Origin: Candidatus Omnitrophota bacterium | GTDB lineage: Bacteria > Omnitrophota > Gorgyraeia > Gygaellales > Profunditerraquicolaceae | Assembly (NCBI GenBank): GCA_049517335.1 | Contig: JBEKSD010000011.1 | Coordinates: forward strand, 1-64,000 | DNA: 64,000 nucleotides | Direction: 5' to 3' | In this document: positions 1-64,000 of the stretch, piece after piece | How the letters are laid out: each line of letters begins with the position of its first letter | Position numbering within the stretch: the stretch's first letter is position 1 | The notes under the pieces: model-generated | Database searches by the model: none | Told to the model about the DNA's origin: nothing | Seen by the model: the letters and a program-made list of their open reading frames with translations, nothing else | Program-made: the position numbers and the translations under genes

Positions 1-50
1 AAGCCAGGATTATTGAAACCTGCATTGAAAACAAACTTTTTGTAAAATGA
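1..50 (+). CDS. 3' end of an upstream CDS (partial)
   Basis: Open frame ...ARIIETCIENKLFVK* ends at TGA 48-50, overlapping the ACP start (ATGA). Confidence 0.5.
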   Translation, partial: ARIIETCIENKLFVK

Positions 51-319
51 GCCCATTTAAAAAAGAAGATTCCTCATATAATCAGGATACCTTTAACAAG
101 GTAAGCGCTATCATTGCCGAGCAGTTGGGAGTAGATAAGGACAAGGTTAAGCTTGATTCTGATCTGACCGAAGAGCTGGGGATGGACAGCTTGGACAGTG
201 TTGAGCTGGTAATGGCCCTGGAAGAGGCGTACGGAATCGAGATAGCCGACGATGATGCAGAAAAGATAAGGAAAGTTTCTGATATCCTTGACTATCTGGC
301 TAAAAGAAAGATTCAATAA
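47..319 (+). CDS. acpP: Acyl carrier protein
   Basis: LGMDSLDSVELVMALEE phosphopantetheine motif; acidic, 90 aa. Confidence 0.92.
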   Translation: MSPFKKEDSSYNQDTFNKVSAIIAEQLGVDKDKVKLDSDLTEELGMDSLDSVELVMALEEAYGIEIADDDAEKIRKVSDILDYLAKRKIQ

Positions 320-321
320 CT

Positions 322-681
322 ATGCCAAAACTGTTGATTATTGATGATGAGAAGGAAAACGCCTTTTACTTGGAAGGTTTTTTTAAGAAAAGAGGCTGTC
401 AGGTTACGACCAGTTTTACCGGCGAAGACGGCCTTGCGAGCTTTGAGAAGAGCAAACCGGATATCGTACTTTTGGATATTAAGCTGCCTGGTATAAATGG
501 CCTGGAAGTCTTAAAACGCATGCGGGAGAAGGACAAGAAAACCCCGGTAGTAATCTATACCGGTTACGGCGATGACTCAATCCGCAAGCAAGCCGAAGAA
601 CTTGGCGCAAACAATTACATTGAAAGGCCTTTTAATATGCCTCAACTTGAAGGAGTATTGGCTAAACTAATCCATAAGTAA
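322..681 (+). CDS. Single-domain response regulator (receiver)
   Basis: IIDDE, LLDIKLPG, YTG; conserved Lys replaced by Arg (ERP). Confidence 0.9.
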   Translation: MPKLLIIDDEKENAFYLEGFFKKRGCQVTTSFTGEDGLASFEKSKPDIVLLDIKLPGINGLEVLKRMREKDKKTPVVIYTGYGDDSIRKQAEELGANNYIERPFNMPQLEGVLAKLIHK

Positions 682-704
682 GTCTTTGTAAGCCGGAGGA
701 GTAT

Positions 705-1097
705 ATGAATATACCCAAGATTATTATTGCAGATGATGAAGAAGGGTTGCGCCAAACTTTAAGTAAGTTTATTTCTGAAAGGCTCCATTGCGAGCTTTAT
801 GCGGCTTCCAACGGTTATGAGGCCTTGGCGCACGTGAAAGAGAAAGGCTGCGATCTTATGCTTCTTGATTATAAGATGCCCGGGATTTCAGGCTTAGAGG
901 TTTTGAAAGAAGCTAAGAAAATAGTTCCTGAGGCAATTGTCTTCGTGATCACGAAGTGGGATAGTCCCGAGGTTTCAAAAGAAATCCAAGACTTAGGTGC
1001 CGAATACATCCCCAAACCACTTGCTTTAAAGTTACTCATGGCGAAAATCCAGGAGAAACTTAAGGCTATCAACAAATACCATCCAATAGTGTTTTAA
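705..1097 (+). CDS. Single-domain response regulator (receiver)
   Basis: ADDE, LLDYKMPG, IPKP; RBS GGAGGAG. Confidence 0.9.
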   Translation: MNIPKIIIADDEEGLRQTLSKFISERLHCELYAASNGYEALAHVKEKGCDLMLLDYKMPGISGLEVLKEAKKIVPEAIVFVITKWDSPEVSKEIQDLGAEYIPKPLALKLLMAKIQEKLKAINKYHPIVF

Positions 1098-1114
1098 TCC
1101 TTACCTATATTATG

Positions 1115-1735
1115 TTATCTGTATTTAGGAGTCTGTATAATCAGGCAGGTTGATTTTCTATTTGAAGTATTTTCAAAATAGTGAGGGCAGGTGCTTTTGA
1201 ACCAGAAAGGCTTGGAGGTTTTCTGGAGTTCATGTCTTTCGATTCCGTTCTCAGTCGTAATTACGCAGGTAATCTCTCCGCGCTGCGGATAAACCCACTT
1301 TATAAAATTTCCCTTTTCGATTGGATCCTGTTCAGTAAGAGTTTTTGCTCCCGGGTTCAGCACCAATTGTATCGGCAGAAAATCCACGTCTTTAGTTAAA
1401 ACATCGAAATAAGCGTTCTTGGAATATTCATAGCGGTCAACCTCAATTTCCTCATCAGTCCCTTTTTTAATTTCTACAGGAGCCATACCTAAAGCAGAGG
1501 CGATTTGAAAAAGAGAGGATTCCCTTATCTTTGTAAGTCCGTGCACAGTCCTGTAAAGAGTCAAATAGGTTATGGCTTCATCGCCAAACAATTCTTTGAC
1601 CTTTTTATGCAGGCTTGTCAGGTTTAGTTTATTTTCTTCGATCAATAATCTTATTTTTTCGTGGATTTTCACCTTTAAACCCTCCGATTTAATTCTATCT
1701 TTAAGAACCTGTTTTGTCAAGAGAAATTTTATCAT
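1115..1735 (-). CDS. XRE-like HTH plus cupin transcriptional regulator
   Basis: N-terminal HTH-like segment ending LFQIASALG; C-terminal cupin motif FKSTCPHYFEN. Confidence 0.7.
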   Translation of the reverse strand: MIKFLLTKQVLKDRIKSEGLKVKIHEKIRLLIEENKLNLTSLHKKVKELFGDEAITYLTLYRTVHGLTKIRESSLFQIASALGMAPVEIKKGTDEEIEVDRYEYSKNAYFDVLTKDVDFLPIQLVLNPGAKTLTEQDPIEKGNFIKWVYPQRGEITCVITTENGIERHELQKTSKPFWFKSTCPHYFENTSNRKSTCLIIQTPKYR

Positions 1736-1850
1736 TTATTGTATAAAGATGAAATATATGTTAAAAAATATTTGCTCATTTTATAGTATTATCTCATAAC
1801 ACTCTGTATGGCAAATAGTTATATCTATTTATCATATTTATCAGTAAACC

Positions 1851-1879
1851 TTGACAAATGATAAAGTGTGTGTTATACT
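1851..1879 (+). promoter_or_regulatory. Sigma70-type promoter
   Basis: TTGACA-17 bp-TATACT with TG extended -10. Confidence 0.8.
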
Positions 1880-1917
1880 TCTGCTGTAAGTTAAAAAAGG
1901 TACTTAAAGGAGCCAAA

Positions 1918-2322
1918 ATGGATCAAGCTAAATTAAAACTTTTAATTGTGGATGATGAGAAAGAAGTCTGCGAATATACCGCTTCTCATCTAAGACGTAA
2001 AGGCTACGATGCTTTGGTCGCAAATGCTCCGGAAGAAGCAATCACTGTTATTAAAGAACAGAATCCAGATCTAATGATTTTAGACATGAATTTGCCCGGG
2101 ATGAGTGGCACGGATTTATTAAAGGTAGTCAGGCAGTTTAATACTTCTGTAAAAGTTGTTATGATATCCGGCTACCCTTTAGATATTCAAAAGGATCCTC
2201 AATTCAGTGGCTTGAATATTTCAGAGTTTATGCAAAAACCTGTTCCTCTTAGCGCCCTTGACTCAATGTTGGCGAAAATAACAACCAAGGAGAAAGATGG
2301 ACATACACAAATTGATTCATGA
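1918..2322 (+). CDS. Single-domain response regulator (receiver)
   Basis: VDDE, ILDMNLPG, MQKP; ATG 1918 follows AAGGAG (the track start at 1858 lies inside the promoter). Confidence 0.9.
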   Translation: MDQAKLKLLIVDDEKEVCEYTASHLRRKGYDALVANAPEEAITVIKEQNPDLMILDMNLPGMSGTDLLKVVRQFNTSVKVVMISGYPLDIQKDPQFSGLNISEFMQKPVPLSALDSMLAKITTKEKDGHTQIDS

Positions 2323-2494
2323 TACATGCGAAGCTACAAGGCACCTTCCTTTTTTGATCGGATTAGCCGGTTCAATAAGGATTATGCCGAAACAGAATTC
2401 GCGCGAGCAAATTGGCGACCTGGGGGATGTACCAGGGGATAATATCTTGCCAAAAGAGATATTAAATTCCCTAATCTCTCGCAGGAGCCTCTAG
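2297..2494 (+). CDS. Small hypothetical protein
   Basis: 65-aa ORF with AAGGAG RBS, overlapping the previous gene; no motif recognised. Confidence 0.4.
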   Translation: MDIHKLIHDTCEATRHLPFLIGLAGSIRIMPKQNSREQIGDLGDVPGDNILPKEILNSLISRRSL

Positions 2495-2538
2495 GTCGCT
2501 TTAAATTTTTCTTTTGCCACGGAGAAAGGGAAGAAGCG

Positions 2539-2727
2539 ATGGTAAAAGTCAAATGCAAGATCTGTGGCGAAGAAGGTTACACCGCGGCGCCAAAAGTATT
2601 GAAGTGCGAATGCGGAGGAAGCTTTAGAGTGATTCGCGAGAAAAGAGAAGACAGGATCACAACGGTGGACCGCAGCATCTTAGATTTATTTAACTTCTCA
2701 AATCTTATAAATTATGGAAATAATTGA
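2539..2727 (+). CDS. Small zinc-ribbon-like protein
   Basis: CKICG...CECGG, 62 aa. Confidence 0.55.
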   Translation: MVKVKCKICGEEGYTAAPKVLKCECGGSFRVIREKREDRITTVDRSILDLFNFSNLINYGNN

Positions 2728-2905
2728 AGCCCTGATCAAAAAAGAAAACCATTCAAAAGAGGAATTCGACACTTTGGTTGTCCGGGTGAATTCGCATTAT
2801 ACCCGGCAATTAAGAAATACCACTGTGCCGCAGCACTGCGGCTTATGCAGCATATTCCGTTTTTGCAAGATTATTAACCATAAATTAATTTGCCCATGGA
2901 CTTAA
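2714..2905 (+). CDS. Small Cys-containing hypothetical protein
   Basis: CGLCSIFRFC...ICPW; overlaps the previous ORF. Confidence 0.45.
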   Translation: MEIIEALIKKENHSKEEFDTLVVRVNSHYTRQLRNTTVPQHCGLCSIFRFCKIINHKLICPWT

Positions 2906-2955
2906 AGTCAAAATCAGTTCCAATTATGAAAAAATGCAGTATAATAAAAGGCGAG

Positions 2956-3609
2956 ATGGAAGAAAAGCCTAAATTATTAGTTGTGGATGATGAAGTTGAT
3001 ATACGCGAATCTTTGGTTAATCATTTTTCGCGGCGCAACTTTATGGTTTCTGCCGCGAGTACCGGAGAGGAAGCGCTTAGATTAATTAAAGAGAATAAGC
3101 CTGATCTAGTTATTTTGGACATGAAGCTTGAGGGCAACCTAGAGGGCAAGGATGTCTTACGGATCCTTCGTGAAACTGATAAAGACACAAAAGTAGCCAT
3201 GGTCACAGGCGCAGTCCTGTCTGAACAAGAAATGCAGGATATAGCTGATTTAGGTATAGTAGATTTTGTACATAAGCCGGTAGATATTCATACGCTGGAA
3301 GTTCTTATAAAAAAAGTATTAGAGCGCAGTTATCCAAAGGCAGTCCGCTTTGAAGTAATAATGTCCAAGGAGCCGGGAGAAGATACTTCTTTAAGGCGCC
3401 TTGCTCATGATCTCTCAAATATTTCAAGCGATATCATCAATAAATGCGAACTTTACACCCTCGATGAAGAGGAAGGTTTAAATAAGAGCAAGAGTGAGAA
3501 AGAGCGCCTTGCCGAAACAACGGATATTTTAAAAGCTGTCTTGAAACATAAAGAGCGGCTTGTTGATATAGTGCAAAAATTATCTTCGCTTGCGAAGAAA
3601 GAAACATAG
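2956..3609 (+). CDS. Response regulator with C-terminal HisKA-like helical hairpin
   Basis: VDDE, ILDMKL, VHKP receiver, then LRRLAHDLSN (H-box-like); no ATPase domain; start may be 2890 or 2926. Confidence 0.8.
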   Translation: MEEKPKLLVVDDEVDIRESLVNHFSRRNFMVSAASTGEEALRLIKENKPDLVILDMKLEGNLEGKDVLRILRETDKDTKVAMVTGAVLSEQEMQDIADLGIVDFVHKPVDIHTLEVLIKKVLERSYPKAVRFEVIMSKEPGEDTSLRRLAHDLSNISSDIINKCELYTLDEEEGLNKSKSEKERLAETTDILKAVLKHKERLVDIVQKLSSLAKKET

Positions 3610-3665
3610 ATTTTTCTTGTTAAGCGGGAGGAGGACCTGCTTAACAATTATTCAAGAGTTACGGC

Positions 3666-3742
3666 ATTGCCACGGATTCCTTAAAATAAGGAATGTGCCG
3701 GACTGAAACGAAAGGTCTTGGGTCGGATCAGTTCGGTTTTTT
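3666..3742 (+). promoter_or_regulatory. Attenuator-like leader (ATTGCCACGGA motif plus terminator) before the giant gene
   Basis: GCCGGACTGA...TCAGTTCGGT plus T-tract; same motif and stem at 25991-26045. Confidence 0.55.
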
Positions 3743-3813
3743 ATTTGAGCAGTTCTTAAGAACTTTAACAAAGTCCAAAATCCTGCGAGAGTGAAAGAAA
3801 TGAGACTAAAAGG

Positions 3814-6800
3814 ATGTTGGACTGGCAGAAGCATACTAAATTAAGAATATTTATCAGGACAATCTGTATTGTCTTGATAGTTACATTCTTTTCTTATGAC
3901 CTAACCTGGGCAGGCGCAGGAGAGGTCTTCAGCAATAAGAACAAACGCGCCTCGCAAGATTCTCCTTCCGTTGAAATCCCCCAAGAACTCGGTGTAATCA
4001 AAGAATCCTATACCTCAAAATATAATCCACATAAACTGGTTATCCATATCCAGGACGCCCACGCTAATGTTGAGGCCCAGGAAAACGAAGCCAAGCTTAT
4101 TAAATACTTAAAGGATAAATATAATGTAAATCTGGTTTCAGTAGAGGGCGGGTTTGGCGATTTTGACGCAGAGTTCTTTAGGAGCTTCCCTAAGGATAAA
4201 AAAGTAAGGGACAAGATAGCCAGATATTTCCTTTCTAAGGCCTTTATCTCAGGTTCGGACTACCTGCTTATCACGGAAAAGAATCCCCCGGCAGTCTATG
4301 GCGCAGAGGACAGGGAATTATACACTGCCCATTTAAACACTTTTAAGGACAATCAGACTAGCGCGGATTCTCTAAATCGGTCGCTTAAGACCCTTGAGAG
4401 CGTTGTTTCCACCCTAAAAGACAGGTATTATTCCAAGGATTTAAAAGAGCTCGATGCTAAAATCAGCGATTTTAAGCAGGGCAGGATCTCTTTAGGGGAG
4501 TATTTGTCTTACCTTAATATAGCAGCCATTATAAACAACGCTGACTTATCAAAATTCCCCAACCTCTACAATCTTATTACTTCGCAGGAACTCGAGCACA
4601 AGATTAACTTCGAACAGGCTGAATCAGAACGCCAGGACCTGATTGATTCGCTTACCAAGGCGTTAAACAAGTCAGACCTTGAGGACTTGGTAAAAGTGAG
4701 TCTTGATTTTAAGGCAAACAAAATCACTCCTGCCGAATACTACACCTACCTTGAGAAATTAACCAAGGAAACAAGCATCCAGGTAAACAGCTACAACAAT
4801 CTCTTTACCTATATTAAGTATATAACGCTTTCCCAAAACCTGGATAATTCAAAGGTCTTTGACGAAATAGACAACTTTACGCAAAGCCTAAAAGACAGGT
4901 TAATGGTAACGGGCGTTCAAAAAGACATAGATAACCTTACCTATATTATACGCATCTTTGAAGGTTTAGCTGATATCAACCTCTCGCCTAAGGAATATGA
5001 GCATTTTAAGAATACCCGGGAAGAATTTAATCAGAGAAGGCTTGCCCAGTTGTTTAGAAGATATGTTGATTCAAGCTATCTTAAGTCTCTGCCAAACGAT
5101 GCCGAGATAGACTCTCTGGAGAAATTCTACTCCCTTGCCCATGACAGGGATAAGGCAATAGTTTCAAACTCGCTAAACAGATTAAACCGGGAATATTCCA
5201 CTAACGCCGTAATCATTGTTGCCGGCGGTTTCCATACCCAGGGACTTACCTCAATATTAAAGGAAAAAGACATTTCCTATGTTGTGGTTGCCCCAAGCAT
5301 CAAATCAGGCCAGGAGAAGGAAAACACTTATTTCGCCCTGCTTAAAGACAAGAAGCTTCCACTTTCGGATATCTTAAATGATCCCGATACCTTACAGATT
5401 ATAAACAGCATTTCTGACCCGGAAGCCCGGGAACTCTTGGTGAATTACTGGATTGCCAGGGCATCCAGATATTATTCGGTTAAAGAGCTACAGGCGCAGT
5501 TAGATAGATTGCGGTTATCTGAAGAAGATCAGAAAGCAGTAAGCCGTGCCTTAGAGGAAATCTCGCCTATTAATAAACCTGTCCAGCTAGAAGAAACAGT
5601 GCCTGCAACTATGTCAGAGCAAGAAGTCCCTGTAAAACAAGCTCCAGCTATCCAGCAAGGCCCAGGTTTGTTTGAAAGATTTGCTCAGCTAGTATCATCT
5701 ATGACAGGAAAGATAAAGAGCGTAGTAAATATCAAGAATATCTCTACAGGGATAGTTGCTGTAGCGCTCTATCTCTATTCTCCATTAGCTGCCTCTTCCT
5801 TTGATAAAGGAAGCGAGAATAAGATAGTATCTTTTGAGTTCAGTGCTGCACAAAAGAATATGATTAAAGAAGAGGTTTCCTATGTTTCTAGAAGGATGGT
5901 TCCCGAGATCTCGCAGCATAAGGTTGATGAGATAGTCAGCAATACTGTTCCTTTCAGAAAATACACACAGGAAGAGATACGCAGCTGGGTCAAAACAGCA
6001 AATAGGAATATGCTGCTTGCGCTGTCAGGTATCCCGGCATTCTTCGGATTTGCCTGCTTGTTAGAAATGGTGATATGGTATTTCTTTACCGGAGCATTCG
6101 ATCCATCCGTAGCGAAAGTATTTATCCAGCTTGGCACCTTTGGCCCGTTATTGTTTTACGCCGTGGGCGGCAGGCTTCTAAACCATTTCTCAGGCAAATC
6201 TTTATATCACTCTCAAACATTAGACTATCAGCACGGCGGTTCCGTTGAACCGGAATATAAAAAGATAGTTGTCGCCTTAAGAGAACACCTTTCAGATGAT
6301 TATCTTAAAGAAATAATCGCACATGAAACTACCCATTACCTTAGAAGCTACGGCAGATATATAAATGACGGCGAAGGCGCTTATCTTGCTAGCGCAGTTG
6401 GTTTCCTAAGGCTGCTTGAGCTGCAAGGTAATCCTGAAGAATTTCTCGCTGCCAACGCAAAGGACACCGCGGATAAAGCGGAAGAACTGGCAGCGGCTTT
6501 AAAATCAGGCACAATGCCGCAGGATACGCCGGGGATAGCTGATTTGATGGCTGAATACAAGTCAGGTCTTGAGAATTACAAATACGGCAAAGTTATAGGT
6601 TGCGTAGCCTATGGATTGTCTGTAAAAACAAATAATAAAGAAAATTCCTGGAAGTTTTTAAGATTCTTAGCCCAGGGAATCGATATTGCAGAAGCTTTTA
6701 ACGCGGTGCTCACTGGAGCAGAGATCAAGCCAAAGGCAGCCGGAAATTCCGGAAGGCTGTTAGAAAGATTAGCAAGCTTTGCCGCATCCTTAAAACCAAA

Positions 6801-9800
6801 AACCAAGGAAGCAAGGTTCATACCACAGGGAATAGCAGCAGGTAAACAGGAGCAAACAGTAATTGTTCCTGCGCCTGCAGCCCAAGAAAAGCCCGCTGCA
6901 ATAAAAGCAAAGCCTGAAATTAAAGCTAGTATTCCTCGCTTTACGATACCTAAGGTTAAGGTAAATTTACGGCCCTTCTTAACAGCGATAAGTGTTTTTA
7001 CGCTAAGTTTGTATTTTTCTACAACAGCTTTAGGTCAAGATAATTCTGCGTCTTCCAAGATATTCGCCTCATTTAGCGATGTATTTACTCATGGCGTTAC
7101 TATTTTCTTGGCGATAGCAGGTACAATTGGATATTTTGCCTACCGAATCGTTAAGAAGATCTCTTCGAAGGGAAATACTCCTGTTCAGGAAGTTGCTCCG
7201 GTTGTAATTGAGCCTGTCATAGTAACAGCTCTTGGTAGGCCTCAAGTTGCAAGGCCGGTGGCACGTATAATCAGCAACCCTCAAAGTATTCAGCCGAACC
7301 ATAATTTGCCCATTACCATGCGCCAGGAATTAGAAAATCGCATCCAGCAATTAAGCGGTTCCATTGCTCAGGGCTCAAAGGACGCTTTAGCCAGAAGTTT
7401 TAGGCCTGTCGGTCCTGCTGAGCTGCCCTTGCCAATGCCTGTGTCTATGCTTAATCAGGATGCTTCAGACAGAGACAAAGTCGTTCATATCCTAGAAAAT
7501 ATGCAGCGGATGATGGACGGCACTGATGAGAAGGTCTTGCGCGATTTTGAACGGGCTATTGATAACGCCAGGGATAGAGTTACAGAGCAGGCGCTGGATC
7601 AATACGAAGGACTTTCTGATGAGGCACTTTACCGGCTCTTAACGGATGGTTATATAGCAGAACTGGAAAGAGAATTCCAGCGTATTATTGAGAATCAAAT
7701 TCAGCACATGATTCGCTTCCATACTCCAAGTACGGAAGAGCAGGCTCTTTATGTTAGTGAAGAGATAAACGAAAAGTATTCTAGACTGCCTCGTTACTTA
7801 AAGTGGATTCTTACCAATAATCCGCAAATTGAGAATGATCCTTTGGTGCAGGAATGGATAAATACTATACAACGCCGCATGTCTCAGATACCTGCATTCC
7901 CTGAGATGATGACCGGATATTCCAAAGTTGCCTTAAATAAATCTCTATACCTAAATCCTGAAATAGCCAGGCGCGTGCTTTTATATCTGGCAAAAAAAGC
8001 CTCTCAAGATATAGAAGTAACCGAAGGCGATGTAAGAAGGGAAATCCAGGCAGAATTAGCCAGGAACTTGCCGGAAGATGTCATAGAGGGTCAGGTTGTC
8101 GTTCCAGAAGAAGAAAGCATCTCTGAACTGCCTCCGGCACCGCAAGCAAGAGCGTTGCCCGCTCCTAATATGGGAGAAGCAGAAAGCAAGAGGGCAAGGC
8201 TCAAAGCTTTGAGTGATGATTATAACCAATTCCTGGTTAAATTCAGAGAGCAGGAAGGAACAATTAATAAGGTTCAAACTGATCTTAGGGAATTAAGTGA
8301 AGGCCTGGAAGAGGCAAAAAGGCAAAACGATAGGATTGTTATTGAAGCCTTGCAGCCGGCAGTAGATGGATTAACCTCAAAACTTAGAAAAGTCAAAGAA
8401 AAGCTTGGCCGTCTTGAGCAGGAAAAAGCAAGATACGAGGAGCAGATTAATTCACTGCGCAGTGAATTAGGCGAAACCGGCGGAACAACCTTATACGCCT
8501 TGGATCCGCTTTCCATAGGAGTGGTTGCAGTATTTACGGTATTATTCGGGATCCCCCTTTATATCACCAAGAAAATTCTCAACAAATGGTTTAACACAAC
8601 GGCCGGTAAAACCTTGGGCATGACCGCGGCTATTGGTTCATTAGTTGCAGGTTATTATGCCTACCTTGTTAATTTGACCCCAAAGATTCAGGAGATCTTT
8701 ACCAATCCTAAAGAGGCAGACTGGCCGATCCTGGCAACCCTGCTTATCGCCTGGCCGGTTTCAATTGTTAGCGGAATTCTTGGCGGAAAAGTCGGCAAAG
8801 GGATTTCCCATGAAAGGCTGTATTGGAGAGCAAATTCCGAGTTTAAGAAAGGAAATACCGATGAGGCTATAAGTTTAATTAATCAAGCCATAAAACTAAA
8901 CTCTAAGAACGCGGTTGATTACAATCTTTTAGCTGAATGCCAAAGGAAGAAGAGGCGCTTTGATGACGCCGTAGCATCTTACAAAAAATCCCTGGAAATA
9001 ACGCCAGATAACAGCACCACCCATAATAATTTGGGCGTAGTTTATGTTGAAAAGGGCGATGATGTAAAAGCCATTGAAAGCTACAAGCGCTCACTTGAGC
9101 TTGATGCAAATGACCAGATAGTTTTGGCTAACTTAGGCAGATCCTTGCATAAAAAGGGACAATTGTTAGAGGCAGCAAGGGCATTTCAGCGTGCCCAGGA
9201 GATAAAACCAGATTCCTCAGTTACTGAAGAATTAAATGCGATTCTGCAGCAAACAGGAAACATTCCTAAATCCCAAAAACCGCAAGACTTGGAATACGCC
9301 AAGACATTGGGTGAATCCTTAAGAATAGAGAAAGAACGTGGTTGGATAGGGCAGCTTTCTTATGACGACAATTTGACTGCGGTCGCCTGGTTAGGCGCCG
9401 TGGTTGCTTGGATCTTAGGAGGCATATTCCTATATTACGTTCCTTACGGCCACCATTGGGAATTAGGCACATCTGACAAACCCGCTACTTTAGGATATGT
9501 AGTTTGGATTGGAGAAATTGTAGTTGCTCCGCTTTTGGGAGCTGGTTTAAGTGTCGCGGGTGTTTGGGTAAGTGAGAAGGTAACCAGCGTAGTAAAAACT
9601 GTCTACCGCTTCTTAACATTTCCGCTTACTTACCGGAAGCTACAAAAAGTTAATCTCTTGCTTTCGGATGAGCTCTCAGATAGAGACATAAGCAGCGTGG
9701 CCCCCATATACGCCCGTATGTCTAAGGAATACCTAGAGAAGATCTTTCGTTCTTGGATGGAAGCAGGACAAGAAGAAAAGATTGCCCGGCTATTCAAATT

Positions 9801-11040
9801 TGGTAACTGGAAGTCCGAGAAGACACGGATTTACGGAGATATAGGAGAATATAAAAGGGTATCGCGCGTTGCTGCAACAAAATTTGCCACCACTGCCCAG
9901 GAGCAAAAGGTTATCTTTGACGGTATTGATAGAGAAAAAGAAAAACTTAGCCAGAAAGGCGTAAACAATGCTGTAGGTTTAATTAAAGATATCCTTCCGC
10001 AGATTACGGAAAACTCTAGGAACAGGGATGAATTCTGGCATTGGTTAACCTTAGTTGTCAGCTTACCTAAGAATATCTTAGAGCAAGGGCAAAGGCAGGT
10101 TTTAGCAGTCTTTACCGATCTAAGAGAATTTGACCGTGCCCAGGAAGAATCATTAAATAAGTTCGGTACTAACCAGGAAGCAGCTGCAAGAGCCAGAGCT
10201 GCTATAAACGGTCTTGTGCAGAAATTGGAAAGAGACGGATTAAATTATCCTGGCATCCTCAAGAAAGCCTTAGCGGAAATTAATAAAGCCTCGCGCAATT
10301 TAGATGAATTCTTATTCTGGATAAATGAGGTTATGCATTTTGACAAGCAATTATGGTCTTCAGGCGGGTTTCTTGGGCTATTGCAGACTCTTATTGCTTA
10401 TGTGTGCGCTAAAGAAGAAGCGTCAAAAAAACTATGCCATAATCCACAGGAAACATCTCAATTATTCCAGACAGTTGACAGCTTACGGGAAGAGTTGGGG
10501 AGGAAGCAGGTATCCGTGGATGTTTCCATGCTTAAAGATGTTATTCCAAGAGTAGCAGAAGCATCCCGCAATTTAGCAGAATTCTTTGATTACATTACTG
10601 TGTTAAAGGCCTTTGACAAGAATGTATGGTATGGCACACAGTCAGCATTACAGGCTTTTAACAATCACGTAGCCTACAAACAGGCAAGAGAAAGCGCAGC
10701 AGTCAAATTTACGCAGGATGATGCAGCACGCCAGAAATTCTTTACCGATATTGATAATTTAAGAAATCAGCTGGTGCAAAAAGGATTGCCCCAAGCCTCT
10801 GATTTACTTAAAGACGTTCTTCCAGAGGTTACTAAAACCTGCCGTTCAAAAGAAGAGTTTATTTATTGGCTAGGAGAATTGGTAGGTCTAAACATTAGCG
10901 TATGGCGATCAGGGACTCAAACGGTAGTAAATAATTTTAATGACTTAGCAGGCTTCAGGCAGGCTAAGGAAATGGCCCTTGAGAAGCTTTGTGCTAATCA
11001 GCAGGAGAAGAAAAAAGACCGAGCTGCGCTGGTCTTATGA
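3814..11040 (+). CDS. Giant exported multidomain protein, N-terminal part (2408 aa)
   Basis: Signal peptide; IHIQDAH...VSVEGG...AGGFH domain; HETTH zincin motif; TM segments; TPRs (~8830-9220); ~92-aa helical repeats at the C-terminus. Confidence 0.85.
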   Translation: MLDWQKHTKLRIFIRTICIVLIVTFFSYDLTWAGAGEVFSNKNKRASQDSPSVEIPQELGVIKESYTSKYNPHKLVIHIQDAHANVEAQENEAKLIKYLKDKYNVNLVSVEGGFGDFDAEFFRSFPKDKKVRDKIARYFLSKAFISGSDYLLITEKNPPAVYGAEDRELYTAHLNTFKDNQTSADSLNRSLKTLESVVSTLKDRYYSKDLKELDAKISDFKQGRISLGEYLSYLNIAAIINNADLSKFPNLYNLITSQELEHKINFEQAESERQDLIDSLTKALNKSDLEDLVKVSLDFKANKITPAEYYTYLEKLTKETSIQVNSYNNLFTYIKYITLSQNLDNSKVFDEIDNFTQSLKDRLMVTGVQKDIDNLTYIIRIFEGLADINLSPKEYEHFKNTREEFNQRRLAQLFRRYVDSSYLKSLPNDAEIDSLEKFYSLAHDRDKAIVSNSLNRLNREYSTNAVIIVAGGFHTQGLTSILKEKDISYVVVAPSIKSGQEKENTYFALLKDKKLPLSDILNDPDTLQIINSISDPEARELLVNYWIARASRYYSVKELQAQLDRLRLSEEDQKAVSRALEEISPINKPVQLEETVPATMSEQEVPVKQAPAIQQGPGLFERFAQLVSSMTGKIKSVVNIKNISTGIVAVALYLYSPLAASSFDKGSENKIVSFEFSAAQKNMIKEEVSYVSRRMVPEISQHKVDEIVSNTVPFRKYTQEEIRSWVKTANRNMLLALSGIPAFFGFACLLEMVIWYFFTGAFDPSVAKVFIQLGTFGPLLFYAVGGRLLNHFSGKSLYHSQTLDYQHGGSVEPEYKKIVVALREHLSDDYLKEIIAHETTHYLRSYGRYINDGEGAYLASAVGFLRLLELQGNPEEFLAANAKDTADKAEELAAALKSGTMPQDTPGIADLMAEYKSGLENYKYGKVIGCVAYGLSVKTNNKENSWKFLRFLAQGIDIAEAFNAVLTGAEIKPKAAGNSGRLLERLASFAASLKPKTKEARFIPQGIAAGKQEQTVIVPAPAAQEKPAAIKAKPEIKASIPRFTIPKVKVNLRPFLTAISVFTLSLYFSTTALGQDNSASSKIFASFSDVFTHGVTIFLAIAGTIGYFAYRIVKKISSKGNTPVQEVAPVVIEPVIVTALGRPQVARPVARIISNPQSIQPNHNLPITMRQELENRIQQLSGSIAQGSKDALARSFRPVGPAELPLPMPVSMLNQDASDRDKVVHILENMQRMMDGTDEKVLRDFERAIDNARDRVTEQALDQYEGLSDEALYRLLTDGYIAELEREFQRIIENQIQHMIRFHTPSTEEQALYVSEEINEKYSRLPRYLKWILTNNPQIENDPLVQEWINTIQRRMSQIPAFPEMMTGYSKVALNKSLYLNPEIARRVLLYLAKKASQDIEVTEGDVRREIQAELARNLPEDVIEGQVVVPEEESISELPPAPQARALPAPNMGEAESKRARLKALSDDYNQFLVKFREQEGTINKVQTDLRELSEGLEEAKRQNDRIVIEALQPAVDGLTSKLRKVKEKLGRLEQEKARYEEQINSLRSELGETGGTTLYALDPLSIGVVAVFTVLFGIPLYITKKILNKWFNTTAGKTLGMTAAIGSLVAGYYAYLVNLTPKIQEIFTNPKEADWPILATLLIAWPVSIVSGILGGKVGKGISHERLYWRANSEFKKGNTDEAISLINQAIKLNSKNAVDYNLLAECQRKKRRFDDAVASYKKSLEITPDNSTTHNNLGVVYVEKGDDVKAIESYKRSLELDANDQIVLANLGRSLHKKGQLLEAARAFQRAQEIKPDSSVTEELNAILQQTGNIPKSQKPQDLEYAKTLGESLRIEKERGWIGQLSYDDNLTAVAWLGAVVAWILGGIFLYYVPYGHHWELGTSDKPATLGYVVWIGEIVVAPLLGAGLSVAGVWVSEKVTSVVKTVYRFLTFPLTYRKLQKVNLLLSDELSDRDISSVAPIYARMSKEYLEKIFRSWMEAGQEEKIARLFKFGNWKSEKTRIYGDIGEYKRVSRVAATKFATTAQEQKVIFDGIDREKEKLSQKGVNNAVGLIKDILPQITENSRNRDEFWHWLTLVVSLPKNILEQGQRQVLAVFTDLREFDRAQEESLNKFGTNQEAAARARAAINGLVQKLERDGLNYPGILKKALAEINKASRNLDEFLFWINEVMHFDKQLWSSGGFLGLLQTLIAYVCAKEEASKKLCHNPQETSQLFQTVDSLREELGRKQVSVDVSMLKDVIPRVAEASRNLAEFFDYITVLKAFDKNVWYGTQSALQAFNNHVAYKQARESAAVKFTQDDAARQKFFTDIDNLRNQLVQKGLPQASDLLKDVLPEVTKTCRSKEEFIYWLGELVGLNISVWRSGTQTVVNNFNDLAGFRQAKEMALEKLCANQQEKKKDRAALVL

Positions 11041-14000
11041 AAGACATTGTCTTGGAGATTCTAAAAGACATTGATAGTCTTGCTAATTTGCCATACAGAA
11101 AGAGCGATTTTGTCTGGTGGCTTACTATGTGTATTAATTTTGAACCTCAGGTTTGGGGCGCTGGAACAAAACAAGTTTTAGCTGGGTACCAGGAACTCAA
11201 GACTTACATAATAAAAAGGCGTGAATTATCCGCACGGTTTACCACCAATCCCGAAGAAGAAAAACGGCTTACTGCAGCATGGGATAGTCTGGACAAAATT
11301 GCCAATTTCTCAAAGCCTGCAACCATAAGTTTACTCAATAATACCTTAAATAAAATTTCGGAGTTTGTAACGAATCCCAGAGAATTTGTCTTCTGGATAG
11401 GGACTATGTCTGAGCTTAATCAGGAAGCGTTAGAAGCTTTCTGTCGTGATATTACTACAACATTTGATTATTACAAAAGTAAAGGCAAAACAAGAGATTT
11501 TAACCATCTTCCCGCGGTTTTGAATCAGTATTACAAAATTTATCATCAGACAGTGCTTATTACGCCGGAACTTCTGGATATTTTAACTGATTCTCAACTA
11601 GAAGTAGATAAACGCATAGAGAAAATTTATCAGTATCTTGCGACACAGAAAATTGTGAAGTTAGGTGCGCCGCCTAACTTAGTAGGCTTGGTAGATTCTG
11701 TAAGTTTTGATGAACTCTTTAGAGCTGTAGAAGACGAAGATACCATCAGAAATATTATCCAATACTATGAACCCGTAAAAAGAGCAGCTAGCAAGATGGG
11801 CCGCGATGGCGTCTATAGTTATTTTGAGTCACAAAAACCGGCATTTTATAGACATTTCTTGGAAGAGGCAAAAGGATTGAAGCCAGGATTCAATCAACCC
11901 GGAGAGAAATTCAGAGTTTCATATAAGAACCACTCTGTAGCATTTACGAAAGAAGAAGAGTCGCAACTAACACCGATTCCCGATAATGTCCAAGCTCTCA
12001 GACAGTTAATTCAATATCTGCGTATGGAATGGCCAAACCTTTATGATAATTTCATCGAGCCGAAGAGAGAATTAATTAAGGGGCGGCCTCTTGAGGAGTT
12101 TGTCACTTCGGACACTGTATCAAAGATGGCGCAGCAGTTGTTAAGCAAGGTTCAGGGCTGGCAATTTTCTGAACAGCAAAGAAATGTTTTTATCATAAAA
12201 ATTATAGAAGTGCTTTCTTTCCAGGGAACTGCTGATTTAAGAGCTCGTATTAACAATGCTACGGATGATTTTAGCAGGCTGAGATTAGTCGTGCAATATT
12301 GGGAGAGAGTTCTAAAGTTGGCCTTAGAACATAAATGGCTTCAGGAAAACTCTAAATATTTTAAAGAACCCGCCAAAGTTGTGAAACAAAGACTCTCTTC
12401 TATTAATAACAAACTAGGGGATGGCGGAGAAGGTATATTACAGTTTTATTTATCCGGAGGGACTTTAGCTGACTTTTTTAAGGGCTGGGTAAGTAATGAT
12501 TGCACAAAAAATACAGATGGCGATCATGCTCACTTCCCTGATACGCAGGCATTTGTTATGGATCCTGCTTGTTTTCTTTTTAAGGTGATCGAGAGAAATA
12601 AATGGGTAGCCAATATTTATACGTTCGCGTTTAAAGATAAAAATGGCAAATTCTATCTTTATATTGATATGTTCCAGCTTAACCTACAGCATGAGATTAC
12701 TAAGAGCAATCAGGATAAAGAGGAGTGGCGGGTAGAATTTTGCTCTAGATTTCTTAAGGAGCTAATTGGTTATCTTGGCTCTCTGGGGTTTGATTATCTG
12801 GTTGTAAGTACTAATCCAGCACAGCATAGGATCGGACCCGATATATTAACTGCAGTAAAACGCCAATACGGTAAACAGAGCCCAGAAACAATAAGTTTGC
12901 GTAAAATGGGAGGGACGGAATTTTTCTCTGAGGCAGGAGTGGGCGAGGAGTTTTTATGGACGTTAAATGGTAATCTTATAAGCAATGATTTTCAAGATGT
13001 TACTGGGTATAAAATTGAGATAGACAAGACTACCCCCCAGGTTCTTCAACTTAAGCAAAGCGAATTAGATCATCTAGAAAAGCTCCTAGGAGAAATGTCC
13101 AGCGAGGAAACTCGTCTTGCCAGCCTTGCTAAAGAAAGACGTGAAGAGTTAAGCCACTTGAATAGAAAAGGCCAGGAAGCAGCTAATACTGGTAAAAATG
13201 CATTGGCATCTCAGTTCAAAAATGCTTCTGACCAGAAGACTACAGAGGTTCAAAAGATAGAATATGAACTTAATGAATTAAGAATAAGAGTCAGAGAGAA
13301 GAAAGATGAGCTTGAGCATCTGGCGGTTGAATTAGGCTTAAGAAGGGGATCTAGCCCGCTTCTCGGAGGAAGGTTAGCATCTATAATCCCTGTTACTTTA
13401 TTATCAGGTTTTCTCTTTGCAAATAAGGCGCAAGCGCAGGATTTTTCATCGGGAGATTGGTTTTACAATCCGCTTACGCCTTTAGTATTCGTAGCAGGTG
13501 TCGCCGGATTTGTCGGTTTAGTTTGTTACATTCTTTATAAACTTTTTCCGCAAAAACCAGAACGAGATACATACTACGAAAGAGAATATTTCCCAAGACC
13601 TGCTTTTCAGGAATATAGATTACCGGATGACTTAAAGACACAATTAAGCCAAGTTTTGGATAAATTATCCCCTGAAGCAAGAGGATTATTACCTAACAGT
13701 ATAGATGTTAGGATCCCTTTTGAGGTAGGTATTTCACGAGCCCAAGCTGTTAAAGCATTGGGCCTGCTCTATTCCAACCTTATTAAACACGGATCCATTT
13801 TGGATTTCTTTAAAGACAAGGATTTCTACCGCAGCTTTAAGCAAAAAGCGAAAGAATTAGAGTTGGCAGATGATTTTGACCAGCCTAAAGGTAAGAGCTA
13901 CTTCTTTACTGTCCCCAAAGAGAAGATTCGTTATGAAGAGGATAGGCGCGCTGAAGAGTTTATTACGCAATATTTGACTAAAATCAGGAAAAAACAGGTT

Positions 14001-17000
14001 TCAAACACTGAAGAGACATTGGAAAGAATCCACCAGGAGAGGTCGCGCTTACTAAGAAAAGAAATGTATAGGGGCGCAACGCAAACCGATCTCTATGCCT
14101 ATTATCAATTGCTTTTATCTTATGCTACTTTAGAAAGTAAAGCCAAGCTTGATGAAGTTGATGATCTTTTATCTGAGAAAAATTACCTTGGCGCCTTAAG
14201 CGTATTAGAAGAGTTTTTCCGCATAGATATCGGCGGTGAGTTGATTTCCCTTGAAGAGAACGTCAGGTTAAAGGATGCCTTAAACAAGGTCCTGCAAACA
14301 GAGCTTGAGGATATCCGCTGGCAGTTTAACCGTTCCGCGGCATTCCAGACAAACAAGCAGCAGATCATTCGCGAGACAAATGATATCCAGTTTGAATTAA
14401 GGCTCTCTGAGAGAACCGCTGATGATGTTTTAAGAGGCGTGGCAAGCGGTGATTGTACTTCTATCAATGGTTCAGCTTTCTACAACACGATTCCGCAGTT
14501 TATGTTTGACCCCGGCCTGCTGGTCTTTAAGGTTATCCAGGATGACAAGTGGGTAGGTAATGTCTACACAATCGTTGCGGAAAAAGACGGCAACCCTGTT
14601 TTAATTATGGATGCTGTACAGTTGCCGGTTTGGGGCAGGAGCTGGCCAGTTTCAGTAAAAGAACTTTCGGATAAGGTGTTAGAGAAGGTTGTTGAATACG
14701 CCAACTCGCAAGGATTTGCTCAAGTTTTAATGAGCAGCTTTGTCTCAAACTTTAACGCTATCCACGACCACTTTGACCAGAAATATCCCGCCACGGCGCA
14801 GGAAATAGAAAAGGCTTCAGGCTTCGAACACTTAAAAGCCTTAGGCTTGTGGGATAATTATGCAGCACGCAATGAATACCTGGAGACTTTTAGCCCGCAT
14901 TGGAATTATTCCTTAAAAAGAGTTGACCCAAACAACCCAAAACAGACCTTATTATTAAGAACAATCTGGCAGAGAAATGCCCCTGAAGAACCACAGGAAA
15001 TCCAGCCCTCTGATTCAGGAGAAACGGCAGTTTTAGATAGGGCAAAAGAAGAACAGAAGCCGGCATCCGCGCAGGATAATCTTGCGAGCAGCCCAAGCCA
15101 AACAAATCCTCAGTCAGTTAAGAAGAATACTCCTAAGCAAGGACATGCTTTCAGGAATTTCTGCACTGGGATTCTTTTGGCTGCTGCATTACTTCTTTCA
15201 AGTGGGTGCGCTACGGCATTTAATTCAAGGATAGGACCTATAGCCATACACAGCCGGACAGAGGTTACCTTAAGTGAACCTAAGCCACACGAAGCGCCGT
15301 TAAGTATTTCCGGCAGTGTTGAGCTCGGAGAGAAAACTAAGAAAAAAGAAGCAAGTAAAACAGCGGAAGTCAAAAAATATTCTCAAGGGGCAGAACTTTT
15401 AACCTCCGGGAGCGCACGCCTTGGTCCTTTAACTGGAGATATAAATCCAAAAGTGGGTGTAAGTGAGGTTCCGGAAGGAGAAGCCCCTATTAGTATTGGC
15501 GCAAAGGCTTCCATAGGAGAAAAAGTAAAGCAGAACAAAGCCGATACCGAAGGAGTGGAGCTTGCGACAGAAGCAAAGGTTAGACTCGGACCTTTAACAG
15601 CGCAGGCAGATCCTAAAGTAGGCTTAAGTGATGTGCCTGAAGGGCAAAAGCCGGTTGATTTAAAAGGCGATATAAAAGTTCAAGAGGTAAAAGAAGAGCC
15701 TGTTTTACAGCAAGACGTGCAACCCGAGTCGCAGGCCCCTGATACCGCGCAAATCATTGCCCAGATTAATGAACAAATAAAGTCAATACAGGCGGAATTA
15801 GAAAAACTTCGCCAGGCAGATTCAGATCTAAAAATCGAAGTTTCTGATCTAATGGCAAAACTTATTGATGCCCAGAAACAGATAGAGCAGTTAAAAACAA
15901 GCCCGAAAGCTCCTGAAGAAGTTACTCAGCTTGAGGAGAAGAAATCCGATTATGAGCGCCAGATAGCAAACTTAGAGCTTCAGCAGAAGCAAGCGCAAAA
16001 AGAGCTGGATAGAATTCTGGCTGAGAAGGCAAAAGCCGGCCAAGAAGTAAGGCAATTACAAAACCAGGCTCCTCATATGCAGCAAAAGGTAGAATCTCTT
16101 CATACCGAAATAAACCAGCTTGAGACACAGAAAAAACAAGGAGCAGAGAGCGTAACACAGTTACAATCTCAAAAAACTGGCCTTGAAACTAATGTTAATC
16201 AGTTAACTCAGGATAAGTCAAAACTAGAACAGGAATTAACCGGGTTAAGGCAACAGATAGGCCAGGCAAAAGCAGTTTTGGAAGAGGCTAAGGTAAAGTC
16301 CGAGCCTACGTTTAAAAACATCTGGTTTAGTCTACCCTGGCAGGAAAAACTAGGAATAATCCTGCTTAGTTTAACCGGTATAGGGATATTGGTTGGTGGG
16401 GTTATTCTTTGGAAGAGATGGTCAAGATTTAAGAATCTTTCTGACAGGGTTAAAGAATTGCAGCAGAAAGCAGATGATTTGGAAAGACAGCTTTCTACGC
16501 AAAGAAAAGAAAAAGAAGATTTAACCAAAGAAATTGAGCAGCAGAAAACAAAAACTCTTGATCTAGAGGCAGAAAGGAATAGACAGGCAGATGAGTTAAA
16601 GAGAATAACCGAGCAGTTGGCTGCTTTAAAGGAAGAGCATGAAAGGATACAGGCTGAACTCATCCAAGTAAAAGAGGCAAAAGATAAAACTACAGAGGAG
16701 TTACAGGCAAAGATTGCCGAATTAAAATCGCAAATTGCCCAGAAAGAATCTGAAATTGTCTCTTTATCTTTTAAAGAAGAAATAGCTCCTAGCGTTCCGG
16801 CGCCTCAAGAAATAAGTCAGAAATTAAGCGATGCGGAAATAGACAGGGCAGTTGAACTATTAAGAGCGCTTCCTTCCAGGGAAATGCAGCGCTTACTTCG
16901 TTCGCAGAAGATTGATGTAAGAGAAAGAATCCGTTTCCTGCATGATGAGCTCGGACTAGACATTGCAAACGGACACGGCAGAAGCCTTCTTTTCAGAAAT

Positions 17001-20000
17001 CCGGATACCTTACGTAACCAGAAAGTCTTCCTTGAAAGTTTAGGTCTGCCGTTAACAGTTACCAATCTTGCTTCTTCAAAGAGAGGCTTTGCCAAAAAGG
17101 AATTGAATCAAATTATCAAACAGACAGCATGGAACGAAGAATGGCAGGTGTTGACTAATGAGGAAAAGCTTTCTGTGGTAAGCCATCTTTATGATATTTA
17201 CGGTCTTCGGGTATCTTGGCTGTTAAGAGATAATGACTGGTATCAGCTGCTTCATGCCTTTGGTCTGCCGGGTGAGCCCATAAACTACACCCCCCGCTCA
17301 ATAGATTTTATCCAGCGTTATGAATTATCCAGATTCCAGAAATTCCATAATACAGCCCAAACCAAATACAGACTCTCCAAGATAAAAGAAGTCATCAAAA
17401 TCTTAGATCTAAAAGTCATTAACCTCCTTGATGTCAAAACTACACCAGAAGGCTTTGAGATTTTTGTGGTAAAGCCCGAAGTTAGAGAAGGAAAAGTAGA
17501 TTACCAGAAGGAACATTATCCTCTGCCGGATACTGATTTTATCCCCCCTGAAAGCGCAGGCGAGCAGCCTGAAGATATAGCAGCGCTTGAGCCTCAAGAG
17601 ACTATACTCACCCCGCAATTAGAAGAAAAGGCATCTCATCTAAAAGAAGAAATAGCAAGCCTTGAAAAGACGATTGCTGGGCTTGAAGAAGAAAAAAAAC
17701 AGAAAACCGCTCAGCTTGAGAAACAAATCCAAGATTTAACTCAGCAAAAAGAAAAGTTAGTCCAAGAAATTACTCAGCTTGAAAATGACCTACAGGCAAA
17801 ACAGCAAGCCATGTCTTTATCAATAACTCAAGAAGAAGATAGAATTAACAAACTTCAGGAAGAAAAACTTGGTTATGAGCAGGCAGTTCAGGACTTAAAA
17901 CAGAAAATTGATGCTTACCAACAAGAATTAAAGGCATTGGAACAGCAGAAAGATAAGGCACGCCAAGAATTAGAGGCCTTACAGGATACTTCAGCTGCCC
18001 GTGCCCAGATTGAGACATTGAATAAAGAACAGCAGCAGATAGAGGAAAACCTAAGAAAGATAAAGGCAGAGTTAGTAGATCTAACCGCCAGAAAAAAACA
18101 GCTTGAAGAAAATATCTCTGCTTATCAAGGCACAAGAGACAAGCTTCAAGAGGAAACAGCTGTTTTAAACAAGAAAATAGAGGAGCTGAATCAGTCCATC
18201 CATTCTCTTGAAGCTGAAAAGGACGCATTGGCTAAGCAAGAAAATGAGCGTGCAGCTCAAATTAAGGCCACACAGCTGAATCAAGAGATAGAAGGTTTAA
18301 CCCGGCAGAAAGAAGAACTTTCCCGGCAGAACGCTACGTTAGAAAACGAGATTAAAACCAAGCAGAATGAGTTGGCATTATCTATTAGAGAGGCAGAAAC
18401 ACAAGCAAACAAGATAAAGGAAGAAATAGCCGGCCTTACGCAAGAGCTGGCAGTTTTAAGAGAAGAAAGAGAAAAGCTTAGAACCGAAACCGCAGGCTTA
18501 AAAGGTTATCAGCAGGATGTTGAAAGTAAAAAACAGGAGTTATTAAGCCTTGATAAAGAAAAACAGGCCCTGCAGGAAGAAATCCGAAGTTTAGAAGCCC
18601 AAAAAACAGCACTTAAGGAAGGTTTTGATAAAGCTCAGCAAGAGCTTGAGGCAGTAAAACAACGTTTGGAAGAACAGAAAACATCTCAAGCTCAGCTTAG
18701 CCAGCAGGCCTTGACCGCAGAGCAGCAAAAGTTGCAGGAACAGCTTGATACGCAAAGACAAAGTATCCAGGCACAAATGAATGCCTTGGAGCAGGAATTC
18801 AACAAACAAAGACAAGAGCATTTAGCAACACTTTTAAAGCTTGAGGAAGAAAAGAATAAATCCAAACATGAATTGGATGATCTTTTAGCTCAGAAAGATA
18901 AAGCTATAAACGAAATGAATAAGTTAAATGTAGCGCTTGAAGACCTTAAGAAGACTGAAGCTAGTTATAAAAAAGCAATTGGTTACTGGAAGTTTCAAAT
19001 AGAACTCTTGAAGGAAGATATAGTTGAGCTCAAAGAAGAAAAGGAACAATTAGCCCGGGAGGTAGAAACATTAAAAAAGGCAAAAGAAGCAGCACCAGAA
19101 ATAGAAGAGCTAATAGAAGAGGTTAGGATTGTCAGTGAAGAAGTAGATGCTCTCTTAGGCATAATTGGCCCTCAAGATAATACCAGTATATACTCTGCTG
19201 TTATAGATAAGGTAAAAGCCACCCTAGGCAATCTCAATTACGAAATAAAAGAAGAGCCTTTGTCTGGAGACAGCAGAAGAAAAAATATAATTGTAAAAAT
19301 ACCTGCTTCCATAGGAATGGAACATCTCCCAAAAATCATCCTGAATGCGCATATGGATGCTTATTACGAACATGGATACACTGTTAATTCTCTTAAGGGT
19401 AACAGAAGATCCGGAGGGGCTTTAGATGATCGGGCTGGGGTAGTAGCCATATTAAGTGCATTGAACCTAATAAAAGAAAGATTTGTCAGGCAGAATTTAG
19501 CCCATGGACCTATTGTCTTGATTTTTACTGATATGGAAGAAAAAGGCGCTGTGGGTGCAAAAGATCTTGTGAGTAAATATAATAGTGGCAGTCGGGGAGC
19601 AACCGAAAGCCTATTCGATAACACCCGTATCGCCATTGTTTTAGACGGCCCAATTCTCTGGATGACCGATGTAGATATTCGTAGCTTAAATAATGTTGAG
19701 ATGAAAAATCCTTTTGTAATAGCCAAATTGCTTAATATAGGTAAAAATGACAAAGAATATAGAATAGTAAATGATTCCGTTGGTTTGGTGAATTTCAGGG
19801 ATTTTTCACGCCCACGATATGCTGATAAGGATGGGGAGGGTGACCATCGGGCATTCGCAGATGCCTACGATAAGAAATTAAAGCGAAAAGTACCGGTTAT
19901 CAATATTCGTTCACCGTATAACGATATTGATGAAAATGGCACAATACAGTATCATAGCCCAAATGAAAAGGTTGACATTGAAAATGAATTAGTTCCGGTA

Positions 20001-23000
20001 GCGCAATGGGTGGCAGAAATTGTGTTTAGATTGGTTAAAGATATGACACCAAAGACACGACAAACTTCAGCAATTATTACCACTCAAAAGAACAATGAAC
20101 TACCACTGCCTATATGGGAATATACAGTTGAATGGGACAAAGATTATTACCCTGTTTTGTCTCCGGCATCTTACCAGGTAGGGCCCTTATCCTCTGAAGC
20201 CTTAAAAGATCTAACGGATGTTCTTAAAAAATTGACAGACGTTTATCCAGTTAGAGGCGAAGATAAAATAAGAACTATAAAGATAGTAGCCGGTAATGAT
20301 AGATTAGCAACTATTAATCGGGAAAAGGGAGAAATCGTCCTGGATATAAATGTATTTGCTTCCAAAGAATTATTGCTGATGGAGGTTGAACATGAATTAC
20401 TGCATTTGCATTTACCGTCTGGTCAAATAAAACAAGATGTTAAGAATGCAGTTATAGAAGAGTTTATAATCTTGTTATTTGAAATATCCCGTTTCCTCAA
20501 GTTCGATAATGAACAGCAACTTAGAGTACTCGTCATATTAAAGGATGATCCTCATTTAGACGATAAGGAGTTTTATAGGATATTATCAAAAGCTAAATCG
20601 GATGGTTTGGTTTCTGTTTTGGATGATGTTACAAGATATATGAAACAAGAAGGGGTGTATCCGCCAGAATTTGTGGAATACTTAAAAGATAAAAATGGCA
20701 GAGATATCTTTAAGGATATGGATCGAGATTTACATATGTGCAAGTTTTGTTTAGCAAATATTTTCTTGGATAGAAAGGTAATAGGAGAAATAGGTATAAA
20801 TATCATGCCAATTATTTTCAATATTATTTATGGCTATGCCGAGATGAATACTGATATCTATACTAATCCGCTTTTCAATCCTGATACTTCAAAAATGCTT
20901 GTTGAAACATTTGGTACCGAATCTCTATTGGCAGATTTGGTAAAGATCACTCCTCGGTTACTCGACTTTGATAAGGAATTCACTGGTGAGTATACCAACG
21001 CTTCTGGTTTGCCAAAAGCGATGATATTCGACTTGGATAGGACGCTTTCGCGGACGCTAAGGGTTGTGCCTACCGAGATTCTTGAGCAGATTAAGGGATT
21101 CTTAAAAGCAAGAGTTAAAGTTGCGATTATTACTGCTCAAAGCCTTGAGGAGGTAAAAACTTATTTTATAGAACCTTTATATAAGCTCCTTAAAGATTCA
21201 GGGGAACCAGAAGGATTGTTAAGCAATCTCTATGTTGGTACTTCAGAGGGTAGTCAGTTGTGGCAATTCTTTACTCAGGGGCAATTCAAAGAAGTCATAT
21301 TAGATGATGCAACAGAAGCTCCTTTTGATACGGCAGAGCATAAAAAAGAACTGCATAAGATTGTAAGAGATGCAATCAGAGAGGTAATAAGGCCAAAAGG
21401 TGATATTCCTATTGTTGGACCTATCTTAATTCAGGCGCCGGGCATTACCTTTATTCATAATAGAGATTATTCCCTTTCTTTGGGTATACGGGAAAAAATC
21501 TCACCGGATCAAAGGAGTGAATTAATAAAGGCAATCAAGCGCAAAATCCCTGCAAACTGGCAGATAGATATTTTGGTCTCTGGAGGAGGGACTATACACA
21601 TAGTTTCCAAAGGGGTTGATAAGTCAACAGCTGTTGGAATGTTCAGGAACTATCTTTCTCCAGACATTAAGCCACAGCAAATTCTTATTATCGGTGATGA
21701 CTTTGGCCCCGGAGGACTAGACCGCAAAATGATTATCCCCGGAGCAAAGATATATTCCGTAGGAGCTAAACACAATATTCCTCCGGAAGTAGAGTTTTAC
21801 GGAGATGGCGGAGAACATGGCTGGCAACGTAGCATGCATTTATTTGTTAATAGAATCAAATCAGATTTCGCAGGTGCAGCAAAAGGAAGAGGTATGTTCA
21901 GCCCTGATGAACATATAGACGTCAATGAAGTTATTATGGCAGCCCAAAGAGAGCATAGAGGTAGCCTTATTTGGGGCGATGCCTCAGGCTGGCAGGATAA
22001 TCGCGCAAAATACGCTCAAGATATTGCCTGGGTAATATCTTCTTTAAAGAGGTATCCAGAAATTAAGATTACCGGATTAGGCAAGATTGATATCCCGGAG
22101 GTGCTTTCAACATCAAATATTGTTTTGATAGTCCCGCACAATAACTCTCCCCCAGGCCTCTTGGTAAATAGCGAAAACGCCTATCAGATCGCGCACAACG
22201 GACTTTCAAGGAATTCAATCTACATTGATGAGGTTAGTTACAGCCAGTTATATACTTTTGAAGTTGCGGTCTTGCTTGCCCACGAAGCAATTCTTTTGGG
22301 CGCAAAGAAACTCGCCGCAAGAAAAGGCATTCCTTGGACAGAACAGCTGGCCAGGGACGTTTCCCAATTAGCTGAAGATTATGAAATCAAAATTGTCGGA
22401 AGAAGCGAAAAAGGCAAGGGAAGCCGTTTTGACGAAAGAATCGAAGAAATATTAGAGCTTAATAAACCAAAACCGAAGCAGGCAAGACCAATTGAAGAAC
22501 CGCCTGCATATGAGCCGGAGGAAAAGCCTCAGCCAACTATTCCCCCGCAGCCAGAACCTAAACTTCAGAAGAAACCGCAGCCTACTAATAATAATTTTTC
22601 TCTTGATTTTCCTGACACAAAAGACAGTGTTATAGACGGCTTAAGGAAATTATTCTTCGACAGTATGTTTAGGGATACAACAAATCTGCCGGTTCCGATA
22701 GGCGATTTTCCGCCTCCAATGGCGCGGGAAATCAAGCAATCCTACGACCTAAATAAAGTCAAAGGGTTACCGCTGGATCCTGATTTCTTGGTTGCGCTTA
22801 CAGTGTTTTTCTCACGCATATTCCCTAACCATGCTAATGACCTGATAAATTATTTAAGGTCTTTGAACATATATATCATTGATAACGGAAACTCAACCTT
22901 TGGCGCAACCCTTAGCAGAAATACTTTCTATATTCAGAGGTCCTGCCTTGAGGATTTATTAGGAAGACCCGTTAGCGTTGAAGAGATAAAACAGGGTATC

Positions 23001-24248
23001 AAAAACCGCGATAAACAAATCTTGGTTGCCTTATTTAGGATTATTGTCCATGAGATAGGTTCCGCATTCTTTAAGCTGTCTCATCCTGCGGATCAGGATT
23101 TGGAGAGATTATTCTTGGCTTTATTGTCTAAAACCACAGTACCCTTGCCTCCAGGCACCGAGCAGGAATTTAGAACTATTAACAGCAGTGTTAATTTGGA
23201 TAGCTTACCCAGAATTGACTGGGCAAGCAAAAAGCTTAAGCCCACGGATTTAATGCGGGAAGAGATTAGATTAACCCGGGATGATATGACTGGTTTGGTA
23301 AAAGAGATAAATTCCAAGCTCATTAATTCTTTATACAGCCCGAACCAGCAGGTAAGAAATAATGCAGCTATTTCTTTGGTGAAATTCGGAGCAACGGAAG
23401 CACTGCCTTTCTTAAGGCTGTTTCTTGAAAAAGAACCGGATAACAAGATAGTCAGTGATGCTATAGCAGCCCTTGAGGTCAGACTTAACAATGAGAACGC
23501 CGAGATACTTAAGATAAAGACAGCCGATCCTTTTGCGCCAGCTCTGTTCAGCGTTGACGAGAATAATGATTTAGTTCTGGGCAACAGCGCAATACAGGCT
23601 ATTAATATGCTCTGTATAGGTTATGACGGGATGACTCTGGAAATCGATGTTGATACACTCATTGATACCTCTAAAGGCGCGCCTCAGTTAAAAGGCCTCG
23701 GCTTTAGAGAAGCGCTTGCCTCATTGTATCAGGCGCAGGAAAAGAAGCAGATTCCTGAAAATATACACGTCCGGCTTATCAATATTGATCCCGCATTGAA
23801 TAGAGATAAGATTGTCAAAGTTTTGGGCTTAACTGATGACCTGCTTAAGAGTTTAGTTACTATCCCGGATATCCCTCAGGATTACATTATTAAGAGCCTT
23901 GAGCCGTATTTAATCGCAGGCTCAATCAGAATCATCTTTGAAGATAATGTCAGGTATTGGGGCAAGAAGGTTGATGTTTTAGTTAAGCGCGGAGAGGAGA
24001 CTAAAACTCTCTCAAGCTTAGGCTTGATTGTTGCAAGCCTTGCCAAGGAACCCAAGTTCTACGAGCAGCTGCCTAAGGAGCTAAAGGAATACATTGTCGC
24101 CAAGACTGATGAGACCGGTAAAGTTCAGCTGGATGACGAAGGAAAGATAAAAGAGCTTATCTTTAAGCCGATTGAAAAGTCAAAGGTGGATACGCAGTAT
24201 CTGGACAAATTAGACAAGGCAAATAAAGAATTAGAAGGCATGGTGTAA
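11037..24248 (+). CDS. Giant multidomain protein, C-terminal part (4403 aa)
   Basis: Continues the 92-aa repeat; duplicated DCT domain; long coiled coils; M28-like peptidase (NAHMD, GALDD, MEE, YHS); HELLH; HAD domain (FDLDRTL, GVDKS, IGDD); HEAT-like repeat. Confidence 0.85.
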   Translation: MKDIVLEILKDIDSLANLPYRKSDFVWWLTMCINFEPQVWGAGTKQVLAGYQELKTYIIKRRELSARFTTNPEEEKRLTAAWDSLDKIANFSKPATISLLNNTLNKISEFVTNPREFVFWIGTMSELNQEALEAFCRDITTTFDYYKSKGKTRDFNHLPAVLNQYYKIYHQTVLITPELLDILTDSQLEVDKRIEKIYQYLATQKIVKLGAPPNLVGLVDSVSFDELFRAVEDEDTIRNIIQYYEPVKRAASKMGRDGVYSYFESQKPAFYRHFLEEAKGLKPGFNQPGEKFRVSYKNHSVAFTKEEESQLTPIPDNVQALRQLIQYLRMEWPNLYDNFIEPKRELIKGRPLEEFVTSDTVSKMAQQLLSKVQGWQFSEQQRNVFIIKIIEVLSFQGTADLRARINNATDDFSRLRLVVQYWERVLKLALEHKWLQENSKYFKEPAKVVKQRLSSINNKLGDGGEGILQFYLSGGTLADFFKGWVSNDCTKNTDGDHAHFPDTQAFVMDPACFLFKVIERNKWVANIYTFAFKDKNGKFYLYIDMFQLNLQHEITKSNQDKEEWRVEFCSRFLKELIGYLGSLGFDYLVVSTNPAQHRIGPDILTAVKRQYGKQSPETISLRKMGGTEFFSEAGVGEEFLWTLNGNLISNDFQDVTGYKIEIDKTTPQVLQLKQSELDHLEKLLGEMSSEETRLASLAKERREELSHLNRKGQEAANTGKNALASQFKNASDQKTTEVQKIEYELNELRIRVREKKDELEHLAVELGLRRGSSPLLGGRLASIIPVTLLSGFLFANKAQAQDFSSGDWFYNPLTPLVFVAGVAGFVGLVCYILYKLFPQKPERDTYYEREYFPRPAFQEYRLPDDLKTQLSQVLDKLSPEARGLLPNSIDVRIPFEVGISRAQAVKALGLLYSNLIKHGSILDFFKDKDFYRSFKQKAKELELADDFDQPKGKSYFFTVPKEKIRYEEDRRAEEFITQYLTKIRKKQVSNTEETLERIHQERSRLLRKEMYRGATQTDLYAYYQLLLSYATLESKAKLDEVDDLLSEKNYLGALSVLEEFFRIDIGGELISLEENVRLKDALNKVLQTELEDIRWQFNRSAAFQTNKQQIIRETNDIQFELRLSERTADDVLRGVASGDCTSINGSAFYNTIPQFMFDPGLLVFKVIQDDKWVGNVYTIVAEKDGNPVLIMDAVQLPVWGRSWPVSVKELSDKVLEKVVEYANSQGFAQVLMSSFVSNFNAIHDHFDQKYPATAQEIEKASGFEHLKALGLWDNYAARNEYLETFSPHWNYSLKRVDPNNPKQTLLLRTIWQRNAPEEPQEIQPSDSGETAVLDRAKEEQKPASAQDNLASSPSQTNPQSVKKNTPKQGHAFRNFCTGILLAAALLLSSGCATAFNSRIGPIAIHSRTEVTLSEPKPHEAPLSISGSVELGEKTKKKEASKTAEVKKYSQGAELLTSGSARLGPLTGDINPKVGVSEVPEGEAPISIGAKASIGEKVKQNKADTEGVELATEAKVRLGPLTAQADPKVGLSDVPEGQKPVDLKGDIKVQEVKEEPVLQQDVQPESQAPDTAQIIAQINEQIKSIQAELEKLRQADSDLKIEVSDLMAKLIDAQKQIEQLKTSPKAPEEVTQLEEKKSDYERQIANLELQQKQAQKELDRILAEKAKAGQEVRQLQNQAPHMQQKVESLHTEINQLETQKKQGAESVTQLQSQKTGLETNVNQLTQDKSKLEQELTGLRQQIGQAKAVLEEAKVKSEPTFKNIWFSLPWQEKLGIILLSLTGIGILVGGVILWKRWSRFKNLSDRVKELQQKADDLERQLSTQRKEKEDLTKEIEQQKTKTLDLEAERNRQADELKRITEQLAALKEEHERIQAELIQVKEAKDKTTEELQAKIAELKSQIAQKESEIVSLSFKEEIAPSVPAPQEISQKLSDAEIDRAVELLRALPSREMQRLLRSQKIDVRERIRFLHDELGLDIANGHGRSLLFRNPDTLRNQKVFLESLGLPLTVTNLASSKRGFAKKELNQIIKQTAWNEEWQVLTNEEKLSVVSHLYDIYGLRVSWLLRDNDWYQLLHAFGLPGEPINYTPRSIDFIQRYELSRFQKFHNTAQTKYRLSKIKEVIKILDLKVINLLDVKTTPEGFEIFVVKPEVREGKVDYQKEHYPLPDTDFIPPESAGEQPEDIAALEPQETILTPQLEEKASHLKEEIASLEKTIAGLEEEKKQKTAQLEKQIQDLTQQKEKLVQEITQLENDLQAKQQAMSLSITQEEDRINKLQEEKLGYEQAVQDLKQKIDAYQQELKALEQQKDKARQELEALQDTSAARAQIETLNKEQQQIEENLRKIKAELVDLTARKKQLEENISAYQGTRDKLQEETAVLNKKIEELNQSIHSLEAEKDALAKQENERAAQIKATQLNQEIEGLTRQKEELSRQNATLENEIKTKQNELALSIREAETQANKIKEEIAGLTQELAVLREEREKLRTETAGLKGYQQDVESKKQELLSLDKEKQALQEEIRSLEAQKTALKEGFDKAQQELEAVKQRLEEQKTSQAQLSQQALTAEQQKLQEQLDTQRQSIQAQMNALEQEFNKQRQEHLATLLKLEEEKNKSKHELDDLLAQKDKAINEMNKLNVALEDLKKTEASYKKAIGYWKFQIELLKEDIVELKEEKEQLAREVETLKKAKEAAPEIEELIEEVRIVSEEVDALLGIIGPQDNTSIYSAVIDKVKATLGNLNYEIKEEPLSGDSRRKNIIVKIPASIGMEHLPKIILNAHMDAYYEHGYTVNSLKGNRRSGGALDDRAGVVAILSALNLIKERFVRQNLAHGPIVLIFTDMEEKGAVGAKDLVSKYNSGSRGATESLFDNTRIAIVLDGPILWMTDVDIRSLNNVEMKNPFVIAKLLNIGKNDKEYRIVNDSVGLVNFRDFSRPRYADKDGEGDHRAFADAYDKKLKRKVPVINIRSPYNDIDENGTIQYHSPNEKVDIENELVPVAQWVAEIVFRLVKDMTPKTRQTSAIITTQKNNELPLPIWEYTVEWDKDYYPVLSPASYQVGPLSSEALKDLTDVLKKLTDVYPVRGEDKIRTIKIVAGNDRLATINREKGEIVLDINVFASKELLLMEVEHELLHLHLPSGQIKQDVKNAVIEEFIILLFEISRFLKFDNEQQLRVLVILKDDPHLDDKEFYRILSKAKSDGLVSVLDDVTRYMKQEGVYPPEFVEYLKDKNGRDIFKDMDRDLHMCKFCLANIFLDRKVIGEIGINIMPIIFNIIYGYAEMNTDIYTNPLFNPDTSKMLVETFGTESLLADLVKITPRLLDFDKEFTGEYTNASGLPKAMIFDLDRTLSRTLRVVPTEILEQIKGFLKARVKVAIITAQSLEEVKTYFIEPLYKLLKDSGEPEGLLSNLYVGTSEGSQLWQFFTQGQFKEVILDDATEAPFDTAEHKKELHKIVRDAIREVIRPKGDIPIVGPILIQAPGITFIHNRDYSLSLGIREKISPDQRSELIKAIKRKIPANWQIDILVSGGGTIHIVSKGVDKSTAVGMFRNYLSPDIKPQQILIIGDDFGPGGLDRKMIIPGAKIYSVGAKHNIPPEVEFYGDGGEHGWQRSMHLFVNRIKSDFAGAAKGRGMFSPDEHIDVNEVIMAAQREHRGSLIWGDASGWQDNRAKYAQDIAWVISSLKRYPEIKITGLGKIDIPEVLSTSNIVLIVPHNNSPPGLLVNSENAYQIAHNGLSRNSIYIDEVSYSQLYTFEVAVLLAHEAILLGAKKLAARKGIPWTEQLARDVSQLAEDYEIKIVGRSEKGKGSRFDERIEEILELNKPKPKQARPIEEPPAYEPEEKPQPTIPPQPEPKLQKKPQPTNNNFSLDFPDTKDSVIDGLRKLFFDSMFRDTTNLPVPIGDFPPPMAREIKQSYDLNKVKGLPLDPDFLVALTVFFSRIFPNHANDLINYLRSLNIYIIDNGNSTFGATLSRNTFYIQRSCLEDLLGRPVSVEEIKQGIKNRDKQILVALFRIIVHEIGSAFFKLSHPADQDLERLFLALLSKTTVPLPPGTEQEFRTINSSVNLDSLPRIDWASKKLKPTDLMREEIRLTRDDMTGLVKEINSKLINSLYSPNQQVRNNAAISLVKFGATEALPFLRLFLEKEPDNKIVSDAIAALEVRLNNENAEILKIKTADPFAPALFSVDENNDLVLGNSAIQAINMLCIGYDGMTLEIDVDTLIDTSKGAPQLKGLGFREALASLYQAQEKKQIPENIHVRLINIDPALNRDKIVKVLGLTDDLLKSLVTIPDIPQDYIIKSLEPYLIAGSIRIIFEDNVRYWGKKVDVLVKRGEETKTLSSLGLIVASLAKEPKFYEQLPKELKEYIVAKTDETGKVQLDDEGKIKELIFKPIEKSKVDTQYLDKLDKANKELEGMV

Positions 24249-24249
24249 G

Positions 24250-25515
24250 GTGAAGAGGGTAATAGCGATTATGATTACAAGCGCTTTATTGCTATTCTTC
24301 AATGTCTCCAAAGGAGAAACAGATCCTGAGGCAATAAGCGCAGTGCAGCTTACTTCCCTGGCTGTTGATACCCAGGCAGGCCTGAATCATTTAAGGCTTA
24401 CTGTCAAAGCCAGGAGAGCCGGAAACTTTGAAGGAATAGTGGATATAAATAAAGCAGCGCAGAAGTCCTTGGAGCATTTCTTCATAAGTTTAACCATGCA
24501 CGATGATGCTTTCTGGGTCAACTTAAATCCTGATGAGCCGGATAGGATCATAAATTCAAATCTCGCTAATACTGACCTGGGTAGGATTATGCTTAATGCG
24601 GATTATAGGCTAAAAGAGGATGTGGCTGGCATCATTAACCCACAAACTTCCCAGATTGGAAAGGAATTTTGGAGAAGGCTTTATCAAAAGGCAGAAGAGT
24701 TGGGTGCAGCAGACAGGATACCTTTAGTTACCAGGCTTTGGATTATGCCTGATTTAGCTCAAGTCTATGAAAAACAAAACCAGCTCTACATCAGAAAGAG
24801 CAGCCTTAAAGTTCAGCTTGAGCCTGCCTATGTCTCCCAGAGAATAACTTTTAAGGATTCAAGAGAAAAAGAACTGCAGGATTTTACTTCAGAGCTTATA
24901 GAGGAATTAGTTTTACCGCAGCTAAATAAAAAGATAAACGAAGCTTACGGCTATGCTGACCTAAGAGATGTCTACAACGCTCTTATTTTAGCCCATTGGT
25001 ATAAGGAAAAATTCGGTTCAGGTTATAATTCGCTCCTTCAAACGGTGAACTATAAGGTCCTTGATGACGTAGAAACAGACTACACTTCAACTCCCAATGA
25101 AATCTATCAAAGCTATCTTAAATCCATTAAGGAAGGACAGTATTCATTCAGCGATACCGAAACCCTTGGCAGCCCCTTTGGCATGATTATTACTACCAGA
25201 CATTATTTTAGCGGAGGAGTTGATCTAAGAGGTATCCATTTGACACAATCTTCCAGCAGCCCTGTAGAAGAAACCGCTAAAGGCGATGTCTTATACACCT
25301 GTGATCTGCTTATGCCGAGAAATGTCGAAAGGCCTTTACAGTATGCAAAAAATGAGCTTACCGTGACAAGAGGAGTTAATGTTCAGGATAATCTTTCTAC
25401 TATAATGTTGGCACGCAGCCTTCCAGCAATAACGCCGGTGCGCGTTTCTGACCAGAATATGCAGAGCTTAACCGTAATAAACAGGACAGAGAGAGTGTTG
25501 TTAAGCAAGCTTTAA
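24250..25515 (+). CDS. Exported protein with FWVNL/GRxxL domain (paralog of the 26067 gene)
   Basis: GTG start 1 nt after the giant-gene stop; signal peptide; AFWVNLNPD...TDLGRIML...YFSGGVDL. Confidence 0.8.
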   Translation: MKRVIAIMITSALLLFFNVSKGETDPEAISAVQLTSLAVDTQAGLNHLRLTVKARRAGNFEGIVDINKAAQKSLEHFFISLTMHDDAFWVNLNPDEPDRIINSNLANTDLGRIMLNADYRLKEDVAGIINPQTSQIGKEFWRRLYQKAEELGAADRIPLVTRLWIMPDLAQVYEKQNQLYIRKSSLKVQLEPAYVSQRITFKDSREKELQDFTSELIEELVLPQLNKKINEAYGYADLRDVYNALILAHWYKEKFGSGYNSLLQTVNYKVLDDVETDYTSTPNEIYQSYLKSIKEGQYSFSDTETLGSPFGMIITTRHYFSGGVDLRGIHLTQSSSSPVEETAKGDVLYTCDLLMPRNVERPLQYAKNELTVTRGVNVQDNLSTIMLARSLPAITPVRVSDQNMQSLTVINRTERVLLSKL

Positions 25516-25536
25516 CCAAAAGAAGGAGGGAGTCAA

Positions 25537-25776
25537 ATGTACGGAGATTACAAAGTATTGCCAGTTGCATCGAAAGTATTTAAGGTCTTAGCCTACATAG
25601 GTGCGGTTTTGGGTGTGATCAGCGCTTTGATTATCTTTGCCGGCATGGGAACGCCTGAAACCCCGCGCTGGATGGGATTGGTTACATTGATAGTCGGCGC
25701 AGTCTATTTTTTCATCTTCACTGTGGCAGGTGAGATAGTGGATTTACTGTTGGATATGAATGCAAGGATAAAATAA
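25537..25776 (+). CDS. Small membrane protein (2 TM)
   Basis: Strong RBS AAGGAGG; two hydrophobic helices. Confidence 0.75.
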   Translation: MYGDYKVLPVASKVFKVLAYIGAVLGVISALIIFAGMGTPETPRWMGLVTLIVGAVYFFIFTVAGEIVDLLLDMNARIK

Positions 25777-25839
25777 CAAAAGAAGGGAGATAAGATAGAT
25801 TCCCCACCAGCCACGGGGAAGCCGGTGCCAACATCCGGT

Positions 25840-25878
25840 AAAGTCCCGGAGGACGTAGTATGTCTTCCGGGACTTTTT
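25840..25878 (+). terminator. Intrinsic terminator
   Basis: AAGTCCCGGAGGAC-loop-GTCTTCCGGGACTT plus T-tract. Confidence 0.8.
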
Positions 25879-25892
25879 AGTAGCATCTTCCC

Positions 25893-25921
25893 TTGACCGT
25901 ATCCTACCTATATGTTATATT
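25893..25921 (+). promoter_or_regulatory. Sigma70-type promoter
   Basis: TTGACC-17 bp-TATATT with TG extension. Confidence 0.6.
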
Positions 25922-25990
25922 TATGTCGTTAACAATCTCTCGTAAAGCCATATTAAAAATCCGGTAGTCCTAGTATAGGAGGTAGCTGGG

Positions 25991-26045
25991 ATTGCCACGG
26001 AAATATGTAAGCCGGATTGATGAAAAGGGTCAGTCCGGATTTTTT
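25991..26045 (+). promoter_or_regulatory. Attenuator-like leader (ATTGCCACGGA plus terminator)
   Basis: CCGGATTGA...TCAGTCCGG plus T-tract, between the promoter and ATG 26067. Confidence 0.55.
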
Positions 26046-26066
26046 GTTTTTAATTGCCTTAAATCT

Positions 26067-28697
26067 ATGAAAAAGAAAATAACTCAAATATTTTCTCTTA
26101 TACTATGCCTCCTGTTTCTCTTTGAGCAAACAGGTCTCGCTCAGAATATAGCTGTTTTGGATGTTTCAAGCTATCTCGCTCAGCAGCATAATGCTATTGC
26201 TTTAAGCAATTTCCGGCCCCTGCATCTGCGTTATCTCAAGTTGAAGCCAAACGAAGATAATTTTAAGCTATTAATAGACAAAGGAAGCGCTAAAGACTTC
26301 ACCCAGGAAGATCTTCAAGATGGTTCTAAAGAGCTTTTAAAATACTTCCTTATTGGCCTGACTTTACCTAACAGCGCCTTCTGGGTAAACCTAAGGCCTG
26401 ACTCGCCAGAGCAGATTATTGATCCCCTGCTTGGAGAAACAGATATCGGAAGGATTCTTCTTGAAGCAGATTTAGAGTTAAAGAAAGACACCGCTCTTGC
26501 AACCTCACCAGCTACGCCAGAAGGAGCTGAATATTGGGATAAGCTCTACAAGAAAGCAGGAGAGCTCTTCGGCTCTGAAAACGTCACTATCCCTACCTTA
26601 ACCCGGCCCTGGATAGTTCCGGATGAGATAATCATCAGCGAAACCCCTGACTCAGCCTATATCCATAAGGCAACCTTAAAGGTAATGTTGGAACAGGATT
26701 ATTTAAAGAATGATTCCGTATATAACTTTAAAGATGACAGGCTAAAAGAGCTTAACGAATACTCATCTCAACTTATCCGAGAGTTGATTATCCCAAAGCT
26801 TAACCAGGAGATAAACACTTCCAAGAAATACGCCAGCTTAAGGCAGGTTTACTATTCTTTGATTCTTTCCCAGTGGTTTAAGGCACGCTTTGCCTATAAG
26901 CAGAATCCTTATTCTTATCTTATTGAATCAAGAAGCCTAGATGGACTTACATCCGTTGAGCCATATTCCAAGAATACCTATTTTAAGGCTTATCAGGAAT
27001 CTTTTAAGAATGGCGAATATAATTACAAAACCCCGGCCTACACTATTTTTGGTCAGAGTATTAGAAGTTATTTCTCAGGAGGAGCAGACCTTAATCTAGG
27101 AAACGCCATACCTGCGCAATTTGGCGGTATAGCTGGTACTAATGTCAACGGAACGCAGGCTTGTGTTATTGCTTCCAGTCGAGATGAATCTACCCTAAGA
27201 AACAATCCTTACCTACTCGCAGCCGAAGGAAAAATATCCTCGGGCGAGCTTGTTGTAAGAATAACAGGAGATACTCTATCTGATGAGGAAATTCAAAGGA
27301 GAGTCCAAGGCATAGAAGATGCGCATCAGGTTGAGCTGGATAACGATCATCGCCTAGGTGAAAGAAATCCAGATGGCACTTATCAAAAAGATGAAGATAA
27401 ACCATATTCATCTGTCGGCATACGCAAAAAATCAGAAATTTTGAAAGAAGCCGGATTTAACCAAGAACAGAGAAGAAATATTATGCAGTATGGGATGGCA
27501 GGCCAAAAGAGAGAACAGGCGCTCAATTATTTTGTCAGACTTAAGGAAGCAGTATTAAATTTTCTAAAACCAAAAAGTCTAAGTATGAAGAAAGGATTCG
27601 ATGGTTCAGATCATAAGCCAGCAGATATAAATAAAGTAAGAGCGCTTATTGAAGAACTAAATCGGCAGGGAAGCAGAATAAAATGGTCTGATTCGTATCT
27701 TAACTTTATTACAGAACAAGGAGGTTATTTAATCGCGGCTAATCTGGATGATACAGTAAGGCAGAATTACATTCGGAGAGACAAGCCCGATAAATATGGC
27801 ATCAGGGAGGCATTGACTTTATTGCATAAATTAAAACTCTTAGGTCACGGCACAGTAGGATTAAAAAATTTAGTGAAGGAAGAGGACTATTTTGATTGGC
27901 TATCCGCGTCAAACCTAGATGCAGATTCTATGCCGCCGAATCTTAAAGAGGCAGCGAATAATAAAGAATTTTTATGCGGCTTAGATTTTATCGGGGCGGT
28001 CTCACTGCTGAATGTAATTCTATCTGGTGAGATAAGAAATGCTTCGGTTCAACAATTTGCGGAAGAAGAATATGCATATCAGGGCGATGGTAAATTATAC
28101 TATCCAAATTTCTATGGACCTTTCTTTGTAATCTTAAAACCTGGTACAGAAAAATCGGAAGGTTTTTCCGATTTGAATGCAGACAATCAGATTATTTTCA
28201 AGAGTATTGGCAGCGAACTGCATTATTTATATCTACTGCCGAGAGATGATGATAAAGAATTTTTTACTAAAGCAATTGGTGAAGCTGTTAAGGAGGGTTT
28301 AATAACAGAAGAAAAAGCTCGTGAGGCATTGTCGAAATTAAAAACAGTGGCTGAGTTTATAAGGGATAACAGAACAGGAGACCCTAAGACGCAACAAAAT
28401 GTCCCCGCGGGAGAAACTGGCAGAACAGTGAGTTCGCTAAGGCAAGAATTTGAGTACCACAGGTTTCAACCAATTGAGGATAATTTTAAGAATGCAGCTT
28501 GGGGAGGAAGGTTGGCGACTTGGTTCAATGCAACCAGAAAAATAATAGCAGCAAACTATCAAAAAATAATAGTTTATTATCCGGGTGCTGCCAATGATTT
28601 ATTATATGCCTTACTTGCAACGGATGGCGATACGTTTATTTTCATTGATAAAGCAAGCCCCTCGGGTAGACACAAGGAAGAGGTAAGTATTATTTAA
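26067..28697 (+). CDS. Large exported protein with FWVNL domain and variable central domains; probably frameshifted and continued in 28769-29476
   Basis: MKKK signal peptide; AFWVNLRPD...TDIGRILL...YFSGGADL; ends inside a methyltransferase-like motif YYPGAAND...IFID. Confidence 0.75.
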   Translation: MKKKITQIFSLILCLLFLFEQTGLAQNIAVLDVSSYLAQQHNAIALSNFRPLHLRYLKLKPNEDNFKLLIDKGSAKDFTQEDLQDGSKELLKYFLIGLTLPNSAFWVNLRPDSPEQIIDPLLGETDIGRILLEADLELKKDTALATSPATPEGAEYWDKLYKKAGELFGSENVTIPTLTRPWIVPDEIIISETPDSAYIHKATLKVMLEQDYLKNDSVYNFKDDRLKELNEYSSQLIRELIIPKLNQEINTSKKYASLRQVYYSLILSQWFKARFAYKQNPYSYLIESRSLDGLTSVEPYSKNTYFKAYQESFKNGEYNYKTPAYTIFGQSIRSYFSGGADLNLGNAIPAQFGGIAGTNVNGTQACVIASSRDESTLRNNPYLLAAEGKISSGELVVRITGDTLSDEEIQRRVQGIEDAHQVELDNDHRLGERNPDGTYQKDEDKPYSSVGIRKKSEILKEAGFNQEQRRNIMQYGMAGQKREQALNYFVRLKEAVLNFLKPKSLSMKKGFDGSDHKPADINKVRALIEELNRQGSRIKWSDSYLNFITEQGGYLIAANLDDTVRQNYIRRDKPDKYGIREALTLLHKLKLLGHGTVGLKNLVKEEDYFDWLSASNLDADSMPPNLKEAANNKEFLCGLDFIGAVSLLNVILSGEIRNASVQQFAEEEYAYQGDGKLYYPNFYGPFFVILKPGTEKSEGFSDLNADNQIIFKSIGSELHYLYLLPRDDDKEFFTKAIGEAVKEGLITEEKAREALSKLKTVAEFIRDNRTGDPKTQQNVPAGETGRTVSSLRQEFEYHRFQPIEDNFKNAAWGGRLATWFNATRKIIAANYQKIIVYYPGAANDLLYALLATDGDTFIFIDKASPSGRHKEEVSII

Positions 28698-28768
28698 GAT
28701 TCCGGATTTTCGGTAAAGAGCGAGAACTGTATTATTACTTTGGGGTTGACGCCGGAAAAGAGGAGCAG

Positions 28769-29476
28769 TTGCCAGATATCCTTAAAGAGGGCTATAATGT
28801 TTATATTGAAAAACGTTTTGTCAATGGCTATGGTGGATTTCTTGGCGATCTTACTGATTTGTGGAGAATTAATTTAAAATATCTGGCTCCGGGAGGATTT
28901 ACTATAACAGACTATTCTGTAAGAAGCGCTGTGTCCAAAACAGAATTGTATCAAATAGGATATACGAGACATTCAGATAAATATAATGACTGGGCTGCAG
29001 ATATACACAGCATACATTCGTTATATTTTAACATTTACTTTCCGACTTCTACTAATCCATCTTCAAGTCTGACATCGGAACCTCGTATACCTAGCACTCC
29101 GGGTGGTATAGACTTTCGCACTCTACCAATAGTCGATCAGGCAGCAAACAACTTAAGCGTAACTATGAAATATTCAAATATGAATAGACTTACCAATGTC
29201 AATCTTGATGAGGAGTGGAGGGAAATAGAAAGGTTAGTTTCTTCAGGCATCACGCCTTCAACGGAAAGACTTGAAAACTATCTGCAGGCCTCTAGCGCTA
29301 AAGGAGAAATAGAAAGGAATAAAGAAAAGGTGATTAATTGTATTTCAGATCTTTTCCGCCAAGAAGAAGAGAAGTGTTGTCCTGCCGAACCAACCTTAAA
29401 AAATATCCTTGTAGTACTTGAAGCAAATCCCTCTACGTTGGAATTAAGTAAAATATTTCTAGGTGACCTTCCCTAA
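28769..29476 (+). pseudogene. Probable C-terminal fragment of the 26067 gene (PGGIDF motif)
   Basis: TTG start in a different frame 71 nt after the stop; contains TPGGIDFRTLP. Confidence 0.55.
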
Positions 29477-29481
29477 AATAA

Positions 29482-29766
29482 CTATAGCTGATAGAACTTC
29501 CTCAATTCCTTGGCCGCAAGTGACGCCTTAAGGGAATTCTGAATGACTTTCGTAAAGGCTTCTTTACGTTTCTCCTCAGTATCCAATATTCCATTCTGAA
29601 GATTTTCAAGCACTAACAGGGCTCTGTGCAGATAACCGTTTACAGCATGGTTAATACACCTTAGTGTCTCGCCTATGTTGTTGGCTTCCGTAAGCCTTTT
29701 TATCTCGTCAAAAACTTTCTTATCATTATCGTCCAATTTTATATTATTAAAATCAAGCTCTTCCAT
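29482..29766 (-). CDS. Small helical protein, HisKA-like
   Basis: LRCINHAVNGYL resembles an H-box; RBS GAGGTG. Confidence 0.55.
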   Translation of the reverse strand: MEELDFNNIKLDDNDKKVFDEIKRLTEANNIGETLRCINHAVNGYLHRALLVLENLQNGILDTEEKRKEAFTKVIQNSLKASLAAKELRKFYQL

Positions 29767-29828
29767 GATTCACCTCTCTTTTAGAAACCTGTCAAGGTAA
29801 TTTTCAATCTTTTTTTAAAAATCCCGAA

Positions 29829-29919
29829 TGTGCGAAAGTGCTACATTCCGGGAATATGATTAGCATAAGCAATGTGCGTTTTCGCTCAAAAAGCGCTTTC
29901 TTTGTAGCAAAACCGCACA
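29829..29919. promoter_or_regulatory. Cluster of 17-bp TGTGCG-N4-TGCTACA-type sites
   Basis: 29829-29845, 29873-29889 (degenerate), 29903-29919; the last is identical to 30806-30822. Confidence 0.55.
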
Positions 29920-29989
29920 CAGGCATTTTTGGCTGATTTTGCCTGAATCCGGTTAAACCAAAAACCCATGTTATACTATATCAAAAGTT

Positions 29990-30565
29990 TCAAAGAGCCG
30001 GCTTTTTGATATAGAGCTTTTTCATCCAGCGGTCCAGGCACCAGCGCGTGATATTAAGATCTCCTGAAGTTTTTTCCAGGTGCCAGTCATTCTGCCTTAA
30101 TGCCTTAAAGATAATTTCTTTAGAGACCTGGTATAAAGCTCTTCTTAGATCAAGGCCCTTTACTCTTACGGTGGTTATTTCGATATCATCTATTGCGCGT
30201 TTAATAAATTCTTTTACTTTGTGAAAGTCGCATGGTTTTTGGAATACATGATAAGCGCCCAGGCGGATGAATTCATCTTGGTTGTATTCATCCATGTAAG
30301 CTGAAATAATGATGACATGGATATCGGGGAATTTCTTTTTGATGAGCTGGAGAACTTCGGCGCCGGTTAATTTAGGCATCTTGATATCCAGGAGCACTAC
30401 GTCATAGTGCTTGTTCTTCTTGCTAAGGCAGGGAATGACCTGTGAGCTGTCGGAACAGATGTCTATTTCAAGATCGACCTCTGTCTCATGCTCGAGGTTC
30501 TCTTTGGCATCCTGCGCAAGGGTCGTATCATCGTCAACTATGAGAATTCCATATTTAGGTTTCAT
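29990..30565 (-). CDS. Response regulator with Fis-type HTH
   Basis: IVDDD, LLDIKMP, FQKP plus ALRQNDWHLEKTSGDLNITR; ATG 30565 follows AAAGGAG. Confidence 0.88.
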   Translation of the reverse strand: MKPKYGILIVDDDTTLAQDAKENLEHETEVDLEIDICSDSSQVIPCLSKKNKHYDVVLLDIKMPKLTGAEVLQLIKKKFPDIHVIIISAYMDEYNQDEFIRLGAYHVFQKPCDFHKVKEFIKRAIDDIEITTVRVKGLDLRRALYQVSKEIIFKALRQNDWHLEKTSGDLNITRWCLDRWMKKLYIKKPAL

Positions 30566-30585
30566 TAGAGCTCCTTTAATAAAGA

Positions 30586-30626
30586 CAAAAAATCCCCATT
30601 CTACTTCTTTTTTCAGAAGAATGGGG
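30586..30626 (-). terminator. Terminator in the riboswitch expression platform
   Basis: CCCCATTCT...AGAATGGGG followed by ATTTTTT on the minus strand. Confidence 0.75.
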
Positions 30627-30647
30627 CATAAAGAAAAAAAGTTTAAC

Positions 30648-30740
30648 TTCGGCAACTGACTGCCTTATTCCGAATCTTACCGGAAGTTAGGCTCTATAGC
30701 TTTGCGCCCCATTCTTTCGAATGGTTTGCTATTATCGACT
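30648..30740 (-). ncRNA. c-di-GMP-I (GEMM-I) riboswitch, A20 variant
   Basis: Minus strand GATAATAGCAAACCATTCGAAAGAATGGGGCGCAAAGC...CCTAA...AAGGCAGTCAGTTGCCGA fits GEMM-I P2 (GAAA tetraloop), GCAAAG junction and P3. Confidence 0.9.
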
Positions 30741-30785
30741 TAAACTTTTATTCTGACCTATTTCTACTTAAAGTATACCATAAAA

Positions 30786-30822
30786 TGTGCGAAATAACAA
30801 CGTCATGTAGCAAAACCGCACA
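30786..30822. promoter_or_regulatory. Paired TGT-N11-ACA-type regulator sites
   Basis: TGTGCGAAATAACAACG (degenerate) and TGTAGCAAAACCGCACA between divergent units. Confidence 0.5.
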
Positions 30823-30872
30823 TTGTTTAATATGCCGCAAAATAAGCGGTTAGGAGAGGCTTAAGCAAATAA

Positions 30873-31055
30873 ATGGATAGACTGCACGAATATATGCTTT
30901 CTTTGGTTAAGGAGCGATTCTTTGGCACCGTTAAGATAACGTTTGAAAACGGTCTTCCGATTGCCATGAAGGAGGAAAAATCTATTGATACCGCGCCTTT
31001 TAGAGAAGATATCAAAGAAGGCGTAAAGAAGGGATCCGTTGAAAGGGATAAGTAG
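30873..31055 (+). CDS. Small YezD/DUF2292-like protein
   Basis: 60 aa; FFGTVKITFENG matches the family-like FGxVxIxxxxG pattern. Confidence 0.55.
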   Translation: MDRLHEYMLSLVKERFFGTVKITFENGLPIAMKEEKSIDTAPFREDIKEGVKKGSVERDK

Positions 31056-31074
31056 AGCTATTCTAGGAAAAAAC

Positions 31075-31102
31075 TTGACAAGCCGGTTTTATAGTGTATA
31101 TT
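31075..31102 (+). promoter_or_regulatory. Sigma70-type promoter
   Basis: TTGACA-16 bp-TATATT. Confidence 0.55.
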
Positions 31103-31155
31103 AATAATTGACAATTTGGTTTAAGAATTAAAACAGTCCTATTGGAAGAACCAGG

Positions 31156-31202
31156 GGGCTGGTGTTTCTGAGGAAACTCTCAGGAATGCCAGCCCTTTTT
31201 TT
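31156..31202 (+). terminator. Leader terminator before the replication gene
   Basis: GGGCTGGTGTTTCTGAG...CTCAGGAATGCCAGCCC plus long T-tract. Confidence 0.75.
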
Positions 31203-31213
31203 ATTGCCTTTTT

Positions 31214-31576
31214 ATGACACAGACTATTTTTCAGATTACTGGTGGTTATACAAAGATTCCCAACAGCATATTACGGGCAATCTACAGGTCACCCTTTAAT
31301 GGCACCGAGATCCGGGTTATTCTTTTTGTAATCAGAATGACCAGCGGCTGGCATAAGGAAAATAAGCTCCTTAGTTACGGCTACATCGCGAAAGAAGCAA
31401 ACCTTGATAAACGTAATGTCAGAAGGGCAATCAACATACTTATCCAGTCCAAGGTTATTATAAAAAGTAAAGACGGCCGTAAAAACAAACTCGCTATAAA
31501 TCACAATTATACAACCTGGCAGTTATGCACAGGTTGTAATATCGAAGGGGCTAAATTACCCCTACATAAGGGGTGA
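31214..31576 (+). CDS. Phage replication initiator O-like N-terminal domain (short or truncated)
   Basis: GGYTKIPNSIL...EIRVILFVIRMTSGWHK...SYGYIAKEANL; ends inside the iterons. Confidence 0.75.
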   Translation: MTQTIFQITGGYTKIPNSILRAIYRSPFNGTEIRVILFVIRMTSGWHKENKLLSYGYIAKEANLDKRNVRRAINILIQSKVIIKSKDGRKNKLAINHNYTTWQLCTGCNIEGAKLPLHKG

Positions 31577-31677
31577 ATTAGCCCCTATTTTTGGGGGCCA
31601 ACTAACCCCTGTAAAGAATTAAAGAAATAATTAAAGAAATAGTAGTAAAGAAATGTGGCTGTGAATTCTGTGGATAA
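31523..31677. repeat. Putative replication origin: three iterons, A-rich repeats, two DnaA boxes
   Basis: GGGG-N8-CCCCT at 31546, 31569, 31593; AAAGAAAT repeats; TTATGCACA 31523 and TGTGGATAA 31669. Confidence 0.7.
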
Positions 31678-31740
31678 GTCCAAAATCTGTTTTTTAAGAA
31701 TTACATTGTAAGACTAAATTTGTTAAGAGGAAATCTTAAA

Positions 31741-31983
31741 ATGGATTCGCATAAAATAAAGCAGAAAAAACGTGCTGGGAAAGTGATTCGAGCTTTTAAG
31801 GTCGAAATCTGTGATGCTAGCTCTAATCCTGAGCTGTATGCTAATCCAAGCAATCCCTACGCTCAATTGTCAGATGAGGAGAGGCTGAAAGATTTTGTTG
31901 AGGTTTTTGGTTTGCTTTGGGGAGAGTCATGCCGGGAAACCAGTAAAGACGTCTATGGAAATAAAAAAGATTGCAATAAGTAA
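31741..31983 (+). CDS. Hypothetical protein upstream of the recombinase
   Basis: ORF with GAGGA RBS; no motif recognised. Confidence 0.5.
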   Translation: MDSHKIKQKKRAGKVIRAFKVEICDASSNPELYANPSNPYAQLSDEERLKDFVEVFGLLWGESCRETSKDVYGNKKDCNK

Positions 31984-32024
31984 TATTAGTGATATAGTAT
32001 TACCCATACGAAAGTAGAGGGTAT

Positions 32025-33881
32025 ATGGATAATAAAGTTTCTTGGAAAAAAGTCACAACCGTTTATAGTTTTAAGGATTCAAAGACTGTCCGCGTTTTTG
32101 GTGTCGTCCGCGTATCGACAGATAAGCAGGCGCAGAAAATAGGCGAATCATTAGATCATCAGAAAGAAGTCCTTAAAAATTGGGTGAGGTCTAAATCAAG
32201 CCTGCACGCTCCCCAAGAATGGGGGCTTGTTGATATTTTTGTAGAAAATGAGGGTCCGGACGGCCAGAGAAAAGGACGGACTGCAACAAAGCGGGAAGGA
32301 AGAAGGGGATTAGCCAAAGCTCTTGAGCTTGCTAAATTAAAGCTTATTGACGTCGTTGTTGTAACAAAGCTGGATCGGATAGCTAGGAATGTAAGAGATT
32401 ACATAGACATATCAGCAGAATTCAATGAGAGCGGCGTGGCGCTTGTCTGTTTAGATCTTGACATTGATACTTCAACGCCTGATGGACAGATGATAATGCG
32501 TAATCACGCTAATCTTGCTCAATGGCAAGCGGAACGAATAGGGCAATATAGCATAGAAACCGTCCTAAGGCATCTTAACCAAGGGCGCCCGATAGGTCCA
32601 CCACCCATCGGTTACCGGATAAGCAAAGACTCTAATGGCAAGACTACTTATGAACCAGATCCTGCTTATAGGAAGCACGTTGAATTTATTGATCAACTAT
32701 ATTTGAGAGTGAAAAGTGTTGGAAAAGTTGTCGATATCTTACACCAAAAGGGATATAAATCTAAGCGTAACAAGACGTATTCAAAGCCTATGGTATCTCG
32801 TATTCTCCAGAATATCCGCTATATTGCAAAGCAAGAACATGATGGAAAAATTTATGCCGGGAATTGGGAACCATTAAGAAGTGAAGACGTTTATAAAACG
32901 ATTCAGGCTACTTTCAAGAGAAATAGGCTGAGTAATCACAGTCCAAATAGCTCAAATCATCACTACGTCTACCTTGCTAAAAGCCTACTTAAATGCAGCA
33001 GTTGCGGTTCAACCATGATCACAAGACCAGCTACCGGTAGAGGCGGGAAATATTATCCCTATTATATGTGTATGAAAGCATTTAAGACTAATGGCATTGA
33101 TTGCGAAGAAACCAATTATTTAGCATCAGAAGCTGTGGACGATGCGATTATTGAGATTTTACGGCATTTACATTTAAATCCTGATAATGTTGCTGAGATT
33201 ATAAAAAAAGCTAACCAGGCGACTGCATCAACGATAGGGATTTTGGAGGATGATTTGGATAGGGTCCAAGCAAGCTTAAAAGATGTCCGCACCAAAATTG
33301 CCAATTTAGTCGAGATACTCTCAGATAAGGGAATGGCAGGGATTGATGCAGTTAAGGAAAGGCTGGGAACCCTAAATCAAGACGAATCAGAGCTTGTCCT
33401 TGAAGAAAACAGACTGAAGTCAGAAGTTCAGGCAGAGAAGGTACAGGCTGGGACAGCTCATGAGTATATCAAGACATTACAGTTATTTGAAGATTACTAT
33501 GTGATGAATCAAAATAATAGGGAGCGTCTCCAGGCAATTCTTCCTAGAATAGTTAATTCAGTTATCTGTGAAATTAATGACAGGAAAAAGGGTATGGGCA
33601 AACTTAAGATTGGCTTATTCGGACGGCCTTTTAATAGAGGTCAGAACGCTGAGATATGGAATAAAACATTACAAAAAATAGCCGATGAGTGTTATAATAA
33701 TAAAGTTTTTGAAGAAGCTAATGGTAAGTTCGGAACAAAAGCTTATAAAGAGAGAAATCCTTCTTCAGGCGCAGGAGTTCTCGTTAATTCAGATAAACGG
33801 TATTATAATGTTTGTGGTTCGCAGAGGGTAACTTCTGTGACCCCAGTATCTCCTATCTCTATGTGGCACAATGAGTTATAA
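32025..33881 (+). CDS. Large serine recombinase (integrase)
   Basis: RVSTDKQ catalytic Ser, KLDRIARN, recombinase domain, zinc ribbon CSSCG...YYMC...C, coiled coil; 618 aa. Confidence 0.93.
   Translation: MDNKVSWKKVTTVYSFKDSKTVRVFGVVRVSTDKQAQKIGESLDHQKEVLKNWVRSKSSLHAPQEWGLVDIFVENEGPDGQRKGRTATKREGRRGLAKALELAKLKLIDVVVVTKLDRIARNVRDYIDISAEFNESGVALVCLDLDIDTSTPDGQMIMRNHANLAQWQAERIGQYSIETVLRHLNQGRPIGPPPIGYRISKDSNGKTTYEPDPAYRKHVEFIDQLYLRVKSVGKVVDILHQKGYKSKRNKTYSKPMVSRILQNIRYIAKQEHDGKIYAGNWEPLRSEDVYKTIQATFKRNRLSNHSPNSSNHHYVYLAKSLLKCSSCGSTMITRPATGRGGKYYPYYMCMKAFKTNGIDCEETNYLASEAVDDAIIEILRHLHLNPDNVAEIIKKANQATASTIGILEDDLDRVQASLKDVRTKIANLVEILSDKGMAGIDAVKERLGTLNQDESELVLEENRLKSEVQAEKVQAGTAHEYIKTLQLFEDYYVMNQNNRERLQAILPRIVNSVICEINDRKKGMGKLKIGLFGRPFNRGQNAEIWNKTLQKIADECYNNKVFEEANGKFGTKAYKERNPSSGAGVLVNSDKRYYNVCGSQRVTSVTPVSPISMWHNEL
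33816..33848 (+). repeat. Repeat site A (att-like), inside the LSR 3' end
   Basis: GGTTCGCAGAGG-GTAA-CTTCTGTGACC-CCAGTA; same ends and downstream context as sites B and C. Confidence 0.65.
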
Positions 33882-33887
33882 TAAGTA

Positions 33888-33945
33888 TCCGACGGAGAAA
33901 TCTGTCGGAGATTTTTTATGTAGCGATGTCCCTAGGAGTTAGGGC
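33888..33945 (+). terminator. Terminator followed by conserved GCGATGTCCCTAGGAGTTAGGG box
   Basis: TCCGACGGA-GAAA-TCTGTCGGA plus T-tract; box recurs at 43708 and 46499. Confidence 0.7.
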
Positions 33946-34154
33946 GTTATTTCCGTCGGAGAATTTCGCAATATTTTAAAACAAGATCTCCGTCGGAGGA
34001 GACAGGAATATTAAGTGCCAATTTTAAAAAAATAGCGCAATTCCTCTCGTAGTTTATGGGCGCTAGTTTATGGCTATTTCGCGATATTGCCGAATATTGG
34101 CACATCTAAATATGCCATAAACTAGGGAATAGGCCAGTTTTTCGAGGATAAACT

Positions 34155-34205
34155 AGAGAGGTTTCCTGCCGCGCAATATTTATGGGCGTCCTCACGGGAG
34201 TTACC
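34155..34205 (+). repeat. Variant att-like site (family 2)
   Basis: AGAGAGGTTTCC...ATATTTATGGGCGTCCTCACGGG; homolog at 45311-45360. Confidence 0.5.
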
Positions 34206-34229
34206 TTTAACTTGATAGAGTTAATAATC

Positions 34230-34257
34230 TTGACAAGCGTTTTTTTGATACTATAAT
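34230..34257 (+). promoter_or_regulatory. Sigma70 promoter
   Basis: TTGACA-16 bp-TATAAT. Confidence 0.8.
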
Positions 34258-34325
34258 TATTCATCATACTAATATTCAGATATAAAAATATATATGAAAA
34301 AATATAATTTTTTAGGAAGAACCCC

Positions 34326-34649
34326 ATGAATAAGGCGAACAGTTTAATTGAGCGGATCAAGGTTGGGCTGGTGATTGGGCTATTGGCGGCCTTGACCGGA
34401 TGTGCGGGGTACTGGACTGAAGGTTATTACGGAGACACGATGATGGTATCGGGTCCGGAACCTGATATGTTTCTTTTCGGAGGCGACTATTACGGGAGGG
34501 GCGATGCGCATAATTATAGCCATCGTGGATCTGAAAGTCGCAGGGTAGCGCATCCCAGTAGTAGACAAAATCATGGAGTAGTGCATTCCAGTACTGTACA
34601 AAGTCACGGAACGGCGCATCCTAGTGGCGAGCAAAGGGGAAAGCGATGA
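34326..34649 (+). CDS. Putative lipoprotein
   Basis: Lipobox LTGC; His/Ser/Arg-rich tail. Confidence 0.65.
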   Translation: MNKANSLIERIKVGLVIGLLAALTGCAGYWTEGYYGDTMMVSGPEPDMFLFGGDYYGRGDAHNYSHRGSESRRVAHPSSRQNHGVVHSSTVQSHGTAHPSGEQRGKR

Positions 34650-35674
34650 AGTACACATTGGATAAAAACAAACCCAATGAACTTATGAAATTTTTTAAAC
34701 AACTTACATGTTTTGTCAGTTTTTTAACAATCGCATTATTGGTAAGTGTCTGGAGTATTTTGTTAGTTGATCTTCATGCGGCAGAACCTAACCAAGCGCA
34801 ACAGAAACCAGTAGTTGTACAACGGTTGTTTACTTCTCCAGATGAGGCTATAAAAGCTTTACAGGCGGCTACCCAAGCTAAAGATAAAACGGCCCTAAAT
34901 GAAATTTTCGGCCCGGAGGTCCAAGAACTTTTAACCGGTGACGAAGTACAGGATACGAACAATTCGCAGAGGTTCGCTACCGCCATGGCGCAGGGCTGTA
35001 CGCCTGTGAAAGAGGGAGAGGACAAAATCACTCTTGAGGTTGGCAAGAATAACTGGCCTATGCCGATTCCACTGGTGAAAGCTAACGGGCAATGGCATTT
35101 CGATACTGCGGCAGGCAAAGAGGAGATCATCAGCCGTCATATCGGCAAGGACGAATGCCACGCCATCGGTGTTTGCCGGGCTTACGTGTTAGCGCAACGT
35201 CAGTATACAAGCATGAACCAGGGAGGAAAGAAGTACGCGCAAAAATTCAAGAGCACGCCTGGGGAAAAGGATGGTCTCTATTGGCCGTCTGCTGAGAACG
35301 AACCGACTAGCCCATTCGGGCCTTTGGTGGCAGAAGCCCATGCTGAAGGTTATGCCAAAAATAAGGTCATGCCGCATCCGTTTCATGGTTATTATTTCAG
35401 AATTTTGACCCGGCAAGGCAAGGCTGCGTCTGGCGGAAAAATGGATTACATGAGCCACGGCAACCTGACGAAAGGATTTGCGCTGGTGGCTTACCCGGCG
35501 CATTGGGACTACTCAGGCATCATGACATTTATCGTCAATCAGGACGGCAAAGTTTTTCAGCGAAATCTCGGCGAAAATACTTCTCAGGTTGCTAGGACAA
35601 TAAAGGAATACAATCCGGACAGCGAATGGGCGTTAGTGTCAGATGAGGGGGTATGCGCAGTATCCGAAAGATGA
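34646..35674 (+). CDS. DUF2950 family protein
   Basis: PFHGYYFRILTRQG...GFALVAYPA...SGIMTFIVNQDG. Confidence 0.85.
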   Translation: MKYTLDKNKPNELMKFFKQLTCFVSFLTIALLVSVWSILLVDLHAAEPNQAQQKPVVVQRLFTSPDEAIKALQAATQAKDKTALNEIFGPEVQELLTGDEVQDTNNSQRFATAMAQGCTPVKEGEDKITLEVGKNNWPMPIPLVKANGQWHFDTAAGKEEIISRHIGKDECHAIGVCRAYVLAQRQYTSMNQGGKKYAQKFKSTPGEKDGLYWPSAENEPTSPFGPLVAEAHAEGYAKNKVMPHPFHGYYFRILTRQGKAASGGKMDYMSHGNLTKGFALVAYPAHWDYSGIMTFIVNQDGKVFQRNLGENTSQVARTIKEYNPDSEWALVSDEGVCAVSER

Positions 35675-35860
35675 TGTTGCAGCCGCTTGTTAAAATCCAG
35701 CCAATACAAAAATCTAAACCTAATTTCTAATAATATCTTGTAATCACTTTGAGATTTTTCTTGTAGCAAAAACAATTCTCTGATATCTGATTGTCTTGAA
35801 TTGAAGAACGATCTAAGATACAATTATATTTAGAATTTGCACAGGAAGGTCATGACGGTT

Positions 35861-36597
35861 ATGACATCTCAAGGGAACAAAAAAATACATATTTTATTTT
35901 ACATTTTTTCTTTAATAGGATTTATTACTGCTATATTAGTTTATTCAGAAAAATCTCTGCCCCTACTTTATTTTCTTTGGAGACAGCCGTTTTTAATCTT
36001 CATCCGTATTTTCTGCATAGCCTTATTTTGTTTTTTTTTAAGCTCCTTAATCGCAAAGTCCTATCCTGGGGTTGGCTAAAATGGCTCGGGGGTATTATCT
36101 TTCTTCCAGTCCTGATTTTGCCGGCTATGCGGTGTTGTTTCAAGGTTCCCTATGTCTTCTGTCGCGTATGCCCAGATAAATGCCCTTGGGGATTATCGAG
36201 AACCTTATTTTTTACCTCCTTTGTTTCGCTTAACCTTTCAGGAAGATTCTGGTGCACAGCCGTATGCCCTGTAGGCACTTTTCAGGAATGCCAGGCCCAG
36301 CTTTCAAAAAAACACCTAAAACTTTTTTCATGGCTATACGGCCTGCCTTATCTTATTTTGTTCTTGGTCATAGGGATGTATTTTTTAACCTTTTTCGCAT
36401 CGCCTTGGGTGGGATTCTTTGAACATGGAGAATATGTTTGGGTTGCTGTAACAGCATCTATCGCTATTTTAATTATAGCAGCAGCGTTTTTTATCACAAG
36501 GTTTTGGTGCCGATATTTCTGTCCTGTAGGCACTATCGCAGAGTTAAGCTTTAGGCTTAAGCGTTTGTTAAAGATAGGTAAATCAAAAACAATCTAA
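35861..36597 (+). pseudogene. Membrane 4Fe-4S binding protein (NapH/FixG-like), frameshifted at a T9 run
   Basis: GRFWCTAVCPVG and RFWCRYFCPVG; the two overlapping frames join if 36031-36039 is T10. Confidence 0.65.
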
Positions 36598-36611
36598 AAA
36601 AGGAGAAAACT

Positions 36612-37268
36612 ATGGCTAGGAAACTATTTTTAACCGCGTGTTTGCTATTGATAAGCTTATTCATTTCTACTGAGGCAATCCATGCCCAAGACACAGCCTC
36701 CATCAAGTTATTAACTCCACAAATGCAAGGCGGTAAACCATTGATGCAGGCATTGAGGGATAGAAAAACTCAGCGCGCTTTTAGCCCTAAGGATTTGCCT
36801 TTACAGGTACTTTCAGACATGCTCTGGGCTGCAAACGGCATAAACCGCCCAGAATCAGGCCACCGTACCGCCCCTTCTGCCATGAATATGCAGGAAATTG
36901 ATATTTATGTAGCAAGAGCCGATGGTTTATATCTGTATGACGCTAAAGAGAATGTATTGAGGCAGATCCTGAAAGAAGACTTAAGGGCCTTAACCGGCAA
37001 ACAGGTATTCGTCAAAGACGCTCCCGTAAACCTTATCTTTGTGGCGGATTTTTTCAAGATGGGTAAAACCACAGGCAATACTACAGACTTCTATGCAGCT
37101 ACCGATACAGGCTTTGTCAGTGAGAATGTCTATCTATTTTGCGCATCAGAAGGCCTGGCTACAGTTGTGCGCGGCTTGGTGGATAAGCCGGCTTTGGCTA
37201 AAGCGATGAGATTAAGGCCTGATCAGAAGATAATTCTTACGCAAACAGTAGGGTATCCGAGAGATTAG
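36612..37268 (+). CDS. Nitroreductase / SagB-ThcOx family, exported
   Basis: LWAANGINRP, RTAPSA, ENVYLFCASEGL; signal peptide. Confidence 0.88.
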   Translation: MARKLFLTACLLLISLFISTEAIHAQDTASIKLLTPQMQGGKPLMQALRDRKTQRAFSPKDLPLQVLSDMLWAANGINRPESGHRTAPSAMNMQEIDIYVARADGLYLYDAKENVLRQILKEDLRALTGKQVFVKDAPVNLIFVADFFKMGKTTGNTTDFYAATDTGFVSENVYLFCASEGLATVVRGLVDKPALAKAMRLRPDQKIILTQTVGYPRD

Positions 37269-37286
37269 AAATCCGGATATTTCTTA

Positions 37287-37943
37287 ATGAATGAGAAAAT
37301 TAAGATTATAGAACTGGATTTTGTTAACGCCTTTTTGATTAAGGCAAAAGATGACTTTGTTTTGATTGATACGGGGATGCCTTATCACTGGAAAAGATTG
37401 GAGGCGAAATTAATAGATGCGGGTTGCCTTCCTCCTAAATTGAAACTCGTCATTATAACTCATGGAGATCGTGATCATATAGGTAATTGTGCGAAATTAC
37501 AGGAAAAATATAAAGCTAAGATAGCGATGCACGAAGCCGATGCCTTTATGGCAGAAGGTGGTGTGTTCCTGAAGCGTAAAGTAAGAACTTTAGCCGGCAG
37601 AATTCTTATTCTTCTTTCGAGATTGCGAAGACAAAAGATAAATTTACAGAAGTTTAAACCTGATATATTCCTGAAAGACGGACAGGGTTTAGAGGAGTAC
37701 GGATTCAATGCAAAAATCATTCATTCGCCAGGTCATACAAAAGGCTCTATCGGGATTTTAACCGAAGAAGGTGATTTGTTTGCCGGAGATACATTGGTTA
37801 ACTCAAAAAAGCCCGATATTGCAATATTTGTTGATAATTTTCAGGAGCTTAAGAATAGTATTGAAAAACTGAAGAAGTTGGAGATTAAAAAGGTTTATCC
37901 TGGTCACGGAAAAATATTTTTATTCTCTGATTTAAAGATATAA
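37287..37943 (+). CDS. MBL-fold metallo-hydrolase
   Basis: THGDRDHIG, PGHT, GD, PGHG. Confidence 0.9.
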   Translation: MNEKIKIIELDFVNAFLIKAKDDFVLIDTGMPYHWKRLEAKLIDAGCLPPKLKLVIITHGDRDHIGNCAKLQEKYKAKIAMHEADAFMAEGGVFLKRKVRTLAGRILILLSRLRRQKINLQKFKPDIFLKDGQGLEEYGFNAKIIHSPGHTKGSIGILTEEGDLFAGDTLVNSKKPDIAIFVDNFQELKNSIEKLKKLEIKKVYPGHGKIFLFSDLKI

Positions 37944-37977
37944 GTGAGATAGCGGGGAATACAGGAGGTATATTCTA

Positions 37978-38622
37978 ATGAAAATTATGGCATTTAATGG
38001 CAGCCCGAGAAAAGAATGGAATACGGCAACGCTACTTAAAAAAGCCCTTGAAGGCGCATCGTCACAAGGAGCCAAAACCGAACTTATTCATCTGTATGAT
38101 TTAAAGTATAAAGGATGTATTAGTTGTTTTGCCTGCAAAGAAAAAGGAGGTAAGAGCTATGGTAGGTGCGTGGTGAGAGACGATCTAAAGCCGATTTTTA
38201 AGAAAATTGAAACAGCCGATGCTTTCATATTTGGTTCGCCGATATACCTGGGGAATATTACCGGAGAGATGCAATCATTTCTGGAACGATTAGTATTTCC
38301 TTATCTAACTTATACCGATCCACCGGAGTCACTTTTCCCCAAAAATATCCCCGTGGGTTTTATTTATACCATGGGTCTTACCGAAGAGCTGATGAATGAA
38401 TTCGGTTATAACCAACGTTTCGCAGGTATAGACCGGTTTCTTGCTAGGATTTTCGGTTCAAGCGAGAAGCTTTTGTGTTTTGACACATATCAGTTTAAAG
38501 ATTATTCTAAAGTGGTTGCGCCAAGATTTAACCCTGAAGAAAAATTAAAAAGACGCCAAGAAATATTCCCTAAGGATTGTCAGAAAGCCTTTGAAATGGG
38601 TGCCAGATTTGCCAAGAAATAG
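37978..38622 (+). CDS. Flavodoxin family / iron-sulfur flavoprotein
   Basis: NGSPRKEWNT, GCISCFAC, GSPIY. Confidence 0.9.
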   Translation: MKIMAFNGSPRKEWNTATLLKKALEGASSQGAKTELIHLYDLKYKGCISCFACKEKGGKSYGRCVVRDDLKPIFKKIETADAFIFGSPIYLGNITGEMQSFLERLVFPYLTYTDPPESLFPKNIPVGFIYTMGLTEELMNEFGYNQRFAGIDRFLARIFGSSEKLLCFDTYQFKDYSKVVAPRFNPEEKLKRRQEIFPKDCQKAFEMGARFAKK

Positions 38623-38771
38623 AGAATTAAATGGAAAAAGGATTTGAAGCGATAAAGGAGCGGTACTTACACCGAACATTATACTACATGATATTTCATA
38701 CTATTCATACATTACATACTTAGCTAAAAAACTGGATAACACTAAACAATTTTTGTTAGAAGAACTCACAT

Positions 38772-39575
38772 ATGAATGATAAAATAATCGAAGTCAAAAA
38801 TTTGTCAAAACATTTCGGTCAAGTTTTAGCGGTCAAAGATATCTCATTTGAAGTTAAACGATCCGAAATCTTTGCCTTTTTGGGGCCGAATGGCGCAGGC
38901 AAAACGACAACAATTAAAATGTTCATTACTCTGCTTGCACCCACAAGCGGCGATGCAACCATTAACGGGTATAGCGTGATTCACCATCCAGCCGAAGTGC
39001 GCAGAGCCATCGGCTACGTACCTCAGATGATTTCCGTTGATGGAGCGCTTACAGTACAAGAAAACTTAATGCTTATGGCCCATCTTTATGATGTTCCTCA
39101 CAGGGAATGCAATAAGCGTATCAAAGAAATGCTCGTATTCCTTAAGTTGGAAAAATACGCCCGGTCACTCGTAAGGACACTTTCCGGAGGCATGATCCGT
39201 AAGCTGGAAGTTGGGCAGGCCATGCTACATAATCCCCATCTGTTTTTTCTCGATGAGCCGACTACGGGGCTTGACCCTATAGCAAAACGCAGCATCTGGG
39301 AACACCTCGTAGATCTCCGCGATACCTTTGGCACAACGATTTTCTTTTCTACGCACAATATGGAAGAGGCAGAGGAGGCGTGTGATAGGGTTGCGATTAT
39401 GAATGCCGGGGAAATTGTCGCTATCGGCTCAGTCTCGGAGCTAAAAGAAAAAACTAACAAAAAGGATGCTACGCTTGAAGACGCTTTTATGTTCTTCGCT
39501 GGAGATTCTCTTCAGTCGGGGGGTAATTTCCGCGATATAAAGCAGACAAGACAAACACATCACAGGTTAGGCTGA
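38772..39575 (+). CDS. ABC exporter ATP-binding protein (DrrA-like)
   Basis: GPNGAGKT, LSGG, LDEPT. Confidence 0.93.
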   Translation: MNDKIIEVKNLSKHFGQVLAVKDISFEVKRSEIFAFLGPNGAGKTTTIKMFITLLAPTSGDATINGYSVIHHPAEVRRAIGYVPQMISVDGALTVQENLMLMAHLYDVPHRECNKRIKEMLVFLKLEKYARSLVRTLSGGMIRKLEVGQAMLHNPHLFFLDEPTTGLDPIAKRSIWEHLVDLRDTFGTTIFFSTHNMEEAEEACDRVAIMNAGEIVAIGSVSELKEKTNKKDATLEDAFMFFAGDSLQSGGNFRDIKQTRQTHHRLG

Positions 39576-39579
39576 AATT

Positions 39580-40356
39580 ATGCTGAACTATATCTTGCAA
39601 CTTATCATTAAAACATGGGTGATGGCTGAAATGGAGATAAGAAAACTCCTACATGACCCAACGGAGCTTATCACTCGAGCAATACAGCCTATTTTATGGC
39701 TAGGTATTTTTGGAGAAGCAATGAGTAAAATCCGGGCGATACCGACCCAAGGGTTTACTTATTTACAATTTATCACCCCCGGCATCCTTACTCAATCAAT
39801 AACGTTTGTTTCGATATTCTATGGTTTAGCAATCATTTGGGAACGCGATATGGGATTGCTGCAAAAAATCTTAGTTACTCCAACTCTACGCTTGGCGCTC
39901 GTATGGGGGAAAATGATTTCGGCTGGTATGCGTGGGTTAAGCCAGGCGATCATCATCTTTCTTTTTACCCTTATCCTGCAAATCCATCTTCGGATTACAC
40001 TGTTCTCGATTCTTGGAGTGGTGATTATTACGATGCTTGGCGCTAGCTTTTTTACCGGGTTATCAATGATTATCGCCTCTATTGTGAAAACTCGCGAGCG
40101 ATTCATGGGAATAGGGCAAATTATTACCCTGCCGCTATTTTTCGCCTCTAATGCAATATATCCTATTTCAATTATGCCTTCGTGGCTTCAAGTGGTTGCC
40201 AACATGAATCCTCTTAGCTATATGGTTGATGGTCTTCGTGCCCTGTTGGTTTCAGGAGATGTATCGCGGCTTCCTTTTGACATAGTTATTTTGATTATCG
40301 TTACATTTGCCATATCGTTTCTGAGCGCATATATGTATCCAAAGGTCGTTGTCTAA
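39580..40356 (+). CDS. ABC-2 type permease
   Basis: About 6 TM; FASNAIYP, NPLSY. Confidence 0.9.
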   Translation: MLNYILQLIIKTWVMAEMEIRKLLHDPTELITRAIQPILWLGIFGEAMSKIRAIPTQGFTYLQFITPGILTQSITFVSIFYGLAIIWERDMGLLQKILVTPTLRLALVWGKMISAGMRGLSQAIIIFLFTLILQIHLRITLFSILGVVIITMLGASFFTGLSMIIASIVKTRERFMGIGQIITLPLFFASNAIYPISIMPSWLQVVANMNPLSYMVDGLRALLVSGDVSRLPFDIVILIIVTFAISFLSAYMYPKVVV

Positions 40357-40385
40357 TGTTCTGATATGATTGAAAGGAGGGGATC

Positions 40386-40538
40386 ATGAAAAAGAAATGT
40401 GAAAAGGCAGAATTAACAAATTGTATCAAGGAAAAGGCTAAGGAGTTGTGGGAAAAAGATGGACGCAAGCAAGATCGTGATTTAGATTATTGGTTACAGG
40501 CTGAAAAGATTGTAAAATCTCAGACCACAAAATATTAA
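40386..40538 (+). CDS. DUF2934-like small protein (not in ORF track)
   Basis: IKEKAKELWEKDGRKQDRDLDYWLQAE; RBS AAGGAGG. Confidence 0.8.
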   Translation: MKKKCEKAELTNCIKEKAKELWEKDGRKQDRDLDYWLQAEKIVKSQTTKY

Positions 40539-40609
40539 AACTAGAGTCAGTCATAATTACTAAAGATTGATTCAGGTCTTACGACGACATCTAAAATAAG
40601 GAGGAATGC

Positions 40610-41110
40610 ATGAAAGCAGCAAGAAATGTGTTTTTCGGGTTAGCAATAGTAGGGGCAATAGTTTTTGTTTCAGGGGTATCATTCGCAGAAACCGCAACGT
40701 CAACGCCAACGTCAACGCCAGCGGCAGCAGCAAATGATGTATCAGCAGCAAAGCAAGCAAAACATGAAGCTAGAATTAAGCTTCTACAGGATTCCGCAGC
40801 AGCTCTTCAGACAACAAATCCAGATTTAGCAATGAAATTGACTGATATTGTGAATGGGGCATCAAAAGAGAAGACGGAAAGCAGCAAATTAGCAAAAGAC
40901 TCGGCTGAATGGAAAGCAAAGCACGATGCAAGAATACAGCTTTATAAAGACGCAGCAGCAGCCCTTCAAGCGACAAACCCGGATTTAGCAAAGGGTTTAA
41001 TGGATATGACAGTGCCAAAGCAGAAGACTGAAATGCAGAAGGCGGCTGAAGAAAAGAACGAGAAAGAAGAATCTGGAGAAAAGGTAGAGCCCAAGGGAAA
41101 CAGTAATTAG
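40610..41110 (+). CDS. Exported protein with an internal duplication
   Basis: Signal peptide; KHEARIKLLQDSAAALQTTNPDLA and KHDARIQLYKDAAAALQATNPDLA. Confidence 0.75.
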   Translation: MKAARNVFFGLAIVGAIVFVSGVSFAETATSTPTSTPAAAANDVSAAKQAKHEARIKLLQDSAAALQTTNPDLAMKLTDIVNGASKEKTESSKLAKDSAEWKAKHDARIQLYKDAAAALQATNPDLAKGLMDMTVPKQKTEMQKAAEEKNEKEESGEKVEPKGNSN

Positions 41111-41254
41111 TTCGAATCTCTTCAGGGGGGGTGAGAGGAGTAGTATTTCGGTGAGTTCGGGCCCCGTCAGGTACCCCAATAATTATCTTCTCATTCAGAG
41201 AGGTGAGAGCTTAAAGCCCTGATTACTTTGATTAATCAGGGGGAGGTAACTGAA

Positions 41255-42052
41255 ATGAAGGATGTGGTTAAAAGAGTTTACGGTGATATCGCAAAAAGCA
41301 AGAAGAAGAGTTGCTGTGGCCCAAAAAGCTGTGATTCCAGAGGTGCCACAGTATCCGAAAGAATAGGCTATACAAAAGAAGAATTGCAGTCAATACCTGA
41401 CGAAGCTGTCATGGGTTTAGGCTGCGGTAATCCTGTGGCACTTGCGTCCTTAAAAGAAGGTGAAACAGTAGTGGATTTAGGTTCAGGCGCGGGCATAGAC
41501 GTATTTCTTGCATCGCGCAGAGTAGGCGATAGTGGCAAAGTCATAGGAATAGATATGACTGAAGAGATGCTTAAACGCGCCAGAGAAAACGTAAAGAAAG
41601 GAGAATTCAGTAATGTCGAGTTTAAGCTTGGTGATATAGAGGCAATGCCGCTTGAGGATAATATCGCCGATTGTGTGATAAGTAACTGCGTGATAAATCT
41701 CGCGCAGGATAAGCAAAAAGTTTTTAATGAAGCGTTCAGGGTATTGAAGCAAGGCGGCCGGCTGATGGTCTCTGATATGGTTCTTCTAAAAGATCTTTCG
41801 GAAAAGATTTCAAAATCAGCCGAGATGTATGCGGGCTGTGTTGCCGGAGCATTGAAACGGGATGATTATATCGCCAAGATAAAGAACGCAGGCTTTAAAG
41901 ACATATCTATCATAAAAGAAGATCCGGTGCGCTTTCTCGACTATCTCGGCTCAGACAAGGTAGTAAGTAACATAATAGAGAATATGTCGGAAAAAGAAAT
42001 AGAAGAGATTAATTCATCCGTTGTCAGTATTAAGATATCGGCGAAAAAATAA
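41255..42052 (+). CDS. arsM: Arsenite S-adenosylmethionine methyltransferase
   Basis: SCC, GLGCGNP, DLGSGAG, ISNCVINL, GCVAGA. Confidence 0.9.
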   Translation: MKDVVKRVYGDIAKSKKKSCCGPKSCDSRGATVSERIGYTKEELQSIPDEAVMGLGCGNPVALASLKEGETVVDLGSGAGIDVFLASRRVGDSGKVIGIDMTEEMLKRARENVKKGEFSNVEFKLGDIEAMPLEDNIADCVISNCVINLAQDKQKVFNEAFRVLKQGGRLMVSDMVLLKDLSEKISKSAEMYAGCVAGALKRDDYIAKIKNAGFKDISIIKEDPVRFLDYLGSDKVVSNIIENMSEKEIEEINSSVVSIKISAKK

Positions 42053-42064
42053 ATCCATAATAAT

Positions 42065-42433
42065 ATGAAGAAGCGAAAGATCAAAAAAACATCGCTGAAC
42101 AAACGGGCGGTATATTTCTCTAGGAACATGTTGGAATTGAAACCTGATGTAGCGGGAGCACGGATGTGGGGAGTGGCCCTGGATAAGGTATTATTGACGT
42201 ATTTTGAAATGAAGCCAAACTGTAAATTTATCTATCATCGCCATAAAAGCGAACAAATCACTATGGTGCTAAGTGGTGAGTTGTTTTTTAAACTCAAAGG
42301 ACGGACTGTTTGCCTTAAAAAGGGTGAAGTTATCGCTATCCCTTCGAATGTAGCACATGCCGTTTACACAGCACATCTAGGTGTTCGGGCTATTGATGCC
42401 TGGTCGCCTGTTATGAAGCAATATAAGAAATAA
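42065..42433 (+). CDS. Cupin domain protein
   Basis: HRHKSEQ...IPSNVAH...DAWSP. Confidence 0.85.
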   Translation: MKKRKIKKTSLNKRAVYFSRNMLELKPDVAGARMWGVALDKVLLTYFEMKPNCKFIYHRHKSEQITMVLSGELFFKLKGRTVCLKKGEVIAIPSNVAHAVYTAHLGVRAIDAWSPVMKQYKK

Positions 42434-42463
42434 AAACAATCAAAAAGAAGGGTGGTTGTAAAC

Positions 42464-42892
42464 ATGAGAAAGAGCGATCTTGCAGTTTCTATGTTTAATG
42501 AAGGTTTTAGTTGTTCACAAGCGATTTTTTCCACTTACGGCAAAGAATTAGGTATAGACAGTGGAACCGCTATTAAAATTTCGGCACCTTTCGGCGGTGG
42601 TATGGCGAGGATGGGCGAGACTTGCGGTGCTGTAACAGGCGCATTTATGGTTATTGGACTTAAATACGCAGTAGGTAAAGATTCTAAAGATAAGGTTTAT
42701 TCGCTTGTTAAGAAGTTTGTGGATGATTTTAAGGCTCGTAACAAATCTATCGTTTGTAAAGAATTGTTGGGTTATGATATAAGTAAGCCTGAAGGAATGA
42801 AAACCATAAAAGAAAAAGATCTGATTAAAACTCTTTGCCCGAAATTCGTGAAAGACGCTGCGGAAATTCTGGAAAAGCTTCTTTTGACATAG
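42464..42892 (+). CDS. C_GCAxxG_C_C family redox protein
   Basis: SCSQA, FGGG, TCGAVTG, CKELLG, CPKFV. Confidence 0.88.
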   Translation: MRKSDLAVSMFNEGFSCSQAIFSTYGKELGIDSGTAIKISAPFGGGMARMGETCGAVTGAFMVIGLKYAVGKDSKDKVYSLVKKFVDDFKARNKSIVCKELLGYDISKPEGMKTIKEKDLIKTLCPKFVKDAAEILEKLLLT

Positions 42893-42961
42893 TATTTACC
42901 ATTAAGAATTAACTGGCATGACTGCCAGTTAATTCTATATTTTACCGCAGGAGGAAAGACT

Positions 42962-43525
42962 ATGGCACAGAAAAAGATCGCTGTTTTTGTAGGAAGCCTG
43001 CGCAAAGAATCATTTAACTGCAAAATGGCCAAGGCGCTAATTAAGGTTTCACCCGAATCGCTCAAGTTAGAGATTATCGAGATCGAAGGACTACCTTTAT
43101 ATAATCAGGACTTCGATGATAATCCTCCGGTTTCCTATACGCAATTCCGAGAATCTTTAAGAGAGTTTGACGCGGTTTTGTTTATTACACCCGAATACAA
43201 TCGTTCCGTTCCCGCCGTGCTCAAGAACGCTATTGATGTGGGGTCGCGTCCCTATGGGCAAAGCGCGTGGAATGGGAAGCCGGGTGCTGTGATGAGCGTC
43301 TCGCCTGGCGCTATAGGCGGATTCGGCGCAAATCATCATCTGCGCCAATCGCTGGTTTTCCTTAATGTTCCTACGATGCAACAGCCGGAAGCGTACATCG
43401 GGAATGCCGATAAGCTTTTTGATGAAAAGGGTAATCTTACTAACGATTCTACCCGTGAATTTATCACAAAGTTTATGCAGGCATTTGCAGAATGGATTGC
43501 GCGCTGCACGTCAAATAAAAAGTAA
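42962..43525 (+). CDS. NADPH-dependent FMN reductase (ChrR-like)
   Basis: GSLRKESFN, TPEYNRSVPAVLKNAID, SRPYGQS. Confidence 0.92.
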   Translation: MAQKKIAVFVGSLRKESFNCKMAKALIKVSPESLKLEIIEIEGLPLYNQDFDDNPPVSYTQFRESLREFDAVLFITPEYNRSVPAVLKNAIDVGSRPYGQSAWNGKPGAVMSVSPGAIGGFGANHHLRQSLVFLNVPTMQQPEAYIGNADKLFDEKGNLTNDSTREFITKFMQAFAEWIARCTSNKK

Positions 43526-43570
43526 TTGTGGCCTAAATTAGAGGGTATTCATCTGAGTATATGGCGATTG

Positions 43571-43732
43571 TGGTATAATTGACCTGTGTAAATTAAGAGA
43601 GGTTTCCCCTCGGCTTATACGAGAGGGACCCCAGTAATATCGTTCTCCTCGCATAACGGGAGAGTTTAAGGCCTATGATCGGAATACCGGTTATAGGCCT
43701 TTTTATCTAGCGAGTTCCCTAGGAGTTAGGGC
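43571..43732 (+). repeat. Repeat site B: -10 box, hairpin, CCAGTA, terminator, conserved box
   Basis: TGGTATAAT; 30-nt hairpin 43601-43630; terminator 43668-43704; near-identical to site C. Confidence 0.85.
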
Positions 43733-43954
43733 ATCGCATTTATTAGCCGTATTTCGATTATATCCGTACCATAAGCTGTTTTAAAAGCCTCTCTGAATAT
43801 CGCTGTTTAATCGCCAAAATAGGCCAATTCCTCTCTTATATAATGGTCGCTATATAATGAAAATATCGGCAATATTCGAGGTATTTTAGAGCTTTAGGAG
43901 GCCATTATATACAGGGAGAGAGGGGTTTTCTATCGTTACGCGGTAGGGTTTTTA

Positions 43955-44108
43955 AGCAACTTCTGCCACTTTTCTTTTTGTTTTTCCCAATCTAACTCGC
44001 GGCAGATTTCGCGGAGTTTGTATTCGGGGATAAAGGGAATGTTTGAATTGTCTGAAAACAGAATATCTTCTTGGATGCTTGGTGCAAGCATGAGCAGATT
44101 CATGAGTA
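43955..44108 (-). pseudogene. Remnant of a small recombinase-associated gene
   Basis: Minus strand LMNLLMLAPSIQEDILF...KLREICRELDWEKQ resembles proteins encoded beside serine recombinases (recognition from memory). Confidence 0.55.
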
Positions 44109-44154
44109 GATAGATTTTAACCTGGTTTATATTAAGCCAGCCAGGATGAAATCA

Positions 44155-45021
44155 TTATGATAAATTAAACCTACGAATGATTTTTTTTATCCTTCTAATA
44201 AAAAATACTCGTTCCAAAAAGAGTACTGTTCTATTTGAAATAATCCGAGTGACTGGTATTTTGCCTCCAAACTGATTTTTATCCAAAGCAAAATTATTAG
44301 GCAAATGATAACACCAAGCATCCGGGGGTATTTTATTTCCACTATCCACCGGAAGAAGAACTCTATGCTCATGTGGATGTTTCCATATCATGCCAGCAGA
44401 TGCACGCTCCCTTATTTTCCATTCAGGATGATTGCCATCCGTCCATGCCGGATGATTTATAAATTCCAACATTTGCTTTTTGGTATATATCCAAAATGCG
44501 TGATAAGGGGCTGGAGTCAGGAACCACTTCAAATTCTCTATTGTTTTAAAAATTGGAGTATAAGCTTTTTTACCAAAATCTGAACTCATAATTACCCCCT
44601 TAGGACTTTTTTCGACTCTTAAAAAGCCTCTGATATATCCTTGCGGATAAATAATAAGGGTGTCTTTATACCATCTTACAATAGCATCCCATTGCACTAA
44701 AATATCATCTTCAATATACATAAAAAAATCATAGTTCTTTATGTTTTGCAGCATATTGCCACGGTGTTGCCACGTTAGCAGCCATGGATGCTTTAAGTTT
44801 TCATGCACCTGTATCCTGATTTTTAGACCACAAATAAATTCGCTAGGAAGTTTTTTTTCTGTTTCCGAACTATTTGTATCAATCACAATGTCTATTTCTG
44901 AAAATTTATAGGAACGAAAATTATCTAATACCTTAGCCAAGTAGTGAATTCTTTCCTTCACATAATGAAATGCGATATGGACTAGAAGCCTCCCTGGAAT
45001 TTCTTGGCAAGAATTAAGCAT
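44155..45021 (-). CDS. Putative GT-A glycosyltransferase-like protein
   Basis: IDIVIDTN and YDFFMYIEDDILV (DxD-like). Confidence 0.55.
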   Translation of the reverse strand: MLNSCQEIPGRLLVHIAFHYVKERIHYLAKVLDNFRSYKFSEIDIVIDTNSSETEKKLPSEFICGLKIRIQVHENLKHPWLLTWQHRGNMLQNIKNYDFFMYIEDDILVQWDAIVRWYKDTLIIYPQGYIRGFLRVEKSPKGVIMSSDFGKKAYTPIFKTIENLKWFLTPAPYHAFWIYTKKQMLEFINHPAWTDGNHPEWKIRERASAGMIWKHPHEHRVLLPVDSGNKIPPDAWCYHLPNNFALDKNQFGGKIPVTRIISNRTVLFLERVFFIRRIKKIIRRFNLS

Positions 45022-45310
45022 AACCTTCTCTAGCTCCTTCTTTCAACCATATTTGATTCTTCTTAACAGCATAACCTCTAAAGCGTTTAGAAATGACGGG
45101 GGATGAAATAATTGTATTTCTACGTCGTCTTCTTTATATACGGTTTTCTTAGTATTAAAAGGTAGCCTTTTCACTATTCTAAGCATTAAGTTTTTATCCA
45201 TATTGAATATTATACGCTTGAAAGTTAACTTTGCAACTTCGTAATATGTAATGTAAAAAGTAGTCTAAATAATATCCTCATCCTCTCAAGGGGCTCTCTA
45301 GCAGTGTTTG

Positions 45311-45360
45311 GAGAGTTTTCCCCTTACTGGATATTCATGGACGCCCTTATGGGGATCACC
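45311..45360 (+). repeat. Variant att-like site (family 2)
   Basis: GAGAGTTTTCC...ATATTCATGGACGCCCTTATGGG; homolog of 34155-34205. Confidence 0.5.
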
Positions 45361-45441
45361 CTATAAATTTTCTCATACTTGAATTGGTGGATAAACTAAG
45401 ATATAATCATATATAATATTTACATAGGTAGGAGGTTAATC

Positions 45442-46098
45442 ATGAAAATTAATTTTGAAAAAGCCGTTTCATATATTGGTACCCTGTATGAGAACGATGA
45501 AGCGTCCAAAATAAATTATATTAAATCGACAGAACTAAAAAACTTCGGAACAGTTGTAGATAGCGACGTTTCAAGAATGATGCAGCTATTAATACGTTTG
45601 GTACGACCGCAAAGGATCTTATAAATTGGAACAAGTGTAGGTTATTCAACAGTATCTATGGCTAACATTGCTAAAGAATACGGAGGTAAAATTACCACGA
45701 TTGAGTATAATGAACAATCAGCAAAGCAGGCAATAAAGAATTTTGAACGTGCTGGAGTTGCTGAACTTATCGAGGTAAAAATCGGTGACGCAAAGGAAAT
45801 CATTCCAACTTTAAAAGAAAGCTTTGACTTAATATTTCAAGATGTCGGAGATAAAATGCTTTATTCTGTATTACTAAATGATTTAGTCACTCTTCTAAAA
45901 CCAGGTGGAGTGTTATTGGCTGAAGATTCCCTTTTACCTTGTGCGAACCTCAAAAACTCCGACTTTGATCAAGCAGAATGGAATAGTGCAGTGAAAGCTC
46001 TCGATAAATTCAACAAAATGATTGCTCAATGCCCAGATTTAAAAAGTACATTACTTCCCATTGGTGATGGATTGACTATAGGCATAAAAATAGGTTAG
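45442..46098 (+). pseudogene. O-methyltransferase (YrrM/CCoAOMT-like) with a nonsense codon
   Basis: RPQRIL*IGTSVGYS: TAA 45622-45624 replaces the Glu of the LEIGT motif; both halves are in frame. Confidence 0.85.
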
Positions 46099-46341
46099 TA
46101 CAAGGAAGCAGCTTAATTAAACATATTAATTCAAGGAATAGTATCTGAACTAGCCAGCCAATTGAACAGCAGGGTAGTAAATTACCAATGTCCGGACAAA
46201 GATAGGCGGACAACCCTATCTCCTAATTACTCAAAGAGTTACGCGATTTTAAGCCAAAAATGACCGGACAAAACGGACGCATTTTCGAGCTTTTTTGTCC
46301 GTCACCAGGCCAGTAATGTGCCTCTCTAAAGCAGATAATTC

Positions 46342-46523
46342 TTGCTCTAATAGGGTAAGGGCTATATAATTGGTAGCTAGGAATTAAGAGAGGTTTCCCC
46401 TTGGCTCATACGAGAGGGACCCCAGTAATATCGTTCTCCTCATAGTATTGGATAGTTTAAGGCCTATGATCGCAGTAGCGGTTATAGGCCTTTTTATCTG
46501 GCGATGTCCCTAGGAGTTAGGGG
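46342..46523 (+). repeat. Repeat site C: promoter, hairpin, CCAGTA, terminator, conserved box
   Basis: TTGCTC-17-TATAAT; hairpin 46392-46421; terminator 46459-46495. Confidence 0.85.
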
Positions 46524-46596
46524 GGTTACTTACGAATGTTACAAAAGTTATAAAATAACCATTGCAATTGTTTATAAAATGATATAAAATGTTATA

Positions 46597-46794
46597 ATGG
46601 AATTGATACAGAAGTTAGATATATATCGCTTGGAAAACAGAATCTCCCAACAGTCGTTAGCCGCGAAGTTGGGAGTTTCTTTTGTTACGGTAAATAGATG
46701 GTTTAATAATAAGACCAAGCCGAATAAAATTCAAAGGTATCATATTAATAAATTTCTTAAGAACATTAAAGGAGGGGAGAAGCATGGAAAATAA
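46597..46794 (+). CDS. XRE-family HTH protein
   Basis: SQQSLAAKLGVSFVTVNRW. Confidence 0.85.
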   Translation: MELIQKLDIYRLENRISQQSLAAKLGVSFVTVNRWFNNKTKPNKIQRYHINKFLKNIKGGEKHGK

Positions 46795-47050
46795 TGGTTT
46801 AGGATATTGGGTGTGGTTTCTCCTTATCGGTGCGGTGATAGGGTGGTTGGCAGGGCTCATCGTCAGAGGCCGGGGGTTTGGGATTATCGGAGATATCGTA
46901 GTCGGGGTTGTAGGAGCTATGCTTGGTGGATGGATGGGGAGAGTAATAGGAATATATCCCGGCAGTTCAATTGGCGCGTTTTTAATGGCTCTTGTAGGTG
47001 CGGTGCTCTTAGTAGGCCTGACGCGCTTCATTAAACGAATAGCCGCATAA
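46784..47050 (+). CDS. GlsB/YeaQ/YmgE family membrane protein
   Basis: GWLAGLIVRGRGFGIIGDIVVGVVGA. Confidence 0.9.
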   Translation: MENNGLGYWVWFLLIGAVIGWLAGLIVRGRGFGIIGDIVVGVVGAMLGGWMGRVIGIYPGSSIGAFLMALVGAVLLVGLTRFIKRIAA

Positions 47051-47084
47051 GTAGTAAATTATGTCTGTACGCTAGGATAACAAT

Positions 47085-48266
47085 ATGAGACAAAAGATGT
47101 TATGCCGCTTGTTTATATTAGTAACTTGTATTTCGACATTATCAGGGTGCGCCCATCTGCGAAATGCTGTACCGGAAAATCTTGTTGGTACGGCCGTCGT
47201 TGTCGGTATGCCGGATATGCGCTATTATACAGGTAAGCCTGAGTCTCTCTTTATGCGGCAGAGTCTGGCAGATTCGTTTAAAGACGAAGGTAAATCAGAA
47301 TATCTGGTTGACGGTATAAAGACCTATCCGGTGCTTATTATCGGAGGGGGTGTATCTAACAGTGCTTACGGCTTAGGACTATTGAAAGGATGGTTAAAGG
47401 AAGGGTCTCGGCCGGCATTTAAAATAGTTACTGGCTATTCGAGCGGATCAATCCTCGCTGTTGCCACGTTTTCAGGAAAAGACTATGAAGAACGGCTTGC
47501 GGACCTATTCACCTCGATATCTACCAAAGATGTTGTGAAACAGAGGAGCAGTTTTGCCCTTCTATTTGGAGATTCTGTGGTTAGTTCAGTTCCATTAGCT
47601 AAGAAAATCGATGACCTTGTGGATGAAAATTTAATGGTAAGGATCGCACAAGAGCATAGGAAGGGGCGCAGACTATATGTGGGAACCACGGATTTTGACG
47701 CCCAAGGGTTTGTTATATGGGACATGGGAGCACTTGCTTCCATTGGAGGCCCCGATTCGCTGAAAATGTTCCGCAAAATAATTCTAGCTTCATGTTCATT
47801 CCCAGCTATGCTTCCTCCGGTCTATTTTCAAGTTGAAGCCGGAGGCAGGCGTTATGATGAGATGCATGTTGATGGAGGGGTCATGGGTGGAGTTTTTTAT
47901 ATCCATCAGTTAATGGAAGGTGGGGGATTTAAAGAATTCAGAACTCGATTATATATCTTAAATCTGTGTTATATGTCACCGCACTCCAAACAGGTAGAAG
48001 ACAACCTGGTGGCGATAACATCACGCCTGATTGAAAGCAATGGAGCGTCAAAAATGATCGGGGATACTTACAGGCTTTACGCTTTCGCTAAAGAAAAAGG
48101 ATGGGATTATAATTTAGCCTATATTCCAGAAGATTTTAAGCCTTATCAAAAAGAGATGTTCGATAGGCAGGAGATGCAGAGGCTCTTTAAACGCGGATAT
48201 GACGATGCGGTAGTAGGATATAAGTGGCACAAAGCTCCGCCTGGACTTGTGGCAGATGGTAAATAG
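47085..48266 (+). CDS. Patatin-like phospholipase, lipoprotein
   Basis: Lipobox LSGC; GGG, GYSSG, VDGG. Confidence 0.85.
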   Translation: MRQKMLCRLFILVTCISTLSGCAHLRNAVPENLVGTAVVVGMPDMRYYTGKPESLFMRQSLADSFKDEGKSEYLVDGIKTYPVLIIGGGVSNSAYGLGLLKGWLKEGSRPAFKIVTGYSSGSILAVATFSGKDYEERLADLFTSISTKDVVKQRSSFALLFGDSVVSSVPLAKKIDDLVDENLMVRIAQEHRKGRRLYVGTTDFDAQGFVIWDMGALASIGGPDSLKMFRKIILASCSFPAMLPPVYFQVEAGGRRYDEMHVDGGVMGGVFYIHQLMEGGGFKEFRTRLYILNLCYMSPHSKQVEDNLVAITSRLIESNGASKMIGDTYRLYAFAKEKGWDYNLAYIPEDFKPYQKEMFDRQEMQRLFKRGYDDAVVGYKWHKAPPGLVADGK

Positions 48267-48290
48267 CCCGTTATACGTAATGGAGGATAT

Positions 48291-48485
48291 ATGAATAAAG
48301 GTATGTCGGTTGCGCTTTTAGTTGTAGGAGTTCTCTTGTTAGTTCTTGGGTTAAATGCGTATCACTCGACTAGTTCCGATGTTTCGCGATTTTTTACGGG
48401 TGCGCCTACAGATAAGGCTCTTTGGCTTCTGATTGGTGGAACGATCGCTGGTATAGTAGGGTTTTCAGGTTTAATTAAAAAATAA
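48291..48485 (+). CDS. DUF3185-like small membrane protein
   Basis: SDVSRFFTGAPTDKALWLL. Confidence 0.8.
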   Translation: MNKGMSVALLVVGVLLLVLGLNAYHSTSSDVSRFFTGAPTDKALWLLIGGTIAGIVGFSGLIKK

Positions 48486-48550
48486 GATAGTGTTCGTTTT
48501 AAAATATAGCGAGGCTGAATGAAGAACTTAAAAGTTTATTTAAAGCTCGT

Positions 48551-51235
48551 ATGAATACTAGAAAACAGATTATTCGGTTTTTAATTACGGGCACTACTGT
48601 CAATGCAACAGACTTTAGTATCTATTATATTTTATTTCATTTTTTTTCTTATAGTATATCCAAGGGTATCTCTTTTACGTGCGCTGGTATTGTTGGGTAT
48701 TTACTTTTGAAATATTGGACATTTAAACATAACCAACCATCGTATACTGAAGTTGGCCGGTATGCGTTAATTAATTTTTTAGCATTAGGCGTCAATGTTT
48801 TAACAAATCAAAGCATCCTTAACTTGCGGCCCGGTTCTGTTTTTTTAGCTTTAATTATCGCTTCGGCCTTAACAGGATTGTTTACCTTTGTTTGTTTTAA
48901 ATGGTGGGTTTTTAGATCCTCTTTGAAAGAGAGGATCTATTTTGTATGGTGGAAATGGCTCCCCTGGAGATTTTTAGTAAGAGACGCTGCGCGTAGGCAA
49001 GGATTTTTAGATCCGATTAAGCTCCTTTCTCAATTGCAGAATTTTGCCCAACCCTCAGAGGTGGCAGTTCCGATGGAACTGTTGCGTTCAGGCGTTGTCT
49101 TACACGCTCGGGGCTTGATAAATAGTCTAGCCATTCAGCATAACCTTGATTGGATCTGGCCTTATTGGGTAGAATGCCAATATAACCCTCGGAACGAGGC
49201 GTTTATCCCGCGGTCATTTTCGTTGACTCAAATTAATCTTACCCATAGAAATTGGACAGCTTTGGGTGTTCCTGACGGGACTGAATTTCCTCTTGTAGAC
49301 CCTCGCGGCCTGGTTACTCCCTATTACGACAGTTGGTCTATTGATGTTTGGATTGTTCCGGAGAAGGGAGAGCCATTAATTCCATCGCGCCTGCCTGCCG
49401 GACAAGCAGATAGCCAAAACGTATCGCAGAAGTTGAGTTTAAATGATAATCTTTGTGTGGTCACAGAATCCTGCTTGGATCAATTAAAGCTTCAATTGAC
49501 AACGCAAGTTATCGGTTCAGCCGCAGTGCCTATTTGTCAGGTTAAAATCACAGGAACAGCTGGCGTAAAGGCCAAGTTAGTTATTTCGCTTAGGCCCTAT
49601 AATCCCGAAGGCGTGAGTTTCATTAATAGCATTACTCTTCTTGAGGATTCGCTAGGTTGGCAAATAAACGGGAAAAGTTTCGTCTATTTCGATAAGCCGC
49701 CGGATCAATGCGTATTTTCGGATTATCGTAGAGGAGATGTTTATAGCCGCCTGTCGTCGAAGGAAAATGAAAAAGAAATTTTAAGTAAAGTCGGTATGGC
49801 AAGTGCGGCAGCAATATATATATTGGAATCAGGGTTTGCGCTAGAAATTAACATTTCAATGCCTTTAACAAAAAACAAAATTGAAAAAGAATCTTGTCGG
49901 GACTATGAAGAGTCTGCGAAATTAGCGTGGAAGAATAGTCTTCAAGGCGCCTGTTTATTACAAATTCCCGATAAACATTTTCAGTTTCTCTACGAAGCCG
50001 CTATCCACACCATGGTTTTGCATTCTCCCAAGGAAGTATATCCGGGACCTTATATTTACCGGCGGTTTTGGTTTCGCGATGCAGCTTTTATATTAAATGG
50101 CTTGTTGTGTGTCGGACTAAAGGAACGTGTTCGAAGGGCTTTGGATTGTTTCCGTTCTCGTCAAACAGCTCAAGGTTATTTTCTCTCTCAGGAAGGGGAA
50201 TGGGATTCTAACGGAGAGGCCTTGTGGATTATGCGTCAATATTGTGAGATGACTGGAAATCTTCCGCCACAAGAATGGAGAGAGTCGATTACTAAAGCGG
50301 GTAAGTGGATTTACAAGAAGCGCTTGTCTAGTAATTTGCAATCTCTCCATGCAGGATTATTACCTTCGGGATTTAGCGCCGAGCATTTAGGGCCGAATGA
50401 TTTTTATTATTGGGATGACTTTTGGGCTGTTGCGGGGTTAAGAGCAGCATCATTTTTGTGCTCCGCTTACAATGATAATGATGAAGCTGCTTATTTTGAA
50501 ACGGAATCACACGCTTTGTTGAAGAGCATTAATCAAAGTTTAAAGAAAGTAGAAGTTCGTTTAAAAAGGCCTGCGATACCCGCCTCTCCTTATCGGCGTT
50601 TGGATTCGGGAGCGATTGGTTCTTTGGCTGCCAGTTATCCGCTGCGGGTCTTTGAGCAGAGCGATCCGAGGGTTTTAGACACAGCCGATTTTTTAATGAA
50701 AAATTGTTTAGTTCACGGCGGATTTTTTCATGACATGACCCATTCAGGAATCAATCCTTATCTTACGTTACATTTAGCCCAAGTGCTTTTGCGTGCAGGT
50801 GATCCCAGATATTTTGGTTTGATGGACGCGGTGGCTAAACTGGCTTCACCTACAGGACAATGGCCGGAGTCAGTACATCCGCGTACAGGCGGTGGATGCA
50901 TGGGGGATGGACAGCATGTTTGGGCCGCAGCGGAATGGGTTTTGATGATCAGAAATTGCTTTGTGCGCGAAGAAGGTAACCGGTTAATTTTATGTTCTGG
51001 AATCCCACGAGCCTGGATTGATAAAAATCAAGCCATTAAGTTTGGGCCTGCTCCTACAAGTTTCGGGGATATTCAAATTTCTATAGAACCGCGAGGGGAG
51101 AATATTCTTGTCGAATGGAGGGGCAATTGGTTTGCGAAAGAACCTCTGATGGATATTCAATTACCGGGTTTTAAAAGCGTAAGGATTACCCCTGCGACAA
51201 ATTCTCTTGAATTCAAAATTGAGGCGGGTAAATGA
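48551..51235 (+). CDS. GtrA-like domain fused to a six-hairpin glycoside hydrolase-like domain
   Basis: N-terminal 4-TM GtrA pattern (QIIRFLITG, KYWTF, KWWVF); FWFRDAA, EWDSNG, YYWDDFW, GQWPE. Confidence 0.75.
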   Translation: MNTRKQIIRFLITGTTVNATDFSIYYILFHFFSYSISKGISFTCAGIVGYLLLKYWTFKHNQPSYTEVGRYALINFLALGVNVLTNQSILNLRPGSVFLALIIASALTGLFTFVCFKWWVFRSSLKERIYFVWWKWLPWRFLVRDAARRQGFLDPIKLLSQLQNFAQPSEVAVPMELLRSGVVLHARGLINSLAIQHNLDWIWPYWVECQYNPRNEAFIPRSFSLTQINLTHRNWTALGVPDGTEFPLVDPRGLVTPYYDSWSIDVWIVPEKGEPLIPSRLPAGQADSQNVSQKLSLNDNLCVVTESCLDQLKLQLTTQVIGSAAVPICQVKITGTAGVKAKLVISLRPYNPEGVSFINSITLLEDSLGWQINGKSFVYFDKPPDQCVFSDYRRGDVYSRLSSKENEKEILSKVGMASAAAIYILESGFALEINISMPLTKNKIEKESCRDYEESAKLAWKNSLQGACLLQIPDKHFQFLYEAAIHTMVLHSPKEVYPGPYIYRRFWFRDAAFILNGLLCVGLKERVRRALDCFRSRQTAQGYFLSQEGEWDSNGEALWIMRQYCEMTGNLPPQEWRESITKAGKWIYKKRLSSNLQSLHAGLLPSGFSAEHLGPNDFYYWDDFWAVAGLRAASFLCSAYNDNDEAAYFETESHALLKSINQSLKKVEVRLKRPAIPASPYRRLDSGAIGSLAASYPLRVFEQSDPRVLDTADFLMKNCLVHGGFFHDMTHSGINPYLTLHLAQVLLRAGDPRYFGLMDAVAKLASPTGQWPESVHPRTGGGCMGDGQHVWAAAEWVLMIRNCFVREEGNRLILCSGIPRAWIDKNQAIKFGPAPTSFGDIQISIEPRGENILVEWRGNWFAKEPLMDIQLPGFKSVRITPATNSLEFKIEAGK

Positions 51236-52686
51236 TAAAAGATCTTGTAGCTAAAGTTAGAGATTTTGTCATAGTGAATTTGGAGGCAAAAGTTTACCCG
51301 GAAGAGATTGAGAAGTTCTATACAAAAATTGCTCCTATTAAAGAGATGTGCGTCTTTACTGTTTCCGGAATGGAAGGCGTAAAAGAATCGAGAGTGCTTT
51401 GGGCTATCATACAACCGGATCTTGATAATTTCAGGAAATTTGCCTCAGTGAATCTACATTTAGCCATTAAGGAGAGATTTGATAATGCCGAGCAATCGTT
51501 GCCTATTTATAAAAGGATTAAAGGTTTTACTATCACACTTGATGACCTGCCGCATGACCTGATTGGTAATTTAGATAGAAATGCGGTTAAAGAAATATAT
51601 GAACCTAGGGTAATCGCGGGAATAGAGGGTGCTCTTCCGGTTTTAGGAGAGTTAACGGCTGCGGACCATCTGTTGATAGAATCCGCAATCGGCATAAGAA
51701 TCTCGGAATGCTTAAAGGAACAGGGTGGCGTTAAAAGGCCGATAATACTGGAGGATTCTTTAGAGTTGGACTTGGGTATAGATTCATTAGGCAGGGTAGA
51801 GCTTGCTTTACGTCTTGAGTTAGCTTTTAGTATTGATATAAAAGACGAGGTAGTCTCCAGAGCTTTTACCGTAAAGGATCTTATTCTGGGAATAATGGAA
51901 GCCTTAAGAGGGGCCAAACCCATCTCCCCGGAGGATCAAGGGATATCTTTAGGGTTAAATTTCTGGAAAGAAAGTTTAAGGGTACTGCCTAAAGAAGAAC
52001 ATTTGGGGGCGCTTGAATTCAGTACCGGTTTTTTCGCCTGGCTGCTTCGATTTAGTATAACAGCAATAGATTTTTTGATTTTTAAATTGTTTTTCCATAT
52101 TAAGGCTGAAGGAGCAGAGAATGTACCTAAAGAAGGAGCTTATATTCTGTATCCCAACCACACCAGCGATCTTGATGGGCCGGCTATTAACGCTTGCTTG
52201 CCGCGTAGGCCGGTGTTTCAGCTTTTTTATTTTTTATTCATACCTTATTTCTTTAGGCCGTTTATAAAATCAACTTTTTTAAGAAATCTCGTTAAGATGG
52301 AAAGACTTATTCCTTTTGATTATTCAGCGCATTTTCTGGAGGCGTTACGCAGTGCCTATTTAGTCTTGCAGCGCGGTAAAGGCTTGTGTTTTTTCCCGGA
52401 AGGGTTGCGCAGTACTACTGGCGAAGTTGGGAAATTTAAAAAAGGTTTCGGTATCTTGGCTAAGGAAACGGGAGCAAAGCTTGTTCCTGTGGCTATAGAA
52501 GGGGCTTTTGAGGCATGGCCCAGTACGGTAAAGTATCCCAAATTCCGCGCGATTAGAGTCAGATTTGGCAAGCCGTTTCTCCCTGAAGATTTAGAAAAAG
52601 AAGGGTTGGCCATGGGCGCACAAGACTCTTATGAAGCAATATGCGTGGCGGCAAGAAAAGCGCTTATAGAATTGAAGGCTAAATAA
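51232..52686 (+). CDS. Truncated AMP-binding C-domain + ACP + PlsC acyltransferase fusion
   Basis: KVYPEEIE; LGIDSLGRVEL; NHTSDLD, FPEG. Confidence 0.8.
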   Translation: MIKDLVAKVRDFVIVNLEAKVYPEEIEKFYTKIAPIKEMCVFTVSGMEGVKESRVLWAIIQPDLDNFRKFASVNLHLAIKERFDNAEQSLPIYKRIKGFTITLDDLPHDLIGNLDRNAVKEIYEPRVIAGIEGALPVLGELTAADHLLIESAIGIRISECLKEQGGVKRPIILEDSLELDLGIDSLGRVELALRLELAFSIDIKDEVVSRAFTVKDLILGIMEALRGAKPISPEDQGISLGLNFWKESLRVLPKEEHLGALEFSTGFFAWLLRFSITAIDFLIFKLFFHIKAEGAENVPKEGAYILYPNHTSDLDGPAINACLPRRPVFQLFYFLFIPYFFRPFIKSTFLRNLVKMERLIPFDYSAHFLEALRSAYLVLQRGKGLCFFPEGLRSTTGEVGKFKKGFGILAKETGAKLVPVAIEGAFEAWPSTVKYPKFRAIRVRFGKPFLPEDLEKEGLAMGAQDSYEAICVAARKALIELKAK

Positions 52687-54047
52687 TGAATATTCTTATG
52701 ATGACCAATACTTATTTTCCGATGGTCGGAGGGTTAGAGCAATCGGTTTATTCTTTTAGCGAGGCATTTAGAAGCTTAGGGCATGAGGTTTTGATTGTTA
52801 CTCCGGCTTTTGGTGGCGCGCCGAAAGAGGAACCAGGCGTTATTCGAATTCCTGCTTTCCAAAAATTTGGAGGGACTGTTTTTTCGGTTAACTTTCCGAT
52901 TTCCGGACTCTTAAAGCGATACATGAAAGAATTCGTACCGGATATGGTGCACAGCCACGGCCCGTTTTTCATGGGAGATTTCGCGTTACGCCTTAGCCGG
53001 CAGCACGCCATACCGCTTGTATTTACTTATCACTGTATGTTTGAACAGTATGTGCATGATTGGCCAGTTCAAAATGAGGGAGTAAAAAGATTTATGGTCA
53101 AGCTTGCTGCTGGATATTCCAATTTAGTAGATCAGGTAATCGTGCCTAGCGAAAGCGTGCAGGATATTTTACTTAAAAGAGGTGTTAAGACTCCCATGGA
53201 GGTTATCCCGACAGGGATAGATGCCCAACGTTTTGCAAAAGGCGACGGAAAAGCTTTTCGAAAGCAGAACCAGATCCCTTCCGATGCTTTAGTGGTTGGC
53301 CATGCTGGTAGACTGTCTCCGGAAAAGAATTTGGGGTTCCTGACAAATTGTTTGGTTGAATTATTAAAAAGAGATCCTAGGGTTCATGCCCTGATCGTGG
53401 GCCTTGGCCCATCGCAAAATTTGATTAAGGACGCTTTTAGAACAGCTGGCCTTGAAAAAAGATTACATTTAACCGGGGTTTTACGTTATCAGGATTTAGT
53501 GGATGCTTATTTTGCCATGGATGTTTTCGCATTTGCTTCATTAAGCGAAACGCAAGGGATTGTTCTTATCGAAGCCATGGCAGCAGGGGTTCCGGTGGTG
53601 GCGTTGGATGCGCCGGGAGTACGGGAAGTTGTAGAAGATTATCACAACGGTCGGTTGCTCAGCCAGATGGATCAGCAAAGTTTTATTGATGCGCTTATCT
53701 GGGTTTTATCCCGGACTCCTGAAGAGTTACAAACCATAAAGCAGATCGTAAGAATGACGGTACAGAAATACCCGATTATGTCTGGTGCCAAACATATGTT
53801 AGAGATTTATGATAAAATTAGATCCAGGAGATCGGTTTCCTTAGGTAAAAAAAATAGTTCGCGGTATCTCATCCAGTGGCGCATGAAAGCGGAGTGGGAT
53901 ATTTGCAGCAATTATATTAAATCCGTAGTTACATCAGTATTCGAAGGAGGCTTTCAGAAAACAGAACCCATAAAAATTAAAGATACGACGGTAAAAAGTG
54001 GAGACCCTCTATCTAATAGTGCGACCAAGGGTTACTTAAAACAATGA
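52686..54047 (+). CDS. Glycosyltransferase family 4
   Basis: GRLSPEKN, SETQGIVLIEAMAAG. Confidence 0.92.
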   Translation: MNILMMTNTYFPMVGGLEQSVYSFSEAFRSLGHEVLIVTPAFGGAPKEEPGVIRIPAFQKFGGTVFSVNFPISGLLKRYMKEFVPDMVHSHGPFFMGDFALRLSRQHAIPLVFTYHCMFEQYVHDWPVQNEGVKRFMVKLAAGYSNLVDQVIVPSESVQDILLKRGVKTPMEVIPTGIDAQRFAKGDGKAFRKQNQIPSDALVVGHAGRLSPEKNLGFLTNCLVELLKRDPRVHALIVGLGPSQNLIKDAFRTAGLEKRLHLTGVLRYQDLVDAYFAMDVFAFASLSETQGIVLIEAMAAGVPVVALDAPGVREVVEDYHNGRLLSQMDQQSFIDALIWVLSRTPEELQTIKQIVRMTVQKYPIMSGAKHMLEIYDKIRSRRSVSLGKKNSSRYLIQWRMKAEWDICSNYIKSVVTSVFEGGFQKTEPIKIKDTTVKSGDPLSNSATKGYLKQ

Positions 54048-54808
54048 CTCCTAATTTTACTGGGGAGAATTGTTCCGTGATGACCGAGGATGGGAAACGT
54101 ATTGCCTTGATTCACGTTAAAGGAGGATTTTCCAAAGTTATTATTATCGCTCACGGTTTTTATAATAACAAGGATACATTTTTATTTCGAGGGATAACTG
54201 AGGCGTTTAGTAAAGAATACGATGTTATCGTGTTCGATTTTCGAGGCCATGGCAAGAGTAGTGACGTGTTTACCTGGACAGCGCGTGAACAAAAAGATTT
54301 GCGAGCGATCATTGTCTACGCCAAAGATAATCGCTATACCAAAATTGGCGTGATTGGTTTTTCGTTTGGCGCAGCGATCGCCATGATTGAAGCCAGCCAT
54401 CATCAGAATATTGATAGCCTAATCGCTGTTAGCGCCCCTGCAGATTTAAGAAGTATCAATTATCATTTTTGGGAAAAAGATATGTGGGAAGATTTAAAGC
54501 TTAATTTTGGGATCAAGGGGCAGGGTAAGGGGGTCAGGCTGGGTAGTCTTTCTTTAGAAAAGATTCGACCCATTGATATTGTTGATAAGATATCGCCCAC
54601 GCCAGTACTTTTTGTTCACGGTGAAAAAGACTGGCTGGTTAAGCCAAACCATAGCCAGCGTTTATTTGAAAAAGCAAAAAACCCTAAAGCTCTGACGATC
54701 ATTAAAGATGGTGGCCATGCGGAAAGGATGTTTGATGTTTTTCCTGATCAATTTATGAAAATATGCTTAGATAGATTTAGGAAAACTTTAGAAGAGGCGA
54801 ATCCATGA
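54044..54808 (+). CDS. Alpha/beta hydrolase
   Basis: HGF, DFRGHG, GFSFG, HGEKD, GGH. Confidence 0.9.
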   Translation: MTPNFTGENCSVMTEDGKRIALIHVKGGFSKVIIIAHGFYNNKDTFLFRGITEAFSKEYDVIVFDFRGHGKSSDVFTWTAREQKDLRAIIVYAKDNRYTKIGVIGFSFGAAIAMIEASHHQNIDSLIAVSAPADLRSINYHFWEKDMWEDLKLNFGIKGQGKGVRLGSLSLEKIRPIDIVDKISPTPVLFVHGEKDWLVKPNHSQRLFEKAKNPKALTIIKDGGHAERMFDVFPDQFMKICLDRFRKTLEEANP

Positions 54809-56085
54809 AAAATGAAAAGAAAAAAAAGAAATTACTTAAGGGAAAATGCCAGAATCAGGTAAAAACCCGCAGCGTCGCGGAAAGAATGATTATTAAGCAG
54901 CTTCACCAAGAAATTGAACAGCGTAAAAAAACAGAACAAGTAGCTCAGGATGCACGTAATTATGCCGAAAATATCATCAACACCGTACGTGAATCCTTAA
55001 TTGCTCTGGACCAAGATTTAAGAGTAGTCTCCGTAAGCCGTTCCTTTTATGAATTCTTTAAGGTAAAGCCTGAAGATACCGTGGGGCAGCTTATTTATGA
55101 CTTGGGCAATAAGCAGTGGAATATCCCCAAGCTGCGGGAATTGCTGGAAACCATCCTTCCCCAAAAAACTACCTTTGATAACTATGAGGTTGAACACGAT
55201 TTTGCTACCATCGGCAGGCGTATAATGCTTTTGAATGCCCGGCAAATTAAACGCGTGATGGGTAAGGAGCGGATCATTCTTCTGGCTATAGAGGATATTA
55301 CTGAGCGTAAGAAGATAGAAAACGGCTTGGAAAAAGCCCATGAAGAGTTGCAGGATTTGGCTGCTGAGTTAAAACGTAGCACTCGGGCAAAATCTGAATT
55401 CCTGGCCAATATGTCGCATGAGCTTAGGACCCCACTTAACTCCATCAATGGTTTTTCCGAGATATTATTTGATGGGACTTTCGGTTCGCTTAATGAGAAG
55501 CAGGAAAAATACGTGAATAATATTTTAACCAGCGGAAAGCATCTTCTTTCATTGATAAATCAGATACTTGATATGGCAAAAGTTGAATCCGGAAAGATGA
55601 AGCTGACATTATCCAGCTTACCCATGAAAAGCCTGTTAAATGAGATTGCGCTGCTGGTAGCGGATATGGTCAGCAAAAAGAAGATCGAAATGTTGCTTGA
55701 GATAGCGGAAGATCTGCCGAATATTGAAGCGGATGAACTTAAGGTAAAAGAGATACTTTATAACCTACTTTCCAACGCAGTTAAATTTACCCCTGAGGGT
55801 GGTAAGATCGGCATGCGGGCACAAAAGGTTGATTCTAAAATAGAAGTAGTGGTCTGGGATACGGGGGCTGGTATCGCATTTGGGAATATGGAGAAAATAT
55901 TTGAAGGTTTTTTTCGTGTTGATACTCCATATTCCCGGGTAACTGAAGGGACCGGGCTCGGTTTACCGATCTCGAAAAAACTGGTTGAGCTGCATGGCGG
56001 CAAGTTTTCTGTAGAATCAGAGGGACTAGGTAAAGGCACGCAAGTCAGGTTTACTTTACCGATTATAGCTAGAAAGGTGGTTTGA
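54805..56085 (+). CDS. PAS sensor histidine kinase
   Basis: PAS domain; MSHELRTPLN; NLLSNAVKFT; DTGAG; GTGLGL. Confidence 0.93.
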   Translation: MKNEKKKKKLLKGKCQNQVKTRSVAERMIIKQLHQEIEQRKKTEQVAQDARNYAENIINTVRESLIALDQDLRVVSVSRSFYEFFKVKPEDTVGQLIYDLGNKQWNIPKLRELLETILPQKTTFDNYEVEHDFATIGRRIMLLNARQIKRVMGKERIILLAIEDITERKKIENGLEKAHEELQDLAAELKRSTRAKSEFLANMSHELRTPLNSINGFSEILFDGTFGSLNEKQEKYVNNILTSGKHLLSLINQILDMAKVESGKMKLTLSSLPMKSLLNEIALLVADMVSKKKIEMLLEIAEDLPNIEADELKVKEILYNLLSNAVKFTPEGGKIGMRAQKVDSKIEVVVWDTGAGIAFGNMEKIFEGFFRVDTPYSRVTEGTGLGLPISKKLVELHGGKFSVESEGLGKGTQVRFTLPIIARKVV

Positions 56086-56086
56086 A

Positions 56087-56452
56087 ATGAAGAAGAGAGC
56101 GTTAGTTGTGGATGATAATAAAAGCAATCTTATGCTGGAAAAAGACCTTTTGGAGGTCGCTGGTTTTGAGGTACTTGAAGCTGAAAATGCTACCGATGGA
56201 ATCAGTATCGTCAGGAAAGAAAAACCGGATATCATCATTATGGATGTGCGGCTTCCGGATATGCGTGGTAGCGAAGCGGCGAGAATATTGCGTGAAGATA
56301 AAAAGATAGGCGATATTCCGATAGTTTTTGTTACGGCTTCGGTTATGGTCGGTGAAAGAGAAGAGATAAACGCGATAACTAATAGCGGATTTATAGGTAA
56401 GCCGATAGATACGCGTACCTTTGCTAAAACGATCAGCCAGTTTATTAAGTAA
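56087..56452 (+). CDS. Single-domain response regulator
   Basis: VDDN, IMDVRLP, GKP. Confidence 0.92.
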   Translation: MKKRALVVDDNKSNLMLEKDLLEVAGFEVLEAENATDGISIVRKEKPDIIIMDVRLPDMRGSEAARILREDKKIGDIPIVFVTASVMVGEREEINAITNSGFIGKPIDTRTFAKTISQFIK

Positions 56453-56494
56453 GTTTTTAATATATCAGAAAGTCAAATTTAAAAGAGGTACGGG

Positions 56495-57466
56495 ATGAAG
56501 GATAAATCAGTAATTTTAGTTGTTGATGATCAGCTTCAAAACATCGAACTTCTTGAAGCATATCTTGTTCCTCAGGGTTATGAAATTATCAAGGCGGCTA
56601 GCGGCGCAGAAGCCTTTGAAAAAATTTCTGGAACTCAAATTGATTTGATTCTCTTGGACGTAATGATGCCCAAGATGTCCGGCATAGAAGTGCTGGAGAA
56701 ATTACGTGCCGATGAAAAGACTAAGGCTATCCCAGTGGTGATGGTAACCGTGCTTAAGGAGACCGAAGATAAGGTAAAAGCCCTTGAGGCAGGTTGCGAT
56801 GATTTTATCTCTAAGCCCATTGATAAGGTCGAACTATTAGCCAGAGTTAAGTCCATAATCAAGATAAATTATTACCGCCGACAGTTAGAGGAAAAAGAAA
56901 AATTTAAGGCAGTAGTTGATAAGATAAGCGATGGCATTGCTATTTGTAGCCCGGATTATCTAATTAAGGATAGTAATACCGCGATTTTAAAGTACTTAAA
57001 TATTTCCGATACAACGAATGTTAATTTAGTCGAAATGCTATTTGCGAATTATTCTGTTTCCATAAATAAAGAAGCTCTTATGGATTTAACGGTTGCGCAT
57101 AAAACATTTGATATTGTACGCCAAAAATCAGAAGCGATAGAGGTATTGTATTTAGAGGTAGATTTAAATGTGATTAAGAATGCAGCCGGAGAGTTGTTAA
57201 GCATTGTTTTTATTTTACGCGATGTTACCGCAGCGCGCACTGAAGAATTTATAAAAAAGGATACGTTAACGCTTATTTCGCACAAAATGCGCGCACCGTT
57301 GGGAGTGATTAACGGAAAGATATCGTTACTTCAGGACGGATCATATGGAGCTCTTAATGAGGAGCAAAAAAAAGCAATTGATGCTGTCTCCAAGCAATCT
57401 GCTTTGCTTATATCAATGGTGGAGGAACTGCTTGGGTTTACCATCGCAGGTGGCCACTCCTCATGA
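56495..57466 (+). CDS. Receiver-PAS-HisKA protein lacking the ATPase domain (probably truncated)
   Basis: Receiver, PAS-like region, SHKMRAPL, then a stop. Confidence 0.75.
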   Translation: MKDKSVILVVDDQLQNIELLEAYLVPQGYEIIKAASGAEAFEKISGTQIDLILLDVMMPKMSGIEVLEKLRADEKTKAIPVVMVTVLKETEDKVKALEAGCDDFISKPIDKVELLARVKSIIKINYYRRQLEEKEKFKAVVDKISDGIAICSPDYLIKDSNTAILKYLNISDTTNVNLVEMLFANYSVSINKEALMDLTVAHKTFDIVRQKSEAIEVLYLEVDLNVIKNAAGELLSIVFILRDVTAARTEEFIKKDTLTLISHKMRAPLGVINGKISLLQDGSYGALNEEQKKAIDAVSKQSALLISMVEELLGFTIAGGHSS

Positions 57467-57737
57467 TACATATAAGTATAGAATCTCACGGTGATTAGAT
57501 GGACTTTATTTCCAACTTAAAGATGTTAATTTTCATTCCTCTGCTAACATGCGGATTGTTGATATGGATTATTGCTAGTTTTGTAAGGCTGGTTTTTGTA
57601 TATTGTTATTCGTGGTTGAAAGTGTTAAGCAGAAAACTTTTAGTAAATATTTGAACTAAGGTTAAGACAAGAAAGATGCCAAGGGAGATAGAGATGCACT
57701 TTATTTTGTTTAAGTTATTGCTACAAAGAAGGCAAGT

Positions 57738-58103
57738 ATGATTATGAAATATATTCGGGGATTTAGTATCTTAGTTTTAGGAATTACGGTTATTTTACTT
57801 AGTGGCTGCGCTACATGCAAAACACCATACCGCAGAGAACTATCTAATAATCCCAACTTAGCAGAGGCGAATGTAAGTTATAAAAAAGCCATAAATTGGC
57901 TGGATAAGGCAGAATGTTCAACAATCCCCGCCGAAGCGGAAAGGTTCTATACCACCGCGGAATCTTATATTTCAGACGCTATGTTTAAGTTAAAACAACT
58001 GGGACACGATAAAAATATAGATGTTTCTGAAGATGTCTATTATTGCGAAAAGATAAAGAGAGAAACAGATGTTCAAATAGGACAGGCTGAAAAAGCGAAG
58101 TAA
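57738..58103 (+). CDS. Putative lipoprotein
   Basis: Lipobox LSGC. Confidence 0.7.
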   Translation: MIMKYIRGFSILVLGITVILLSGCATCKTPYRRELSNNPNLAEANVSYKKAINWLDKAECSTIPAEAERFYTTAESYISDAMFKLKQLGHDKNIDVSEDVYYCEKIKRETDVQIGQAEKAK

Positions 58104-58263
58104 TCCAAAAATAAATCATTCTTTAATGGCAATGTCCGCCTCCCAAGGGCGGACATTCTGTATGCATTTATCTCTCAAATAGTTACATAATTCCAAGTCA
58201 AAAAATACCGGACAAATAAGACAAATACCACGAGCAAATAACCTCTCTAAATCCAGAATATTC

Positions 58264-58345
58264 TTGATATAGTGAGGTATTGCATATATAATTACCCCTG
58301 TAAATAGAGAGAGGTTTCTACTCGGCTCATAAGAGTGGGACCCCA
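58264..58345 (+). repeat. Repeat site D
   Basis: TTGATA-17-TATAAT; AGAGAGGTTTCTACTCGGCTCATAAGAGTGGGACCCCA. Confidence 0.8.
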
Positions 58346-58434
58346 ATTTTTTATAAAATTAATGGCTGAGAAATGAAAGAATATAAGGTCACTATTCGCA
58401 TTCCGCAATACAAGTACTAAATAATAAGGAAAGA

Positions 58435-58953
58435 ATGGAGCTGAAGCAGAAGATATTGCGCGAATTAAAAACGTACTGGGTAAATGTACTGTATATAACT
58501 TTATTTTTCAGTATTTTCACCGATTACCGCAGATTAATGCTGGCTCATTATCAGATTACCTATAAGAATTATGGGATCAGTTTGATTAAGGGGTTGGTGT
58601 TAGCCAAGGTGATCCTGGTGGCAGAGCATTTGCACCTCGGAAGGGGATTTGAAAATAAAGCTTTAGTCGTCCCGACCCTGTACAAATCGTTTCTGTTTAC
58701 TATTTGTGTTGCGATTTTAAGCGTAATAGAGGCTATGGTCCGCAATTTTTTAAAAGCAGAAAATTTTACCGGAGTGCCGGATATGTTTATAAGATGTTTC
58801 TCGTATGAATGGTTTGCCGGCATGCTGGTGGTATTCGCTGCTTTTATCCCGTTTTTTGCGATCAGGGAATTAGGAAGAGTGTTGGGAAGGGGAAAAATCA
58901 GTGAGCTATTTTTCCGTAAGGGGACAGACACCAAAACAAACCTTCCCGAGTAG
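58435..58953 (+). CDS. Membrane protein (4 TM), sole gene between sites D and E
   Basis: Hydrophobic helices; LVLAKVIL, FIPFFAIRELGRVLG. Confidence 0.75.
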   Translation: MELKQKILRELKTYWVNVLYITLFFSIFTDYRRLMLAHYQITYKNYGISLIKGLVLAKVILVAEHLHLGRGFENKALVVPTLYKSFLFTICVAILSVIEAMVRNFLKAENFTGVPDMFIRCFSYEWFAGMLVVFAAFIPFFAIRELGRVLGRGKISELFFRKGTDTKTNLPE

Positions 58954-58964
58954 AGTAAGAGCTA

Positions 58965-59043
58965 TATAATTGAATTGCTAGGCGTAAATAGCGAGAGGTT
59001 TTCCCTCAGCTCATGCAAGAGGGACCCCAGTAAATTCTCTCTC
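58965..59043 (+). repeat. Repeat site E
   Basis: TATAAT; GAGAGGTTTTCCCTCAGCTCATGCAAGAGGGACCCCAGTAAATTCTCTCTC. Confidence 0.8.
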
Positions 59044-59189
59044 ACAGAGTTACCACAATAGGCGGGGCATACCTGCAAAGCGCTAAAGGATGCCTTGGCG
59101 GTATATTAGCTTATAACGGAACAGAGATCTTGAAAGTTGGGGATAAGATTTTAGCTGTTCCTATAGCTTTGCTTTTGAGTTAAACATAA

Positions 59190-59369
59190 GCGTATGGCTC
59201 ATGGGCAAAAGACATTGATTCTGTAGAAGAAGAAAATTTCTTGCAAAACATAAGAAAGTATACCTTTGCCGGGCGTCCTTTGGGAAGAGAGACATTTATA
59301 GAAAGGCTGGAAGAGAGACTCAACAGAAGGCTATGTGCACTGCCGGTAGGGAGGCCAAAGAAAGATTAA
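59190..59369 (+). pseudogene. C-terminal remnant of a REP-associated tyrosine transposase (RAYT-like)
   Basis: IRKYTFAGRPLGRETFIERLEERLNRRLCALPVGRPKK*; no intact N-terminus. Confidence 0.65.
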
Positions 59370-59384
59370 GAAAAACGGTCCCCT

Positions 59385-59418
59385 ATTGTAGATTGTATTG
59401 TAGATTGTAGGATTGTAG
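59385..59418 (+). repeat. Short tandem ATTGTAG-like repeats
   Basis: ATTGTAG ATTGT ATTGTAG ATTGTAG G ATTGTAG. Confidence 0.7.
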
Positions 59419-59520
59419 GTGGCTTAATATGCTTTACTCTGTATGACAGATATAATTTTTGCACCATGCGTATGAAATGCGATTTAAGAAAACAGACCCG
59501 CTGTCCCTGCTTATAAGAAT

Positions 59521-60591
59521 ATGACTATTAAAAAAGGAGACTCAAATAATTTTTATGCTGATATAAATACCCTGGCAAGGAAGCATAAAATTCCCAGCAG
59601 GGTGATGTTTGAGCTTACCTATAAGTGTAATTTTCGCTGCATCCACTGCTATGTAGCCCCTGATAAGCGGAAGAAGGAACTCACTACGGCGCAGGTCTTT
59701 TTAATACTTGACCAGTTAAAAACGGCTGGCTCTTTTCATATAGGCTTCACCGGCGGAGAGCCGCTCTTGCGCGAAGATATTTTTGATATCCTTGATTATG
59801 CTAAAAATTGTGGATTTAGAATAAGCATTCTTACCAACGGCTCCCTCATAAATAAAGACACCGCCAAAAGAATAGCGTCGCTGGGGACAAGCTTAAACCG
59901 CGTTGATATATCCGTTTTAGGCTCCACAAAGAAAACGTTTGAAAAAATAACAGGAAAAACTGGAAGTTTTGAACTCGTCATGAAGGCCGTAAAATCGCTT
60001 AAGAAAGAAGGGGTAGATGTTCAGATCAAGGCAACGCTCTTATCATTAAATAAAAATGAGTTTCTGGATATTAAAAAACTAGCCGAAAGGCAGAAATGTC
60101 TTTTCAGGTACGACCCGTCTGTAACTCGTAAAGCTGACGGGAGCAAATCTCCCTTGCGATATCAGGTAGAACTAAATAAAATGTGCAGAATAAAGGGGGT
60201 GTTTGCCGCCGATAGGACCGCTGTTAACGAAGACGTCTTCTCGGAACTGAAACCAAAGGCTGTAGGACGCAAGAAGTTATTTCATTGTGGCGCCGGACAG
60301 TCAGAGGTCACGATAAGCCCGTATGGCGAAATGAACTTCTGCCCGGAGATTCATTATCCAGGATATAATATTTTAAAGATTTCTTTTAATGACTGTTGGG
60401 GAAAGCTTAAAAAGCTGGTTAGGAAGATTGAAATACCCAAAAAATATCAGTGTAATACCTGCGCCTTGGCGGTTTTCTGTCATTGGTGTCCGGCCAGAGC
60501 ATGGTTATTGAAGAAAGATTTTTTCACCTGTGATGAAGAGTCAAAAAAAATGGCGCTTGCAGAGGCGGGATTTAACCACGGGATGCCTTAA
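59521..60591 (+). CDS. Radical SAM/SPASM peptide maturase
   Basis: CNFRCIHC, FTGGEP, CGAG...C, CNTC...CHWCP...C. Confidence 0.92.
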   Translation: MTIKKGDSNNFYADINTLARKHKIPSRVMFELTYKCNFRCIHCYVAPDKRKKELTTAQVFLILDQLKTAGSFHIGFTGGEPLLREDIFDILDYAKNCGFRISILTNGSLINKDTAKRIASLGTSLNRVDISVLGSTKKTFEKITGKTGSFELVMKAVKSLKKEGVDVQIKATLLSLNKNEFLDIKKLAERQKCLFRYDPSVTRKADGSKSPLRYQVELNKMCRIKGVFAADRTAVNEDVFSELKPKAVGRKKLFHCGAGQSEVTISPYGEMNFCPEIHYPGYNILKISFNDCWGKLKKLVRKIEIPKKYQCNTCALAVFCHWCPARAWLLKKDFFTCDEESKKMALAEAGFNHGMP

Positions 60592-61651
60592 TAGTCTCCT
60601 TAGTCAAATTACAGAAGTAATCGATCGGCTCTTCCAAACAACCCTTTTCTAGAATCGCTATTCCCGGGCACCATTGGCAGATCATCCTATCTTCGCATGA
60701 TCTGCACGTGCTTTCTGTTTTGAAACTCAAGCCGTGGACTTTTTTATTGAGTTTGTAAAAGCCGTCCTTAACCGTATGGCTTTTCTGCAATAAGTTATAA
60801 TTGAATGTCCGCAGGTATCCACAGATGATCATCTCCCCTTGAGGCGTAATCCAGAAGGAAGCGCCGCCGGCTTTGCACAAAAGCAGTTTATCATTTCTAG
60901 GTTTTCTGATGGGTTTGGCTATGTCTATCTTTCCTCCGGGTCGCGTTGATTCTTCGTCGTTAAAATAGCCATATTGTTTATTAACGAATACCGCTTTTTT
61001 CGGGTCAAGGCGCAGGGTGCAGGGGTGAGTATCGCCATTGAGGCGGGCAAAGATCATGGTGGACGGCCGGAAGGCAAGGCCGAGAGATTCGACCAGTTTT
61101 TTTATTTCGTCTATCTGTGAGATATTTTGTTTTGTAACCTGAATCTTTACCTTTACCGGGATACCGTTTTCCAATAATTTTTTTATGTTATGGATGTGTT
61201 TTTCAAATAGATTCATCCCTGTTATCTCTTTATATTTTTCGCGTGTTGCCGCGTTTAAGGTGGTCTCAATGCTGAAGGGAGGTGAAGATTTAAAAATTTC
61301 AAGGGTCGGTTTATTCATTGAAACAAGAGGAGAAAATATCGTTGTTATAAAACCAAGCTTTTTGGCGTAAAGATAAAGCTCATCAAAATCTTTCCGCATC
61401 ATGGGATCTCCGCCGGTAAAACAAAGCCATACAACCCCGCCAGATTTGCACTTATCCATTATTTTTTCCACCTGATTTGTTGACAAGTCTCTGGACGCGG
61501 AAATCCCGTTATTGTAACAATCAGTATAACAGTGTTCGCAGTGGAGAGGGCATTTGTGGGTAAGTTCTATCTGCGCCACAATCGGCTTATGTCCCGCCTC
61601 AGCATGCAGATTCCATGAAAAATCTTTATATTCTTGTGTCTTTATTGCCAT
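60572..61651 (-). CDS. Radical SAM/SPASM peptide maturase (paralog)
   Basis: CPLHCEHC, FTGGDP, CKAG...C, CRSC...CQWCP...C. Confidence 0.92.
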   Translation of the reverse strand: MAIKTQEYKDFSWNLHAEAGHKPIVAQIELTHKCPLHCEHCYTDCYNNGISASRDLSTNQVEKIMDKCKSGGVVWLCFTGGDPMMRKDFDELYLYAKKLGFITTIFSPLVSMNKPTLEIFKSSPPFSIETTLNAATREKYKEITGMNLFEKHIHNIKKLLENGIPVKVKIQVTKQNISQIDEIKKLVESLGLAFRPSTMIFARLNGDTHPCTLRLDPKKAVFVNKQYGYFNDEESTRPGGKIDIAKPIRKPRNDKLLLCKAGGASFWITPQGEMIICGYLRTFNYNLLQKSHTVKDGFYKLNKKVHGLSFKTESTCRSCEDRMICQWCPGIAILEKGCLEEPIDYFCNLTKETIKASRG

Positions 61652-61752
61652 TTAAATTAGGAACCATATCTCTTCTTCGTGTGATAGATTATATCACATA
61701 TCAGTAAATCCGTAATCTATTAATACTAATTTCCCCTTGACAAAAACACGCC

Positions 61753-61781
61753 TTGACAAGTTTGCTGTGGGGTAGTAAAAT
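61753..61781 (+). promoter_or_regulatory. Sigma70 promoter of the precursor peptide gene
   Basis: TTGACA-17 bp-TAAAAT. Confidence 0.7.
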
Positions 61782-61822
61782 TTACTCATACTTGGTCAGG
61801 CAGGTTTACAAAAGAGGAGAAT

Positions 61823-61969
61823 ATGAAAAAGGTAGGGAGAAGAAAGAAGAAATTACCGTGGAAAAGTATGAAGATTACAGGGATAAAACTCAATCCGGAC
61901 CAGGCGGTACTAAGCTGTTGCGTGATGTACTGTACCCCCATGGCCTCGGGCTTGACGTCGCACAGCTAG
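61823..61969 (+). CDS. Putative RiPP precursor peptide (48 aa; not in ORF track)
   Basis: MKKVGRRKKKLPWKSMKITGIKLNPDQAVLSCCVMYCTPMASGLTSHS; RBS AGAGGAGA; lies among rSAM genes near pqqD. Confidence 0.75.
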   Translation: MKKVGRRKKKLPWKSMKITGIKLNPDQAVLSCCVMYCTPMASGLTSHS

Positions 61970-62182
61970 CCCTTTTTGTTAATTTGCAGATTTGAAGACT
62001 TGGAATTTGGTCCGTGAAAATCTAAAGAGAAAAAACTAAAAGGGCACCGCCTGTTATCATAAAATACAGTGGCAAGGATGAACGCAAAAATTTTAAACGT
62101 TTTTTTTGAAGCGAAGAAAACAGATATCTTTTAAACAGCGATTTTACCTTTCTGCTGTAAATTTGTTTGTAATTATTCCGTT

Positions 62183-62445
62183 TCACTCCTGATAATAATA
62201 CCTGATTAATCCTCCGGGTTTTGATTGACGTTTTATCTGACCGGTGTTATTCACGGTGCATGTTCAAGCAATTGATTGTTTAAGGATGAATGTGGTCGTG
62301 TTGTATTGTAGTGTTTTCATATTGTTTGGGACATAAAAGGGGTTTTTGTACGCTAAATCCGTCATTTTTAAACAATTCATCGAACTTTCCCGAAAATTTT
62401 GTATCCCGGCCAGGGATTAATAACTTTTTAAGGGCTCTTCGGCCA
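62183..62445 (-). pseudogene. Degenerate IS transposase (integrase core) remnant
   Basis: Minus-strand fragments RDTKFSGKFDELFKNDG, YNTTRPHSSL and GQIKRQSKPGGLIRYYY with frameshifts. Confidence 0.55.
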
Positions 62446-62477
62446 TCAAGAAAGGTAGTATAGTAGAATTTAATAAA

Positions 62478-63458
62478 ATGAGTAATTCTAAGAATACGGG
62501 TAAGTTAAATATAAATAATAGAAGCATTGTTAGAAGTAAGAAAACTAACATGGAAATTGTACCCATACAATATGTCTTTAAAAGAAAATTTGAACGGCAA
62601 GAACAGATTAAAAAAGTAAAATACCATGCTGCGGGGTATTGTGTTCATGTGGGTAAACTTTCTCCGGGTTGCTATAGTTGTTTTGTGCCGGATCCACACA
62701 GGAAGAACTTTGTTTTCGGATCGCGTTGTGATGCAAATTGCGTTTATTGCACTTCGAGGAAAAAAGAAAAAGATTTAACGAGAACACAAATTCAACAAAT
62801 TAAATATAATGTGTTACGAGAGTCGACCTCTGTTGTGTTTAGTCCTTCGTCAATCAGTTTTAGCGGCGGAGGGGAACCGCTGTTATATCTTGACATTATA
62901 GATGAATTTATGGTTTTTTATCGCGGTTTGGAAAAGTATATGAGTAAAAAACCATGGTATTATCTTTATACGAACGGGATACTTGCTACTAATGATGTTC
63001 TTTTACGATTGAAAGATTTAGGTTTTGATGAAATAAGATTTCATCTCGGTGCCTCAAATTTTTCAAATCATGTATACGCCAAGATGAAAAAGGCTGTTCG
63101 TTATTTTAAGGCAATAACCGTTGAGACGCCCGCTTGGCCGTTACACAGGAAAAAACTTTTTGAAATGCTTCCCATTATTAAGGATATAGGAATCAAACAT
63201 CTCAACCTTGGTGAAATTGAAATAAACATATTTAACTACGACAGAATCGCGTCTGCGTTGCCTGATGGCAAGGTGTATCATGCCTTTGAGATGCATCTAT
63301 ATGACGGGGGGTTGACGTATGATATCATCGAAGAAATAATAAAGAAAAAGTATTCCTATTCCGTGCTTGACTGTAGCTGTTTTGTTAAGATGATGCAACG
63401 CGGGCATGCAAAGAATATTCGCCATTGCGATGTAACAGGATTGTGTGTTGAATACTAG
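62478..63458 (+). CDS. Radical SAM protein (COG2108-like)
   Basis: LSPGCYSC, CDANCVYC, SGGGEPL, YTNG, DEIRFH. Confidence 0.85.
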   Translation: MSNSKNTGKLNINNRSIVRSKKTNMEIVPIQYVFKRKFERQEQIKKVKYHAAGYCVHVGKLSPGCYSCFVPDPHRKNFVFGSRCDANCVYCTSRKKEKDLTRTQIQQIKYNVLRESTSVVFSPSSISFSGGGEPLLYLDIIDEFMVFYRGLEKYMSKKPWYYLYTNGILATNDVLLRLKDLGFDEIRFHLGASNFSNHVYAKMKKAVRYFKAITVETPAWPLHRKKLFEMLPIIKDIGIKHLNLGEIEINIFNYDRIASALPDGKVYHAFEMHLYDGGLTYDIIEEIIKKKYSYSVLDCSCFVKMMQRGHAKNIRHCDVTGLCVEY

Positions 63459-63725
63459 GGACAGCTAATATTCTAAGTCAATCGGCGAAAAAATTATAGC
63501 TGGTTTTTCTTTCAGTTTCAGTATAAATCTCCGGCCTCATCGGGGATTAAAAATGCTTTCACCGGTTGAATTTCTGAGGCAAAACGGATTGACAGTCAAA
63601 GCGTTAAATTCTAATATCAGCTTGTACAGAAAAAGGGGTACGGTCATAGAGACAGGAGGTTTCAATAGATGCAGTGAATATTTTTAAAAACGCGCTATAC
63701 AAGCTCGGGAAAGTGAGGTGTAAAG

Positions 63726-64000
63726 ATGGATGGAAAAAAAATGTTCATAAAGAACAACGACGTTGTGACAAGGGAGATTGAGGGCGAGGTTATTCTTATG
63801 CCCCTGCATAGTTCATCAAAGGATCTTAACTATATCTATACCCTTAATGATACAGCATCTTACGCATGGTCTCTTATGGACGGCAAGACGGCTTTGTCGG
63901 ATATAAAAGGCCGCATTATGGACAGGTATGAAGTGGATGAGGCAAAACTTGATAAAGAACTCGGTGAGCTTATAAAAGATCTGCGTTCTATTAAGGCGCT
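63726..64000 (+). CDS. PqqD-family RiPP recognition element (runs off the window)
   Basis: VVTREIEGEVILMP...IYTLNDTASYAWSLMDGK...YEVD; RBS GAGGTG. Confidence 0.88.
   Translation, partial: MDGKKMFIKNNDVVTREIEGEVILMPLHSSSKDLNYIYTLNDTASYAWSLMDGKTALSDIKGRIMDRYEVDEAKLDKELGELIKDLRSIKA

Follow-up and report, generated by a model that had tools for sequence, protein, structure and literature searches.

The window analyzed in this work is a 64,000-nucleotide stretch of contig C11 from an Omnitrophota MAG. It contains the gene for a large serine recombinase (LSR), denoted LSR-A, with repeated sites (A to E) inside its 3' end and behind it. The features at issue are listed below.

1 to 33846, + strand: right-hand 33.8 kb of a putative LSR-A integrative element, from tblastx collinearity; its right limit is the core at 33840–33846
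31214 to 31576, + strand: replication-protein-O-like HTH gene, 120 aa (Pfam Phage_rep_O, 4.8e-18)
31741 to 31983, + strand: conserved 80-aa ORF directly upstream of LSR-A (tblastn)
32025 to 33881, + strand: LSR-A, 618 aa (Pfam Resolvase, Recombinase and Zn_ribbon_recom)
33816 to 33846, + strand: site A, a predicted attR composed of the P arm of the LSR-A attP (GGTTCGCAGAGGGTAAC...) and the core ACCCCA
33847 to 34164, + strand: P' unit (hairpin 2, terminator and a box at 33929–33944) and ~220 nt of an apparent LSR2-type element end
43552 to 43734, + strand: site B, read from the sequence as a module (promoter-like -10, hairpin 1 and ACCCCA) fused to a P' unit (nhmmer: module 43552–43633, P' 43635–43734; box 43716–43731)
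43950 to 44140, - strand: C-terminal remnant of an LSR2-family recombinase (tblastx to the LSR2 genes of C7, C18, L172 and L139)
46184 to 46522, + strand: site C, an upstream conserved block (GGACAA repeats, a small hairpin and CCAGTAAT), a module and a P' unit, from sequence reading and blastn to many loci (nhmmer: module 46308–46424, P' 46426–46522; box 46507–46522)
58210 to 58345, + strand: site D, where an A/T-rich flank and a 172-aa ORF (58435–58953) come after the module (nhmmer E 2e-31, sequence reading)
58954 to 59029, + strand: site E, a partial module without the -35 or the upstream block (nhmmer E 1e-12, sequence reading)

The catalytic, recombinase and zinc-ribbon domains of a large serine recombinase are all present in LSR-A. 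The catalytic domain (PF00239, residues 25–183, E 1.7e-24) is followed by PF07508 at residues 222–300 and PF13408 at residues 319–379, and the protein carries an RVSTDKQ motif, the one that holds the serine nucleophile. The PDB matches were to the catalytic domains of the gamma-delta and Tn3 resolvases and of invertases. The gene at 31214–31576 is classified in PHROGs as replication initiation O-like, and many close loci have a homologue ahead of their LSR. Of 60 metagenome LSR loci, 55 gave a tblastn homologue of the 80-aa ORF and the other five have no upstream sequence; the ORF matched no Pfam or PHROGs family and may encode an accessory or directionality factor. The cargo of the element includes response regulators, giant ORFs at 3814–11040 and 11037–24248, and genes of unknown function.

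LSR-A appears to be the integrase of its own mobile element, at least 36 kb in length and located at the 3' end of tRNA-His. The attP of a large serine recombinase is typically ~50 bp in length, with inverted half-sites and a short core. An intact attP was found in metagenome contig L155 (GGTTCGCAGGAGG...ACCCCA...CCCTCATGCGAACC), the only such case in the 28 loci that extend to the 3' end of the LSR gene, where two inverted GGTTCGCA-GAGGGTAAC half-sites, resembling the tRNA T-loop GGTTCGA, flank the core ACCCCA. Site A would be the attR because the LSR-A gene supplies one of these half-sites with its own 3' end, its last 12 codons lying beyond the crossover core. In the corresponding attL, tRNA-His...CCCCA is joined to the LSR arm in inverted copy, behind which a ParB-like gene lies. 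This arrangement is present in three of the five genomes with this LSR type (C18 of G000, the genome of the window, as well as G101 C8 and G396 C16); on C18, tRNA-His...CCACCCCA is joined to AATGTTACCCTCATGCGAACC. The ParB-like gene of G101 is 96% identical in amino acid sequence, and the first gene next to the attP of L155 is the same as that after the attL. The fourth configuration, an attB-type junction of tRNA-His and a P' unit, was found in L019, L041 and L062. Inverted half-sites in the attP and hybrid attL and attR sequences are as expected for a large serine recombinase, and members of the LSR-A clade (~60% identical) are convergent with tRNA-His in more than 20 loci. We infer both the role of LSR-A as catalyst of these recombination events and the exact crossover dinucleotide from the sequences of the junctions.

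By tblastx, positions 71–33806 of the window are collinear with the 30 kb that precede the LSR-A orthologue of G101 (~50–96% amino acid identity in long collinear blocks), a similarity that could come partly from shared ancestry instead of a common mobile element. The element, which may be conjugative, extends to at least about 42 kb in G101. The attL and attR are on separate contigs in all three genomes, and thus the continuity and size of the element are tentative; in G000 as in G101, the assembly stops ~2.2 kb into the element, where an inverted repeat lies.

The sequence-only reading had placed five hairpin sites at or behind the LSR gene, and direct reading of the sequence located all five at those coordinates. 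Site A (33816) lies within the 3' end of ORF 32025–33881 (GGTTCGCAGAGGGTAACTTCTGTGACCCCAGTA), while the span from GGT to ACC is 30 nt in sites B (43601), C (46392), D (58313) and E (58997). The left flank TATAAT...GAGAGGTTT is common to sites B through E. A right flank is shared by sites A through C and consists of a terminator and a TCCCTAGGAGTTAGGG box located 79–80 nt past ACC; the three copies of this box in the window, relative to the 0.01 expected from shuffles, exclude chance. The partial module of site E is followed by the first bases alone of the P' unit. The proposal that the sites are recombination junctions is upheld by the breakpoints, which fall in or beside ACCCCA: in more than 10 loci the homology to LSR orthologues ends at 33843–33851, at the core (the protein alignments end at residues 593–613), and identical right flanks are found behind either the LSR 3' end or a promoter–hairpin module, depending on the genome.

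Sites B through G are modules in which a promoter-like segment is followed by a hairpin ending in ACCCCA, and this end appears to mimic that of tRNA-His. Hairpin 1 is able to form in 85% of cells, with weak covariation (12 cells changed on both sides, a value reached by 24 of 500 shuffles). Its sequence is conserved, with high mean identity outside the positions fixed by the search pattern, which sets 18 of the 37. Of the orthologues, only about half have a strong hairpin within the 3' end of the LSR gene.

The core pattern AGGTT-N17-27-GACCCCA was searched over the entire 1.45-Mb assembly. Six site matches were obtained, all on the + strand of C11 and two of them outside the window (66808 and 73640), together with two further matches that look like chance. 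Looser searches added copies on C11 at 67797 and 68525, for a total of nine co-oriented cores, site A included and four past the window. The repeat is not confined to this locus: a module profile found seven diverged copies on five other contigs (C7, C10, C18, C21 and three on C28), and the genome-wide scatter that was named beforehand as a refutation is partly present. The spacing between modules is mostly 0.65–1.7 kb, the size of single genes; in L148, five cores within 4.6 kb are separated by single small genes, two of which are csp-like by translation. In genomes with more than one module match, most of the matches are grouped on one strand of a single contig.

The right flank shared by sites A through C belongs to a second recombinase family, LSR2, since the P' unit adjoins LSR2 genes. 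The unit accompanies them on C7 (at tRNA-Glu), on C18 (at tmRNA), in L002 (at tRNA-Gln), and in L004, L009, L062, L139 and L172, and it occurs on just 3 of the 41 tRNA and tmRNA genes of this genome. The LSR2 element of L062 is at tRNA-His, in the order tRNA-His, P', LSR2, cargo, module, P'. No second box was found at the far ends of the LSR2 islands; a module variant is located there instead, ending in ...CCACCA like tmRNA on C18 and in ...GGGACA like tRNA-Glu on C7. Integrase-bearing elements of both LSR2 and the LSR-A clade are thus located at tRNA or tmRNA 3' ends.

In the window, the P' match of site A (33850–33947 by nhmmer) begins a segment, 33847–34164, that is homologous to L071 (two copies), L040, L019 and L163, and that matches what follows the LSR2 genes of C7 and C18. 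This LSR2-type element appears to have lost its integrase gene. P' remnants are found at sites A, B, C, E, G and H. The claim that the cargo contains no integrase is nearly right, the exception being the LSR2 C-terminal remnant at 43950–44140, which in the reverse complement reads toward the box of site B with the conserved C-terminal motif and a spacer of ~250 nt. No intact LSR2 gene was found within this array. Target-end repeats between units and integrase remnants are thus both present, and integration of the units may well have been catalyzed by LSR2 recombinases. No excision joint was found in the assembled Logan contigs; the sole joint there that raised suspicion is accounted for by a paralogous site, H.

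It is quite improbable that the modules are instead native promoters or 5' leaders in an Omnitrophota stress or accessory regulon, to which the LSR elements just attach. They do carry -35/-10-like hexamers, in many loci have an ORF start 20–110 nt downstream, precede glmS on C10 (a diverged copy) and the csp-like genes of L148, and delimit units that mostly encode no mobile-element protein. However, the module has a patchy distribution (present in 17 of 60 other family genomes), matches no Rfam family and is clustered in one orientation, and its end corresponds to the tRNA or tmRNA at the opposite end of the same LSR2 island. Furthermore, hairpin-core 37-mers turn up in identical or nearly identical form in MAGs with different phylum-level labels, and within one genome the C7 and C10 copies are ~90% identical over ~120 nt (by eye) upstream of unrelated genes. 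The same module, joined to P', could also be read as a small-RNA or attenuator gene of ~115 nt with three hairpins, duplicated for its RNA function, the recombinases being incidental. At least 37 module–P' junctions among the loci examined, the presence of a promoter, two hairpins and a terminator, and base changes between copies B/C and G that compensate one another in the terminator stem agree with such a gene. Yet the 3' part is also found behind tRNA-Glu, tRNA-Met, tRNA-Gln, tRNA-His, tmRNA and LSR-A ends, and therefore the module and P' halves assort independently. A search of the window against Rfam 15 at the gathering threshold returned only a c-di-GMP-I riboswitch, away from the sites, and site B gave only chance-level matches at E values up to 10. 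We regard an RNA gene as a very remote prospect.

The sequence-only reading had interpreted the locus as an integron-like platform, in which LSR-A and the 80-aa ORF insert integrase-less circles at the core in the gene's own 3' end, with the newest unit proximal to the LSR and the older ones pushed downstream. The junctions, the breakpoints and the turnover of cargo stand: almost no downstream sequence is common to the 19 orthologous loci. An insertion at the LSR-proximal core was also observed, where a recombinase-free unit of 4.0 kb in L152 (P' unit, sigma-like gene, porin-like gene, amt, P-II and module) separates the LSR core precisely from the flank that adjoins this core in L148, L141 and L144. 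Among 11 loci with at least 2.9 kb of downstream sequence, 3 have modules of the same orientation behind the LSR, and none of 15 loci with at least 9 kb of upstream sequence has one ahead of it; 8 of 28 contigs stop within 250 nt past the core. The small units, including those of L148, fit a cassette system better than the decay of large elements. However, the same data are expected if an LSR-A element had landed between tRNA-His and an independently varying island, and similar small integrase-less units are found directly at tRNA-His without LSR-A (L019 and L041). The proposed link of the arrays to LSR-A is not supported, since arrays occur without an LSR-A orthologue in G439, G010, G012, G441 and G002, whereas the LSR-A genomes G101 and G396 are unmatched by the module pattern (in G396, the profile does identify a single diverged module, 6.3 kb past the LSR, in L120). 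The P' unit is physically bound to LSR2 genes, and LSRs are not known to join attP to a hybrid attR unless a directionality factor is present. With attL, attR, attP and attB all observed for LSR-A as the integrase of its own element, there is no support for its being an integron-type integrase that serves an attI, and the platform as a whole is unlikely, although the L152 insertion leaves a small probability for integron-like capture.

Integrons consist of the tyrosine recombinase IntI, an attI site and attC cassettes. The array resembles them in its co-oriented, mostly integrase-less units of unrelated genes between repeated hairpin-forming sites, in content that varies between relatives, in a recombinase gene at one end, and in one occupied/empty pair with the insertion at the recombinase-proximal site. 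It differs in that the sole recombinase is a serine recombinase, that the site lies within the 3' end of a co-directional gene rather than on the 5' side of the integrase, that each unit has its own -35/-10-like promoter rather than relying on Pc, and that the sequence-conserved hairpin 1 is not of the attC type. The sites appear to derive from att arms of autonomous integrative elements, and arrays exist without the LSR.

Streptococcal ICE, IME and CIME form tandem arrays by site-specific accretion and include integrase-less derivatives. Tandem arrays bounded by att repeats are common to both systems, as are non-autonomous derivatives, possibly mobilized in trans by a related integrase. The Omnitrophota array differs in phylum and target, in an att arm that is a tRNA-end mimic with a promoter, and in small units without a visible conjugation module. 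The serine integrase of the mycobacteriophage phiRv1 uses an attB within the multi-copy REP13E12 repeat, and the two systems share a large serine integrase whose attB is in an element repeated several times per genome. Here, in contrast, a tRNA gene serves as the main target, and it is seemingly the elements themselves that brought in the repeats.

In the tycheposons and tRNA-anchored genomic islands of Prochlorococcus, site-specific integrases target tRNA genes, repeated integrations at one site push older elements further into the island, integrase remnants and partial tRNA repeats are scattered within the islands, and a large serine recombinase is used in a minority of cases, 27 of 937 (bioRxiv 10.1101/2020.12.28.424599). 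Relative to that description, tRNA targeting, successive integration and remnants are shared. In the Omnitrophota array, however, both integrase families are serine recombinases, the repeat is a promoter and a hairpin mimicking the tRNA-His end rather than a plain partial tRNA, many units are single genes, and the 3' end of the integrase gene is itself one att arm.

The locus is probably best explained as an LSR-A element at tRNA-His plus an array of accreted LSR2-type units, most of which lack an integrase. The LSR-A element would have landed at the tRNA-His 3' end, with positions 1–33846 as its right-hand part, and the sequence to the right of site A would once have been directly downstream of tRNA-His. 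The units of this island would have the form P' unit (hairpin 2, terminator and box), cargo, and module (promoter and hairpin 1 ending in ACC-CCA). An intact unit would carry an LSR2-family integrase beside the P' unit, at tRNA-His, tRNA-Glu, tRNA-Gln or tmRNA, whereas the majority in this array would have been stripped of it, with one remnant kept at 43950–44140. The modules would copy the GGTT...ACCCCA signature of the tRNA-His end. The order of insertion and the promoter activity of the modules are predictions from sequence, in which every integration would re-create a usable attachment site and leave an outward-reading promoter, and the units would thereby stack head to tail.

The repeats A to E that the sequence-only reading had picked out were all confirmed in place in the sequence of the window. 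The first lies within the gene for LSR-A, a large serine recombinase (LSR):

33816: site A, located inside the 3' end of the 618-aa ORF at 32025–33881 (+)

The distance from GGT to ACC was found to be 30 nt at each of sites B, C, D, and E, which share the left flank TATAAT...GAGAGGTTT. Sites A to C have a right flank in common that is composed of a terminator followed by the box TCCCTAGGAGTTAGGG, for which three occurrences were found and 0.01 expected. The parent contig, C11, is 73.9 kb in length (assembly of 1.45 Mb in 31 contigs) and the window is its first 64 kb; four further copies were located past the window at 66808, 67797, 68525, and 73640, and all of the copies are on the + strand. 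The repeated module is ~130 nt in length and consists of a CCTCTCTAAA block, –35/–10-like hexamers, a hairpin of the form GGT-T-stem-loop-stem-ACC, and then CCA. At sites B, C, and G (F, G, and H being copies further along C11), the module is followed directly by a second hairpin, the terminator, and the box, collectively denoted here as the P' unit. The P' unit is reduced to its first bases at E and H, and at D, F, and the 67797 copy divergence begins immediately past ACCCCA, the core.

No family matching the module motif was found in Rfam. The first hairpin was considered as a riboswitch or small RNA and is able to form, but the covariation is weak and thus RNA and DNA functions are indistinguishable. 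Upstream of some modules there is a conserved block of ~100 nt (window 46184–46320 and C11 66594–66715) that contains GGACAA repeats, an ACGGAC/GTCCGT hairpin, and CCAGTAAT, which repeats the post-core sequence. These are possibly accessory protein-binding sites.

The exact pattern GAGAGGTTT-N19-GGGACCCCA was matched in 86 stretches of GTDB contigs (one genome per species). Their labels are mostly Omnitrophota and the remainder mostly of the Planctomycetes type, with several records having matches in more than one stretch. When up to two mismatches were allowed, the pattern was present in 17 of the 60 other family genomes, and in those with multiple matches most are grouped together on a single contig and strand. 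A module profile built from 57 copies identified eight copies on C11 and, elsewhere in this genome (G000), seven diverged copies on contigs C7, C10, C18, C21, and C28; one diverged copy is immediately upstream of glmS. A scan of viral contigs for the module gave no matches. The module is thus phylum-wide, patchy, clustered, and not restricted to LSR-A.

LSR-A contains resolvase, recombinase, and zinc-ribbon domains. Relatives at E ≤ 1e-40 were found in 21 of 401 phylum genomes, G000 included, and a metagenome scan provided 60 further loci (numbered L below). The 80-aa ORF at 31741–31983 is found upstream of the LSR in 55 of these 60 loci, and the remaining five have no upstream sequence. More than 20 loci have an LSR of a clade of ~60% identity that is oriented convergently with the 3' end of tRNA-His. 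Among the 34 loci of the close clade (≥65% identity), homology to the window stops at 33843–33851, where ACCCCA is located, and gives way to differing flanks. The flanks found after the LSR are also seen after modules elsewhere: L143 matches L042; L145 and L147 match L035 and L030; L135, L142, and L163 match site A, L040, and L028; and L152 matches sites B and C. The end of homology at the core, together with flank types shared with modules, identifies ACCCCA as a recombination breakpoint, and the earlier proposal that the sites are recombination junctions is borne out on this point by both the orthologues and the shared flank types.

Two further LSR arrangements were noted. A single metagenome contig (L170/L171) carries two genes of the tRNA-His LSR clade ~15 kb apart, the distal one being followed by ...TGGGGTCCC instead of a tRNA, which suggests tandem elements of this clade. 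A third LSR paralogue in G000 (C17, 11396–12448), 25% identical to the LSR2 proteins described below, is convergent on tRNA-Asn at 12845–12920.

The other end of the LSR-A element was located on C18, where the tRNA-His end ...CAGCCACCCCA is followed by AATGTTACCCTCATGCGAACC, a near-perfect inverted copy of the LSR arm GGTTCGCAGAGGGTAAC. Past the inverted arm there is a weakly ParB-like gene and then a TraG_N-like membrane protein. The same junction is present in G101, a genome of another genus (next gene 96% identical), and in G396 (at a contig end), and was thus found in three of the five genomes having the LSR-A type. The un-recombined site was found in metagenome contig L155, which has the LSR arm, ACCCCA, the inverted arm, and the same first gene. 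In L019, L041, and L062, tRNA-His is directly followed by a P' unit, which is the attB-type state with respect to LSR-A. These comparisons identify site A as attR, the C18 junction as attL, and L155 as attP, with crossover within or adjoining ACCCCA. The half-site GGTTCG is similar to the tRNA T-loop GGTTCGA, at a comparable distance from the core, and this resemblance accounts for the GGT...ACC-CCA signature. An attL upstream of the LSR was considered and rejected: neither the window nor any of 15 loci has an upstream module, and a regular-expression search for junctions between a module and a P' unit like that at A was empty. The question was settled by the tRNA-His flank on C18.

Collinearity with G101 extends over positions 71–33806 of the window, the corresponding DNA being the 30 kb that precede LSR-A in that genome. 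The long collinear blocks, which include response regulators and both giant ORFs, range from about 50% to 96% amino acid identity. The LSR-A element has a minimum length of 36 kb in G000, made up of 33.8 kb on C11 and 2.2 kb on C18, and of about 42 kb in G101. Both assemblies are interrupted by an inverted repeat ~2.2 kb from tRNA-His, and for this reason the continuity of the element is one that we infer. The ends of contigs C1 and C8 of G101 have the same ~100-nt sequence in inverted orientation, with a similar sequence at the C18 end of G000; these sequences point to an inverted repeat or an invertible segment ~2.2 kb inside the element. The principal features of this region are as follows.

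3814–11040 (+): giant ORF of 2408 aa with TPR repeats
11037–24248 (+): giant ORF of 4403 aa with an M28/M20 peptidase-like region and HEAT
30648–30740 (–): c-di-GMP-I riboswitch (75 bits, E 6.6e-13)

Both giant ORFs belong to the putative LSR-A element, and their collinearity with G101 reaches ~94% amino acid identity. The riboswitch is directly upstream of a response-regulator gene at 29990–30655 (–), and this block is kept in several LSR-A loci (L138, L140, L145, and L172).

From sequence comparison, the right flank shared by sites A to C is that of a second recombinase family, LSR2. The P' unit and ~250 nt of additional sequence are found downstream of, and convergent with, LSR2 genes, whose products are 529–535 aa in length and 29% identical to LSR-A. 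The P' unit adjoins the CCA of tRNA-Glu on C7 and that of tmRNA on C18, and the same arrangement is repeated in L002 (tRNA-Gln), L004, L009, L062 (tRNA-His), L139, and L172. The P' unit is not a native tRNA trailer, since it is carried by only 3 of the 41 tRNA/tmRNA genes of G000. A module variant is found at the far end of both islands (C7 and C18), on the strand of the RNA gene, and its last bases reproduce those of the target (...GGGACA in the case of tRNA-Glu, ...CCACCA in that of tmRNA). A second copy of the box is absent from these far ends, and the box was rejected as the LSR2 crossover. The full design is found at tRNA-His in L062, in the order tRNA-His, P' unit, LSR2, cargo, module, and the P' unit of the next unit. 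In the window, 33948–34164 and 43735–44140 are remnants of LSR2-type element ends, the latter with a fragment of the LSR2 C-terminus.

The putative LSR2 island at tRNA-Glu (G000 C7, 3536–23337) is 19.7 kb in length and downstream of a gyrA-like gene. From first residues only, its cargo appears to be defence-like, with DNA methylase, SbcCD-like, and ParB-like genes. The empty-site comparison for this island was uninformative, because no orthologue of the 323-aa gene at its flank was found among 60 family genomes. A P' unit is also present at tRNA-Met on C1 of G000 (7532–7608), with no LSR nearby.

The sequence-only reading had proposed an integron in which LSR-A integrates cassettes at site A. 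Its breakpoint has stood; its assignment of the sites is not supported, as the repeat is not confined to LSR-A, the right flank is that of LSR2, and LSR-A has its own attL, attR, and attP. We regard it as quite unlikely that LSR-A is specifically an integron-like cassette integrase. It is probable that the locus has two layers, an LSR-A element integrated at tRNA-His and, behind it, accreted LSR2-type units. The DNA that follows site A would then be the former downstream region of tRNA-His, before the LSR-A element arrived, and the island would be made of units in the order P' unit, cargo, module. The module, as a mimic of the tRNA-His end, would re-form the landing site upon each integration, and its predicted promoter would read into the following DNA. 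The cargo is unrelated between units:

Array cargo: redox enzymes, an ABC transporter, and methyltransferases
Array cargo: a lipid and glycosyl-transfer set with two-component proteins
Array cargo: radical-SAM genes
Array cargo: small membrane proteins

Counted against the two layers are the lack of an intact LSR2 in this array, the weak covariation of the first hairpin, an LSR 3' hairpin whose strong form is limited to about half of the orthologues, an intact attP that was seen once only, and the location of attL and attR always on separate contigs. The contig comparison described next, in which no excision was seen, also counts against them.

The sequence is present in peat metagenomes. Assembled contigs of four sequencing runs were aligned to the array, and no excision or circle joint was found. 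Apparent joints from 43651 and 46441 to 46880 were rejected as excision events because they correspond to site H, a paralogous site within this genome, and joints that go back along the array have short sides within repeats. At site H, a paralogue (C11 68580–68760) of the 88-aa Transgly_assoc (GlsB/YmgE-like) gene at 46784–47050 (+) has its 5' part swapped for a module, with the join 17 nt past ACCCCA. An intergenic stretch of the first unit (40373–40517) is conserved at 75–85% in two unrelated loci (L063 and L040) and could be a further junction or have a regulatory role. A conserved region (C11 73077–73494) that contains a small CxxC ORF of ~55 aa is 76–91% identical in L065, L066, L059, and L030, and L148 has a shorter match at 74%; no Pfam family was found for this region, and it was rejected as a fixed cassette unit since its position relative to the modules is not constant.

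Possible, if somewhat doubtful, is that the short units (a P' unit, one or a few genes, and a module) are a true cassette system of the Omnitrophota, in which integrase-less circles would be captured in trans by LSR2-type enzymes, and possibly by LSR-A at its own 3'-end core, with each unit re-creating the landing site and bringing its own promoter. Many of the spacings are only 0.65–1.7 kb, L019 and L041 have 1.5-kb units without an integrase at tRNA-His, and L148 has five cores within 4.6 kb behind LSR-A. L152 has the same LSR as L148, with upstream DNA ~90% identical, and at the exact point where the LSR core meets the next flank in L148, L141, and L144 it has a 4.0-kb unit without an integrase. 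This could be a capture at the LSR-proximal core, but it is equally explicable as variation of an island that predates the LSR-A insertion. If true, the Omnitrophota would have a counterpart of the integron that is run by serine recombinases and anchored at tRNA-His or its mimics.

The closest systems described are tRNA-anchored islands that arise by repeated integration, among them the tycheposons (bioRxiv 10.1101/2020.12.28.424599), and, by analogy, the integrons. The literature search gave no paper on serine recombinases of the Omnitrophota and, among the papers listed, no description of LSR cassette arrays. We regard the locus as a variant of such systems in which serine-recombinase elements are located at tRNA-His, the target mimic bears a predicted promoter, and one att arm is within the integrase gene. 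The att sites mimic tRNA-His from the T-loop to the CCA end, and the 3' end of the LSR-A gene itself is one att arm. The other element family, LSR2, carries a target decoy with a predicted promoter, which would account for the stacking of units into integron-like arrays. Two giant genes (2408 and 4403 aa) are placed on a putatively mobile element common to different genera. Since the att sites are defined within a few bases, the LSR-A and LSR2 reactions are directly testable in E. coli, and these sites may interest collectors of new serine integrases with natural multi-site landing pads. The Omnitrophota are very small, uncultured bacteria, and to our knowledge few mobile elements have been described from them. 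If the two-layer reading is right, their variable gene islands would be built by serine, rather than tyrosine, recombinases.

Follow-up and report, generated by a model that had tools for sequence, protein, structure and literature searches.

Two similar units, B (43571-43735) and C (46342-46525), lie on the forward strand of the window, the whole 64,000-nucleotide stretch of Candidatus Omnitrophota DNA analysed here (Table 1). In each, a TATAAT box is followed about 21 nt on by a 32-nt hairpin and then by a predicted 15-bp intrinsic terminator, and the two units are 89% identical across 141 nt. The original prediction had taken them for small-RNA genes free of any ORF, and neither unit indeed holds an ORF of at least 50 aa; at a cut-off of 20 aa, B has one 38-aa minus-strand frame and C has frames of 21-27 aa. 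The runs listed as containing 43300-46800 are all DNA runs, from peat, wetland and pond.

Table 1. Predicted features of units B and C and of related copies in the window (P arm, promoter and hairpin half; P′ arm, terminator half).
Feature	Position	Strand	Description
LSR gene, 618 aa	32025-33881	+	array head; Pfam Resolvase + Recombinase + Zn_ribbon_recom
Junction A	33840-33947	+	core-like ACCCCAGTA within the 618-aa LSR ORF, in its 3′ end; variant P′ arm follows
B extended -10 box	43571-43572, 43574-43579	+	TG, then TATAAT; right end (P arm) of left-hand element
B conserved P-arm block	43597-43633	+	hairpin 43601-43632; candidate att core ACCCCA 43628-43633 at end
B P′ arm	43634-43734	+	left end of next element; same arm directly behind tRNA-His of relatives
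B P′ arm parts	43643-43664, 43668-43701, 43700-43734		short inverted repeat; terminator stem, then T-run; conserved box
LSR gene remnant	43939-44139	-	C-terminal 67 aa only; just right of B (200 nt)
C promoter	46342-46370	+	TTGCTC (46342-46347), 17 nt, TATAAT (46365-46370); P arm of the B-C element
C conserved P-arm block	46388-46424	+	hairpin 46392-46423; candidate att core ACCCCA 46419-46424
C P′ arm	46425-46525	+	left end of next element; degenerate short repeat; terminator 46459-46492; conserved box 46491-46525
D1, P arm only	58264-58345	+	TTGATA, 17 nt, TATAAT (58264-58292), hairpin, core; a 172-aa ORF replaces the terminator arm
D2, P arm only	58966-59029	+	TATAAT, hairpin, core 59024-59029

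Promoter, hairpin and terminator

Reading the sequence bears out the promoter elements described in the original prediction: a -10 box ahead of the hairpin, a -35 box at a spacing of 17 nt in C and D, and a TG-extended -10 in B. B has no usable -35 and would depend on the TG extension, and a simple promoter scan misses both junction promoters because each -35 hexamer has fewer than 4/6 matches. An nhmmer profile recovered 30 distinct left-half copies, 26 of which carry a perfect TATAAT at constant distance, and half (15/30) have a -35 with 5/6 matches at 17 nt. The predicted sigma-70 promoters at the junctions are thus backed by positional conservation. The conserved P arm, with promoter and upstream repeats included, is about 150 nt long. 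The usual LSR half-site is far shorter, which suggests that this arm has some function besides recombinase binding.

Within the hairpin's own subfamily, only one of 10 pairs changes on both sides, a result equalled by 414 of 500 shuffles. The other P-arm subfamily has a hairpin of unlike sequence at the same position, and this shared position hints at selection on structure, whether of RNA or of DNA. The 120-nt stretches fold with z-scores of -4.5 (B) and -3.2 (C), mostly contributed by the terminator, and the hairpin alone reaches -1.7 and -0.8, respectively. A helix between GAGA before the hairpin and TTCTC after the core, which had been suggested from the sequence, is absent from both minimum-energy folds, and each partner is kept where the other is missing. 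Instead, the partner of TTCTCC is a GGAGA further along, and the short repeat they form is conserved as sequence, with covariation at 1/8 pairs. Neither unit matches Rfam 15 at gathering score, and a search of 43400-46700 at E values up to 10 returned chance-level miRNA and snoRNA models as its best matches. The sole gathering-score match in the whole window is a c-di-GMP-I riboswitch outside B and C.

The terminator is under selection. A terminator scan detects those of B and C, each with 15 pairs of which 7 are G:C. Over 43300-46800 it finds 7 terminator-like sites, where shuffled sequence gives 2.6 ± 1.7. At the top of the stem, B has a G:C pair and C has C:G, confirming the compensatory change that had been noted between the two units. 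Across 17 copies, 10/15 pairs covary, 96% of cells are paired, and none of 500 shuffles matches the score; this covariation is present both in the rows behind tRNA-His and in the seam rows. With a stem-loop, a T-run and compensatory changes, both structures have the properties expected of intrinsic (Rho-independent) terminators. This covarying terminator is also present behind genes for tRNA-His, tRNA-Glu and tmRNA, where the junction promoter is absent. This agrees with the other option raised in the original prediction, that the terminator is a plain insulator.

Separable halves and recombinase context

B and C are not chance arrangements: pieces of them turn up in 24 of the 60 other genomes searched within the order (BLAST), and full units of this type are present in four other genomes (L019, L022, L046 and L024). 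Homology to the left half breaks off at GGGACCCCAG; sequences that match only the right half begin at ACCCCAG. The two halves are also found apart in related Candidatus Omnitrophota genomes, and their meeting point is the 6-nt core ACCCCA, which is the 3′ end of tRNA-His. The promoter with its hairpin and the terminator therefore come from opposite ends of two separate elements, as had been proposed for the ends. By eye, the blocks to the left and right of the core agree at 5/8 positions when one is reverse-complemented, with an apparent dyad centre 2-3 nt to the right of the homology break. Separable arms joined at a short core common with the target are what would be expected of an att junction, and the B and C sequences fit this description.

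On its own, the left half precedes other DNA, and the downstream flank after GGGACCCCA varies in most copies. The type-1 terminator arm follows only 7 of the 30 left halves. Among the 23 left copies without it, 11 are followed, no more than 250 nt on, by an ORF of at least 50 aa and an SD-like motif, as counted by the criteria of our own script. The second P-arm subfamily precedes glmS on one contig (C10) and an amidase gene on another (C18).

The right half occurs alone behind tRNA-His(GTG), whose 3′ end gives the core, in three relatives (G051, G012 and G040). A pattern of tRNA-His followed by the terminator arm, with at most one mismatch, was found in 27 of 234 genomes compared with 2 for the reversed control; we set the 27/234 figure aside because, of 12 pattern loci checked, just 6 were genuine joins of tRNA-His and right half. 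Homologues of a 536-aa LSR are encoded at 21 loci. A convergent tRNA-His gene lies near 7 of these and a convergent tRNA-Glu gene near 2, in each case 300-1000 nt downstream of the LSR gene and with a P′ arm behind it; the other 12 have no convergent tRNA within the stretch fetched. In G040, attL at tRNA-His is followed 14.5 kb on by a full unit of the B/C type, and in G046 it is followed 17.7 kb on by a left half. A DUF2924 gene precedes the LSR gene in relatives.

The 67-aa remnant beside B aligns at 79% identity with residues 470-536 of a 536-aa LSR, that of the G012 tRNA-His element (tblastn), and 43628-44139 is collinear with, and 85% identical to, the left end of that element. An LSR gene thus appears linked to the att-type site in relatives and, as a remnant, at B. 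In the same genome as the window, members of this LSR family sit at tRNA-Glu (C7) and tmRNA (C18), with homologous P′ arms directly past the CCA end. The tRNA-His gene of this genome is empty, has its own terminator and lies on a different contig from the array.

By Pfam, the LSRs here are Resolvase/Recombinase/Zn_ribbon proteins, and the analogy to IS110 junction RNAs in the original prediction accordingly falls away. An IS110-type bridge RNA was also considered and rejected: Pfam searches of 35 window ORFs and of the element genes of relatives revealed no DEDD/RuvC-like transposase. The 618-aa LSR at the head of the array is merely 23-25% identical to the tRNA-His LSR family (tblastn), and it has only distant relatives, at 31% identity or less, in 23 of 60 other genomes. 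The P′ arm at junction A shares the conserved box but has another terminator, and the DNA to the right of A (33854-34125) matches the P′ arm of a tRNA-His LSR element in L078 at 79% identity across 275 nt.

Interpretation of the B and C units

We consider it probable that B and C are attP-type seams, each consisting of P arm, core and P′ arm, of tandemly stacked and decayed LSR integrative elements. LSRs of this family would insert at the 3′ ends of small-RNA genes, here tRNA-His, via the common core ACCCCA. The P′ arm would land directly behind the RNA gene, where its terminator would substitute for that of the gene and would shield the converging LSR gene from antisense transcription. We regard this substitution, together with the shielding of the recombinase gene, as the most likely role of the P′ terminator. 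The P arm would supply an outward sigma-70 promoter and a 5′-proximal hairpin ending exactly at the core, and would transcribe whatever DNA lies downstream. Where elements abut, the promoter of one would meet the terminator of the next, and a dead-end transcript of approximately 115-120 nt is predicted at the seams. The claim that such an RNA is confined to circle or tandem junctions is only partly right: seams do form a promoter-terminator unit, but the other 22-23 copies would be transcribed too, into an ORF or into another terminator.

Several points count against the seam reading. Canonical LSRs are not known to join attP to attL, attR or another attP, so tandem accretion would require a relaxed (Ccr-like) enzyme or some other route. 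The array stands away from tRNA-His, whose gene is empty on another contig. The length of the conserved P arm, the differing hairpin of the second subfamily and the 12 LSR loci with no convergent tRNA in the stretch fetched also weigh on this side. In contigs of four peat DNA runs mapped on 40600-60500, we observed no recombination joints. Six joints in those contigs (e.g. from 43651 to 46880, or from 46317 back to 43584) are explained by the paralogous copies E and G on the same contig, and are uninformative on recombination.

A rival reading that builds on the original prediction is a dedicated small RNA, made only in the circle or at seams, through which the state of the element would be sensed or controlled. 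The near-consensus promoter is conserved and the terminator strong, the attP of a circle would hold the same unit, and the four genomes with full units add to this case, as do the state-dependent promoters known across attP in ICEKp1 and ICEclc, according to the available text of PMC13023037. We nevertheless regard such a gene as very unlikely. The terminator arm is missing after most left halves and stands promoterless behind three kinds of RNA gene, and the hairpin shows no covariation, nor does any covariation link the halves. Rfam is blank, and no target or partner is evident. Inheritance as a unit and covariation outside the terminator, both expected of a trans-acting small RNA, were not found, with the differing hairpin of the second subfamily leaving some room. 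The idea of a small-RNA gene dedicated to regulating recombination is not supported, with the halves inherited separately, no hairpin covariation within the subfamily and a blank Rfam result. It is very unlikely, in our estimate, that the P arm is transcribed from its promoter into an RNA that mimics how the target RNA ends. Such an RNA, with a 5′-proximal hairpin whose final 6 nt match the 3′ end of the target gene, could act as a recombinase decoy or guide in target choice or timing. Only in the circle or at tandem seams would the P′ terminator define where this RNA stops. Three target-specific P-arm ends do occur in this genome, namely ACCCCA for tRNA-His, GGGACA for tRNA-Glu and CCACCA for tmRNA, and the tRNA-His version has a GGU...ACC closing stem akin to the G-1:C73 end of tRNA-His.

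Two further readings concern the DNA around the units. An attenuator or riboswitch-like leader would switch the genes that follow C, where an HTH gene begins at 46597, and those that follow copy H, and promoter, structured leader, terminator and same-strand genes are in place at both, with GAGAGG and CCTCTC-type runs that could pair alternatively. We give this reading very little credence, as the DNA downstream of B and behind tRNA-His is the antisense strand of an LSR gene, which leaves nothing to regulate, and promoter-like sites that could serve the HTH gene separately lie at 46562-46598. Moreover, the folds show the terminator stem in no alternative pairing, and Rfam stays blank even at E values up to 10. 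It is likewise highly improbable that the hairpins are attC-like sites recombined as folded single strands, with D1-D2, E-F and F-G as gene cassettes of an integron-like array. The layout invites the comparison, since one contig holds eight same-strand hairpin copies, spaced in units down to 0.7-1 kb with a single ORF, and relatives also have arrays. However, the 35 ORFs scanned at 32-63 kb include no tyrosine integrase, the linked recombinases are serine enzymes, the hairpin spans only about 32 nt, and R′′-L′′/L′-R′ boxes were not seen by eye. Copy G is a 438-nt deletion derivative of junction C, which indicates that decay can yield small units. On the seam reading, B and C only look like small-RNA genes and are what the stacking of mobile DNA would ordinarily leave behind, here in the genome of an uncultured peat bacterium.

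Significance and comparison with known systems

One false small-RNA candidate is removed by this analysis, which also provides a signature for such look-alikes, namely a promoter and a terminator meeting exactly at an att core. In addition, it reveals a widespread serine-recombinase element family at tRNA-His, tRNA-Glu and tmRNA in Candidatus Omnitrophota; the literature we searched held no paper on Omnitrophota LSR elements at these three targets. Should the two-module design hold, it would account for the tolerance of small genomes to repeated insertion at essential RNA genes, and for the resemblance of decayed stacks to promoter-equipped arrays of gene cassettes.

Ccr recombinases, which mobilize SCC elements, are promiscuous, and SCC inserts at the 3′ end of rlmH (orfX), which encodes a protein, unlike the RNA gene here. 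We know of no promoter/terminator end modules in SCC. As in the array described here, SCC and SCCmec (CcrAB/CcrC) form LSR-driven stacks of elements at one chromosomal site that include recombinase-less pseudo-elements and have att repeats at their seams, as outlined in the accessible part of PMC3146451. Prochlorococcus tycheposons also sit at tRNA genes, where newer insertions push older ones inward and leave scattered remnants and partial att sites, and their tandem repeat junctions have been detected by PCR (bioRxiv 10.1101/2020.12.28.424599, available portion). They differ in that 910 of 937 have tyrosine recombinases and in that their flanking repeats, as that portion describes them, are partial tRNAs rather than a promoter/hairpin module.

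Joined ends that create a new transcription unit are described for ICEclc (Pcir) and ICEKp1 (P3′end), where, as here, an outward sigma-70 promoter lies opposite the integrase end and a terminator near the integrase end modulates the far-end promoter (PMC13023037, text available in part). In those elements the promoter drives the integrase, whereas here the LSR gene is antisense to the promoter and the terminator would block the transcript. The likeness to the bridge (seeker) RNAs of IS110/IS1111 (cf. PMC11187229) is only loose and lies in the idea of a non-coding RNA at the joined ends of the circle. There is no DEDD-type transposase here, the RNA would hold the att core in place of loops complementary to target and donor, and a structured RNA has no backing from covariation.

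The closest precedent appears to be the tandem ssrA islands of Dehalococcoides, in which a reverse-strand LSR gene of about 540 aa lies next to attL (McMurdie et al. 2011, PMC3146451, as far as the available text goes). The ssrA/DsiB islands resemble the elements here in being stacked past a small RNA gene and bounded by repeats of its 3′ end, in carrying an LSR of about 540 aa on the reverse strand by attL, and in including islands without a recombinase; these are read in the same partial text as cis-mobilizable elements formed by accretion. The member of our family at tmRNA parallels the ssrA target. Within the compass of that text, there are also differences: the elements here mainly target tRNA-His, sister elements use tRNA-Glu and tmRNA, the core is 6 nt compared with 20 bp, and a DUF2924 gene rather than DsiA stands ahead of the LSR gene. 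An outward promoter with a hairpin at the far end and a portable terminator at the near end are undescribed for the Dehalococcoides islands in the portion of PMC3146451 available.

Two separable halves in junctions B and C

The two candidate small-RNA genes, B and C, are 89% identical over 141 nt, spaced 2791 nt apart, and have the same order on the + strand: a TATAAT box, about 21 nt, a 32-nt hairpin, the core ACCCCA, a short inverted repeat, a terminator with a 15-pair stem and T-run, and a conserved 35-nt box that closes the unit. The -10 box is TG-extended in B and has TTGCTC 17 nt ahead of it in C, while the top terminator pair is G:C in B and C:G in C. Neither unit contains an ORF of at least 50 aa or matches an Rfam family. 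The original prediction of a -10 box, a hairpin, a terminator with a compensatory change, and no ORF is thus borne out, with two caveats. The TATAAT boxes are present, but a simple promoter scan listed neither promoter because the -35 hexamers are weak in both, and the proposed GAGA/TTCTC helix is absent from the predicted folds of B and C.

The left half, which carries the promoter and hairpin and ends in ACCCCA, occurs in eight copies on this contig, all on the + strand. Only B, C and the last of these copies (near 73636) are followed by the terminator half. When the C unit was compared by BLAST against 60 further genomes from the same order, 24 matched; matches to the left half ended at about ..GGGACCCCAG, and those to the right half alone began at ACCCCAG. 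Across all the fetched DNA, a profile search identified 30 distinct left halves (10 in the own genome and 20 elsewhere), which lead into a B/C-type (type-1) terminator arm in 7 cases, a variant arm in 1, and unrelated sequence in 22. By our script's criteria, an SD-like motif together with an ORF of at least 50 aa lies within 250 nt of 11 of the 23 left copies that lack a type-1 arm.

Element arms at tRNA-His and other RNA genes

In three related genomes (G051, G012 and G040), a lone right half is directly preceded by a tRNA-His(GTG) gene, and the core is the tRNA's own 3′ end, ..CCACCCCA. This join was true at 6 of 12 inspected pattern-search loci, the remaining 6 being chance matches. A convergent 530-537-aa gene lies 0.3-2.6 kb from the tRNA on these contigs; its product has Resolvase, Recombinase and Zn-ribbon domains, and a DUF2924 gene precedes the gene. 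Among 21 homologous large serine recombinase (LSR) loci from named MAGs, most of them Candidatus Omnitrophota, the convergent tRNA is tRNA-His at 7 and tRNA-Glu at 2, each followed by the terminator arm, and is absent from the fetched stretch at 12. In G040, a complete B/C-type unit 14.5 kb from attL leads into a further element, and in a fourth genome (G046) a left half 17.7 kb from attL is followed by other DNA. The left half at the visible far ends and the terminator half behind the tRNA point to the terminator half as the tRNA-proximal arm (P′) and the promoter/hairpin half as the distal arm (P), consistent with the prediction that promoter and terminator come from opposite cassette ends. 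The full unit then reads as P-core-P′, the arrangement expected in a circle's attP and at a seam between tandem elements, and B and C are quite likely seams of this kind.

Seventeen aligned terminator arms (seven P-core-P′ seams, nine behind tRNA-His, and one further own-genome copy) pair in 96% of cells, with both-side changes in 10 of 15 pairs and a covariation score that 0 of 500 shuffles reached. This covariation spans seam and tRNA-His rows, and the terminator is thus under selection with or without a junction promoter upstream. Conservation of the short repeat adjoining the core lies in its sequence (1 of 8 pairs covaries). The same applies to the left hairpin, where 28 copies show covariation in 1 of 10 pairs, a result matched by 414 of 500 shuffles. 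Promoter conservation is high, with TATAAT in 26 of 30 left-half copies and a 5/6 -35 match, spaced 17 nt from it, in 15 of 30. At about 150 nt, the conserved P arm exceeds what a serine-recombinase half-site requires, and it contains the repeated motifs CCGGACAAA and CCTCTCT/AGAGAGG. Upstream of its promoter, CCGGACAAA-type motifs recur together with a second ..CCAGTAAT.. similar to a degenerate tRNA-His end, and they may be nested relics of older att sites. Short repeats in the P′ arms, three to four in number (two direct, one or two inverted), vary in sequence from element to element, with the AGTTTATGG type after junction A and the TATATAATG type after B. The A type also occurs in another tRNA-His element (L078), and the repeats may be protein-binding sites.

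Sister elements are present in the own genome. An LSR family member (58% identity) lies at tRNA-Glu on contig C7, and a homologue adjoins tmRNA on C18, where the match covers residues 31-140 in one reading frame and 142-533 in another, and the gene is therefore probably frameshifted or broken. A homologous P′ arm directly follows both RNA genes, and a profile search with the promoter region identified a second P-arm subfamily on four contigs. This subfamily has the same promoter, a hairpin of different sequence at the same position, and a tail that is the target's 3′ end (GGGACA for tRNA-Glu, CCACCA for tmRNA); two of its arms lie directly upstream of the housekeeping genes glmS and N-acetylmuramoyl-L-alanine amidase.

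A stack of apparently decayed elements

Right of the B core, 513 nt (43628-44139) match the left end of the G012 element at 85% identity and retain a C-terminal LSR fragment; the remainder of that gene is gone. At junction A, a 618-aa LSR ORF has a C-terminus set by the junction, as it crosses the core-like ACCCCAGTA and stops inside a variant P′ arm that shares 79% identity with the arm of L078 across 275 nt. Copy G lacks 438 nt of junction C. This deletion places the att core region against the middle of a Transgly_assoc gene and exemplifies the origin of small 'cassettes' by deletion. Together, the LSR remnant, junction A and copy G indicate that the array is best read as a stack of decayed elements. 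The decayed B-C element also contains a split O-methyltransferase gene, probably a pseudogene. The own-genome tRNA-His is on another contig, unoccupied, with its own terminator 6 nt after CCA, and no recombination event was seen among the contig joints of four DNA runs, all of which are explained by the paralogous copies E and G. A Phage_rep_O-like gene beside the 618-aa LSR points to a separate replicative mobile element at the head of the array. The contig also encodes two adjacent giant ORFs, a c-di-GMP-I riboswitch, and radical-SAM genes, with further radical-SAM-like ORFs between hairpin copies past the window end.

Coordinates of features in the window and elsewhere in the own genome (L017, fetched stretch beyond the window)
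Feature	Position	Strand	Remark
Unit B	43571-43735	+	Sequence read directly
Unit C	46342-46525	+	Sequence read directly
Left halves, in window	starts near 43597, 46388, 58309, 58993	+	
Left halves, past window end	starts near 66804, 67797, 68525, 73636	+	Same contig
CCGGACAAA and CCAGTAAT repeats	46240-46330; 58200-58250; L017 6640-6740		Upstream of P-arm promoter
P′-arm short repeats	34050-34150; 43838-43912		
LSR fragment, 67 aa	43939-44139	-	79% identity to last 67 residues of G012 recombinase
LSR ORF, 618 aa	32025-33881	+	
Core-like ACCCCAGTA, junction A	33840-33848		Within 3′ end of 618-aa ORF
Copy G	G000:C11:68519-68728 (L017 8519-8728)		Junction C minus 46442-46879
O-methyltransferase (PF01596)	45442-46098	+	60-aa and 146-aa frames
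Phage_rep_O-like gene (PF04492)	31214-31576	+	Just upstream of 618-aa LSR
tmRNA-linked LSR	G000:C18:14390-15891	+	
Second-subfamily P arm	G000:C10:4281-4427		
Second-subfamily P arm	G000:C18:11211-11315	-	
Second-subfamily P arm	G000:C7:3571-3718	-	
Second-subfamily P arm	G000:C28:7046-7153		
c-di-GMP-I riboswitch	30648-30740	-	75 bits, E 6.6e-13; upstream of 221-aa ORF
ORF, 221 aa	29990-30655	-	
Giant ORFs, 2408 and 4403 aa	3814-24248	+	Adjacent
Three radical-SAM genes	59521-63458		Downstream of hairpin copy D2

Proposed mechanism and known systems

We propose that an inserting element comes to lie between an RNA gene and the DNA that follows it. The P′ arm would provide a new terminator for the RNA gene and keep antisense transcription out of the convergent recombinase gene, and the P arm would supply a promoter for the downstream DNA; the roles inferred for these modules are somewhat probable. 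With a second element downstream, the promoter would abut the terminator, so that a futile RNA some 115-120 nt long would be expected, and B and C look like sites of this predicted RNA. The idea that the junction RNA regulates recombination does not match this mechanism, given the separable halves and the absence of an Rfam family. Its fallback, in which the terminator merely insulates the promoter, agrees with the mechanism, as the terminator is under selection regardless of a junction promoter. A functional P-arm transcript that mimics the 3′ end of the target RNA is very unlikely; this reading keeps a small chance because two subfamilies retain the hairpin at the same position with different sequences.

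In the literature searched, no paper combined Omnitrophota with serine recombinases, or large serine recombinases with tRNA-His. The array has the same architecture as the tandem ssrA islands of Dehalococcoides, which have a 540-aa serine recombinase on the reverse strand adjoining attL and repeats of the RNA gene 3′ end at each seam, with recombinase-less islands accounted for by accretion (PMC3146451). The 618-aa LSR ORF crossing junction A likewise resembles the dsiB overlap with attP/attL described there. SCC composite islands share this architecture too, and tycheposons (bioRxiv 10.1101/2020.12.28.424599) do so more loosely. In ICEclc and ICEKp1, outward promoters cross attP and drive the integrase gene (PMC13023037), whereas the Omnitrophota recombinase gene is antisense to the promoter and would be shielded from it.

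Follow-up and report, generated by a model that had tools for sequence, protein, structure and literature searches.

What does a 48-aa ORF lying between radical SAM genes encode, and what would the neighbouring enzymes do to its product? The question is raised by the last 4.5 kb of the window, by which we mean the whole 64,000-nucleotide stretch of DNA that was analysed. As judged from its sequence, the window most likely ends in the first half of a RiPP cluster, of which the 48-aa ORF would be the precursor. The features of the locus are these:

59521..60591, + strand: rSAM1, a SPASM radical SAM enzyme of paralog clade A, 356 aa
60572..61651, - strand: rSAM2, a SPASM radical SAM enzyme of paralog clade C, 359 aa
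61753..61781, + strand: candidate sigma70-like promoter, TTGACA-17-TAAAAT, located between the divergently oriented rSAM2 and precursor genes
61812..61819, + strand: RBS-like AAGAGGAG, 3 nt upstream of the ATG
61823..61969, + strand: putative precursor ORF, 48 aa, three Cys
61823..61912, + strand: precursor leader, residues 1-30
61913..61969, + strand: precursor core, residues 31-48, with Cys32, Cys33, Cys37 and C-terminal Ser48
62478..63458, + strand: rSAM3, a non-SPASM radical SAM enzyme, 326 aa
63726..64000, + strand: stand-alone PqqD/RRE, the window end cutting off the last few residues before the stop

All five ORFs that a sequence-only reading of this DNA had described were recovered at their positions, and the two SPASM enzymes are, as it held, paralogous (29% identity; 98/341) and convergent, with an overlap of 20 nt. 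The orientation of rSAM2 is opposite to that of the rest of the cluster, and the same is true in two related loci, L001 (which is syntenic) and L058. The ORF had also been credited with its own promoter and RBS. In favour of this, AAGAGGAG precedes the ATG, the promoter candidate matches the consensus at 11/12 positions (the top of 16 sites) and its TTGACA is conserved in L001; promoter-like sites as a whole, however, are in no excess (16 observed vs 12.1 +/- 3.8 in shuffles). (Note that a further ORF (57 aa, 62290-62463), which contains an SCC motif, was considered as a second precursor and rejected, having neither a leader nor a match to the family profile.)

A word-indexed search with the single window peptide gave no matches; full phmmer and alignment searches found a family, which in the alignment search comprises 1,067 clusters. 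Its peptides are bipartite, with a leader ending in KLNP(E/D)QAVL followed by a hypervariable core. At least three Cys are present in 197/200 cores and an odd number of Cys in 99/200, and 137/141 family peptides end in Ser or Thr, compared with 11.6% of 998 other ORFs. (P0102, a 1,077-aa repeat, and P0103, two fused copies, were excluded before counting.) The window leader carries a basic stretch, an aromatic-x-x-(P/M)-x-I element (W13 to I18) and the KLNP(E/D)QAVL motif. When run against the 64 kb, the family profile, which was built including this peptide, matched only the window peptide (E 1e-18). Moreover, codons 22-33 of the window and L001 precursors differ by five synonymous changes and one conservative change. 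The profile score and this synonymous-rich divergence argue that the 48-aa ORF is more than a chance ORF.

Related loci were compared in a set of 61 that omits L061 (a duplicate of L018) and L063-L065 (outliers at 23-27%, used as controls); 35 of the 61 are long (15 kb or more), and the window genome is itself absent from the 65 compared loci. A precursor adjoins the SPASM relatives in 51/61 loci, in 34/35 long loci and in 0/3 outliers. Thus, peptides with the motif do occur near rSAM/PqqD genes, in keeping with the earlier proposal of an unannotated three-Cys precursor tied to SPASM enzymes and a PqqD/RRE, and since the ORF is conserved near homologous rSAMs, the observation named in advance as fatal to that proposal was not made. 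PqqD is present in 46/61 loci, a kinase in 53/61 (35/35 long loci), a nucleotidyltransferase in 26/61 (20/35 long loci), an S24 peptidase in 33/61 and rSAM3 in 5/61, and many relatives also have an ABC exporter, arginase or exopolysaccharide genes. Because the neighbour HMMs were built from these same loci, the counts describe co-occurrence and not independent detections. The cluster type is common in uncultured Omnitrophota. In both L001 and L058 PqqD is followed by the kinase, which bears out the expectation that the cluster continues past the window; the clade B enzyme, kinase, nucleotidyltransferase and peptidase considered below are known from the relatives' loci, outside the window. The idea that the cluster is cassette cargo fared less well: a serine recombinase region, dispersed repeats and a transposase remnant lie upstream of it in the source genome, but the relatives lie next to exopolysaccharide genes or to genes of housekeeping appearance, and no feature of an integron could be shown.

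The stand-alone PqqD matches PF05402 at 49.4 bits (cut-off 23.4) and is 86% identical to that of L001. The third, non-SPASM radical SAM enzyme of the sequence-only reading is also present (Pfam Radical_SAM, 37 bits; no SPASM), but it is, on the sequence comparison, a putative occasional accessory insert and not a core enzyme: its block (about 62015-63680) is AT-richer (GC 0.36 vs 0.42) and is missing from L001. The ESM Atlas returned only unnamed radical SAM clusters for it.

The Pfam SPASM model gave rSAM1 14.5 bits, under the cut-off of 21.5, and did not match rSAM2. Despite this result, the 7-Cys SPASM pattern is found in both enzymes: rSAM1 has CxxxCxxC at 36/40/43 and SPASM Cys at 256, 274, 311, 314, 320, 323 and 337, and rSAM2 has CxxxCxxC at 34/38/41, an extra conserved Cys45, and SPASM Cys at 259, 277, 316, 319, 325, 328 and 347. 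The predicted model of rSAM2 (pLDDT 88.9) retrieved SuiB, SkfB and anSME (Z 23-24.6 over ~270-310 residues, rmsd 3.1-3.7); fold searches of this kind confirm the SPASM fold of the model and do not distinguish chemistry. rSAM1 is 82% identical to its L001 ortholog (clade support 99). Both SPASM enzymes are real, but the core system of the relatives includes a third paralog, clade B, outside the window; clades A, B and C co-occur in 36/60 loci (support 99/100/99 in a tree of 77 of 155 sequences, to which L007 contributed no full-length SPASM protein). The SPASM Cys set is reduced in some paralogs from outside Omnitrophota, and a plasmid search with rSAM2 found only distant matches, the best at ~25%. 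Peptide class tracks enzyme sub-branches; as kin share class labels, we make no claim of co-evolution.

Pfam and NCBIfam scans of 27 precursors gave no credible match, family members among the 120 clusters listed are unnamed or 'hypothetical', and the ESM Atlas placed the window peptide only with unnamed clusters, at 0.88 (a lead only). The openly available literature that was searched contains no description of this precursor family apart from uncharacterised rows in Precord et al. 2023 (PMC10288494). In the available part of that source, two singleton rows labelled 'Other Uncharacterized' look, on visual comparison, the same as the peptides of L029 and L047, and KLNPEQAVL peptides are ungrouped; the family, proposed as new, is unnamed and without a Pfam or NCBIfam model, but two of its members had already been recorded. 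Group 6 of the same available tables (13 rows), which to judge from its label is one of the six uncharacterised groups for which sactisynthases are predicted there, is similar by eye, with W-x-x-P-x-L in the leader, a motif of the (P/A)EE-x-V-L type ahead of the first Cys, three rSAMs in 8/13 rows and a terminal Ser/Thr in 13/13. By comparison, the window family has a shorter leader, and CC or CxC at the start of the core. Group 6 appears to be a sister group, it and the two family members being uncharacterised predictions there, and the available part of the paper does not discuss a SPASM trio, a kinase or the terminal Ser.

A conserved leader, a variable core, and modifying enzymes with an RRE alongside, by which an RRE-dependent RiPP is recognised, are all present, as are SPASM/twitch radical SAM enzymes with an intact CxxxCxxC and auxiliary cluster ligands, as sactipeptide-type systems require. 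Cys crosslink chemistry is plausible. The reading that we favour, as on balance the probable one, is that three SPASM paralogs and an HPrK-fold kinase carry out RRE-guided formation of Cys thioethers and phosphorylation of Ser, with the phosphate on the last Ser perhaps bearing a sugar. PqqD would bind the leader and present the core; the 7-Cys SPASM domain would leave one iron of auxiliary cluster I open to a substrate thiol, and the SPASM enzymes would then form Cys thioether rings. That thioethers are formed at all we consider fairly probable, and S-C-alpha links are favoured over other thioethers because no acceptor residue is conserved. The presence of three enzymes, together with a floor of three Cys, suggests a division of labour. 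An S24/S26 peptidase may cleave the leader and the ABC transporter export the product, with arginase, B12-rSAM, U32 proteins, methyltransferases and rSAM3 as possible optional tailoring.

In support of thioether formation, the SPASM enzymes have the 7-Cys layout of CrpC, which forms thioethers. The family shares with the sactipeptides StsA/BlaA, sporulation killing factor and subtilosin SPASM/twitch enzymes of an MftC/PqqE-like branch, an RRE, N-proximal Cys, Gly-rich cores and active-site positions 1-4 of the form Y-T-(I/F/L)-(S/T). As mapped by motif, these positions read Y-T-L-S and Y-T-F-T in the SPASM pair; StsB is reported to have Y-T-I-S and CteB F-F-T-S, and alignments gave Y-T-F-S for SkfB and S-S-I-S for PqqE. 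(The comparison covered StsB, SkfB, PqqE and CteB.) The likeness has limits: positions 5-6, again mapped by motif, are P-E and G-Y, compared with K-L in StsB, there is no CxCxC or GxGxG hairpin motif, and three paralogs and a kinase are present. Moreover, the sactisynthase models stayed under cut-off (StsB 103/625, AlbA 74.5/850, SkfB 52/300 bits). The SynChlorMet cassette (TIGR04248-TIGR04251: ScmC, ScmD, ScmE, ScmF) likewise combines several SPASM enzymes with PqqD and an ScmC protein, and ScmC heads the NCBIfam matches, or is the sole one, for 2/4 kinases scanned and comes second for a third. All Scm cut-offs were missed (ScmE 93.9/400, ScmF 82.3/400, ScmD 16.8/100, ScmC 23.7/125) and 0/17 further paralogs had an Scm match at E <= 1e-26. 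The name SynChlorMet was not found in the literature searched, and we know of no chemistry for the cassette.

There is some chance, although we think it improbable, that the enzymes decarboxylate the peptide and that its Cys serve as disulfides or metal ligands. The best NCBIfam matches, NirJ2, AhbD and MftC (128-130 bits, all far under cut-off, with none reached by rSAM1), are not families of thioether formers; a decarboxylase needs a fixed terminal residue, Tyr follows CxC in 113/140 cores, and three paralogs could perform three different reactions. However, the kinase of all 35 long loci accounts more simply for the terminal Ser, about half of the cores have an odd Cys number, MftC requires a C-terminal Val-Tyr, the window peptide's class has no conserved aromatic residue, and StsB is itself a sactisynthase hidden behind MftC-like overall similarity.

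It is unlikely, in our estimate, that the system is real but the window copy a decaying or minor precursor whose working counterpart lies beyond the window. The leader departs from the family at two near-fixed positions (R/K to G20, E to D26), the core is among the shortest of its class and lacks the K/R at Cys+6 of 35/48 class members, and the RBS spacing is short; moreover, 16/51 loci have multiple precursor copies, and L001 has one frameshifted and one divergent copy. On the other hand, this copy has retained its open frame and promoter box as well as its three Cys and the terminal Ser, divergence in the motif is rich in synonymous changes, and short CC-V cores like this one occur also in P0104, P0114 and L001.

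We regard as quite unlikely a PapB-like ranthipeptide, in which S-C-beta/gamma links would join Cys to Asp, Asn or Glu four residues downstream. Asp or Asn does stand at Cys1+4 in ~52% of the CxC class (26% each), and, going by the available part of its description (PMC13692751), the thioether-forming ranthisynthase CrpC has the same 7-Cys layout as the enzymes here. The window core, however, lacks Asp, Glu and Asn altogether, the enrichment screen yielded an acidic acceptor for none of the core classes, the Gly at Cys2+4 (99/140 cores) could be linked at C-alpha only, PapB scored 67.9 bits against a cut-off of 340, and the F-F-T-S of CteB differs. Finally, a role of the SPASM pair as enzymes of heme d1/siroheme (NirJ/Ahb) or of a cofactor (PQQ, mycofactocin), with the ORF incidental, is suggested by the ranking of NCBIfam matches and is nevertheless highly improbable, given 85-130 bits against cut-offs of 265-650 (curated cut-offs for NirJ, AhbC, AhbD and PqqE unreached; MftC at 128.2 vs 265, with a peptide ending in Ser), no heme, PQQ or mycofactocin genes among the 29 annotated recurring neighbour families, and the peptide linkage described above.

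Returning to the thioether and phosphorylation reading, its second half concerns a near-invariant C-terminal Ser and an accompanying kinase module, both overlooked in the sequence-only reading. The His, Walker Lys and D-D/E of the kinase are present in 51/51 sequences (43 DD, 8 DE; the L001 kinase adjoining PqqD has D-E, not D-D). Its fold is of the PEPCK/HPrK type (PEPCK: Z 13.2, rmsd 4.8, 243 aligned; HPrK: Z 10.1-10.3, rmsd 2.6-3.1, 120-127 aligned), and searching PDB sequences with a profile of the kinase gave P-loop matches only. Lasso kinases have His-Lys-Asp-Asp and act on a C-terminal Ser, and the pairing that phosphorylated lasso peptides require, such a kinase and a terminal Ser, is found in the relatives, outside the window. 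By analogy with PadeK and PsmK, the kinase, predicted to lie just past 64000, quite likely phosphorylates the C-terminal Ser; the nucleotidyltransferase, where present, would attach a sugar to the phosphate, as PsmN does. The loci of paeninodin (PadeK), pseudomycoidin (PsmK, PsmN) and the relatives have in common a stand-alone PqqD/B1, an HPrK-type His-Lys-Asp-Asp kinase, a nucleotidyltransferase of uncharacterised type, an ABC exporter and a conserved C-terminal Ser, a likeness of features. The lasso leader motif is YxxPxL, which the aromatic-x-x-P-x-I element resembles. In contrast to those loci, SPASM enzymes, Cys-rich cores and an S24/S26 peptidase are found here, and lasso cyclase and B2 protease are absent from the 29 recurring neighbour families that were annotated (families in fewer than three loci being mostly unannotated). 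A plasmid search with the kinase gave three weak matches, the best of which, from Butyrivibrio, lies beside genes for PqqD, S24/S26, ABC, nucleotidyltransferase and Pss glycosyltransferase. The 57-aa peptide of that plasmid ends in Trp, not Ser, which argues that the kinase module and the terminal Ser are not always coupled.

More speculatively, and with a probability that we put as rather low, the clusters may form a hybrid class in which the core is stapled by the SPASM trio, with each paralog serving one Cys or all three acting as a complex, and the phospho-Ser is joined to a sugar or to exopolysaccharide of the Wza/Wzc neighbours; the product would be a surface-displayed, diversifying peptide-glycan conjugate (a recognition or attachment tag), not a released antibiotic. 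If this surface-anchor reading is true, the same role would account for the tail module, as yet unexplained, that lasso clusters carry. With over 1,000 clusters and neither a Pfam nor an NCBIfam model, the precursor family appears to unite radical-SAM crosslinking by a conserved paralog trio with a lasso-type phospho-Ser or phosphoglycan tail. If that is so, the phospho-tail would be a transferable module that does not depend on the lasso fold, and whose biological role becomes testable, and enzymes that accept such highly variable cores may be of use in peptide engineering. The clusters would then be one of the main specialised-metabolite systems of Omnitrophota, a group that is mostly uncultured.

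The 48-residue reading frame at 61823-61969 (+), which comprises a leader (residues 1-30) and a core (residues 31-48), belongs to a real peptide family. A word-indexed search with the window peptide gave no match; with phmmer we retrieved 28 proteins, 26 of which are short peptides sharing the leader, and a 57-sequence profile matched 1,067 clusters, of which the 120 listed are all unnamed or "hypothetical". No model in Pfam or NCBIfam fits the family. Its leader ends in KLNP(E/D)QAVL and includes an aromatic-x-x-P-x-I element (Pro becomes Met or Phe in the window's class) that we take to resemble the lasso YxxPxL RRE motif. Cores start in one of three ways (CC, as in the window, CxC or single-Cys) and contain at least three Cys in 197 of 200 cases, the number being odd in 99 of 200. 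The last residue is Ser (131) or Thr (6) in 137 of 141 database peptides, compared to 11.6% of 998 other reading frames, and Ser or Thr in 72 of 78 peptides from genome loci, a set that overlaps the 141. One locus (L003, 168-7978) encodes six precursor copies with a common leader and differing cores.

All five reading frames that the sequence-only reading had described lie where it placed them; Pfam bears out its calls of rSAM3 as a radical SAM enzyme lacking SPASM and of the window's last frame as PqqD. The two remaining enzymes are paralogous (29% identity) and convergent with a 20-nt overlap, again as proposed:
59521-60591, + strand: rSAM1, SPASM radical SAM of clade A
60572-61651, - strand: rSAM2, SPASM radical SAM of clade C

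A single genome scan with an rSAM2 alignment returned 65 loci, namely three outliers and 62 family loci (41 from Omnitrophota by NCBI phylum), one of which was dropped as a duplicate so that counts refer to 61. The peptide was found in 51 of the 61, in 34 of the 35 loci that are 15 kb or longer and in none of the three outliers; the ten peptide-less loci span just 1.7-15.3 kb each. Moreover, a syntenic locus, L001, is 81.7% identical to the window in DNA across 59516-61921; beyond this the core diverges, the 3' flank is conserved, and PqqD matches at 87.7%. Thus, the peptide is conserved near homologous radical SAM genes. Judged by its nearest relatives, the host is probably a member of Omnitrophota. 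(The promoter box ahead of it is the best-scoring of 16 sites, a site count not above that of shuffled sequence; its -35 hexamer is retained in L001.)

Relatives reveal a fuller gene set. Clades A, B and C, with support of 99, 100 and 99 for their Omnitrophota-type members in a tree of 77 of the 155 SPASM sequences, are all present in 36 of 60 loci; the window encodes A and C, and in L001 PqqD is followed by a kinase gene and then a clade B gene. The convergent layout reflects a local inversion: only in two of 51 loci (L001 and L058) do the peptide and the clade C gene occupy opposite strands. Because the AT-richer block carrying rSAM3 is missing from L001, rSAM3 is an accessory gene.

Recurring neighbours in 61 loci (in brackets, the 35 long loci)
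Kinase: 53 (35)
PqqD: 46 (30)
S24/S26 peptidase: 33 (24)
ABC exporter: 27 (18)
NTP_transf_5: 26 (20)
Arginase-like TPR protein: 22 (11)
Wzc: 12 (10)
Wza: 11 (9)
B12 radical SAM: 10
U32: 9
rSAM3: 5

L001 has two extra precursor copies. The first (9317-9486) is a tandem duplicate whose leader contains a 1-nt frameshift, either genuine or an artefact of assembly; the second (2843-2998) is divergent, has a single Cys, ends in Gly and adjoins a second PqqD/kinase/S24 set. The arginase-like protein, with relatives in 22 of 61 loci, is fused to TPR repeats in L018 (3855-5390), where it scores 40.3 bits against the FlmR/OhkR model (cut-off 350); the Lys/Arg at Cys+6 in 35 of 48 CC-class cores would fit an Arg-to-ornithine conversion by such a protein. 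Paired U32-type (UbiU-like) proteins with unnamed partners occur within clusters L016, L017, L019, L023, L025, L043, L045 and L046 and are possible anaerobic hydroxylases of the peptide.

Because the kinase and the terminal Ser occur together, phosphorylation of that Ser would be the best-supported modification, and we consider it quite probable, the predicted kinase and nucleotidyltransferase genes lying outside the window. All 51 kinase sequences have the His, the Walker A Lys and the D-D/E, and the fold is like those of PEPCK and HPr kinase, with fold-search matches well above unrelated rows. In excerpts of two reports, lasso-cluster kinases with a His-Lys-Asp-Asp motif phosphorylate a conserved C-terminal Ser of the precursor (PMC9266682), and addition of hexose to the phosphorylated Ser requires PsmN, an uncharacterised-type nucleotidyltransferase (PMC6993621). 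The kinase is a putative counterpart of PadeK and PsmK, and NTP_transf_5 of PsmN. Weighing against a fixed pairing of kinase and terminal Ser, on a Butyrivibrio plasmid (NZ_CP146964.1; L066, 8992-12266) a distant kinase adjoins a Cys-rich 57-residue peptide with a C-terminal Trp; this stretch also encodes PqqD, S24/S26, ABC, nucleotidyltransferase and Pss glycosyltransferase proteins, and no radical SAM is annotated within it.

As for the SPASM enzymes, we somewhat favour the prediction that they install thioethers, with S-C-alpha linkages ranked ahead of S-C-beta/gamma. Pfam SPASM is sub-threshold in rSAM1 and gives no match in rSAM2, but both have CxxxCxxC and a seven-Cys tail (C-x17-C-x36/38-C-x2-C-x5-C-x2-C-x13/18-C), and the predicted rSAM2 structure matches SuiB, SkfB and anSME in a fold search. 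Neither reached an NCBIfam cut-off (top scores NirJ2 129.8/500, AhbD 128.7/500, MftC 128.2/265). In the accessible part of PMC13692751, the seven-Cys SPASM domain of the thioether former CrpC is proposed to keep one iron open to a substrate Cys. At six proximity positions taken from the excerpted Precord 2023 (PMC10288494), which gives StsB as Y-T-I-S-K-L and CteB as F-F-T-S-H-Q, rSAM1 reads Y-T-L-S-P-E and rSAM2 Y-T-F-T-G-Y; positions 1, 2 and 4 are almost uniform in all clades, and alignments give Y-T-F-S for SkfB and S-S-I-S for PqqE at positions 1-4. Against this comparison set of four, positions 1-4 lean towards sactisynthases, and positions 5-6 differ from those of StsB. No acidic acceptor residues are enriched in the cores; Gly occupies Cys2+4 in 99 of the 140 CxC cores. 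Other radical chemistry is a distinctly less likely reading. As a speculation, the three clades, set beside a minimum of three Cys, might mean one enzyme per Cys. (In single-Cys-class loci L040, L042, L049, L050, L055 and L057, two of three paralogs have a reduced or degenerate consensus SPASM Cys set.)

The window peptide differs from the family at two near-fixed leader positions, its core is among the two shortest of 48 in its class, and it lacks the Lys/Arg at Cys+6, as a decaying copy might. We regard decay as improbable because similar short cores recur in the family and the terminal Ser is retained. Codons 22-33 differ from L001 by five synonymous changes and one conservative change.

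The cluster had also been called cassette cargo. Upstream of it lie:
31214-33881: a fragment resembling phage replication protein O, and a large serine recombinase
43577-43731, 46332-46522, 58254-58359, 58932-59043: dispersed intergenic repeat (partial copy 33820-33944)
59190-59366: remnant of a transposase C-terminus (59% identity to an intact L039 frame over 59 residues)

Because of these elements an island setting is plausible in this genome; the recombinase region is followed by some 25 kb of assorted accessory genes, and the sequence from 31214-33881 onward is a probable island. The repeat (at most 141 nt; 89% identity between the two best copies) is preceded by TATAAT, forms strong hairpins (z -3.4) and has a GACCCCAG core also present at the 3' end of the recombinase gene. 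A scan of 43400-64000 gave it no Rfam match, and none of the 65 loci has a copy; it may represent recombination-site scars or a small RNA. The remnant's family, presumably REP-associated tyrosine transposases, is also found near precursors in L011 and L016. Cargo status is thus plausible locally and is not a family trait, since the same cluster in L001 lies 45 nt from what we take to be housekeeping genes and about a fifth of loci have Wza or Wzc; no integron feature was shown. (Further upstream, a c-di-GMP-I riboswitch (75.1 bits; 30648-30740, - strand) lies where a response regulator gene begins, and 3814-28697 encodes giant proteins of 2,408 (TPR) and 4,403 residues (coiled coil, M28 peptidase) and two, of 421 and 901 residues, that lack a Pfam match and have similar-looking N-terminal halves.)

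No description of the peptide family turned up in the literature searched, and the accessible parts of PMC5067487 and PMC7470986 gave nothing specific to it. In the excerpted Precord 2023 (PMC10288494), the L029 and L047 peptides are entered in a spreadsheet as uncharacterised singletons, sister group 6 has three radical SAMs in eight of 13 rows and a Ser/Thr end in all 13, and six uncharacterised groups are predicted to have sactisynthases. SynChlorMet models share the cluster's architecture, yet every cut-off was missed. The cluster is a real RiPP system that, by the tests applied, belongs neither to the sactipeptides nor to the paeninodin/pseudomycoidin class; by analogy, and with its chemistry a prediction, it would work like a sactipeptide pathway joined to a paeninodin/pseudomycoidin tail module.
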